Positions 1 to 36,941 of a stretch of DNA of 36,941 nucleotides are shown piece by piece. Below the pieces are notes generated by a model. The model was not told where the DNA came from and did not search any database. It saw only the letters and a program-made list of their open reading frames with translations. Within the stretch, counting starts at the first letter, position 1; each line of letters opens with the position of its first letter. The translations under genes and the position numbers were made by a program. This DNA comes from a virus (lineage: Duplodnaviria > Caudoviricetes): the IMG/VR virus record IMGVR_UViG_3300025000_000046, positions 1 to 36,941 of that record; one strand, 5' to 3'.

Positions 1-127
1 AAATAAAACCCTGCTGGATAAGCACATACTTTTTTATTGAGTTGCGGTTAATATTTGTCCAAACTAACTCAGCATCACCGAATGGATTTCTGAATTTTAT
101 TTCGCCTTTTTTATCCCACACAATCCA
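1..127. repeat. Terminal direct repeat, identical to 36815-36941 (circular assembly overlap)
   Basis: The first 127 nt recur at the window end; the methylase ORF reads in frame across the join; 127 is a common assembler k-mer size. Confidence 0.92.
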
Positions 128-394
128 ATGTTTACCGATTGGCAATTTGTCTGCAAAAAAGTTTCCTCCAAAAATAAAAAGTTTTTTAGCAACGCGCAAC
201 ATTTCTGTAAAATATTCTTGGCATGGGGCTTGGCTATCCCATCCAGCTTGATAATGTTTGTCCGTTGCGGATGCGCCAAAGCCGCCAACGCCTCCATCGG
301 CATTTATCCCATAGGGAGGATCGGTGATTATGCAATCAATACTTTTTGAGATCATTTTTTTCATTATTTCTAAGCAATCCGCATTGTAAATCAT
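1..394 (-). CDS. N4/N6 DNA methyltransferase, 5' part (continues across the junction to 36576)
   Basis: Translated by hand from ATG 394: MIYNADCLEIMKKMISKSIDCIITDPPYG (DPPY catalytic motif); in frame with the 36576-36935 ORF; about 210 aa in total. Confidence 0.9.
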   Translation of the reverse strand, partial: MIYNADCLEIMKKMISKSIDCIITDPPYGINADGGVGGFGASATDKHYQAGWDSQAPCQEYFTEMLRVAKKLFIFGGNFFADKLPIGKHWIVWDKKGEIKFRNPFGDAELVWTNINRNSIKKYVLIQQGFI

Positions 395-396
395 TT

Positions 397-1257
397 TTAG
401 CCTGCCATCTCCTTTACTGCCTGTTTGATGTCAATCTGTTTTAGCGCCGCGTAAAGGCCAATTACACTCAGCGGGCGCATGTTGCATTTGTGGCAGCCGA
501 ATAGCTGCTTATCGAGGTCAACCCAGGCTGACGGCTCTTTGTCATTGTGAAACGGGCAGAGAACGTGCAAATAGCCGCGGTCTGGTTTGTAACCGGGGAA
601 AAAGCTCTCAATCCTGTACCGGCTCTTTGCCCGCTCCATCGGCGTAAGAACGCCAGGAAGAAGCGCGGCCTGTTCTGCCTGCTCCCAAATGTCGCCGGTC
701 GGCAGTTCGAGATTTTGGACCGGGGCGACGGGTGCCAGATTATCGCGCTCGTAGGTGGCCTGTTCGAGCATTTCAGCGGGGACTACATCGGAAAGACTTT
801 CGATAATTGGGAAATAGAGCGGGCGCAAGGATTTATAAATATGCCCGCTTGGGTGAGTGGAGCCTGCTCCAACGATATAGCCCGAGGTTTTGAAATCGCA
901 GTCAGGCAGCTTCATATTTGGTAAAACTTCCAGCAGACAAAAAACAACATGTATTCCCCGGCTGGTTTTACTCATGTATGCATTATCAAGAGCTTTTGTA
1001 TTATCCAGCGTCCATAATTGCCATTCATAAAAAGCCGCCATCGTATCGAAGTCTAAAGTACAAATTCTTTGCCAGCCCATTACAATTCCATAATTCCGTA
1101 ATTCAGCGGGAAACCATTGGCGCAATTCTAGATCTGTTGGCAATCTATCTTGATAGATTTTCCATGATGGGACGGCTGGAGTTTTGGCGCGGTATTTAAT
1201 TGGGAAAACGGATATTCCCATATCAACAAATTGTTTTGCCTGCTGATAAACGCTCAT
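397..1257 (-). CDS. Bifunctional primase-polymerase (Prim-Pol) N-terminal domain with C-terminal CHC2-type zinc finger
   Basis: GISVFPI...KTPAV..WK.YQ, NYGIV, LDFD, TSRGIHV, GYIVGAGSTHPSG.Y motifs; C-terminal CPFH.D..PS...FGCHKC. Confidence 0.85.
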   Translation of the reverse strand: MSVYQQAKQFVDMGISVFPIKYRAKTPAVPSWKIYQDRLPTDLELRQWFPAELRNYGIVMGWQRICTLDFDTMAAFYEWQLWTLDNTKALDNAYMSKTSRGIHVVFCLLEVLPNMKLPDCDFKTSGYIVGAGSTHPSGHIYKSLRPLYFPIIESLSDVVPAEMLEQATYERDNLAPVAPVQNLELPTGDIWEQAEQAALLPGVLTPMERAKSRYRIESFFPGYKPDRGYLHVLCPFHNDKEPSAWVDLDKQLFGCHKCNMRPLSVIGLYAALKQIDIKQAVKEMAG

Positions 1258-1582
1258 AATATATTTATCCGCGCAAATTCTCCAAAGTATTTTATAGCCG
1301 CGTCATTATATGCTCTGGCAGCTTCCTCTGGAGTATAAAAATATCCTAAAATAATATGCCGGTTTTCTATTCTTATTTGAGCATACCATTTCTTTTTTCT
1401 ATCTCTCTTGTCAAACGAAACTCCCTTATACCCACTTGTATTTTTAGCGGTCATGTCTCTGTTGCGCATATTTTCCGACTTGCTGCAAACACGCAAGTTT
1501 TCTTTGCGATTATCTAATTTATCCATATTGATGTGATTGGCTTCTTTTTGATTGCCTGCAATTCTTGATCAGATAGGTACAT
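1254..1582 (-). pseudogene. Truncated or frameshifted HNH-AP2 homing endonuclease
   Basis: NHINMDKLDNRKENLR (HNH remnant) and NTSGYKGVS...WYAQI...LGYF.TPEEAARAYN.AA.KYFGEFA (AP2 domain); the RBS-preceded ATG at 1582 is in a different frame. Confidence 0.75.
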
Positions 1583-1605
1583 TTTTGCCTGTTCTCCTGT
1601 CTCTA

Positions 1606-1633
1606 ATTATACTCTAATTAGTTAGTTCTGCAA
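1606..1633 (-). promoter_or_regulatory. Sigma70-like promoter with AACTAACTA box
   Basis: TTGCAG-16-TATAAT on the minus strand; spacer contains AACTAACTAA; AGGAG and ATG downstream. Confidence 0.55.
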
Positions 1634-1748
1634 GAAGCAATTTCCACTCATCATAAAGACGGCAAAACTTCTCCGGCTCCTGCTTTTCGTCCGTGTTGTT
1701 GAGTTCCTCAAAAACCTGTGCAGCGGTGCGGATTTCGATTGTAGTCAT
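1614..1748 (-). CDS. Hypothetical protein (44 aa)
   Basis: Hand translation MTTIEIRTAAQVFEELNN...; tightly packed in the leftward operon. Confidence 0.5.
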   Translation of the reverse strand: MTTIEIRTAAQVFEELNNTDEKQEPEKFCRLYDEWKLLLAELTN

Positions 1749-1753
1749 TTCGT

Positions 1754-1930
1754 CTAGCTTTCTTCTAGTTGTTTCAAAAGAGCCGGTAGGTCTAAGTCTG
1801 GTGACCGTCGGCGCAACTCCGCCCGCGTCGCTTCATCGGCGCGCTGGTATTCCAAGACTAAAATCCTGATGACACCTTTTATCGGCGTTAGGTAATTGTG
1901 TTGCGATGTCCAGGGTGCGTTTCTTGCCAT
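1754..1930 (-). CDS. Hypothetical protein (58 aa)
   Basis: Hand translation MARNAPWTSQHNYLTPIKG...; purine-rich leader; operon packing. Confidence 0.5.
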   Translation of the reverse strand: MARNAPWTSQHNYLTPIKGVIRILVLEYQRADEATRAELRRRSPDLDLPALLKQLEES

Positions 1931-1963
1931 GTTCTCTCGCTTTCTCCCGGCTTTTTTGCCGGG

Positions 1964-2155
1964 TGTAACAGATGTCCCAGATGTAACGTGTTACTGTATA
2001 AAGCTGTATAAATGTGTTTAACTTTGTTAGATATTATCTGTTACATCTGTTACAGTTATCTATATAATAGTGCCTGATTTTACTATTGTGTTACACGAAA
2101 TTCGCTGTAACAGATCGTGAAAAAGAGCCGGGATTAGCTGTGATTATCTGTTACA
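1964..2155. other. Putative replication origin A (TGTAACAGAT iterons)
   Basis: TGTAACAGAT/ATCTGTTACA at 1964, 2036, 2045, 2106, 2146 around an AT-rich core, between the helicase and primase genes. Confidence 0.65.
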
Positions 2156-3143
2156 TAAAGCTCTCGGCTATCCGTTGTGCCATCAGTGACGGCCAGCCGT
2201 TGCCGATGATCTTGCAGGCCAGCGCGGTATTATCTGGCAACTGATACCAGTCTGGGATTGACTGAAAGCGGGCAAGGCCACGCGGGGAGATTTTGACAAC
2301 ACGACCGGCGGAGAGCCAGGCGCGATGTGCGCCTTTCTGCGTTGACGTTACTGTAAAAATGGGTTGCGTATTATCGGAAACTGTCACCGTTCGGCTCGCG
2401 TTCATTCCGTCGACAATAAACGCTCTCATACTTGCCTGATTACTATTCGCCGTAATAGTTCCTGCTGGTTTTGTTTCGTCGTAAACGGTCAGAGTGTCAT
2501 CATATCCGCCCTGCGCAAATAGCAAAGTTTTATACTCATCCGGCAGTCTTGCCAGTTGCCAGTCCGCAAACTGTGACGGCTCAAGCGTGTCAATAATATC
2601 TTCAACTGCCGCATACCAGCCGACCCACTCAATCGGGGCGGGCAAGGGCGGCACAAAACCGCCACGAACGGCGCGAACAATCAATCGGCGGCGCGTCTGC
2701 GGTACTCCAAAATCTGCACTATTTAGGATGCTTGCATTATGCCAGTATCCGTTATCATCAAGCGTCTGGATAATGCCCTTGTAGCTTTCAAAGTGCCGGT
2801 ACGCGCTCACATTTTCAATTGTGACCGTATCGGGCTTGTGATGGGTTATGTACTCTGATACTTTGCGGGCTGTGTCTATGTCAATCTGCGCCTCGCTCCG
2901 GTTCTGATTTGCGACACTTGCGCGGGCGCAAACCGGTGATGCGTGAAAGTGATTTACCCAGGGATAGGAGCGGACATCTTCATCTCGAATATCAGCCACG
3001 CGGATATGGTCGCCCAGGTTCAGGCGGTACACGTTCGCTATCTTTGCGTCATACTCGTTTGCAAAAGTCAGTTCATAACCAGCGGCACGAAAACCAATAT
3101 CAGCCACGCCGCCGCCTGAAAAGAAACTACCGCAAGTTTTCAT
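2151..3143 (-). CDS. C5 cytosine DNA methyltransferase
   Basis: FFSGGG (motif I), HASPVC (IV), IENV (VI), GVPQTRRR (VIII), IGNG (X); likely start MKTCGSFF at 3143. Confidence 0.93.
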   Translation of the reverse strand: MKTCGSFFSGGGVADIGFRAAGYELTFANEYDAKIANVYRLNLGDHIRVADIRDEDVRSYPWVNHFHASPVCARASVANQNRSEAQIDIDTARKVSEYITHHKPDTVTIENVSAYRHFESYKGIIQTLDDNGYWHNASILNSADFGVPQTRRRLIVRAVRGGFVPPLPAPIEWVGWYAAVEDIIDTLEPSQFADWQLARLPDEYKTLLFAQGGYDDTLTVYDETKPAGTITANSNQASMRAFIVDGMNASRTVTVSDNTQPIFTVTSTQKGAHRAWLSAGRVVKISPRGLARFQSIPDWYQLPDNTALACKIIGNGWPSLMAQRIAESFM

Positions 3144-3273
3144 TTTTGCATTTCTTGAGATATTCATCAACGGTGCAGGTCAGGCCCAAAGCCTTGATGC
3201 GCAATTCCGCAATTCTGCGGATGGTCTGGGTGGTTCTGTCAATCTGTGTTTGGGTTGGTTTCTGGTCTGTCAT
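3127..3273 (-). CDS. Hypothetical protein (48 aa)
   Basis: AGGAG RBS, ATG 3273, directly downstream of a promoter, overlaps the methylase start. Confidence 0.55.
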   Translation of the reverse strand: MTDQKPTQTQIDRTTQTIRRIAELRIKALGLTCTVDEYLKKCKNENLR

Positions 3274-3297
3274 GTCTGCGTTCTCCTGAATAACAAT

Positions 3298-3326
3298 ATT
3301 CTATCTTATATTAGTTAGTTAGTCAA
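3298..3326 (-). promoter_or_regulatory. Sigma70-like promoter with AACTAACTA box
   Basis: TTGACT-17-TAGAAT on the minus strand; spacer AACTAACTAATATAAGA. Confidence 0.7.
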
Positions 3327-3329
3327 GGC

Positions 3330-4820
3330 TTATGGTATACCAGTTTTGGTGCTTATCCCATAATACCCGCGCACGTTTACGCCGCCTACTCGGCGCTGGA
3401 TAGGTTTCTCCAAACCCAGCCGGGTGAGGGCTGACGCCATCTTCCGCGCGTCGATTTCAATACCCGCTTTCAGCCCGCCGGCGTCTTTGATGTGCTGGAT
3501 AATATCGATGCTGGCCATCCAATAAAACACATTGCCGGGGTCGATTATAAAATGTCTGACAATCGTCTCTTCGACTAAATCCATCACCTGATAAGCCTGG
3601 TTGATTTCATCGGCGCGGGCGGCTTCGGCGTCTGATAAATCCCACGGCTCCCCGTTGAGATACAGTTGGTACGCCTGCGCCCAAACCTGGTCGACATCAA
3701 TTGAGCGTGTGTATCCGCGCCAGTCGACATCGGTTAGGTGAGCGGTCATAAATCTGCTGCTGCCGGTAGGGTCATTGAAAAAGCCCATCTCGTTATTAGC
3801 CGTGGCGATGAAGCTGGTCATGGCGTTCCCGGCTGTCTGGTACTTTCGATATGCCCCCCGCTCGTTGACGTTCTCCTGGGTAAGGAACGCTTTCAAGGCT
3901 TCCCGGTCGGCGCGGCGGGCGACGGTTCCCCACTCGCTGACCTCCCATATCCATTTTGAGAGTAATAAAATCCGGTGGTCTTTGTTGTCAGGGGCGATCG
4001 GCCCTTCCTGAAAATACTCGATTAGCGGGGAGGCAAGCCAAGAAACGAATTTGCTTTTACCGATGCGCTGCACCCCGTCCAAAATCAGCACGCGATTACG
4101 CACGGGGCGATAAGCGCGGGCGACGGCCCCAATTAGCCAGCGGCGGAGAAACTCGCCGAAGATGGATTTTTCGTCTTTGAAATAACCTGCTAAATCGTCA
4201 ATCGGCTCACCCCCGGCAAATTTCAACCGCTCCAGATAGTTTTGTATCGGGTGATAGCGCGTCCGGTAAGCGGCGGCGGTGTACGCATCTTCGACCGCTT
4301 TTGTGTCCTTCACCCCGGCGCTTCTGATTTTGGCGCGGATTTCAGCGGCAATGTAATCATTGATCGGGTGGCCGTTCACCTCGACCATGTCCGTGCAGCG
4401 ATTGAGGCGAAACCGATAACCGAAGTGGTCTAAAAGGCTCATGTAAAACTCAGGCGATTTGTTCGCATTCTGGCCGGTTTGCATGGATGCCCACCACGCC
4501 TGTTTGTTTCTGACTTTCGTTTCGATAACCTGGGTGAGGACGGCGGCGAGATTAGCCGGGAGGCGGGAGATTACTTCGGCGAAAATCTCCCCCTTTCTTG
4601 CAGGCTCTTTTGCGCATTTGTCCCAGATTTCGGCCCACGGTTCACCCTGCGGCGGGCGCTGGTCGGGGATTTCTTCGAGCGCCAAAAACATCACAACGGC
4701 GGCCATCCCTGCCAGAAAATCGGGCTGCGTGCCGAATGCCTGCTCTAAAATATCAGCTTGGGTTTGAGATAGGCCATCGGCGATCAGTTCGGCGCTCAGG
4801 GGTTTTGATTGTGTCATCAT
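3330..4820 (-). CDS. VapE/VirE-family P-loop helicase (primase partner)
   Basis: YHPIQNYL, FLRRWLIGAVAR, Walker A GVQRIGKS, WIWEVSE, FIATAN...DPTGSSRF, QVWAQAY; ATG 4820 overlaps the upstream stop. Confidence 0.88.
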   Translation of the reverse strand: MMTQSKPLSAELIADGLSQTQADILEQAFGTQPDFLAGMAAVVMFLALEEIPDQRPPQGEPWAEIWDKCAKEPARKGEIFAEVISRLPANLAAVLTQVIETKVRNKQAWWASMQTGQNANKSPEFYMSLLDHFGYRFRLNRCTDMVEVNGHPINDYIAAEIRAKIRSAGVKDTKAVEDAYTAAAYRTRYHPIQNYLERLKFAGGEPIDDLAGYFKDEKSIFGEFLRRWLIGAVARAYRPVRNRVLILDGVQRIGKSKFVSWLASPLIEYFQEGPIAPDNKDHRILLLSKWIWEVSEWGTVARRADREALKAFLTQENVNERGAYRKYQTAGNAMTSFIATANNEMGFFNDPTGSSRFMTAHLTDVDWRGYTRSIDVDQVWAQAYQLYLNGEPWDLSDAEAARADEINQAYQVMDLVEETIVRHFIIDPGNVFYWMASIDIIQHIKDAGGLKAGIEIDARKMASALTRLGLEKPIQRRVGGVNVRGYYGISTKTGIP

Positions 4821-4996
4821 TGGGGGTTGTCCATGGTGAATTGTACGCGGCGGGCAAAAGTAAATAATCCTACTCGCAACCAAAGAAAAGCATCATCATC
4901 ATAAATTCCTTTTCGCCATAAGCGATATGAAATTTTTATTTCGTTTGCCAGAATTGCCCGCAGTTCCGGGTTCGTGATTTCAGGATGCGTACCCAT
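4817..4996 (-). CDS. Hypothetical protein (59 aa)
   Basis: Hand translation MGTHPEITNPELRAILANEIK...; ATGA coupling to the helicase gene. Confidence 0.5.
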   Translation of the reverse strand: MGTHPEITNPELRAILANEIKISYRLWRKGIYDDDAFLWLRVGLFTFARRVQFTMDNPQ

Positions 4997-5180
4997 TGCT
5001 CAATAACCTTTCTGCGAGTTTCAAGGCTCGCCACTTGTCCGGCTCGTTGTATCCCAATTGCTTGAGTATTGCAACGAGAATGTAATGCTCACCACTTGCG
5101 CCGAAACTGTCACCTGGCGCGGGCGTTCGTTCATATTGCGTTTGCAATTGATAATACTGGTCGGCTGTTAGTTTTTGCAT
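4980..5180 (-). CDS. Hypothetical protein
   Basis: 66-aa ORF in the leftward operon, with AAGGG leader. Confidence 0.6.
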   Translation of the reverse strand: MQKLTADQYYQLQTQYERTPAPGDSFGASGEHYILVAILKQLGYNEPDKWRALKLAERLLSNGYAS

Positions 5181-5351
5181 ATAAAAATCCCTTGCGTGCT
5201 GGGAATAAAAAACTCCGCTCTCACCTGTGTTCGTGTTCGTGGAAGAGCCTGCGGGGCGTCAAACACAAACACATGTGAGAAAGGAGTTTCGTCGCATTTT
5301 CTAACCCGCTTCCAACGGGACGACTTTTTTTGTCGTAGACTTATTTTACCA

Positions 5352-5391
5352 AAGAGCGCCGGGAAAAGCAAGCACCAATCCCGGCGCTCTT
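5352..5391. terminator. Terminator-like hairpin built from the AAGAGCGCCGGGA motif variant
   Basis: 13-bp perfect inverted repeat 5352-5364/5379-5391 just after the stop of the 5397-5624 gene. Confidence 0.6.
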
Positions 5392-5396
5392 GCGTG

Positions 5397-5624
5397 TTAC
5401 TCGTTCCGCGCCTGTTCGCAAACCTGGTGCAGGATGCGCCCAGCGGCATACAAATCGAGCCGGGGATTTTCGGCGCGCAGTTCCTCGCTGGCTTTGATCC
5501 AGGCTTTCTCGTATCGCTGGCTTTGTTCCAGGGTCGGCTCGTTTTTGCCGATTTCGCGGATGACAGCCTGTAGTGCCTTTTCGCTTTCGGTCAGGTTGGT
5601 AATTCGCTGGCTAAAGGTTTCCAT
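5397..5624 (-). CDS. Hypothetical protein
   Basis: 75-aa ORF, AAGGA RBS. Confidence 0.65.
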   Translation of the reverse strand: METFSQRITNLTESEKALQAVIREIGKNEPTLEQSQRYEKAWIKASEELRAENPRLDLYAAGRILHQVCEQARNE

Positions 5625-5768
5625 TGGTTTTTCCTTTCATTTTTTCCAGACATTCCGGGCAGTTGACCTTTGTAGGCGCGTCGGTAATCCATTCCCACTG
5701 TTTGCCGCAGACGGATTTTAGTTCGTCGGCTTTGGCGCTTTGCGTGTAATGGACATAGTGATCGGCGG

Positions 5769-6005
5769 TCATCTCAAAATCTCCTCGTCGGTTTTTACAA
5801 CCATCGCCAGCACTACAGCGCGGGCGATTGCACGAGTGGTGATAAAGTTTTTGCGCCCGTTGCGTTGGGAGTGGACTTCGGCGTTGCGCAGCATTCGCGC
5901 CGTAAGCAGTTCGATTTTCGCTTGCGCGTCGTCTGTCATTTCGCTGGCTAAAATTTCCAGCGTGTCCGGGTTGCCGGTAGGTTCGTAGGCTGATTGTCGT
6001 TGCAT
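5769..6005 (-). CDS. Hypothetical protein
   Basis: 78-aa ORF directly following the vWA gene. Confidence 0.6.
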   Translation of the reverse strand: MQRQSAYEPTGNPDTLEILASEMTDDAQAKIELLTARMLRNAEVHSQRNGRKNFITTRAIARAVVLAMVVKTDEEILR

Positions 6006-6015
6006 GGTTTTCTCT

Positions 6016-6576
6016 CTATCCGGCCAAAAGGCCCTTTACACTGGTTGCCAGTTGCTTGGCGCTAAAATCCTTGATAGCCTGCCCGCCCGAAGCCTGGGCG
6101 AGTTGCTGTAAAAACTTCTGCCCGTAGCCGCCTTCGCGCCCGATAAAGATCGTATCGAGTTTGTTTACAAACTTGCGGGCTTCTTTGAGCGCCGTCTCTT
6201 CATCGTCTGGCTGCCCGTCTGAGATGATGATAAATTTCATATCGGGGACATCGGCCACGCGGATGAATGAAAGTGCGTTTGCCAGGCGGGTCGAGCCGCC
6301 GTAATTGAAGGGCGTCCCACCGGGGCAAAACATCACGTCATCCGAAAAACTGATGACGGCGACTTTGCCAGGCAAAGAAGCCTGTACGCCTGCCAGCTCG
6401 AGGCAAGCCCGCTCGTACCGGCTCTTTTGCAATCCGTCACTATCGGCCATCGACCCGGAGGTGTCAACCAAAACAATCGCATCCGCGCCGATGAACGTCT
6501 CGGCCAGACTGTGGCCCGTCTGGGCTGATGTTGCTGCCAGCGAGCCGGGGACATAGGTTTTTTGGATGCTATCCAT
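6016..6576 (-). CDS. von Willebrand factor A (vWA) domain protein
   Basis: MIDAS motif VLVDTSGSM, GGSTRLANAL, IIISDGQPD, FLQQLAQASGG. Confidence 0.85.
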   Translation of the reverse strand: MDSIQKTYVPGSLAATSAQTGHSLAETFIGADAIVLVDTSGSMADSDGLQKSRYERACLELAGVQASLPGKVAVISFSDDVMFCPGGTPFNYGGSTRLANALSFIRVADVPDMKFIIISDGQPDDEETALKEARKFVNKLDTIFIGREGGYGQKFLQQLAQASGGQAIKDFSAKQLATSVKGLLAG

Positions 6577-7072
6577 TGCGGCTCGCCTTGATGATTTTAG
6601 CGGCAAGTTTAACTTGCGCTTCGTAATTACTTTTTGCGCCGTATTTCTCGCGGATGGCTGTTACGGCTTCTTTTTCGTTGCCCCAGAAACAACCCAGCTG
6701 GAACATGACACAATTGCCATGATCCACGGCGTACCCCATACGGCCAGTTTCACCGATTGGCCCGAATGAAAAAACGCCAGTAGCCCCGCGTAGGTCGGCC
6801 CCGGTCAGGTCGGCCCCGCATAGGTCGGCCCCGCGTAGGTCGGCCCCGGGCAGGTAGGCCCCGGTCAGGTCGGCCCCGGTCAGGTCGGCCCCGGGCAGGT
6901 AGGCCCCGCGTAGGTAGGCCCCGGTCAGGTCGGCCCGGGTCAGGTCGGCCCCGCATAGGTCGGCCCCGGTCAGGTCGGCCTTTTCTTTTACGGCGGCAAT
7001 AACAGTGTCGCGGACGTTGTCATCCGCGTTTTCAAATAATACTTCCTGTGTCCATCTGTTTTTAATTTGCAT
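6569..7072 (-). CDS. Pentapeptide repeat protein
   Basis: About 13 A(D/Y)L(T/R/C/P)G repeats; AAGGAG RBS before ATG 7072. Confidence 0.92.
   Translation of the reverse strand: MQIKNRWTQEVLFENADDNVRDTVIAAVKEKADLTGADLCGADLTRADLTGAYLRGAYLPGADLTGADLTGAYLPGADLRGADLCGADLTGADLRGATGVFSFGPIGETGRMGYAVDHGNCVMFQLGCFWGNEKEAVTAIREKYGAKSNYEAQVKLAAKIIKASRNG
6785..6980. repeat. 15-bp tandem repeats encoding the pentapeptides
   Basis: Degenerate GGTCGGCCCCGGTCA units. Confidence 0.9.
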
Positions 7073-7094
7073 TAGATTGTTCTCCTTGCCTACT

Positions 7095-7174
7095 ATTATA
7101 TAACTAACTAGTATCGTGTCAAGTAGCAATTTCTAAAATTGCCTATTGACAGCTAACTAACTAGATGATATTAT
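7095..7174. promoter_or_regulatory. Divergent early promoters, each with a TAACTAACTAG box in the spacer
   Basis: Minus strand TTGACA-16-TATAAT (7122-7095); plus strand TTGACA-17-TATTAT (7146-7174); located where gene orientation switches. Confidence 0.8.
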
Positions 7175-7213
7175 TACTACATCAGGCAGACACATTCAAA
7201 CAAGGAGAAAACT

Positions 7214-7705
7214 ATGTATACAAGATTTATGGATATGCTCTCCGGCGGGAGCCAAAAAGAAAAGTTTTCACACTGCTACATCGAAGCATCAGAAGGTGTG
7301 GCAAAGATTGTTTTTCACAATCGCTTCGGACATGACCCAGAAAACGTAACTTGCTCTTGTTGCGGGGATGATTACTCTATCAGCGAATACGAAACGCTGG
7401 AAGATGCAACTGCATATGAAAGAAATTGTGAGTTTTCATACTTCTTTGACGATACCGGAGAACATGCCGGAGGGGAAGAGAGAGTAAAGTATGATGGAAC
7501 TAAAAAGGCTTGGTGTATTTCTGGCAGGCCTGTTTCTGGTAGATATATCGAAAATCAAGACCCCGAAATAATTCGCATCCGTCAGTCGTGCAATACTGAT
7601 CCCAATGATCCGCGGGGAAAATATATTCCACTTAGCGAGTATGTTTCCCGTGACGATGTTGTTGTTATTCGTGCTGGCGAAATCGCAAATTCGGACAAGC
7701 GATAA
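7214..7705 (+). CDS. Hypothetical phage protein (CSCCG motif)
   Basis: 163 aa, AAGGAG RBS, first gene of the rightward arm. Confidence 0.8.
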   Translation: MYTRFMDMLSGGSQKEKFSHCYIEASEGVAKIVFHNRFGHDPENVTCSCCGDDYSISEYETLEDATAYERNCEFSYFFDDTGEHAGGEERVKYDGTKKAWCISGRPVSGRYIENQDPEIIRIRQSCNTDPNDPRGKYIPLSEYVSRDDVVVIRAGEIANSDKR

Positions 7706-7781
7706 CGCGCAGAAACACCCCAACCCCGGCCCGGTCGTAACTGACCGGGCAACAACCCCCAATCAAAAGGAGATAAAACAC

Positions 7782-7970
7782 ATGCAAGATCAAGCAACTA
7801 TCCCGTTTGACCCTCAGAAAGTTAGGCAGACAAAAACCTACTCGATCACTATGGCCGACGTGGCCCGCGTGAAAGAGATGGGCGAATTTTTGGGCGTCTC
7901 GGACGCTGAAACGCTCCACCGCGCAATCGCCAAACTTTACGGCGAATTGTTCCCGGCGTCGGTGGCCTGA
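7782..7970 (+). CDS. Probable ribbon-helix-helix (CopG/Arc-like) regulator
   Basis: AAGGAG RBS; TKTYSIT (strand) MADVARVKEMGEFL (helix) GVSDAETLHRAIAKLY (G-x-S turn plus helix). Confidence 0.6.
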   Translation: MQDQATIPFDPQKVRQTKTYSITMADVARVKEMGEFLGVSDAETLHRAIAKLYGELFPASVA

Positions 7971-8218
7971 TGGCTGCGCCCGTTGGAGTGCTAAACGGCA
8001 ATCACCGGCACAACCGGCTGACCACTGACGAGATGCTGGACGCCACGGAGCCGCGCCCATATGACAAGAAACTGGCTGTGATAAAAAACAGCCTGGGAGG
8101 TGCTTTTGACGAGTGGTATCAAAACATCGTAAACCTGCCCGCGCCCAAATGGCGCGCGGCAATCGACAATCAAATCAGCGCCCTGTGTGACGCTGACAAA
8201 AATCAGAACAGGAGATAA
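7970..8218 (+). CDS. Hypothetical protein
   Basis: 82 aa, start overlaps the upstream stop. Confidence 0.6.
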   Translation: MAAPVGVLNGNHRHNRLTTDEMLDATEPRPYDKKLAVIKNSLGGAFDEWYQNIVNLPAPKWRAAIDNQISALCDADKNQNRR

Positions 8219-8225
8219 GGCAACC

Positions 8226-9002
8226 ATGAACAACGAAATTGTAAACGACGGCTTTGAAGAAATCGCAGCATCGGAAACTCAAAAAACGGTTTTCCGTAAA
8301 TTCGGCCAATGCTTTATCGAAACTTACCCGGCGGTGTGGTTCAAGGGTAGCCAGCCGGAGCGCTTTGATGAGCAAATCCACAAACTGGCTGACCGGAAAA
8401 TGATGATTGAAATTCGTGTTGTGCCGATCGATGAGATGAATTTTCAATCTCATTCAGACTTTCCCGATTTTCGCAGCATTGCCACGAGCAAAGAATGGAA
8501 TGAAGTAACTCGCGCGTCAATTTTGGGTCATTATGCCGTTGATCCTACTGACATCAAAGCAACGGCGCAAATTCTCCGCTCTCTGAATGGCGGTTTTGTC
8601 GAAACCGTTCAGGTTCCGAATGGCAAGTTTTACACCAAAAAAACAACCGGGGAGAAGAAAGAGCTTTCTGATTTTCTGTTCGTGAGCATTTTTGAAAGTC
8701 AGGATGCTTGCGTGTCGGCCTGCTTGAGCGAGAAAGCAGGTGAGCCGGTAAGCGCTCTGAGTGATGCCGACTTCCCGGCGATCCCCGCGCAGGCTGCCCC
8801 GTCCCCGGTGGCCGCGCCTAATAACGACATCCTTTTGAAATTTGCGCAGGCGATTGTTACCGCCGCCGCGAAGGATGACAAGGACCCGGTAAGCGTGACC
8901 GCGAAAGTTGACGCGCAACTGTCCGTCTCCCCGCTGATGAAGGGTAAATACAGCGCTGAAAGCCCCGAAGTGCTGGAAATGATTATGACGGCCTGCCAGT
9001 AG
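8226..9002 (+). CDS. Hypothetical protein (possibly ssDNA-binding, by position)
   Basis: Long ORF with RBS; lies in the recombination module; family not recognised. Confidence 0.7.
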   Translation: MNNEIVNDGFEEIAASETQKTVFRKFGQCFIETYPAVWFKGSQPERFDEQIHKLADRKMMIEIRVVPIDEMNFQSHSDFPDFRSIATSKEWNEVTRASILGHYAVDPTDIKATAQILRSLNGGFVETVQVPNGKFYTKKTTGEKKELSDFLFVSIFESQDACVSACLSEKAGEPVSALSDADFPAIPAQAAPSPVAAPNNDILLKFAQAIVTAAAKDDKDPVSVTAKVDAQLSVSPLMKGKYSAESPEVLEMIMTACQ

Positions 9003-9061
9003 GCAACCCTGCAACCAAAGCCCGCTCAGAAATGGGCGGGTATTTTTATCAGGAGGAAACG

Positions 9062-9238
9062 ATGAATATTTTCTGTAAAATCAGATGGTGGCTTTATCAA
9101 AACGAACCAATGATTTGCGCCAAATGTGGGAAAATCGTCAGGCGCAAAAATATCTGGCAAACGCTCCTCACTACCGGCGCTTTTGTGCTTCTCTGCAAAA
9201 AATGTCTTGACGAGGTTTACACCCCATGGCAAAACTGA
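9062..9238 (+). CDS. Small CxxC...CxxC zinc-binding protein
   Basis: AGGAGG RBS; CAKC and CKKC motifs. Confidence 0.6.
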   Translation: MNIFCKIRWWLYQNEPMICAKCGKIVRRKNIWQTLLTTGAFVLLCKKCLDEVYTPWQN

Positions 9239-9963
9239 CCTTCATCCAAATTGACAGCCGGGAGGATACCTGGCTAAAAAACTGGCAAGCCCGCCCACCC
9301 GAACCGCTGAAAGATGTGCCGATTATCGTGGAGCAACTCGAAACCGGGGACGCTCATTTGTGGCTGGATAATGGCACGGTGCTAAACGTGGAGAGAAAGA
9401 CTCCATCCGATTTTTTGAACAGCATTCCGACAGATCATATTTTTGACCAGTGCGCCCGGATGATGGTACAGCGCCGGGAGTTCAGCTGGCTGCCATATCT
9501 GATCATTACCGGCGAACTTTCGCGCAACCCCCGGACGGGTAACACGATAATCGCCGGTAGCCAACACGGGGAGGGCTGGAACTGGAACGCGGTGCAGGGC
9601 GCGCTGCTCAGTCTCCAAGAGAGCGGCTTACCGGTTGTCTTTTGCCACTCGGACGTGGATTATGCCGATGCGCTTTTGAGACTGGCAAACCGTAACCACA
9701 CTCTTATGACAATCAACCCGCAAAAAGAGATCATGGCCCTTTCAGCTGATGAGCGCGTTCTGTGCGCTTTTGACGGGATTGGCGCACTACTGGCCGCTGA
9801 TATTTTGGCCGCTGTTCCGTCGCCCGCCTGGGCCTTGGATGTGCTGACGGATGTTTCGCCCACCGCGCCGAAAATAGCCGGGATTGGGGAGGGGCGCAAG
9901 AAGGCGATCCGCCGCGCCCTGGGGTTAGAAGATGGAAACAAACTCTCCGTGACCGCCGTCTAA
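9226..9963 (+). CDS. ERCC4 (XPF/Mus81-like) nuclease, probable resolvase
   Basis: IDSRE, LETGD, VERKTPSDFLNSI...FDQ motifs; C-terminal HhH-like GIG motifs. Confidence 0.85.
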   Translation: MAKLTFIQIDSREDTWLKNWQARPPEPLKDVPIIVEQLETGDAHLWLDNGTVLNVERKTPSDFLNSIPTDHIFDQCARMMVQRREFSWLPYLIITGELSRNPRTGNTIIAGSQHGEGWNWNAVQGALLSLQESGLPVVFCHSDVDYADALLRLANRNHTLMTINPQKEIMALSADERVLCAFDGIGALLAADILAAVPSPAWALDVLTDVSPTAPKIAGIGEGRKKAIRRALGLEDGNKLSVTAV

Positions 9964-9972
9964 TTTTGCCTA

Positions 9973-10001
9973 TTGACAATTAGTTAGTTATCGCATAAAA
10001 T
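9973..10001 (+). promoter_or_regulatory. Sigma70-like promoter with TAGTTAGTTA box
   Basis: TTGACA-17-TAAAAT; same TTGCCTATTGACA context as the 7146 promoter. Confidence 0.75.
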
Positions 10002-10024
10002 ATAACTATTCTGGAGCACATTAG

Positions 10025-10180
10025 ATGACAACAAACGCCCCCTTTGAAGATATTCTTTCCGGCAAACGAGCATCGATTTTGATACCGATGAGCACTACCG
10101 GCTTACCGGCGAATGAAAACACAAAAGAAAATCGCGGTGAACCGATCCCGCCCCGAACTAATCAGAATGGAGAAAACTAA
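10025..10180 (+). CDS. Hypothetical protein (51 aa)
   Basis: GGAG RBS after the promoter; hand translation MTTNAPFEDILSGK... Confidence 0.4.
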   Translation: MTTNAPFEDILSGKRASILIPMSTTGLPANENTKENRGEPIPPRTNQNGEN

Positions 10181-10182
10181 CA

Positions 10183-10938
10183 ATGGAAGATAAACAGACT
10201 TACGAGTTAGCAACAACCGCCCCGCAGGAGCGTCCGATTACCCCGGCGATCTGGAACATGATTTCGAAAGAAGTCGCCCCGGTTCTTGGCCGCGCCCACA
10301 TGATGAGCGCCGATAAAATGAGCAGCGTCCTGCTCAAAGGTTACGAGCTAGGCTTGAGTATGACCGCCAGCATCGAATTGGTGCAAAACGTGCAAGGCAA
10401 AACCTCCCTGGCCCCACGCGGCGCGCTGGCCCTGGTGCAAAACTCCCCGCTGATAAAAGATGTCAAAATCAACCGCCTGGATGACAAGGGTAAGTTTATC
10501 GGCTACGAGTGCAAAATCGAGCGCATGAACGGATTTGCTTATACTGCTCGTTGGACGATGGAACAGGCGCGCGCGGCTGGGTTAGTCAAGGCCGATAGCG
10601 GCTGGGAAAAATACCCCGAAAATATGTGCATGTGGCGCGCCGTCGGTTTTGCCTGTGACGTGGCCGCGTCTGATATTACCTGCGGCCTGACCGCTTTTCT
10701 CAAAATGCCCGAGCAGTACAACATCGGCATTGACGACGGCGGTAATATTGTGGACGCGGTTGTTACGCCCGCCGCCCCCCGGCCTGACCCGGTTGTGACC
10801 GAAGTCGAACGGCTGTGCAACGTCTACGGAGCCGAGGCGGTTTTACTGGCTAACAATGGGCAAATTCCGGCGAGCCTGGAAGAGTGCCTTGCGGCTGAAA
10901 AATCGCTACTGGAAACCGCCGAAGATGTGACGGATTAG
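10183..10938 (+). CDS. RecT/Red-beta-like single-strand annealing protein
   Basis: KGYELGL, VQGK, WTMEQARAAGL...WEKYPENMCMWRAVGF pattern. Confidence 0.7.
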   Translation: MEDKQTYELATTAPQERPITPAIWNMISKEVAPVLGRAHMMSADKMSSVLLKGYELGLSMTASIELVQNVQGKTSLAPRGALALVQNSPLIKDVKINRLDDKGKFIGYECKIERMNGFAYTARWTMEQARAAGLVKADSGWEKYPENMCMWRAVGFACDVAASDITCGLTAFLKMPEQYNIGIDDGGNIVDAVVTPAAPRPDPVVTEVERLCNVYGAEAVLLANNGQIPASLEECLAAEKSLLETAEDVTD

Positions 10939-10945
10939 CACAATC

Positions 10946-10983
10946 AAAAGAGCCGGCAGGATGCTTTCTTTCCGGCTCTTTTT
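10946..10983. terminator. Terminator-like inverted pair of AAAAGAGCCGG
   Basis: 10946-10956/10972-10982, with A- and T-tracts, just after the RecT-like stop. Confidence 0.7.
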
Positions 10984-10996
10984 CAGGAGATGAGAC

Positions 10997-11302
10997 ATGG
11001 CAGACATAAAATGCAGTTGCGGACATGATGCAAGCGATCATATCGAAGATTATGGATGCAAGGGCGGGATTGATGATTATTGCGATTGCCCGATGGATGC
11101 AAAACAGATTTACGAACAGCGTATCTACTCGCTCGAAACCGATGTAATCCACGCCCGGCGGGTGGCTGATGAGCGGCAGGAAGTTATCAAAGAAATCACG
11201 GGCTATCTTCGAGAGGCTCTCGATAATGTTTATCGATACGACTTGGTAACTCAGTATCATAAAATCAAGGTCAATTTGATGAAGGTGTCCGATGGCAAAT
11301 AA
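10997..11302 (+). CDS. Hypothetical protein with Cys/His-rich N-terminus and coiled coil
   Basis: AGGAG RBS; CSCGH...H...C...CDC. Confidence 0.7.
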   Translation: MADIKCSCGHDASDHIEDYGCKGGIDDYCDCPMDAKQIYEQRIYSLETDVIHARRVADERQEVIKEITGYLREALDNVYRYDLVTQYHKIKVNLMKVSDGK

Positions 11303-12095
11303 CATCACTGTTACCCCGGAAAACGGCGCTTACCGGGTAGAATTTCCCTATAATCCGCGCATGGTTGAAGCAATCAAATCAACAATCCCCTCCACTGGTC
11401 GCAGTTGGGACGGGACGCGCAAGTGCTGGATGGTCGCTGCTCAATACCGCCGGGAAGGTGAACGCGCTCTTGGGATGACCTTCCCCGACATGGCCGCCTC
11501 GAAGCCGGTCATTGAAACCCGCCTGCTGGAAGTCCATTACATCGGGCAATGTAAAGAGCGCGCCCCCGGTGACATCTCCGCAATGGGTATGGACGCCAAA
11601 GGTAATTGGGCGGTAGTTTTCCCGATGAACACCCTTACCGGCTGGTTTGATGGTGGTTATCACACTCAGACCAACCAATTGACACTCTACAGCGTTTTGG
11701 GCGCGTCTCAGTCGGCAACGGATGACGAAATCAAAACAGCCTACCGGCGAATGGTCAAACAGTGGCACCCGGACGTGTGCCACGAAACAAACGCACATGA
11801 GATGTTTTTACGGATCCGTAAAGCCTATGACATGCTGAGTAATCCGCGCAATCGTGACCGGTATGATGCTGGTCTAAAGTTGGTTGCCAGCCTGGAAAAA
11901 AAGCCCGTAAGAGCGACTGATATTTATCGCTCTCCGTTGCGCTGTGGTTTTATTATGGCTGAAGGCGCGCAGGTGCTGGGGCGTTTTGTTGTCTTTCGCG
12001 TTTTGGCATGGGAGGACATTGTCAATCAAAGCGGGCAGACGTTGGTCGTATCCTGGCCCCTGGGAGCGGATGAACCGCAGAAGGTTTGGGCATGA
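11292..12095 (+). CDS. J-domain (DnaJ-like) protein with HARP-like N-terminal domain
   Basis: LYSVLG...EIKTAYRRMVKQWHPD...FLRIRKAYDMLSNPRNRDRYD; N-terminal FPYN...AIK...RSWD..RKCW. Confidence 0.85.
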   Translation: MANNITVTPENGAYRVEFPYNPRMVEAIKSTIPSTGRSWDGTRKCWMVAAQYRREGERALGMTFPDMAASKPVIETRLLEVHYIGQCKERAPGDISAMGMDAKGNWAVVFPMNTLTGWFDGGYHTQTNQLTLYSVLGASQSATDDEIKTAYRRMVKQWHPDVCHETNAHEMFLRIRKAYDMLSNPRNRDRYDAGLKLVASLEKKPVRATDIYRSPLRCGFIMAEGAQVLGRFVVFRVLAWEDIVNQSGQTLVVSWPLGADEPQKVWA

Positions 12096-12250
12096 TGAAA
12101 ATAAAAATAGCTATTTTGTCAATCATATCAAGCGGTTGGGTTTACTATATTACCAACCGACTTATTTACCATGAAGAGTTTTTATCCGCTTACGGCGTAT
12201 TTGTTTTGGCGGCAGCGCTTATGCTCCTGATACACGAAATAGAAAAATAG
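12092..12250 (+). CDS. Small membrane protein (52 aa)
   Basis: ATGA overlap with the upstream stop; two hydrophobic segments. Confidence 0.5.
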   Translation: MMKIKIAILSIISSGWVYYITNRLIYHEEFLSAYGVFVLAAALMLLIHEIEK

Positions 12251-12257
12251 TACCAAT

Positions 12258-12810
12258 GGGGGATATGCTTTCTCCTCGGCTTTTGATAAACTCTCTTTGT
12301 GGTCACTACCCGACGAGATAGGGATGTTTCCACAACCCCGCGCCGGTCATGGGAAAGTGTGACACACGTGAAACGTAGCCGGATACTGAGCGGCGCGGGG
12401 AACCTTTACAACTTGGGGTAGACACCTAACTGGCTTAGGTTCTGGCGATCAGTATTCTAGACAATGCGGGTCGCACGGCGGCAACGATACGGAGTGATTA
12501 CCGAAAAATAGCCGATAGACGAGACGACGTCTTATGTGAGTTCAAATCTCACCTACTCCACAAGCCATTGCGGCTTAATTGCCCCCACTCAACGGAAAGA
12601 AAACCGAAGGGTTGGGAGGTGAGTGACAGCCGGGAAAGTACCGGCCAAACCCCGCGCCAAGCCGGAGATAATACTTGGTAACGCGCACGGTAGCGAGCCA
12701 AGAGCGCGGGGGCATCAATCAATAAAACCCACGTTACGGTGTAGTGACTATCTCGGATAGTCTAGCGGTATGGCGCGAACGGCGATGCTCATCCACCATA
12801 CGGGATGAGC
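12258..12810 (+). ncRNA. Array of structured RNA elements
   Basis: About ten consecutive GC-rich stems with short A/C-rich linkers; no convincing ORF. Confidence 0.6.
12415..12560 (+). ncRNA. tRNA-like RNA with oversized middle region
   Basis: Acceptor GGGGTAG/CTACTCC+A, D-arm ACCT-AACTGGCTT-AGGT, T-arm GTGAG-TTCAAAT-CTCAC; 95 nt between D and T arms; no clear anticodon. Confidence 0.75.
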
Positions 12811-12828
12811 GCGGAAGGGAATGGACAC

Positions 12829-13059
12829 ATGAGCGAATCAAGAATTATCGAAGGCGTAGTTGTTGGCGAGAGCGCCCAAAGCCTGGGCGAATCCATTCGC
12901 GTCTTCTTTGGCGAGATAATGGCGCAACGTCCCGCGCATCGCTGGTCAACAGAAATGGCCGTACGGAACGTAACCGGTGGGGGCTGCAAGTCCGATTGGA
13001 AACCCGAATGCGATAATCAGGGATCTGTCCCGTTGTGGGACGGATATAACGGTGGATGA
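12829..13059 (+). CDS. Hypothetical protein
   Basis: 76-aa ORF abutting the next gene; weak RBS. Confidence 0.35.
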   Translation: MSESRIIEGVVVGESAQSLGESIRVFFGEIMAQRPAHRWSTEMAVRNVTGGGCKSDWKPECDNQGSVPLWDGYNGG

Positions 13060-13060
13060 T

Positions 13061-13198
13061 ATGCTAATAATAATTGTTGGTTTGATTGTCGCCGCAATTC
13101 TAGCGAGCGTATACTGGCTCGCCTGCATGTTTCTTGGTTGGCTGGCGGATGCCGAGAAGCGCGAGCAGCAGATTTTCGAGGATGAACTCGATGGATAG
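13061..13198 (+). CDS. Small single-pass membrane protein
   Basis: MLIIIVGLIVAAILASVYWLACMFLGW hydrophobic N-terminus. Confidence 0.55.
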   Translation: MLIIIVGLIVAAILASVYWLACMFLGWLADAEKREQQIFEDELDG

Positions 13199-13544
13199 CG
13201 CGTGGGTTATTATTTCGATTGTCGCCGCCATCGTGGGCGCGTGTCTGCTGATTTACGCGGGCATGTGTGCGCTCAGTCAGGCAACCGTTGTTGATGATAT
13301 CTATGCCGTGCCGGTTGCGCTGGATACGGTCAAGCCGGAAGAACAAACGTTTGTTGACTTTTGGCGGGCTGGCCCAACCAGGTTGACCCGAATCGAAGAG
13401 CCGCTAATTGAAATGAGCAATTATGAACCGGCCACGATTGACGACAGCACGGTTGGAGTTTTTGACTGGTTGAAAGTAAACTACAGCCCAAAGCCGGTAG
13501 ACACTGCGGGCATCCAGCCCGCGCCGAGGAAAAACAGCCAATGA
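13191..13544 (+). CDS. Membrane-anchored hypothetical protein
   Basis: N-terminal hydrophobic helix; overlaps both neighbours. Confidence 0.6.
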   Translation: MDSAWVIISIVAAIVGACLLIYAGMCALSQATVVDDIYAVPVALDTVKPEEQTFVDFWRAGPTRLTRIEEPLIEMSNYEPATIDDSTVGVFDWLKVNYSPKPVDTAGIQPAPRKNSQ

Positions 13545-14536
13545 AAATAAAGGTTATCGCGACGCTTGGGTTTATTCTGCTAACCGGCTCCTGCCTGTTT
13601 TTGCTGGCTGCCTGCACGCCGAAAACCGCCCGCGCTGAAGCCGAAGCCTCTCCGCTGGCATCCTCCACGTTGATAGAAGTCGAGCCGACAAAAACACAGG
13701 CATTGCCGACTGTCACCCCAACCCTAAACTCCCCGGCCACAGTCGCGGCAATGAACATGACCACTGCCGCCGACAATGTCAAAAGCGCCGGGATTGAGGC
13801 TGCGGCTCTGGTCGATGCTGCCCGGATAAGCGCCAATGCAATCTCAACCCAAACCGCCGGGGATTTGCTGATGCTCGAAAAATCTGAGACGGGCCTGACT
13901 AATCGAGAGCTGATAAAACTGACCGCGCAGGCGGTAGAGTTGGCGATAAAACAGGCTGACGCGCAAATAGCCGAAGCTGAAAATGAAGCCGAAAGGCTGC
14001 GCCAGGATGGACAGACGTCTTTGGTCAAGCAGATTATGGGCTGGCTTACGGCCTTTCTGGCGTGCGTGTTTATCGGCGTGTTCTCCTGGCGCTTTTTGAA
14101 TAGCCGGCAGACTGTCGATTACCGCGAGAGCGGGGACAGCATCGAAGCCGACGAAGTCGACGCGCAACCCTGGCCAGACTTCGCCGCTGGGGTAAAGACG
14201 GGTTTGTTTGCGAATATTGTGACCCGCGAAGAACTGCGCAAGATTGGTGGCGCCGTACTAAGTGGCCGCCCGTTCAGCCATACGCAAATTGTCAGAACCT
14301 TAGGCGTAATGTCCGAAGATGACTTTACGGCCCTGCAAGATAAATTCATCGTTTATGGCTTGGCAACATGGCGCAATGCAGAACATCACAAGCAGGGGTG
14401 TATCATTACTCCAAAAGGCAATCAGTTTTTTTTTGATATTGGTTGTCAAACCACTCCCCCACTGACATCGCAAGCCCCTGTTGCGCCAGAATTAGGGGAC
14501 AAAGATGCGATACGAAACGATTTCACCCCTCTCTAG
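13541..14536 (+). CDS. Putative lipoprotein with P/T-rich linker, coiled coil, second TM helix and cytoplasmic domain
   Basis: LLAAC lipobox-like signal, PTVTPT, Ala-rich heptads, WLTAFLACVFIGVFSW. Confidence 0.75.
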   Translation: MKIKVIATLGFILLTGSCLFLLAACTPKTARAEAEASPLASSTLIEVEPTKTQALPTVTPTLNSPATVAAMNMTTAADNVKSAGIEAAALVDAARISANAISTQTAGDLLMLEKSETGLTNRELIKLTAQAVELAIKQADAQIAEAENEAERLRQDGQTSLVKQIMGWLTAFLACVFIGVFSWRFLNSRQTVDYRESGDSIEADEVDAQPWPDFAAGVKTGLFANIVTREELRKIGGAVLSGRPFSHTQIVRTLGVMSEDDFTALQDKFIVYGLATWRNAEHHKQGCIITPKGNQFFFDIGCQTTPPLTSQAPVAPELGDKDAIRNDFTPL

Positions 14537-14572
14537 TAGGGGAGGGGACTACTCAAAAAGGAGAATAAGGCA

Positions 14573-14860
14573 ATGTTGAGATTTGTAATAAATACAATAG
14601 CATTTATGTTAGTTGGCGTTGCCGTTGGGACGCTTGACGTTGGCCCCGAAAACTGGCAAGCCTGGGTGATAGTTTTCGCAATGGCAATAGTACTTTTGCC
14701 AGATAAAAAAAATGCATTTCCATCCCGAGACAAAATCAAAGATTTGATTGAAGATGAAATATTTATTGACTATGACGGAAACATAAAAAATACCTACGAT
14801 GTTGTAGATAAAGTTATTTCTGCAATCTCGACAGAAAAACAGGGGGGATTTAAAGGATGA
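14573..14860 (+). CDS. Two-TM membrane protein
   Basis: AAGGAG/AAGG leader; two hydrophobic segments. Confidence 0.65.
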   Translation: MLRFVINTIAFMLVGVAVGTLDVGPENWQAWVIVFAMAIVLLPDKKNAFPSRDKIKDLIEDEIFIDYDGNIKNTYDVVDKVISAISTEKQGGFKG

Positions 14861-15486
14861 ATATGCGCAAAACTCCCCTTTATATCGCGGGTATTTTCCT
14901 GCTCGTCCAGGTCAGCGGTTTGGCGGGCTACGCCATTTCGGCGGGCGGCATGGGCGATTTTCGCGGATGGCTTTTCGCCCTGGCCTTGGAATGTGGCGTA
15001 TTCGTGGCCGCGTATTGGACCCGGCAGAGTGTCACCCGTAAGGATGAAAAAATCGACCGCCGCGATCAAGGCGCGAGAATTTCAGCCCTGGCTGTACTGA
15101 TTGTTTTCCTAATTGCATCCGGTTTTCTGAATACTGCAAAAGCGATCCGGGACTTACCCGTTGATGCTGATGCGCTTGCCCGCATAAGCGCGTATGTGTT
15201 TGGCATCATCCCCTCGCTCTTTGCAACGGTGCTTGGCATCATGCAGGGCTTTGTCGACCGCTTGCCCGCGCCCCCGGTGCATCATGCAAAAGACAATCTG
15301 CAAATGCAAGTCTATGCACTTGCAGAGAATTTAGTAATGCTGGCGAATGCTCGCGTATCCGATGCAAATGCACCCGCAAAAAGTGCTAATGCTAAAAATG
15401 CACTTGCATCATGCAAAGTATGCAAAGCAAAGGTGCATAACATCGGCGCTCACATGCGGTGGGTGCATCCGAAGGAGAAAAAATGA
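14857..15486 (+). CDS. Four-TM protein (DUF2637/SpdA-like pattern) with C-terminal C2H2 zinc finger
   Basis: TM helices with W..ALALE, S..LN, GIIP signatures; CKVC...HMRWVH at the C-terminus; family call is by pattern only. Confidence 0.7.
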   Translation: MNMRKTPLYIAGIFLLVQVSGLAGYAISAGGMGDFRGWLFALALECGVFVAAYWTRQSVTRKDEKIDRRDQGARISALAVLIVFLIASGFLNTAKAIRDLPVDADALARISAYVFGIIPSLFATVLGIMQGFVDRLPAPPVHHAKDNLQMQVYALAENLVMLANARVSDANAPAKSANAKNALASCKVCKAKVHNIGAHMRWVHPKEKK

Positions 15487-15632
15487 AACAAGAAACGCTG
15501 ACAGATAAATTTCATAAGCACCTTGATCGGTGTAAGCAGTGTCGAGAAAACCCATTTAACTTGTGCGCAATCGGGAAAATAATATTATTGGCGACAACGT
15601 CTGCCAACAATATAAATCGCCCGAAACCATAA
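15483..15632 (+). CDS. Small His/Cys protein (49 aa)
   Basis: AAGGAG RBS; FHKHLDRCKQC...LCAIG. Confidence 0.6.
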   Translation: MKQETLTDKFHKHLDRCKQCRENPFNLCAIGKIILLATTSANNINRPKP

Positions 15633-15645
15633 GCGCAGATTGTGA

Positions 15646-15692
15646 AAAAGAGCCGGTAGCAGTTGACTACCGGCTCTTTTGCGTGTTACAAT
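15646..15692. terminator. Inverted pair of AAAAGAGCCGGTAG overlapping a candidate promoter
   Basis: 14-bp perfect stem 15646-15659/15667-15680; TTGACT(15663)-18-TACAAT(15687) with TG extension. Confidence 0.65.
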
Positions 15693-15730
15693 GATTTTAC
15701 GTTTTTGTCAATCCTACGAATGGAGATACT

Positions 15731-15934
15731 ATGCCAAGCACAACTATCAAATGGTTTGAATATTCGCACATCCCTGAGCACCTGCAAGAAGTTAGCAAGC
15801 CCGTTGGTGATCTTGCAAACGAGATGGAATTAGCCTTGCCCGATGGCCCCGAAAAGAGCGCAGGTATGCGAAAGCTACTCGAGGCCAAAGACTGCTTTGT
15901 TCGCGCTGCTCTCGAAAAGAAAGCTGAGAAATAA
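15731..15934 (+). CDS. Small helical-hairpin phage protein
   Basis: GGAG RBS; FEYSHIPEHLQEVSKP...GPEKSAGMRKLLEAKDCFVRA, a pattern I recall from phage proteins. Confidence 0.85.
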   Translation: MPSTTIKWFEYSHIPEHLQEVSKPVGDLANEMELALPDGPEKSAGMRKLLEAKDCFVRAALEKKAEK

Positions 15935-16260
15935 TGCAAATTGACCCTGAATTACTCGCCTTGCTTACCGGCATCTTTGGTGCCCTGATTGCCCTAGCCT
16001 GGAAGTGGCTGGAAACGAAATATGTCCTGCCGAAACTCTCAGACATCCTTGATGAGATCATCGCCATTGTCATCGCAGCCCGCGCAAATCACGACCTGGA
16101 AACGGACGCCGAGCGCTTAGACTGGGCTTTGAATTTGGTTGAGAAATATCTCAAAGCCAAAGGCGTGGACAAGTATTTTGACGCCCGCGCTGTGATTGAG
16201 TATGCCCTTGAGATCATCAAGTATCGCGTTTCAGCGCATTCCAGTATCATTAACTCTTAG
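15934..16260 (+). CDS. Holin-like membrane protein
   Basis: One N-terminal TM followed by an amphipathic helical domain, as in LL-H-type holins. Confidence 0.55.
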   Translation: MQIDPELLALLTGIFGALIALAWKWLETKYVLPKLSDILDEIIAIVIAARANHDLETDAERLDWALNLVEKYLKAKGVDKYFDARAVIEYALEIIKYRVSAHSSIINS

Positions 16261-16309
16261 CCAATAGCCCGCGCAAGCGGGCTTATCTCATTTCTCAAAA
16301 GGTCATAGC

Positions 16310-16519
16310 ATGGATTTACCATCATTAATACAACTCATAAATACTGGGGGCGTGTTAGCCCTTTTGATTTTCTTCGTATGGGCATTTTACGATGGACAAA
16401 TCATTTCCAAAAAGAGCCTGGATAAAATCCTTGAAGCCTACAAGGAGCAAACTGAAAGCATGTTTCAAAAGGCGATCAGTGACATCCTTACCGAAATCCG
16501 CAAAAATAAGAACTGGTAG
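16310..16519 (+). CDS. Small holin-like membrane protein
   Basis: GGVLALLIFFVWAF TM followed by a short coiled coil and basic tail. Confidence 0.55.
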   Translation: MDLPSLIQLINTGGVLALLIFFVWAFYDGQIISKKSLDKILEAYKEQTESMFQKAISDILTEIRKNKNW

Positions 16520-16523
16520 CACA

Positions 16524-16811
16524 ATGCTAATTTTGCGCTTATTTATTGTTATCCTGGCAGGCATCGCAGCGCACCAAGGCTATGAGCCGACAAAGATATT
16601 CGGCGCTCGCTGGGGCAGCCTGATGCGCTACGCAATCGGCATCCTTTTGTTCATCCCGGCGTTTATTGTAGTCAAGCCGTCAATCCCGGAAAAGCAAGGC
16701 TTTTGGGGAGACGTGGAAAGAGATTTGACCGCTGGGTTATTGACCGCAGGCGCAACCGGGACAGGCGTTATCATAGGCCACATTTTAGACAAAGACGATG
16801 GCAATTCCTAA
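16524..16811 (+). CDS. Membrane protein (three hydrophobic segments)
   Basis: ATG 16524, 95 aa. Confidence 0.6.
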   Translation: MLILRLFIVILAGIAAHQGYEPTKIFGARWGSLMRYAIGILLFIPAFIVVKPSIPEKQGFWGDVERDLTAGLLTAGATGTGVIIGHILDKDDGNS

Positions 16812-16849
16812 AGTTAGCATAGGCTAATATTTTTACGAAAGTTTACAAA

Positions 16850-17362
16850 ATGAAACTAAATAGGCGGCAACGAAAAGCACTTATTGAGTGGGTTGCGGAG
16901 GGGGTTGACCTGACCGAAATCAATACACGGGCGGCAGCTTTCAAGCCGCCGTTTGACGTTCCACGTCAAAACCTGCACGCGTATAGAAAAAAAGCCGGGA
17001 TTGAGATAGATCAGATCGAAGAGCTGGAAACTAAAAACGCGCTTATCTCTGGGTATGCGATCAGGGAAACGCGGGTATACAAGCTCTCCCTACTGGCAGC
17101 TCTTTTGGAAAAAGACATCCTAAACGGGCGGCTCTGGCTTGAGCAAAAAAAAGGCGTCGGCTCTGGTGATATTGCCGAGATATTTGACTATCAGGAATTT
17201 AACAAAGGGGAAGTGGACGCCTACCGGGGTGTGTTGGATGACATCGCGTCCGAAGTGGGAGAGCGTATCAAGAATATTGACCTAAAGAGCGCCGGGAAAG
17301 AGATAGCGGGCGCGGTTGTCAACGTGTACATTCCCGACAATGGCCGAGATAAGCGAGATTAG
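16850..17362 (+). CDS. Terminase small subunit (probable)
   Basis: Directly upstream of TerL; N-terminal HTH-like region; C-terminal VNVYIPDNGRD. Confidence 0.7.
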   Translation: MKLNRRQRKALIEWVAEGVDLTEINTRAAAFKPPFDVPRQNLHAYRKKAGIEIDQIEELETKNALISGYAIRETRVYKLSLLAALLEKDILNGRLWLEQKKGVGSGDIAEIFDYQEFNKGEVDAYRGVLDDIASEVGERIKNIDLKSAGKEIAGAVVNVYIPDNGRDKRD

Positions 17363-18788
17363 GCCGCAGCCTCGCCAGGAGGAGTTTTTATCTACGCCGG
17401 CTGACATTGCCATTTATGGCGGGGCAGCCGGTGGGGGCAAGACTTGGTCGCTACTCGCTGAGCCATTGCGCCATATGGACAATAAAGACTTCGGCGCGGT
17501 TATCTTTCGGCGCACGATCCCGGAAATCACCAACGAGGGCGCGCTCTGGGACGAAGCCGCAAAGCTTTACCCGCTCTTCGGCGCAAAACCGAACGAAAAC
17601 GACAAGCAGTATACTTTTGATACCGGGATGCGCGTAACGTTTGCGCATATGCAATACGAAAAAGATAAGTATTCGTGGAAGTCGGCACAGATCCCGCTTA
17701 TTGAGATTGACCAGTTAGAGACGTTTTCGGCGTCTCAATTTTTTTACATGCTATCGCGCAACCGGTCAACCTGTGGAGTTAGGCCATACATCCGCGCAAG
17801 TGCAAACCCGGAGCCTGGGTGGCTGGCTGATTTTCTCGCCTGGTGGATTGACGATGATGGCTGGGCAATCCCAGCGCGCAGCGGAAAAGTCCGCTGGATG
17901 GTACGCGAAAATGATGCAACGTACTGGTCAAACAGCCGGGAAGAACTGGCAGCCGATCGCCCAAACAGCACGCCTAAAAGCGTAACGTTTATCCTATCAA
18001 CCGTGTATGATAACCAAGTCTTGCTTACCCTTGATCCTGGCTATCTGGCTAACCTCCAAGCCCTGGACAACATCGAGCGGCAACGGCTTTTGGGCGATGG
18101 CAAGCGTGGCGGCAACTGGAAAATAAAACCGGCAGCCGGGAAGGTTTTCAACCGCGCTTGGTTTGAAATCGTTGACGGTGTTCCAGCGGGCGGAAAAGAA
18201 ATCCGCTTCTGGGATTTGGCCGCAACTGAGAAGAAGCTCAAAAAGGACAACCCGGACTTTACGGCATCCTGCAAGGCAAAGATCGTTGACAAGATCGTTT
18301 ATATTTTGGATGCGACCGCTGACCAGATCGACCCGGCGCGAACGGATAGGTTTATGCGCAATATGGCAACGCAGGACGGTAAATCCTGCGCGCAACGGTG
18401 GGAGCGGGAGGGCGGCGCAAGTGGGAAGCGTGATAACCGAACAATCGCCGGGAACCTGGCAGGCTTCGATGCGCGCGGCGTTGCCCCAAGTGGTGATAAA
18501 ATTACAAGAGCAAAACCGCTGGCAGCGCAGGCGGTTGTCGGCAACGTGAAACTTTTACGCGGTGAATGGAATGAGCGATGGCTTGCTCACATGCACGGGC
18601 AACCGGATTTAGATCACGACGATGAAATGGACGCGGCCAGCGGGTGCTACAACGAACTCGCCCCGGTCCAAAAAGCGAAATCAAGCCGTGTTGACCTGTT
18701 CGGTAAATTCGAGCAGGCAAAAGAGCCGGTAGAAGCGCGCGCCGATTACGAAATAGAGCAGATGCTCGAGGAGAGCGAATATGTCTAA
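17340..18788 (+). CDS. terL: Terminase large subunit
   Basis: Walker A GGAAGGGKT, RASANP, nuclease motifs WDLA, PDFTA, HDDEMDA. Confidence 0.95.
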   Translation: MAEISEIRPQPRQEEFLSTPADIAIYGGAAGGGKTWSLLAEPLRHMDNKDFGAVIFRRTIPEITNEGALWDEAAKLYPLFGAKPNENDKQYTFDTGMRVTFAHMQYEKDKYSWKSAQIPLIEIDQLETFSASQFFYMLSRNRSTCGVRPYIRASANPEPGWLADFLAWWIDDDGWAIPARSGKVRWMVRENDATYWSNSREELAADRPNSTPKSVTFILSTVYDNQVLLTLDPGYLANLQALDNIERQRLLGDGKRGGNWKIKPAAGKVFNRAWFEIVDGVPAGGKEIRFWDLAATEKKLKKDNPDFTASCKAKIVDKIVYILDATADQIDPARTDRFMRNMATQDGKSCAQRWEREGGASGKRDNRTIAGNLAGFDARGVAPSGDKITRAKPLAAQAVVGNVKLLRGEWNERWLAHMHGQPDLDHDDEMDAASGCYNELAPVQKAKSSRVDLFGKFEQAKEPVEARADYEIEQMLEESEYV

Positions 18789-20034
18789 AAGTATCTTTGA
18801 CCTGGACGAATACAAGCGGTATCGAAAACAGTGGGAAACCCGGCTAAAAGAACTCAATACCCGCGCATCGTATTACGACGGATCCGCTTATGCAGGCAGC
18901 CGGGAAGGTGTCATCTGGAGCATGGGGCCGCGCGTGGCGAAGGAAATTAAACCGCTGTTCCTCCCCCTGGCCCGCGCGGTGGACATCGACGCCGGTATCA
19001 TCCCGGGCGGTTGGGAATTTGACCATGATGACGCGCGCGCCGAAGTCTGGGCGCAGGCGCGGGATGCCCTTTTTGATATGTCATCCTGGGACATCAACGG
19101 CGTTTTGTTTGTCCACTACGGCGCGATGTACGGTGTCTCAGGTTTGCGGGTAGCCGACGTATGGACGGATGGAGAGCGCCGGGTATTGTTGCAACCGTCA
19201 AACCCGACCTGTTTTATGCTGGTCAAGGATGACGACTACGCGCTAAAGCCATCCCTGGCTTTTTGGGTTGAAATCCGTGAGAACGAAGCCGGGAACCAAT
19301 ACGAGTACGCCGAAGTCATCACCCCTGACGCTATCAAAACCTATCAGGACGGGCAACCGTTTGGCTATTCTGGACGTGAGTCTGAGTATGCGAATAGCCA
19401 AAAAGCAATCCCGATTTTTGAGTGCTTGCATCTTAACGACGGCACGACGTTAGGCGAATGCACTTACCAGAAATCAATCCCGATGCTGAATGAAGTCAAT
19501 ACGATGGCTACGCGCCTATCGACTGTGATAGCGCGCAACGTTGATCCGCAGTGGGTGACATCGGGAGCCGAGCCGACTGACCTGCAGCGCGGCTCTGATT
19601 ACATGTGGTTTTTGCCAGAGGGTGCCGAAGTCAAGGCCGCCGCGCCAACTATCGATATTCCGGGCGTTCTTGAGTTCATCCGCGAAATCAAAAACGGGGT
19701 TGAGGAAAGCCTGCCTGAACTGTCGTTTGATGACATCAAAAAGAGCGGGCAGATTGCAACCCAAACGGTAGAGCTGCAATTGATTGACCTAATTATCAAA
19801 ATCCAGCGGACGCGGCCAAACTATGACCGGGCGTTGGTAGATGCGATGAAAGCGGCCGGTAGGATAGGTGCTGAGATGGGCCTGGCTGAAATCGCCGCAC
19901 TGGATGACCCGGAACTAATCCTAGACGGTACGCGGGAAATCCTGCCAATGACCCCACAGGCGCGCATTGCTTTGCGCATGTCTGAAATTGAGCTTGAACA
20001 GATGGAAGCCGGGACGGCTGAAAGCGTGACCTAA
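18781..20034 (+). CDS. Portal protein
   Basis: 417 aa directly after TerL; YYDG, MYGVS and SPP1-like portal layout. Confidence 0.8.
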   Translation: MSKSIFDLDEYKRYRKQWETRLKELNTRASYYDGSAYAGSREGVIWSMGPRVAKEIKPLFLPLARAVDIDAGIIPGGWEFDHDDARAEVWAQARDALFDMSSWDINGVLFVHYGAMYGVSGLRVADVWTDGERRVLLQPSNPTCFMLVKDDDYALKPSLAFWVEIRENEAGNQYEYAEVITPDAIKTYQDGQPFGYSGRESEYANSQKAIPIFECLHLNDGTTLGECTYQKSIPMLNEVNTMATRLSTVIARNVDPQWVTSGAEPTDLQRGSDYMWFLPEGAEVKAAAPTIDIPGVLEFIREIKNGVEESLPELSFDDIKKSGQIATQTVELQLIDLIIKIQRTRPNYDRALVDAMKAAGRIGAEMGLAEIAALDDPELILDGTREILPMTPQARIALRMSEIELEQMEAGTAESVT

Positions 20035-20969
20035 TGCCAGACATCCGCCAGGCCGATAAATACATTGCAAAGCTCTCAGCCGTAGAAGCGGCCTACCTCC
20101 GAGAGATTGAGAGCGAACGGCGCAACACACGCCGGGCGCTCTTGGACATTCTGGACCGGGATGGGATCAGCCGCGCCGGGGTTGCCGAAATGTTGCGCGA
20201 GATTGCGCAACTTGAAACCTCAGTCTCGCGTATCGCGGCCAGTAACGCAAAGACCGCGCGCCAGGTAGTGCAAAACTACACCCGTAAGCAGTTGCAAATG
20301 GTCAAAAGAGCTGGTAGGGGAGGTGATTTTGATGTGGGCGTTTTGGCCGCTTTGACCGCTGGCCAGGCGTCGGATTTAGAGCAGGGAATTATGACATCTT
20401 CCCCCGGCTGGTCGGCAACCCTGGCGACATCGTTGCAATCACAGGCCGCACAGCTGCGCGCCGCCGGCGCAGATGACGCCGCTATCCGTGCGCGGCTTTT
20501 GTCCGAGACGATGACCGACGGCAGGCAATCCATCTGGGCCGCGTCTGGGGTAGCCGAGCGCAACGAAGAGCAGCGCAATATATGGACATTTGCCGCTGGC
20601 CTGTTCGCTCTTTTCGTCACAACGGCGCAGGAGCAAGAGCCGCAAGTCGAGTATAAAAAACAGGCGATTGCAACCCTGGACGAGCGGACGACCGATTGTT
20701 GTCTGCGCGTTCACGGGCAAATCCAGCCGCTTGATGAGCCGTTCCACTTGACCGGCACGCCGCGCTATGCCGATGAGATGCAATCGCCGCCGTTCCACTG
20801 GTACTGCCGCTCGGTGGAGGCGCTTTACCTGGATGATTTCGAGCAGATCGGGATACCGACCGCAAAACTCAGGGACGCCGCCGATGCTGAAATCGCAGCC
20901 CGAGAGCGGACGAAAAAGCGCGAGATCATTTACCCATCATCGGCAACGAGCCGACGGGCGCGGAGGTAG
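20034..20969 (+). CDS. Minor head (MuF/gp7-like) protein
   Basis: KKQAIATLDERTTDCCLRVHGQ...PPFHWYCRS. Confidence 0.85.
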   Translation: MPDIRQADKYIAKLSAVEAAYLREIESERRNTRRALLDILDRDGISRAGVAEMLREIAQLETSVSRIAASNAKTARQVVQNYTRKQLQMVKRAGRGGDFDVGVLAALTAGQASDLEQGIMTSSPGWSATLATSLQSQAAQLRAAGADDAAIRARLLSETMTDGRQSIWAASGVAERNEEQRNIWTFAAGLFALFVTTAQEQEPQVEYKKQAIATLDERTTDCCLRVHGQIQPLDEPFHLTGTPRYADEMQSPPFHWYCRSVEALYLDDFEQIGIPTAKLRDAADAEIAARERTKKREIIYPSSATSRRARR

Positions 20970-20970
20970 T

Positions 20971-21108
20971 ATGGACAAAAATCATTATCCAGTATCAGCG
21001 CCAAAGCAGGCCACAAACGCAACCTGGCGCGAGGACATCTGGCAGATCGAGATCACGATCAACGGGAACACCGTAACAGCCGACCTGCCATACTGGATGC
21101 CAGCCTGA
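20971..21108 (+). CDS. Hypothetical protein (45 aa)
   Basis: GGAGGT RBS before ATG 20971. Confidence 0.45.
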   Translation: MDKNHYPVSAPKQATNATWREDIWQIEITINGNTVTADLPYWMPA

Positions 21109-21144
21109 GAAGTGGTAATCTCAGACCCAGGGACGATGTAAATC

Positions 21145-21175
21145 AAAAAAGAGCCGGGATAAAGGCTCTTTTTTT
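21145..21175. terminator. Bidirectional terminator built on the AAAAGAGCC motif
   Basis: AAAAAAGAGCC-GGGATAAA-GGCTCTTTTTTT between convergent genes. Confidence 0.8.
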
Positions 21176-21182
21176 ATTGCTT

Positions 21183-21428
21183 TTATTCTTTTGTCCTTGT
21201 CCGAGCGCCTCCCCATTGCGCGATTTTATCGGGATGCCTTGCGCGTCTCAACCATCGCGCCCATACCGAGCGGGCGGTCTCGCGGTGGCATTTTCCCCGC
21301 TCCATGATTTCGGCGATGATTGGCCGGTTGTCCCGGTCGTAGTCTGCCGGGTTAATGTTGTCCCTGACCGCAATTTCTGCGGCCAGGGAGTTGAGTTCGT
21401 TCGATCGTGCGCGGGTGTTATTTGACAT
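21183..21428 (-). CDS. Small basic protein, possible DNA-binding (WGGAR tail)
   Basis: 81 aa; second gene of a counter-oriented cassette. Confidence 0.65.
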   Translation of the reverse strand: MSNNTRARSNELNSLAAEIAVRDNINPADYDRDNRPIIAEIMERGKCHRETARSVWARWLRRARHPDKIAQWGGARTRTKE

Positions 21429-21636
21429 AATAGGTCACGTAAATATAGCTGCTGGTGTCGAAGCGCGGGCGGCTGATGGTGTAGCCTTCGCCAAATTTGC
21501 CGGAGTATTTCTCGACTTTCCCGGCGCTCGTGCGGCTGATGTATCCGCGCTTGGCTGCGGTGTGGTGTTCTTTGATCTGTCCGGCCTTGACCAAGCTAGT
21601 GATTTCGTCGATTGTGGGGGTAGTTTCTGTGTTCAT
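21418..21636 (-). CDS. Hypothetical protein (72 aa)
   Basis: AGGAG RBS, ATG 21636, downstream of a strong promoter. Confidence 0.75.
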   Translation of the reverse strand: MNTETTPTIDEITSLVKAGQIKEHHTAAKRGYISRTSAGKVEKYSGKFGEGYTISRPRFDTSSYIYVTYYVK

Positions 21637-21685
21637 GATTTTCTCCTGTTTTTTTTGTGTCAGGCTCATTCCTGACTACCCTTAT

Positions 21686-21714
21686 AGTATAAAGCAAGTA
21701 ACTTGTATTGTCAA
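21686..21714 (-). promoter_or_regulatory. Strong sigma70-like promoter with palindromic operator
   Basis: TTGACA-17-TATACT; CAAGT-A-ACTTG palindrome at 21695-21705 in the spacer. Confidence 0.8.
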
Positions 21715-21819
21715 GGGTTTTGGTAGACCAATTTCAAAACTCGTTTATTTTGCCAACCCCTATATGCAGGCAAAAAAGCGATTTTAGGCTACTTACCCAC
21801 CATATATGGGTGCGCCTGT

Positions 21820-21868
21820 ATGACCACAGGAAGGCCGCTACGGCGTTTATTTCGGAAATAGGTAATCT
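21820..21868 (+). repeat. Dispersed 49-bp non-coding repeat, copy 1
   Basis: 42/49 identical to 36360-36408 by manual alignment. Confidence 0.85.
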
Positions 21869-22033
21869 GATAAGGGGGTATTTCGGCAAAAGCCAGGATT
21901 TTGACCACCATATACGGCGAAAGAACGCCAGTAGGGTGTGATGATCCTATATGTGGGGGCTGAAAAACGCTAAAAACAGCCTTTTTTCCTGGCGTTTTTG
22001 CGTGGATTTTCCAACACAGGCCCGCTCAGTGTC

Positions 22034-22290
22034 ATCTGTAACAGATAAATCCCAGATAATCCCAGATAAAATAAAATCATCTGTTACAAAAATTTCGTGT
22101 AGTTCAATAGCTTTTTTGCGGTCTATTATGTATATAAGTGTAACAGCTGTAACAGATAATATAGTATTAAGTTAAACGTTTTCGTACAACTTTAAGCAAA
22201 TACGTGTTATATCTGTTACATCTGTTACAGCAAACCGCCATTAAGAACAACAAAAAAGCTATTGTGTTACACGCAATCGCTGTAACAGAT
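22034..22290. other. Putative replication origin B (TGTAACAGAT iterons)
   Basis: Iterons at 22037, 22079, 22139 (variant), 22148, 22211, 22220, 22281; shares longer blocks with 1964-2155. Confidence 0.6.
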
Positions 22291-22372
22291 AAAAAACACA
22301 CCTACCGGCGCTCTTGCGTATTGTGTTTTTTTGTGATTTGCCTTATACTGTTATCAGATCGGAGATATGCAC

Positions 22373-22735
22373 ATGGACTATCAGATTATCAGGCTTGATG
22401 TAACAACCAACGCCGGTGGAGCCGGAACTGCTGTCTCAACTCAGCGCGCAACTGGAAAAGCATATGCCGTGCAACTTGTTGACGGCGATTTTGATAATGG
22501 GGTGGACGTCACCCTGACGGTCGAGCAGGATGGGGTGAGTATCCCTGTCCTGACCAAAGCCGACTTTGACACAGATCAGATTGTTTATCCGCGCGTGCTG
22601 GAAGCTCTCAATACTGATGGCACGGCGCTGACAACCCATACCGAGCCGCTGGCATTTGGCTATCCTAAAGCCGTTGTGGCTCAAGGTGGCAACGCTAAAA
22701 CTGGCGCATTTTTGTTTTACATTGCGCCGCTGTAA
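22373..22735 (+). CDS. Probable virion structural protein (beta-rich)
   Basis: GGAG RBS; G/T/V-rich; precedes the scaffold gene. Confidence 0.7.
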   Translation: MDYQIIRLDVTTNAGGAGTAVSTQRATGKAYAVQLVDGDFDNGVDVTLTVEQDGVSIPVLTKADFDTDQIVYPRVLEALNTDGTALTTHTEPLAFGYPKAVVAQGGNAKTGAFLFYIAPL

Positions 22736-22776
22736 CCCTTTCGCTGCGGAGCGATAAAACCGGGAAAGATAAAGAA

Positions 22777-23301
22777 ATGTTGCCTGACCCTATAACACCG
22801 CAAGAACCCGCACCACCGCAAGCCCCAAACAACGAACAAACCCAGGCGCAGACGCCGCCCGCCGTGCCGCAGTCGTGGGAAGAAATTTTCAAACACCCGC
22901 GCTTTGCAGAACTTACGACACGGGCAAGCAGGGCCGAAAAGGCTTTACAGGATGCGCAGAAAAAGACGCTCGAAGAGCAGAACAATTACAAGGCTCTTTA
23001 CGAAACTCAGCAAAAAGAACTTGAAATCGAGCGCAAAGAGAAAATAAAGCTGTTGGTTGCTGGTGAAAAAGGATTGACCCCAAAACAAGCATCCCGGCTT
23101 ATTGGCGAGACAAAAGAGGACTTAGAGAGAGACGCTGACGAGATGTTGGAAGATTTTGCCGACAAAATCAAATCGCAATCGACCACCTCAACCACCACGC
23201 AAGGCGTTCCTCCCCATGCCCAAAACGGCCAGGGAAACAAGTTTGACTTTACCGCCGAAACTGACCCCGCGAAAATTCGCGAGCAGGCGCGTAAAAAGTA
23301 G
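22777..23301 (+). CDS. Capsid scaffolding protein
   Basis: P/Q-rich N-terminus, coiled coil, GL...ASRLIGETKEDL..DA; directly before the capsid gene. Confidence 0.8.
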   Translation: MLPDPITPQEPAPPQAPNNEQTQAQTPPAVPQSWEEIFKHPRFAELTTRASRAEKALQDAQKKTLEEQNNYKALYETQQKELEIERKEKIKLLVAGEKGLTPKQASRLIGETKEDLERDADEMLEDFADKIKSQSTTSTTTQGVPPHAQNGQGNKFDFTAETDPAKIREQARKK

Positions 23302-23401
23302 TACAATAGATTTACATCAACAGCAGCCACGTCGAGCCGTGAGAAAAGCGAAAGCCTGCTAAATCCAACCTAATCATATTTACCCAAAGAGGATTTAGAA
23401 A

Positions 23402-24298
23402 ATGGCAAACATTACTGCCGCACTTGTAGCCGATAGTACCCCCACTATCATCGCCGCCGAAGCTCTGGGCTATTTGCAGAGTAACACGGTTTTGGCCCGT
23501 CTCGTCAACCGGGATTATGAAAACGAAGTTGCCGAATTTGGCAACGTCGTGAAAATCCCCTACGGTGGCGCCTTGACCGTCAACCCCAAAGTCGCTGATA
23601 CCGTCATCACCCTCCAGGCCCCCGACGATGCCGTTTACACCCTGACGCTCAATAAGCATCAGGAAGTGAGCTTCATCGTCGAAGACATCGCCGCCGCTTT
23701 CGCCCGCCCGGACTGGTTCCAGCGCTATGCATCCGATGCGATGGCGAAAATGGCCGAGCAGATCGATAGCGACATCGCCGCTCTGTATTCCGGCTTTTCC
23801 CAGACCATCAACGCCGTGGCCGGTTTGAGCGAAGGCACCTTCCGCGAAAGCCGCCGCCTGCTGAACAGCGCGAAAGCCCCAAAGAGCGATCGTGTCGCCG
23901 TTTTGCACGAAGATGCTGATTACGAGTTCCTCGGCATCGAGAAGGTTGTAAACTCCGATTACGCTCAAACACTGGGCGCAAAAGCTGCCGACAGTGAAGT
24001 CGGGCGCTTCATGGGGTTTAACGTTTTCATGGATCAACAGATTGCAGTGGCCGGCGGCCAGTGTAAAAACCTGTTCTTCCAGAAAAACGCGATTGTCATG
24101 GCTAACCGCCCGCTCCCCGTTGCCCCCGCTGGTATGGGCGTTTTGCAGCGTGTTCTGAACGAGGACGGTATCGCCCTGCGCGTTACCATGTCCTACGATC
24201 ACGACTACCTGGGCGCGAAATTCACCTTGGATACCCTGTACGGTGTCGGTGAAATGCGCGACAGTCACGGTATCGCAGTCTCGACCGACGAAATCTAA
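23402..24298 (+). CDS. Major capsid protein (P22 coat-like, HK97 fold)
   Basis: LVNRDYE.E...GNVVKIP, GRFMGFNVF, DTLYG motifs; strong codon bias; position after the scaffold gene. Confidence 0.9.
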   Translation: MANITAALVADSTPTIIAAEALGYLQSNTVLARLVNRDYENEVAEFGNVVKIPYGGALTVNPKVADTVITLQAPDDAVYTLTLNKHQEVSFIVEDIAAAFARPDWFQRYASDAMAKMAEQIDSDIAALYSGFSQTINAVAGLSEGTFRESRRLLNSAKAPKSDRVAVLHEDADYEFLGIEKVVNSDYAQTLGAKAADSEVGRFMGFNVFMDQQIAVAGGQCKNLFFQKNAIVMANRPLPVAPAGMGVLQRVLNEDGIALRVTMSYDHDYLGAKFTLDTLYGVGEMRDSHGIAVSTDEI

Positions 24299-24310
24299 AC
24301 CAGTTTGATG

Positions 24311-24338
24311 ATAGGGGTGGGTGAAAGCCCGCCCTTAT
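24311..24338 (+). terminator. Hairpin after the capsid gene
   Basis: ATAGGGGTGGGT-GAAA-GCCCGCCCTTAT stem with G-U pairs. Confidence 0.55.
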
Positions 24339-24351
24339 TGGAGATTTGAAA

Positions 24352-24744
24352 ATGGCTCTTTATGAAAATGCAGAAAACAAAAGTATCAAAATCAAACCGG
24401 TCTTTACCGTCGGCGCCGAAGCTGCCGACGTGATTACCGTTTCGGTCCAGCTGGTTGACCGCGAAAATGGCAACGAAATCTCGGAGCGTGTTGCCCTGCT
24501 CTGGTATCTGTCCGCAGATGCCAATGGTGATGCAATTGGCACGGCCCCGAGTGGCGGAACTGCCGCAGGGACTGACGGAAAACTCAGCGAATGGACAGCG
24601 AACCTCGAAGGCATGGTTACAAGCGAAGCCGACGGCGATATTGACATCGCAATGACCGAAGCCGGTGCGCTGACAAACCATCTCATCTTGGTAATGCCCG
24701 ATGGCAAGCTGTACGCCTCCCCGGCCATTACCCACGCCGCGTAA
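24352..24744 (+). CDS. Probable capsid decoration/structural protein
   Basis: Follows the capsid gene; Ig-like beta composition. Confidence 0.65.
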   Translation: MALYENAENKSIKIKPVFTVGAEAADVITVSVQLVDRENGNEISERVALLWYLSADANGDAIGTAPSGGTAAGTDGKLSEWTANLEGMVTSEADGDIDIAMTEAGALTNHLILVMPDGKLYASPAITHAA

Positions 24745-24753
24745 AGGAGCGAC

Positions 24754-25050
24754 ATGGCACAACCCAAGAAAGTGACCACAGTAAAAGCGCAAGACAACCA
24801 GGATGAAAACGAAAAGTTTTATCTGATTGTCAACCCCGCTGGCGCGATGCACGTTGTCAGCGCCGAACATGCCCGCAGTCGGCTGAAACAAGTCGGCTGG
24901 CGCATGGCGACCGCGACCGAAAAGGCCGCGTACAAAGCCAGCAATGGCAATCAGCGCGCCGGGCGTCCCCTGGCGAAGCCGTACAATGTTGCCGCCGAAA
25001 TTGAAGCGGCTCTGCCACTCGACGCCGCCGTAGAACCGGACGAGGAATAG
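24754..25050 (+). CDS. Hypothetical protein
   Basis: AAGGAG RBS, 98 aa. Confidence 0.7.
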   Translation: MAQPKKVTTVKAQDNQDENEKFYLIVNPAGAMHVVSAEHARSRLKQVGWRMATATEKAAYKASNGNQRAGRPLAKPYNVAAEIEAALPLDAAVEPDEE

Positions 25051-25053
25051 CCA

Positions 25054-25884
25054 ATGAGCGCCATCGACAGAAACCATCTAATTAACGGGTATTTTACGCA
25101 CAACCTAAACGGGTGGACTGCTGCCGGTGGCGCTCAGTATTTGGCGAGTGATGGGGATGAGCATTTCGGAATGGCAAACCTACCAATTGGAGGCTCCATT
25201 TCGCAAGGCTTCGCAGTTGAGGCCGCCCGCTCGTTTTCGCTGCACATTTCGGCGAAGTCCCCATCCGGGGCACTCGTGGCGGGTAACGTCACCTACGCGA
25301 TCACAGACGGCAACGGCAATGCGGTAACGTCAAGCACCCTTACGGGCGCTCTTGCGGAATGGTCAGAAAACCTCGTCAATATTGGCCTGGCTGATGGTAC
25401 TACTTACACACTAACAATCACAAACGTGAGCGCCGCCGGGGATGTGCGTATTGATGATGTTTGGATGTGGTTTGTCCCCGTCACCCGCGCACAAATCGCC
25501 GCGCAGGTGGGTAACAAGCTGGGACGGATTGCAGATGAGCGCAGCCTGACCCCTACTCCCGCCGGGACAATGACCGAAGGCTCTTACACCTATGCGATAG
25601 ATGCCGCTTTGCGCAACGTCGGTGCGATTGACCCCCAGACGGGGAACCCGGATGTGCGCTGGTTGAATGCTCAGTCTGTCCAATTGGTGATTGATGCGAC
25701 CCGGCGCGAAATGCTCGAACAGTTGCAATCAGATTATGCCGTCGAAGTTGATACACGCACAGGCCCCTATCAGCAGTCTCTTTCCCAAAAACGCGCCGCA
25801 ATTACCGAAATGCTGGGTGGCTCTGGTGAAAACGGGCCCAACACAGCCGGGATAGTGGTGCGCCGGATGGGCTTCGATGGCTGA
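25054..25884 (+). CDS. Head-tail adaptor-like protein with N-terminal carbohydrate-binding-like jelly roll
   Basis: NHLINGYF...GW...IDDV CBM-like pattern, then a helical domain; neck position. Confidence 0.6.
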   Translation: MSAIDRNHLINGYFTHNLNGWTAAGGAQYLASDGDEHFGMANLPIGGSISQGFAVEAARSFSLHISAKSPSGALVAGNVTYAITDGNGNAVTSSTLTGALAEWSENLVNIGLADGTTYTLTITNVSAAGDVRIDDVWMWFVPVTRAQIAAQVGNKLGRIADERSLTPTPAGTMTEGSYTYAIDAALRNVGAIDPQTGNPDVRWLNAQSVQLVIDATRREMLEQLQSDYAVEVDTRTGPYQQSLSQKRAAITEMLGGSGENGPNTAGIVVRRMGFDG

Positions 25885-26203
25885 TTACTCGTTTGCGTCG
25901 ATGGCGCGGGTATTGTATAGCCGCAAACGCGGCAACCTTACCGGCTCTTTTGACACCCTGCCGGGGCTGATGGGTACGCCGCGCGCGCCCGTGGACGCTG
26001 AAACCCGCTTACGACTGGGGATTGATACCCCAAACGTGACTTGGGAAATCCACTTCCAGGGCGCGCCGGATATACGCAAGGGTGACCGGCTGCTGCTCAG
26101 CGGTTTAGAGTATCCCGTTTTCCACTGCGAAAAATGGCCCTGGCTGCCGAGCGATGATACCCGCCTCCGGGTGATAGTTGAGGATGTGCGCAATGGCGTA
26201 TAA
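25877..26203 (+). CDS. Head closure protein (probable)
   Basis: DIRKGDRL...EYPV pattern; position. Confidence 0.65.
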   Translation: MADYSFASMARVLYSRKRGNLTGSFDTLPGLMGTPRAPVDAETRLRLGIDTPNVTWEIHFQGAPDIRKGDRLLLSGLEYPVFHCEKWPWLPSDDTRLRVIVEDVRNGV

Positions 26204-26654
26204 ACCTGAACTGTCCATCGAAGGCATCCAGGAAGTCCAGGCGCGAAACGTGCGTCGGATTGCCGCACTCAAGCCTACGGGCGCTGCTGGTCAGGCTGTA
26301 AAAAACGCCATTATCCAATTGCATCGGTACGCCGTGAGTATTACTCATGTCGGTCGGTATGCGCAGACCGCAAGCGGGCGCTACACATGGGCAAAGCCGC
26401 CGAAGCCTGGCCGAGGTGGGGGCGCTCTCCGGGCATCTCACCGAATGCGCGTCAATGGTTTAGATGGCGCTGTCTTTATTGACAAATCCAGCCGCAACCC
26501 GCTGACTGGTAACAAACCGGTCGAATATGGTGTTTACGAAAATGCCCGCGGTGGTGAACACGCTTTTTATGATCGGACAGTTGGCGAAATCGGCGACCGG
26601 GTTGTAGAGCAGGCCAAAACGGCCATCCGGGAGGCGGCACTCTATGGCAAGTAA
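26193..26654 (+). CDS. HK97 gp10-like neck protein
   Basis: IEGIQEV, GALRAS, EYGVYE, HAFY patterns; position. Confidence 0.65.
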   Translation: MAYKPELSIEGIQEVQARNVRRIAALKPTGAAGQAVKNAIIQLHRYAVSITHVGRYAQTASGRYTWAKPPKPGRGGGALRASHRMRVNGLDGAVFIDKSSRNPLTGNKPVEYGVYENARGGEHAFYDRTVGEIGDRVVEQAKTAIREAALYGK

Positions 26655-27093
26655 TGCCCCATCACGCAAAGACGCCCGGAAAGAGTTGGCCGCTGTCATT
26701 GATACAAAGTTTGATGTGACCTGGGACGTTTTCGCTTATAAGACCCTGGCGACCTTCAATAAAGCCAAAAATATCGCCGTCGGCTCTTCCGGCTCTGGGC
26801 GCACAATCGCCGCCGCTGACACTGAAACAAGTGACGCCGCTTACAGGTTTTTGGTTTATATCTTCGTTTTGTATCAGGATACCGAAAACTCATGGACGGC
26901 TGAAAACAGCGAGGATGCTCTTGACGATGCCGAAAAGGCGCTGACTGATGTCCTGACTGATAACCAGGAGCACGGCGCTTATTGGCAAAATCTGATCATC
27001 GAAGGATTTAGTGAAGCGACACCCATCATCGATGAACTGGGCAGAACCTACCGGCGGGAAACCGTCACTGTGAGGATTGACAAATGGCAGTAG
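26644..27093 (+). CDS. Tail terminator/completion protein (probable)
   Basis: Size, position and acidic character. Confidence 0.55.
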   Translation: MASNAPSRKDARKELAAVIDTKFDVTWDVFAYKTLATFNKAKNIAVGSSGSGRTIAAADTETSDAAYRFLVYIFVLYQDTENSWTAENSEDALDDAEKALTDVLTDNQEHGAYWQNLIIEGFSEATPIIDELGRTYRRETVTVRIDKWQ

Positions 27094-27260
27094 AGAAAAA
27101 GATTTATCAGGTGGCCGACGGCCAGACGATATCAAGCATTAAGCACGAAAAGAACTTTTTAGCGGGCGAGATTATCGACCTGTCCTATGCCCGCGCCGAT
27201 GAAGTTGAAGCGCTCCTGAAGGCGGGCGCAATTGTTGAAGTCAAGAAAGAGGCAAAATAA
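27084..27260 (+). CDS. Hypothetical protein (58 aa)
   Basis: Hand translation MAVEKKIYQVADG...GEIIDL...LLKAGAIVEV; fills the operon gap. Confidence 0.65.
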   Translation: MAVEKKIYQVADGQTISSIKHEKNFLAGEIIDLSYARADEVEALLKAGAIVEVKKEAK

Positions 27261-27628
27261 TGGCACGCTCAACTTTGGTCAAAACAACCGCGCCGGGCAA
27301 TTTTCCCAGCCTGCAACCCGCCGCGAATGCTCTCGACATCACAATGGCCGCGACGGTTGTCGCTGACAAAGCACAGTTTTTGGCAAGCAACAAAGATTTG
27401 GTAATCGCCCATAATACCGGGGCGTCTCCCCATACGATCGCTATCACATCGGTAGCAGATCCCAAGAGTAATCGAACCGGGGACATTACCGCCTACAGTC
27501 TGGGCGCTGGCGAATTGGCCGTTTTTGGCCCGTTCCGCCGTGAAGGTTGGATGCAAGCCGACGGCTATGTCTACCTCGAAGCCGACCACATCGAAATAAA
27601 ATTCGGTGTAATCACTCTACCCGAATAA
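27260..27628 (+). CDS. Virion structural protein
   Basis: 122 aa beta-rich protein in the tail operon. Confidence 0.65.
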   Translation: MARSTLVKTTAPGNFPSLQPAANALDITMAATVVADKAQFLASNKDLVIAHNTGASPHTIAITSVADPKSNRTGDITAYSLGAGELAVFGPFRREGWMQADGYVYLEADHIEIKFGVITLPE

Positions 27629-27640
27629 GGAAAAAATATC

Positions 27641-28042
27641 ATGGCAAAGTTTGACGGAAAAAATATCGCATTCAAGTTCGGCTCCTTCACCTTCCCGGCT
27701 GGTACGCTCGTATCGGTCGATTGGCCGCGCACGCGTGACGAATTGGAAGCGACTGGCGCAACTCAGTTGGATAAAGAATTTTATCCGAGTGAGCGCAGTT
27801 CACAAATCACGGTCAACGCCTGGGATGATGTCGCTGGCACCATCCGCGCCGCGATGGAAAACACGACCGCCGAAGCGACCGCCGAATATTGGCCGCAGGG
27901 CAATTCCAGCGGCAAACCGAAGCGCAGCGCGCAGGCGTTTGTGACCTCGGTCAGTGACCCGCTTACGCACAACCAGATGGCCGCGATCACAATTACCTTG
28001 CGCGTCAATGGCGCTGTCACTCCATCGACCGTAGCCCCATAG
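27641..28042 (+). CDS. Major tail tube protein (probable)
   Basis: YWPQGNSSGKPKRSAQAFVTS...ITLRVNG; precedes the chaperone gene. Confidence 0.7.
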   Translation: MAKFDGKNIAFKFGSFTFPAGTLVSVDWPRTRDELEATGATQLDKEFYPSERSSQITVNAWDDVAGTIRAAMENTTAEATAEYWPQGNSSGKPKRSAQAFVTSVSDPLTHNQMAAITITLRVNGAVTPSTVAP

Positions 28043-28045
28043 CCG

Positions 28046-28471
28046 ATGATACATACAATCCGCAATCAATCGTTTGAGATCATCGACGAGCCTCTGCAGG
28101 AGCATGTCGAGGCGTGGGAAAAAGCCGCGCGGGCTTTGCGCTCGGAAGATGCAAAGCCGTACTTACGCGCAACGATTGACCAAATGAAAACCATCAACGT
28201 TACCGCACAATCTCTCCCGGCTCTTTTGGTCATTTTTGCGGAGGCGGCAAAGAACATTATCGCTGCTGTGGAGATACTTGAAGCGAACGAGACTTTGACC
28301 ATGTCCAGCAATCGCGGGATGATGGTCAAGGCCGCGATCGAGGCAGGCTGGATAAAAGCGCCGGTAATGGCGGCTGATGACGTGGACAAAATGAAGCCTG
28401 GGCTTGTTGGCTGGTTGGCTGAGAAAATTGGCGCTTTGTACCTTGAGGCGACTGAAATCCCAAAAAACTAA
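28046..28471 (+). CDS. Tail assembly chaperone (gpG-like)
   Basis: Between tail tube and tape measure; ends in slippery CCCAAAAAAC-TAA. Confidence 0.75.
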   Translation: MIHTIRNQSFEIIDEPLQEHVEAWEKAARALRSEDAKPYLRATIDQMKTINVTAQSLPALLVIFAEAAKNIIAAVEILEANETLTMSSNRGMMVKAAIEAGWIKAPVMAADDVDKMKPGLVGWLAEKIGALYLEATEIPKN

Positions 28472-28746
28472 TACTGGCGGTTGCTGATTATGCCGAAGAT
28501 GATAACAATCAGCAGCCGCCAGAATTGGCCGCCGCGTTTCAGGTCGAGCAGTGGGGCGCGCCGGCTCTTTTTCCTGGCGTTATCCCGGTGCAAAAAATCC
28601 GCCGGTGGACGGCTTGCCTGAATGTTTACCGCGCAATGAAATCCTATCAGGCAGGCGCGGCCAATTTTGCGCAATGGGCAGAGCGCAACCCCGGCCAATT
28701 TGAATTAGTCGCCAAAATCCGTGAAATGAGGGCGCTCCAATGGTAG
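28459..28746 (+). CDS. -1 frameshift extension of the tail chaperone (gpGT-like)
   Basis: The -1 frame is open from the slippery site (KLILAVADYAEDD...) through the 28525-28746 ORF. Confidence 0.7.
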   Translation, partial: PKKLILAVADYAEDDNNQQPPELAAAFQVEQWGAPALFPGVIPVQKIRRWTACLNVYRAMKSYQAGAANFAQWAERNPGQFELVAKIREMRALQW

Positions 28747-30374
28747 ACGAAATCCTAATAAAATTTTCCGTCAAGGATGATGGGACGCCTGTAATTGAGA
28801 AGGTTAACAAATCGTTGGGGGAGACAACGAAGCAATCCAAGGCCCTTGCCCCTGGCCTTGAAAATGCCCGCGAAAGCATGGGCAATTTTGTTAGCCAAAA
28901 TGCTGTCTTGATTGGTGCGCTTGTCGGTGTCGGAATGGCTCTCAAAGATGTTATTCAAACGGGCATTGAGTATGCAATGTCGGTTGATGCGATGGCACGC
29001 GCCGGCGGGGAAAGCGCAGAAGAAGCATCACGTTTCATCCAAGTTTTAGATGATTATGAAATCAGCGCTCAAGACGCTTTAGCGGCCACACGCGCTCTCA
29101 CTCGCAATGGATTAGCTCCGAATGTGGAAACTTTGGCGATGCTGAGTGATCAGTATTTGGCACTCAATTCGGTCGAAGAGAAAAACGCTTTTATCATTGA
29201 AAACTTAGGCCGGGGCGGGTTGCAATGGGCAAAGGCTTTGGATCAGGGTAGCGCAGCTTTACGAGCGCAAGCCGCTGCGGTTGACAAGTCCCTGATTTTG
29301 ACACAAGAGCAGGTTGATAGTGCTGAAAAAGCGCGCCTGGCCATTGACAACTGGAACGACAGTATTCAAGGTTTGAAGGTCACTTTGTCAATGGGTCTTT
29401 TGCCCGTTTTGGCTGACGTGGTGACATCTATTAACAACAACATCAAAGCCGGTTTTGAGTGGAAAGATTTACTGCGTGTAATTGCGCCGGTAAGTTTGGT
29501 TATGTCCATCATGGATATGTCTGAGGCGCACGATCAAAATACAGCATCGTTGGAAAAAGCCGAAGTTGCCGCCGAAGAATTGACACTTACGCAGGCGCAG
29601 CTCGAAGAACAGGAAAAGGCAACCGCCGCCGCCGCGAAAGCTCTCTCGGATTTGCTCTCTGGGCGCATCGGCATTATCAACAGCATCCAGGCGTCCGAAG
29701 AGAGCTTCGCAGAAAAATCGAAAAGCCTGAATGAACAGCGGATCCAAACAGAGCAATCCCTGGCGGTTTTTCGCGCCAAGGGCGCTGACGAGCAGAGTAC
29801 GCAGATACAAGGCGCGCTGAAAAAACTTGACGAAATCAAAGCCAAAGAAGCCGACCTCGCCAAAGAGCGCGAGCGGCAAACGTTGAAATTTATCAGTGAT
29901 ATTTTGGCCCAGAATTTGGCGCGAGATGGTTGGACAGAGAATGAGTTTGCCGCGTTCGCCGATCAACAGGTCGCTTGGGGATTGTGGTCGGCTGATGTGG
30001 TCGAAAAGGCTAAAGCGGCTTGGACCGAGGCCGATAAGGTTGCACGGTCCATCAACGCTATCCCGGACAATAAAACGTCTACTATCTCGATCATCACAAA
30101 AGCATTTGACTATCAGACGGCGCCAGGCGGATACGCAAATCAATACTCGCACGCGGGCGGAGGTTCGTTTACCATTCCCTACGGTGGCGGCAACGAGAGC
30201 TTTATGATGCCCGGTGGAAATACTGCAAGCCCTGGCGAGACGGTCACGATCACGAAAGCCAACCAGGAGAGCCACACGGATGAACTCCTAACCCAACTCC
30301 TCAACAAAAAGATGATTGACGAGGGACGCCTGGCGCGGCTTATCGTCAACGCCCAACAATCGGCGGGCCAATGA
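28740..30374 (+). CDS. Tape measure protein (544 aa, implying a short tail)
   Basis: Ala-rich helical protein with hydrophobic segments, after the chaperones; HAGGG near the C-terminus. Confidence 0.85.
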   Translation: MVDEILIKFSVKDDGTPVIEKVNKSLGETTKQSKALAPGLENARESMGNFVSQNAVLIGALVGVGMALKDVIQTGIEYAMSVDAMARAGGESAEEASRFIQVLDDYEISAQDALAATRALTRNGLAPNVETLAMLSDQYLALNSVEEKNAFIIENLGRGGLQWAKALDQGSAALRAQAAAVDKSLILTQEQVDSAEKARLAIDNWNDSIQGLKVTLSMGLLPVLADVVTSINNNIKAGFEWKDLLRVIAPVSLVMSIMDMSEAHDQNTASLEKAEVAAEELTLTQAQLEEQEKATAAAAKALSDLLSGRIGIINSIQASEESFAEKSKSLNEQRIQTEQSLAVFRAKGADEQSTQIQGALKKLDEIKAKEADLAKERERQTLKFISDILAQNLARDGWTENEFAAFADQQVAWGLWSADVVEKAKAAWTEADKVARSINAIPDNKTSTISIITKAFDYQTAPGGYANQYSHAGGGSFTIPYGGGNESFMMPGGNTASPGETVTITKANQESHTDELLTQLLNKKMIDEGRLARLIVNAQQSAGQ

Positions 30375-32653
30375 CGCATGTAATCGATTTGACTTATTCA
30401 GTCTTGGCATATCTGGCTGGGGTATGGACAGATATTTCTGCCGATGTTATCACCGGGTCCGTATCTGGTTCTGATGGTTTTTCTACAAATTCGCCTATCG
30501 AACGCGTAGCCACTACCGGCGAATTTTCGTTTCAGTTGAAAAACCTGACCGGCAAATATAGCCCCGGTCATGTCTCTGCGCTCACGGGCTGGATGGTTGG
30601 CATTCCGGTCAAGGTAGTTTTTACCTATCGTGGACAAAATTACCCGATTTTTGGGCGCATTGCCACGCCTGGCGGAATACAAATCGATCCGCGTCAAAAA
30701 GGAATGCCGACCGTGAGCGTCACCTGCTTGGATTGGTTTGATCTTGCCAGCAAACATCCGATAGTCAATCCGGGTGTTTTGACAAATAAACGGGCGGACG
30801 AGGTCATAACTCAAACGCTCTCATACATGCCAATAGCCCCGCAGGCGCTCTCTCTTGATACCGGTGTTTTTACATTTCCCACAGTTTTTGACACGGTCAC
30901 AAGCAAAACAAAAGCATATTCAGAGCTGGCAAAATCCGCGCTCTCTGAACTTGGCTATGTATATATGCGGCATGATAAGACCTATGGCGAAACGCTGGTT
31001 TTTGAAAACTATCAACGGCGTAATGGATTGCGCGTAGAAACCCCATATCCCGCTCCCGATGATGGGGCAGAACTGCGCGAAGATGGCGGCTATGAGTTTC
31101 GCGAAGATGGCGGATATGAGCTACGCGAAGATGAAACAATAGCCTTTGACGGGGATAATACTTTTATCTCTGCCGACATTTCGCATGGTGATAATCTACT
31201 CAATCGCCTGGGCTGCTACGCCTATCCGCGCCGTGTAGATACATCCCCGGTTATTTTGTTTCGTTTGTCGCAGCCGATTGCAATTGCATCCGGGCAAACG
31301 ATAGAGCTAAAAGGCAATTACACCGATCCCCTAGGCGGCTCTCCCGTAAGTGGTCAGAGCATGATCACCCCTGCGGCAACAACAGATTATTTGCTAAACA
31401 CTGCGCAAAATGGAAGCGGAACAAATATTACTGCCAACCTGTCTGTATCTGCGTCTTATGGTACCGAAGGTTTTACTCATCAGCTTACGAACACATCCAC
31501 TTCCACCGGCTGGGTTACTCAGTTCAATTGTCGCGGTTATGGGATTTATACCTACAATCCAATCGAGCATGTAGCCAGCGAAGCCGATAGTATTTTATCT
31601 TTCGGCGTTACTGGCGATATTCTGCATCAAAAATATCAGCAAAACCTAGATGTTGCTACTCTGTTCTCAAATTCGATTTGTTTTATCGAAAAGAACCCGA
31701 AAACGAGGATGGACAAGGTTTACTTTGTTGCGAATTACTCTCCGGCCATGATGGGTGCTTTTCTAAATCTCGGAACTGGTGATATGATTAGGCTAAAGTC
31801 TGATCAGGCGAATGTTGACGCCTATCATTTTATCCAGGGGCGAGAGTGGAAAATCGAGAAAGGGAATATCATTATGTTTAGCTGGATAGTAAAGGAATTT
31901 ATTAATCTCGTTTTGGGGTTGTCGCTAATCAATGTTAGTTTCAACCAGGCTTCGCCATATAAAGACGCTATTGATTATGGCTATGATCCCAATCTGTCAA
32001 AAATCGCGACAACATCGCCGCTTTTTTCTGTGAGCGTTTGGGTTTATCCTACATCCGATATTGACCCGGCTAATCCAGGACATATTATCGGAAATTTCTC
32101 AGATCCATCCGGGTGGAGAGTTGGCATAAGAAATGGGCTAAAAGTACAGCTCTATCAAAAAGGAACGGGTGCGCCTGGGGTGTGGGACACCGCTGCTGGC
32201 GCATTGACACTCAATACGTGGAGCCATATAGTTGTCACTCGCGATACGTCAACATCGACAAACGCACCTATTATCTATATCAATGGTGTTGTGAAAACTT
32301 TGACAAATACAAATGTTCAGGGCGGCTCAATCGCTGATGAAACTGGTAATCATCTGATGATAGGTAACGTAAAAACCGCAACGGTTGATCACCAATACCC
32401 GTTTATTGGCACAATTACAAATTACAAAATCTTCCAGCGAATTTTATCCCCCACCGAAGTAGCCGCGATTTATGCCGCCGGGCGCGGATCAAAAACAATG
32501 GAAAGCGGTATCCAGTTTTTCGGGCAGTCTGTCAAGACGAGAAATATATCTGAGTACATCGGTACGCTCGGAGCGAGTAATAAAGTTTTTGATGCAATTT
32601 ACAAAAACATCGGTACAATAAACGGCTCCCCCGTTGGATCCGCTAACCCCTAA
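30371..32653 (+). CDS. Tail tip/baseplate protein with C-terminal LamG-like domain
   Basis: WTDISADV...GEFSFQLKN.TGKYSP N-terminus; FSVSVWVYP, WSHIVVT, IYING, LSPTEVAAIY. Confidence 0.8.
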   Translation: MTHVIDLTYSVLAYLAGVWTDISADVITGSVSGSDGFSTNSPIERVATTGEFSFQLKNLTGKYSPGHVSALTGWMVGIPVKVVFTYRGQNYPIFGRIATPGGIQIDPRQKGMPTVSVTCLDWFDLASKHPIVNPGVLTNKRADEVITQTLSYMPIAPQALSLDTGVFTFPTVFDTVTSKTKAYSELAKSALSELGYVYMRHDKTYGETLVFENYQRRNGLRVETPYPAPDDGAELREDGGYEFREDGGYELREDETIAFDGDNTFISADISHGDNLLNRLGCYAYPRRVDTSPVILFRLSQPIAIASGQTIELKGNYTDPLGGSPVSGQSMITPAATTDYLLNTAQNGSGTNITANLSVSASYGTEGFTHQLTNTSTSTGWVTQFNCRGYGIYTYNPIEHVASEADSILSFGVTGDILHQKYQQNLDVATLFSNSICFIEKNPKTRMDKVYFVANYSPAMMGAFLNLGTGDMIRLKSDQANVDAYHFIQGREWKIEKGNIIMFSWIVKEFINLVLGLSLINVSFNQASPYKDAIDYGYDPNLSKIATTSPLFSVSVWVYPTSDIDPANPGHIIGNFSDPSGWRVGIRNGLKVQLYQKGTGAPGVWDTAAGALTLNTWSHIVVTRDTSTSTNAPIIYINGVVKTLTNTNVQGGSIADETGNHLMIGNVKTATVDHQYPFIGTITNYKIFQRILSPTEVAAIYAAGRGSKTMESGIQFFGQSVKTRNISEYIGTLGASNKVFDAIYKNIGTINGSPVGSANP

Positions 32654-32664
32654 AGGATCGCACA

Positions 32665-33846
32665 ATGCCAGATAAAAAGTTATCTGAAGAAACAAATCAA
32701 ATCACAATGCTCAGTGCCACGGATCGTATCCGCGTTGTCAATGGCATGGGTGGCACACCTGCTACCGGCTTTATCGAAATGATGCAGCTTTCGCCATTTA
32801 TCCCTGGCCTGACGAACACAGAGACAATATCCGCAACGCGGGCATTAGTCGATGCAGACCTGCCAGTACAGCGGCTTACTCCATCTGGCGCAAAACGAAC
32901 GGTAACATTGCCAGCGGCAGCGGCCACAAATCATCCGTTTTATATTATCAACGCAAGCACTGACTACAGTCTGGTGATTGACGCGTTGGGTGTAATTGGC
33001 CCCGGCCAAAGTGGGATGTTAGTCTCGGATGGGACAGCCTATACTCTGCTGGCACCCTTGATAAACAATACGGTTATCCAGTCGGTAACAACAGCTAATG
33101 TTAGCGCGCTTAGTGGCAAGTCTTATTTTCTTGATTTGTCCGGTCTAACCGCAAATAGAAATTTTGTAGTCCCAGCGGGCGCGGTTGGTGATGAAATCCT
33201 GGTCAATGTCACCATTGGCGCTAGTGTACACGCGCTTATTATCATTGGCGCAAGTGGGGTTACTATCAATGGCGGGTCGGCGGCAACCGAATGGAGTCGC
33301 CTATTTATCGCAAATGAAAGTGTCCGTCTGGTAGCAACTAGCAGCACAGGTTGGCGAATTGTCAATGATGGTCGTCTGCCGTGTATTTCTGTTTTCGAAC
33401 GAACCACGTCGGCGGCAAATACTACCCACACGCCCGACACAGACACAAAAGCCGACTGGAACAGTTTACCGAAAAACGTGGGAAGCTGCGGGGATACAAC
33501 AAATGACCGGTTTACCGTTCGGCGCACCGGTACATATGAGGCCAGCGGCGGTTATGCGCCCGCCGCAGCAATTACAGATCAAAAGTGGGTGAATGTAAAG
33601 GTGAAAAAAAACGGATCAACTCGTATTAACAATGCGTCTCAACGCCAATCGGCAGTAACATCATCAAGCATTGCTGGCGTAGCAATTACACCAAAGCCGG
33701 TCGACCTGGCCGTGGGGGATTATCTTGAATATTTTTTCAACACCGAAGAGGCGAACATTGGATTACTCAACACCGACTTTGCCGGTGGTGGCGCAAATCA
33801 GCTGGGGACGGTTACATTTTTCGCAGTCAAAGAAATACTAAGATAA
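32665..33846 (+). CDS. Tail fibre/receptor-binding protein
   Basis: MPDKKLSE N-terminus, RTVTLPAA and FVVPAGAVGD modules, C1q-like FTVRRTGTY...VDLAVGDYLE. Confidence 0.75.
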   Translation: MPDKKLSEETNQITMLSATDRIRVVNGMGGTPATGFIEMMQLSPFIPGLTNTETISATRALVDADLPVQRLTPSGAKRTVTLPAAAATNHPFYIINASTDYSLVIDALGVIGPGQSGMLVSDGTAYTLLAPLINNTVIQSVTTANVSALSGKSYFLDLSGLTANRNFVVPAGAVGDEILVNVTIGASVHALIIIGASGVTINGGSAATEWSRLFIANESVRLVATSSTGWRIVNDGRLPCISVFERTTSAANTTHTPDTDTKADWNSLPKNVGSCGDTTNDRFTVRRTGTYEASGGYAPAAAITDQKWVNVKVKKNGSTRINNASQRQSAVTSSSIAGVAITPKPVDLAVGDYLEYFFNTEEANIGLLNTDFAGGGANQLGTVTFFAVKEILR

Positions 33847-33857
33847 GGAGCAATATC

Positions 33858-34133
33858 ATGCAAGCACATTTACTGATTTTGGTACAAAAGGTAAGGGCCA
33901 TTGCGGCCCAGGAATTGGCGCTGCGCACCGCGATCGCAGAAGTCGATACGCTATACAACGGCGTACCAAACTGGGATGAAGCGCTTACCCAGGCGGAGAT
34001 TGACACAGTGCCGGCCTACGAAGCGGTAGGGCTAACTCCGCAGCAGGTAGCAGATGTGATCTACGCAGCCAAGCAGGCAGATGCTCAGATTGCCGGTAAT
34101 CTGCCGTCAATGTTTGTTTTAGCAAATATATGA
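33858..34133 (+). CDS. Hypothetical protein (possible fibre chaperone)
   Basis: AAGGAG RBS; last gene of the tail operon. Confidence 0.7.
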   Translation: MQAHLLILVQKVRAIAAQELALRTAIAEVDTLYNGVPNWDEALTQAEIDTVPAYEAVGLTPQQVADVIYAAKQADAQIAGNLPSMFVLANI

Positions 34134-34180
34134 TACAATAAAAGAGCCTTGTTCTCCCTAACGGTTTTTCTCCTGAGAAG

Positions 34181-34212
34181 GCAAACCCCCGACCTATTAG
34201 CCGGGGGTTTGC
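34181..34212. terminator. Hairpin between convergent operons
   Basis: GCAAACCCCCG...CGGGGGTTTGC 11-bp perfect stem. Confidence 0.7.
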
Positions 34213-34216
34213 TGAT

Positions 34217-34474
34217 TTAATGCTTAGTGTTGTGGCAGTCGCGGCAAAGAACCTGTAGGTCTGTTGGCTTCTCGTGCCATAGGTTGCTATAAACCTTGTG
34301 GTGGACATCCAACGGAACGCCCATTCTAAAACATCTAGCGCACTTCCTACCGGCTCTTTTGCGTGCCCGCTTGGCCGTGTTTATCCAGTGGCGCGAATGG
34401 AGATAAAAGAGCCTGTACCATTCCCGGCGCCCTAAGCCGTTCGATTGCTCTTACACTATATCGGCGATTATCAT
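34217..34474 (-). pseudogene. HNH endonuclease with in-frame TAA at codon 8
   Basis: Hand translation MIIADIV*EQSNGLGRREWYRLFYLHSRHW...KCARC...LDVHHKVY...DLQVLCRDCHNTKH*. Confidence 0.8.
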
Positions 34475-34478
34475 TTTT

Positions 34479-35214
34479 GGCTATTCGGAAGTTTCTGTGG
34501 ATTGACATAGAAAATCATGCCCCTGAAGTCGTTTAAGAATTGTGGAAAACTTTACTTTTCGGCTGGGCATACGGCCCCAGTTGAACTGTGGAGAAAGCTG
34601 GATTGTGCCAGTGTGATCAAACAGCATACCGGTGGCCGGTGGTTTTTCGCCATACAGCATGAGCGCGCGGATGACGTCGAACGAGTACCCACGTCCTATC
34701 CTGTTGGTGAGTTTTATAACGCTATTGAGAGACTCTGTATATGCGTTGGTGACGCGATGATCAAAATAGGCAAATATTTCGTCATGCCAGTTGGTTGCAG
34801 CAACCATCATGGCTGCGTATGCAGGCCGAACATCGCTGGTCATACTGCTAATCCATTGCTCGTATCGCTGTTCTGCCTCGCGTCGGTTACTGAGATCCAT
34901 GATGCTGTGCATCTCCTGTTTCAGCGCGTACCCCCTAGCCAGGGTTGGAAAATTGAGCAGCCAGGTGTCCAGAATGAGTTGTTGAGATGCATCGAGATCA
35001 GATTTGTGTTTAAACAGCAGGTATCGATCACGCATCATTTTGCGCCGTTGCGATGTAGACATATCAGCGCTAATTTGTTTTCGTATTTTGTTCAGAGCTT
35101 CGTCCGCCATGCGGACAAAATGAAACTACTCTGGCAATCGGCGTGGATGATGTATCCCGATTCCGCGGTCTCTACGCCTGTGACGGTCCATCCCTGGAGG
35201 TTGATGATGTCCAT
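34479..35214 (-). mobile_element. Internally deleted ISL3-family transposase with terminal inverted repeat
   Basis: FHFVRMADEAL, NWHDEIFAYF..RVTNAYTESLNSVIK...R.GRGYSF; N-terminal MDIINLQGW (ATG 35214) joined out of frame; end sequence GGCTATTCGGAAGTTTCTGTGGAT at 34479. Confidence 0.85.
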
Positions 35215-35216
35215 AA

Positions 35217-35723
35217 TTACTGATTGCTCTTTTTCGGGCGGCCGCCTTTACGGCCATTTTCTGCGCTCGATTTTGCTTTTGCGGCTGATTTTATGCTGCC
35301 TAATGCGCGGGCAGCATCAGCCGCAATCATGCGGGCAGTTTCAAAATCGCCCTTTTTTTTCAACTCGCGGGCTGTTTGCATATCCATATCATAGATTTCC
35401 TGATCGGTCGGCTGATAAAACGGTTCCAGTGTTGGAACCCAGCGCGCCCATGCCTCGTTGGCGGGCAGGTTAGCTGCGCGACCTGCCAGATTCATGGCCT
35501 CATCAGCCGTAGCCCATTCATACATTCCGCTCTCATCTGGAGAATAAACGAGAATGTATTTCCATTTCCCGGTAGTCTCGCTCTCCATGCGGGTTTGGAA
35601 GCCAGCCAGATTTAGTTTTTGAGCAGCGCTTTGATTTCTCTTCCAGAGCAGAGTGTTTTCGAGCTCTCGAATATCCAGGTCGGTTTCTCGGACATAGTTC
35701 AGGGTGATGTCATTGTTTTTCAT
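35217..35723 (-). CDS. Hypothetical protein with basic ENGRKGGRPKK tail (putative DNA-binding)
   Basis: AGGAG RBS; AARALGSIKS.AKA.SSAENGRKGGRP. Confidence 0.8.
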   Translation of the reverse strand: MKNNDITLNYVRETDLDIRELENTLLWKRNQSAAQKLNLAGFQTRMESETTGKWKYILVYSPDESGMYEWATADEAMNLAGRAANLPANEAWARWVPTLEPFYQPTDQEIYDMDMQTARELKKKGDFETARMIAADAARALGSIKSAAKAKSSAENGRKGGRPKKSNQ

Positions 35724-35767
35724 GATTTATCTCCTGTGCGTGTACCATGCGCACCCCGGATAATGAT

Positions 35768-36073
35768 CTATTTCCCGCGCAAAACTCTGATGAATGCCTG
35801 ATGTTCGGCGGTCAAATCAAATTCACAATAATCAGTCGGGCGGCTCTGGGCTTCTTCAGCGGTCTCGTAATCGTCCAGGGACCACCCGCCGTGGTCGGCT
35901 AACTGATGGAGCCACTGGTCACGATTGAAATTGAACTCGATCCGTTTTCCGTATTCGTTTATCTGGCCGCGAGCGGTTAGGTTTCCCAGCGTAGCTGTAA
36001 CCTGATTTTCACCAAACCGCCCAACCTGTTCGCTGATTTCAAATTTTACGCCGTTTATGTTGATTGTAGTCAT
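35768..36073 (-). CDS. Hypothetical protein
   Basis: AGGAG RBS; first gene after a consensus promoter. Confidence 0.8.
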   Translation of the reverse strand: MTTININGVKFEISEQVGRFGENQVTATLGNLTARGQINEYGKRIEFNFNRDQWLHQLADHGGWSLDDYETAEEAQSRPTDYCEFDLTAEHQAFIRVLRGK

Positions 36074-36124
36074 CTCTTCATCTCCTGTTTTTGTCTGGCC
36101 AGGCTATTTCCTAACCATGACAAT

Positions 36125-36153
36125 ATTATAAACCTATCGTTAGGTTATGTCAA
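36125..36153 (-). promoter_or_regulatory. Perfect-consensus promoter with palindromic operator
   Basis: TTGACA-17-TATAAT; spacer contains AACCTAACGATAGGTT. Confidence 0.88.
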
Positions 36154-36359
36154 TGGATTTTGTATCCAAATTCAAATCTCTAATCTATCGTTCTAAAACT
36201 TGTTCTATAAATCGCCTTGCTCCATCCACAGAAAAGTCCGATTTTGATATTAAATACAAAAATCGGACTATCCACAGAATAATCCGATTCGGAAAGGTTG
36301 TGTCAAATTATGTCAATCTACAAGATATTCCGGATACCCTCATTTTTATTGTGTCTCAC

Positions 36360-36408
36360 ATGACCACAGGAAGCCCTACAAGGCGTTTATTTCAGCAATA
36401 GGTAATCT
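36360..36408 (+). repeat. Dispersed 49-bp non-coding repeat, copy 2
   Basis: 42/49 identical to 21820-21868. Confidence 0.85.
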
Positions 36409-36575
36409 AGCACCCTCGTATTTTATCATTATTTCAAAAAACGACCCCCACATATGGGTGTGCTTATCTCGCGGGAGACTTTACGCCCATATATGGGGGT
36501 CAAAAAAGCCGGGAAAAGGTGTTTTTTCGGTCGAATTGCGTAACTACTTTTCGACAGCGGCCTTCCTGTGGGCTT

Positions 36576-36941
36576 TTAGAATAGTTTTATTTGTAGCTTT
36601 GCTTTTTCTAGCCTTTTTTTTGCAATATCAAAATATATTTTTTCGCGTTCGATGCCGATAAACTCCCTGCCAATCTCGGCGCAAGCCACGCCAGTGCTGC
36701 CAGATCCCATAAAAGGGTCTAAAATAACCTCGCCGTCAGTAGTGTAATCTGCCAAAATTGAACGTAGTAACTGTGTTGGTTTTTGTGTTGGGTGAAAACG
36801 CTCGCGCTCTCTTGAAATAAAACCCTGCTGGATAAGCACATACTTTTTTATTGAGTTGCGGTTAATATTTGTCCAAACTAACTCAGCATCACCGAATGGA
36901 TTTCTGAATTTTATTTCGCCTTTTTTATCCCACACAATCCA
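36576..36941 (-). CDS. N4/N6 DNA methyltransferase, 3' part
   Basis: HPTQKP, ILDPFMGSGSTG, FIGIE motifs. Confidence 0.92.
   Translation of the reverse strand, partial: WIVWDKKGEIKFRNPFGDAELVWTNINRNSIKKYVLIQQGFISRERERFHPTQKPTQLLRSILADYTTDGEVILDPFMGSGSTGVACAEIGREFIGIEREKIYFDIAKKRLEKAKLQIKLF
36815..36941. repeat. Terminal direct repeat, identical to 1-127
   Basis: Direct comparison. Confidence 0.92.

Follow-up and report, generated by a model that had tools for sequence, protein, structure and literature searches.

A recurrent sequence word in a circular phage genome is a likely start site for the phage-encoded primase-polymerase

We analyzed a window of 36,941 nucleotides, which is the complete genome of a circular groundwater phage whose host class is probably Anaerolineae, and which carries 13 exact copies (6 on the plus and 7 on the minus strand) of the asymmetric word AAAAGAGCCGG. 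Judging from sequence comparison, this word is likely the site at which the primase-polymerase of the phage (397-1257) starts primers on a single-stranded template, because it is enriched in the phage and not in the sampled bacteria of the host class, and because related words travel with the primase gene. With slightly more confidence than doubt, we extend this proposal to a family: zinc-finger AEP enzymes would read words of 7 to 14 bases, this group of Anaerolineae phages would rewrite its genomes to match, and a swap of the primase would change the word.

RESULTS

The word is enriched throughout the window

The preliminary description had placed 13 exact copies, each of which we recovered with its position and strand, and had attributed to them an excess that holds under both Markov and codon-shuffled null models. 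More specifically, Markov models of orders 1 to 5 predict 0.03 to 0.9 exact copies, and 26 copies lie within one mismatch of the word, against 1.17 expected and a maximum of 4 in 100 dinucleotide shuffles. Synonymous-codon shuffling of 49 curated genes (1000 shuffles) yielded 0.09 exact copies (maximum 2) against 6 observed, and 14.3 copies (maximum 26) of the core GCCGG(T/G)A against 47. The core alone is about 3-fold enriched in the window and is not first in the codon-null list, which counts against the primase reading. One-mismatch copies number 13 rather than the five named earlier; together with 63 core copies they are distributed genome-wide (619-36512). The full site reads MAA(A/G)AG(A/C)GCCGG(T/G)A, with no common flank beyond about 14 bases, and only 3 of the 13 exact copies, not "many", extend to the full 16-mer. 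The density of the exact word is 353 per Mb.

The claim that copies sit inside genes in all six frames applies to the core; the six exact copies within genes use four frames, and 7 of the 13 fall outside curated genes. Of the protein contexts proposed, those in the primase and the vWA gene (KSR; exact copy at 6418-6428, minus), TerL (KEP; 18719-18729, plus) and MuF (KRAG) are correct, as are PAL and GSF; those in HNH genes are not, the HNH/AP2 ORF 1254-1526 being free of any copy. Exact copies also lie antisense in a 58-aa ORF, facing a first repeat cluster (1776-1786, plus); within that cluster (2121-2131, plus); antisense in ORFs 25877-26203 (25941-25951, minus), 28046-28471 (28217-28227, minus) and 28525-28746 (28561-28571, minus); and between genes, adjoining a truncated ISL3 transposase (34350-34360, minus). 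The corresponding positions of the sister phage G405 carry a core at the first of these minus-strand antisense sites and the dialect of G405 at the second. Dialects of the sister type also occur in the window, as AAGAGCGCCGG at 5352 and 17285 (plus) and 5381 and 22305 (minus), and as AAAAGCGCCGG at 9174 (minus) and 13781 and 28354 (plus).

Two of the three inverted, terminator-like pairs proposed earlier consist of exact copies (10946 plus with 10972 minus, spanning 10946-10982; 15646 plus with 15670 minus, spanning 15646-15680); in the third (21145-21174), the exact plus-strand copy at 21147 faces a partial partner of 9 bases. The folding z scores of these hairpins are -4.0, -5.5 and -3.2, respectively. 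No overall strand bias is seen (35 plus and 28 minus cores), as previously noted. Copies along each strand are spaced no more evenly than expected by chance, both in the window (p = 0.84 and 0.29) and in G405 (p = 0.82 and 0.25), which counts against the primase reading; in seven CTCAGTA genomes (see below), 3 of 14 strands are evenly spaced at p < 0.05.

For the copies other than the ISL3-adjacent one at 34350, an origin from IS ends or a MITE was rejected, since they have no longer common flanks, and in comparison with G405 they lie in gap-free aligned codons. ISL3 relatives were found in 1 of 301 genomes, on a cut contig. Of 29 cores in the window, 11 have a core at the same place in G405 (background 11.7%, p = 2.6e-4); counted from the G405 side, conservation is not significant (11/57, p = 0.06).

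The word is not enriched in sampled host genomes or capsid relatives

An uptake sequence or host-lineage mark had been suggested, and the word does share with neisserial DUS, as outlined in PMC2397512, its presence on both strands and in genes (here beyond codon expectation), inverted terminator-like pairs and dialects. Across 401 genomes of the class Anaerolineae, a sample that may not include the host, the exact word reaches at most 4.2 per Mb (at most 21 copies in 5.0 Mb), far from the hundreds to thousands of chromosomal copies that DUS or USS need. In 301 genomes, RCTCAGTA does not exceed about 56 per Mb, and no enrichment appeared in an order-level host scan of only 14 genomes. Capsid relatives at 77-83% identity carry 0-2 cores per locus, the closest ones having another replication module and no word, and CTCAGTA occurs 50 times in 67 capsid/terminase loci against 63 expected. 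In these samples the word family tracks a phage gene (see below) rather than the host lineage, which an uptake signal would not predict, nor would it predict the flip at a phage origin-like cluster described below. We thus consider it very unlikely that the word is an uptake sequence or other genome mark acquired from an unsampled host species.

Host chromosomes are enriched in words of the Chi type. Such an enrichment was not seen in the sampled genomes, and in the host DNA of G109, the genome that supplied one prophage among the 401, there are 67 cores against 68 expected. That prophage is itself without the word and is therefore of no use as an inside/outside test. A word that is short, asymmetric and, in relatives, polar with respect to the origin would suit a Chi-like site, or a restart site, that a host helicase-nuclease or primosome reads; given that the word changes with the phage primase and not with capsid kin, we regard such a site as highly improbable. 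Beyond these genomes, a metagenome scan returned three loci, one of them the same phage, and the inverted-pair pattern matched 32 viral contigs, each time as an isolated hairpin in a contig without additional copies.

Related words follow the primase family across phages

The remaining alternative of the preliminary description, a phage-encoded site system, is supported, and comparison among phages implicates the phage primase as the reader. At p < 3.3e-4, a sister word is present in 52 of 72 clusters (90% identity) of phage relatives of the primase, namely CTCAGTA in 47, CTCGGTA in 3 and GCCGGKA in 2 (this and the other p-values overstate independence because the loci are related). Loci found after the words had been defined gave 37 of 48 clusters, and CTCAGTA or CTCGGTA was found in none of 12 control records without this primase. 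Counting against the reading, the word is missing in 15 of the 72 clusters and weak in 5, the G109 prophage being among these 20. The 72-cluster count leaves aside L271 (another protein), L147 (broken frame), six distant Prim-Pol fusions (L149-L153 and L156) and ERCC4 loci whose primase lies off the locus or whose contig was already counted; an EM motif search, which drifted on L034/L035, is likewise left out of the results. The dialects are connected by intermediates, with GCC(A/G)GTAG in L274 and CTCGGTA in L208, L215 and L232. By sequence comparison, point changes account for the turnover of the word, and the word family, spread over about 50 phages with GC contents of 41-62%, co-occurs with this primase family.

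The word outlasts exchanges of the helicase and changes with exchanges of the primase. The slot of the VapE-like helicase (3330-4883, minus) is exchanged among relatives while the word is kept across VapE, D5-like, a third and AAA_25 helicases, so that the helicase was rejected as reader. In phages with the same ERCC4 module and a Prim-Pol/PriCT-1/D5 fusion, CTCAGTA is missing in 5 of 5; a mild 1.6- to 1.9-fold excess of GCCGG(T/G)A in three of these counts against the reading. ERCC4-module phages with RepB- or NrS-1-type primases have other words, whose complement contains GTGA or GTG, and GTG/GTGA are the sites reported as measured for NrS-1 in PMC8718748.

The core contains CCGG, the 7-mers are sharp, and genes for both a C5 and an N6/N4 methyltransferase are present in the window, as would suit a methyltransferase target enriched through methylation-linked repair bias (HIP1-like). 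G405 (77% complete) yielded no match to the C5 enzyme, the presence of the word is not paralleled by any methyltransferase family across 9 positive and 9 negative genomes, and polarity would not be expected, leaving this explanation with a very slim chance.

The primase gene (397-1257, minus) encodes the proposed reader of the word, a protein of 286 residues in which an AEP domain (PF09250) is fused to a CHC2 DnaG-type zinc finger (PF01807). The catalytic residues D69/D71, H103 and D121 are invariant in 19 homologues, and the predicted model matches pRN1 ORF904 (the best structural match) and the DnaG zinc-binding domain 1d0q; no helix-bundle/PriCT domain was detected. As a primase site presupposes, the catalytic motifs of the phage enzyme are thus intact and are joined to a predicted template-reading domain. 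Residue Q251 of the zinc finger was discarded as a marker of word carriers, as 10 new loci with G at this position carry the word.

The word is polar about origin-like repeat clusters in relatives

Two AT-rich, origin-like clusters of the iteron-like repeat ATCTGTTACA were found in the window, one with five repeats in both orientations upstream of the primase gene (1964-2155) and one with six (22037-22289). Origins in the polarity tests are those inferred from such clusters; GC-skew extremes were uninformative. In 49 relatives, CTCAGTA faces the primase-adjacent cluster from both sides (odds ratio 4.6, against 1.08 for anagrams), with 116 plus and 67 minus copies upstream and 42 plus and 112 minus copies downstream (p = 3e-11). 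This flip ranks first among 496 frequent 7-mers and holds within plus-strand ORFs (p = 4e-5) and in 31 of 36 loci, and no base-skew flip occurs at the cluster in the 49 loci. In the window, polarity is weak: 36 of 60 cores face the nearer cluster (p = 0.08), and 16 of 20 within 6 kb of the second cluster face it (one of several tests), as do 7 of 15 near the first. Polarity is absent in G405 (39/86). The strongest mechanistic evidence therefore comes from the CTCAGTA relatives, whose primases are only 27-39% identical to that of the window.

A transcription signal (operator, stoperator or promoter) reused in terminators would fit the three hairpins, the intergenic position of 11 of the 20 long forms in 19% of the genome, and an unassigned small ORF (7782-7970) common to the window and G405. 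Cores are not oriented with transcription in the window (28 sense, 19 antisense), and in relatives the orientation of the word flips while the gene strand does not, making this the least probable of the explanations weighed.

Words that face the origin and are linked to the primase gene would likewise be expected if another small, fast-evolving, primase-linked phage protein (initiator, helicase loader or restart factor) read the double-stranded word directionally. The palindromic dialect TACT(C/G)AGTA of G410 and G414 suits a dimeric binder, whereas the asymmetric dialects of G411, G412 and G415 oppose an obligatory dimer. Only the primase, ERCC4 and ORF 8187 are common to all nine word-positive genomes by protein clustering, which misses proteins that are shorter than 40 aa or very diverged. 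Since the word is lost from ERCC4-module phages in which the primase has been exchanged, we judge such a protein unlikely.

DISCUSSION

If the word is a primase start site, selection would likely have placed copies on both strands, within genes as well as spacers. The helicase may load at the iteron-like clusters. The template would be the pyrimidine-rich strand, 5'-T(A/C)CCGGC with a T-rich flank on its 3' side, and the zinc finger would read core and flank; the primer would probably start at the purine-G pair, after GCC in GCCGG(T/G)A and after CTC in CTCAGTA, and would have the same direction as the purine-rich strand. Long forms would probably be the strongest sites and inverted pairs probably a second use, as terminators. 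The origin-facing words of the relatives are as expected of lagging-strand priming sites, and the weak polarity in the window would be accounted for by two origin-like clusters that oppose each other or by forks arising from recombination. Characterized primase sites mostly comprise 3-8 bases; the long form here comprises 13-14, which counts against the proposal.

The primase reading offers a testable explanation for genome-wide phage words that resemble uptake tags, and primase swaps in one phage backbone provide a natural experiment, with three primase types and three word families. If correct, priming at long words by an AEP with a zinc finger widens the range of specificity known for primases and may explain how such a phage confines its primase to its own DNA; word and polarity would allow the specificity of the primase, the position of the origin and the direction of the fork to be read from sequence alone; and such phages would be a source of primases whose starts are restricted to long words of choice.

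Among known systems, Neisseria DUS and Pasteurellaceae USS, as presented in PMC2397512, are likewise asymmetric 10-13-mers with the traits noted above; in contrast to them, the word is absent from sampled likely-host-class genomes, follows a phage gene and, in relatives, is polar about a phage origin-like cluster. DnaG and T7 gp4 offer another parallel. The zinc-binding domain sets the start triplet of DnaG, according to PMC2978363, and would set specificity here, and the sites would lie on the lagging-strand template; the template forms of the words contain CTG or CCG. As described in PMC12839067, T7 primase favors an A/T-rich 3' flank, which the template strand of the word shares, and T7 priming sites also cluster, so that even spacing is not strictly defining. 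Unlike these enzymes, the window primase has an AEP rather than a TOPRIM catalytic domain, its core exceeds 3-5 bases, and its register is inferred. With the AEPs NrS-1 (TTTGGTTA, GTG/GTGA) and pRN1 ORF904, in the account of PMC8718748, it shares the catalytic fold, its standing as a phage-encoded replicative primase and, as proposed here, a defined single-strand start word. It differs from them in a DnaG-type zinc finger after the catalytic domain with no helix-bundle/PriCT domain detected, and in a 7-base word with graded extension to 13-14 bases and genome-wide enrichment.

The word in the window

All 13 exact copies of the 11-mer listed in the preliminary description were verified in the window, strands included, and 13 further one-mismatch copies brought the total to 26 versus 1.17 in shuffles. 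The enrichment persisted under a codon-aware null (synonymous-codon shuffles of 49 curated genes), with 6 exact copies versus 0.09 expected, and 47 copies of the core GCCGG(T/G)A versus 14.3. Position 13 was A in 25 of 26 sites. Because 10 of the 63 window cores follow AAAAGA, 4 AAGAGC and 3 AAAAGC, we regard the site as graded, i.e., MAA(A/G)AG(A/C)GCCGG(T/G)A. Placement inside genes applies to the 6 exact copies in curated genes, 7 of 13 being intergenic; the earlier HNH placements failed against the curated genes, and the third of three proposed inverted pairs has only a partial copy as partner. Taking the evidence below together, we consider this word real, phage-specific and probably the priming word of the zinc-finger AEP primase (397-1257, minus strand), its candidate reader.

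The window represents a complete, circular phage genome with a 127-base terminal repeat, structural genes (terminase, portal, capsid, tail) and an early module encoding primase-polymerase, VapE helicase, vWA, ERCC4 nuclease, RecT-like and DnaJ proteins. The vWA, ERCC4, RecT-like, DnaJ and ORF 8187 module (6016-6606, 9226-12095) is conserved in dozens of uncultured phages, its helicase slot being exchangeable. An N6/N4 DNA methyltransferase gene (394-1 and 36941-36576, minus strand) spans the terminal repeat, and a C5 methyltransferase lies at 2151-3170. Across the window, GANTC, GGACC, GATC, TTAA and several 6-base palindromes are strongly avoided, which, as a sequence pattern, suggests many host restriction systems.

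Host genomes and phage relatives

The capsid relatives of the window carry names from Anaerolineales/Anaerolineae and also occur in four loci of Chloroflexota genomes; we therefore infer Anaerolineae as the host class. Among 401 genomes sampled from this class (completeness not given; result independent of the unpublished G351 and G393), the 11-mer reached at most 21 copies in 5.0 Mb, similar to a reversed control, versus 353 per Mb in the phage. RCTCAGTA peaked at about 56 per Mb among 301 genomes, and the degenerate long form occurred 0-3 times among 14. In this sample, the proposed uptake sequence or host mark failed both on abundance in the inferred host class and on tracking of the host lineage.

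The sister phage G405, which is 65% identical to the window across 18 kb of coding DNA that could be aligned, carries 12 copies of AAGAGCGCCGG and 89 cores. In aligned codons, 11 of 29 window cores are kept in G405 versus an 11.7% background, the other 18 having changed by substitutions; conversely, 11 of 57 G405 cores are kept in the window. This retention fits selection with turnover, and turnover by substitution speaks against copies spread by insertion sequences. A truncated ISL3 transposase lies at 34481-35110 (minus strand); words resembling the motif occur nearby, at 34140, 34350 and 34405.

Capsid relatives at 77-83% identity have 0-2 cores per locus, and tblastn found no early gene shared with the window in the three longest capsid-relative records tested. 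The capsid relatives G406, L036-L038 and L079 have 0-1, lower than expected. Other dispersed repeats lie near capsid homologues in L046 (e.g., a GC-rich unit x9) and L084.

Association with the primase

Searching with the primase yielded phages with other capsid types, whose top word, detected unseeded, was CTCAGTA. A second search added 52 loci, and 87 proteins clustered at 90% identity gave 72 primase clusters, 52 with a word (CTCAGTA 47, CTCGGTA 3, GCCGGKA 2), 5 with a weak word and 15 with none. Of the 48 clusters that played no part in defining the words, 37 carry one. Most negative clusters belong to two supported high-GC branches, of which one includes the G109 prophage. CTCGGTA and the GCC(A/G)GTAG of locus L274 (primase off its contig) bridge the dialects. 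A structural-gene fragment (L083/G424, primase off contig) has 9 CTCAGTA versus 1.5 expected. In G429 (1-40000), whose zinc-finger primase is divergent and encoded on the opposite strand, the top codon-null 7-mer is GCCGATA (18 versus 3.2), which differs from the window core at a single base.

Comparing 9 word-positive with 9 negative genomes, primase, ERCC4 and ORF 8187 were the sole genes in all positives, and the carriers' helicase slot held four unrelated types. An ERCC4-based search brought up five loci, of which four are near-whole records and one is a fragment, with a Prim-Pol/PriCT-1/D5 fusion in place of the zinc-finger primase; none is enriched in CTCAGTA. Counting against a primase link, GCCGG(T/G)A was in 1.6-1.9-fold excess in three of these five, a size that chance 7-mers reach in control genomes under the same null; G425, a close-kin fragment without its own primase gene, has no such word, which also counts against it. 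G426, with a RepB-type primase, carries GGCTCACA (25 versus 0.6), as does G427 (primase off contig), and L319, with an NrS-1-type helix bundle, carries AACACAG (18 versus 1.5). The complements of the G426 and L319 words contain GTGA and GTG, the sites measured for NrS-1 (PMC8718748). The early module recurs in L303/G426, L321/G427 and L319, where the primase is of RepB or NrS-1 type and the words are GGCTCACA and AACACAGC. Zinc-finger Q251 as a marker of word carriers failed on further loci, another point against the primase link.

Orientation towards origin-like repeats

Of 29 genomes or loci scanned, 16 contain an AT-rich cluster made up of direct and inverted repeats, which in 12 lies directly upstream of the primase gene; the window's repeat is common to two. 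When 49 word-positive loci were aligned by the direction of the primase gene, CTC(A/G)GTA counts were 135+/89- upstream of this gene, 16+/108- within it and 54+/130- downstream of it, long ORFs remaining mostly plus-strand; on either side of the origin-like cluster, the words therefore face it. CTCAGTA showed the strongest flip among 496 frequent 7-mers (anagrams 1.08; base skews of the same sign throughout). Because part of the in-gene excess falls at a recurrent Thr-Glu position, the argument rests on the flanks. Such an arrangement would match Okazaki primers from two diverging forks.

Polarity is weak in the window, with 16 of the 20 words near 22037-22289 (p 0.006, in a set of several tests) and 7 of the 15 near 1964-2155 pointing to the cluster. 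It is absent in G405, where, as in the window, two repeat clusters could cancel it. The window clusters (1964-2155 and 22037-22289) share a 10-base repeat, are AT-rich and lie nearly opposite on the circle, making a two-origin phage possible; in G405, other repeats form two comparable regions, at about 9380-9480 and 25800-26300. Words are not evenly spaced in the window or G405; evenness reached p<0.05 in 3 of 14 strands of seven CTCAGTA genomes.

The enzyme and known systems

The AEP catalytic residues are invariant, and the structural model (mean pLDDT 83; linker 173-201 not resolved) matches pRN1 ORF904 at E 5e-11 and, at E 1e-4, the DnaG zinc-binding domain 1d0q, a domain in which two residues switch the start triplet (PMC2978363). 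We found no account of these words, or of primase words in Anaerolineae phages, in the open-access literature. Judged by its sequence behavior, the word works like a primase recognition site and is a candidate member of that class. It resembles neisserial-type DUS in appearance (PMC2397512) but, in the genomes sampled, neither is abundant in the inferred host class nor tracks the host lineage. The seven bases ahead of the core are 47% A versus 27-30% ahead of near-miss words, so that the pyrimidine strand has a T-rich 3' flank, a likeness to T7 primase, described as favoring sites followed on the 3' side by an A/T-rich stretch of about 8-10 bases (PMC12839067).
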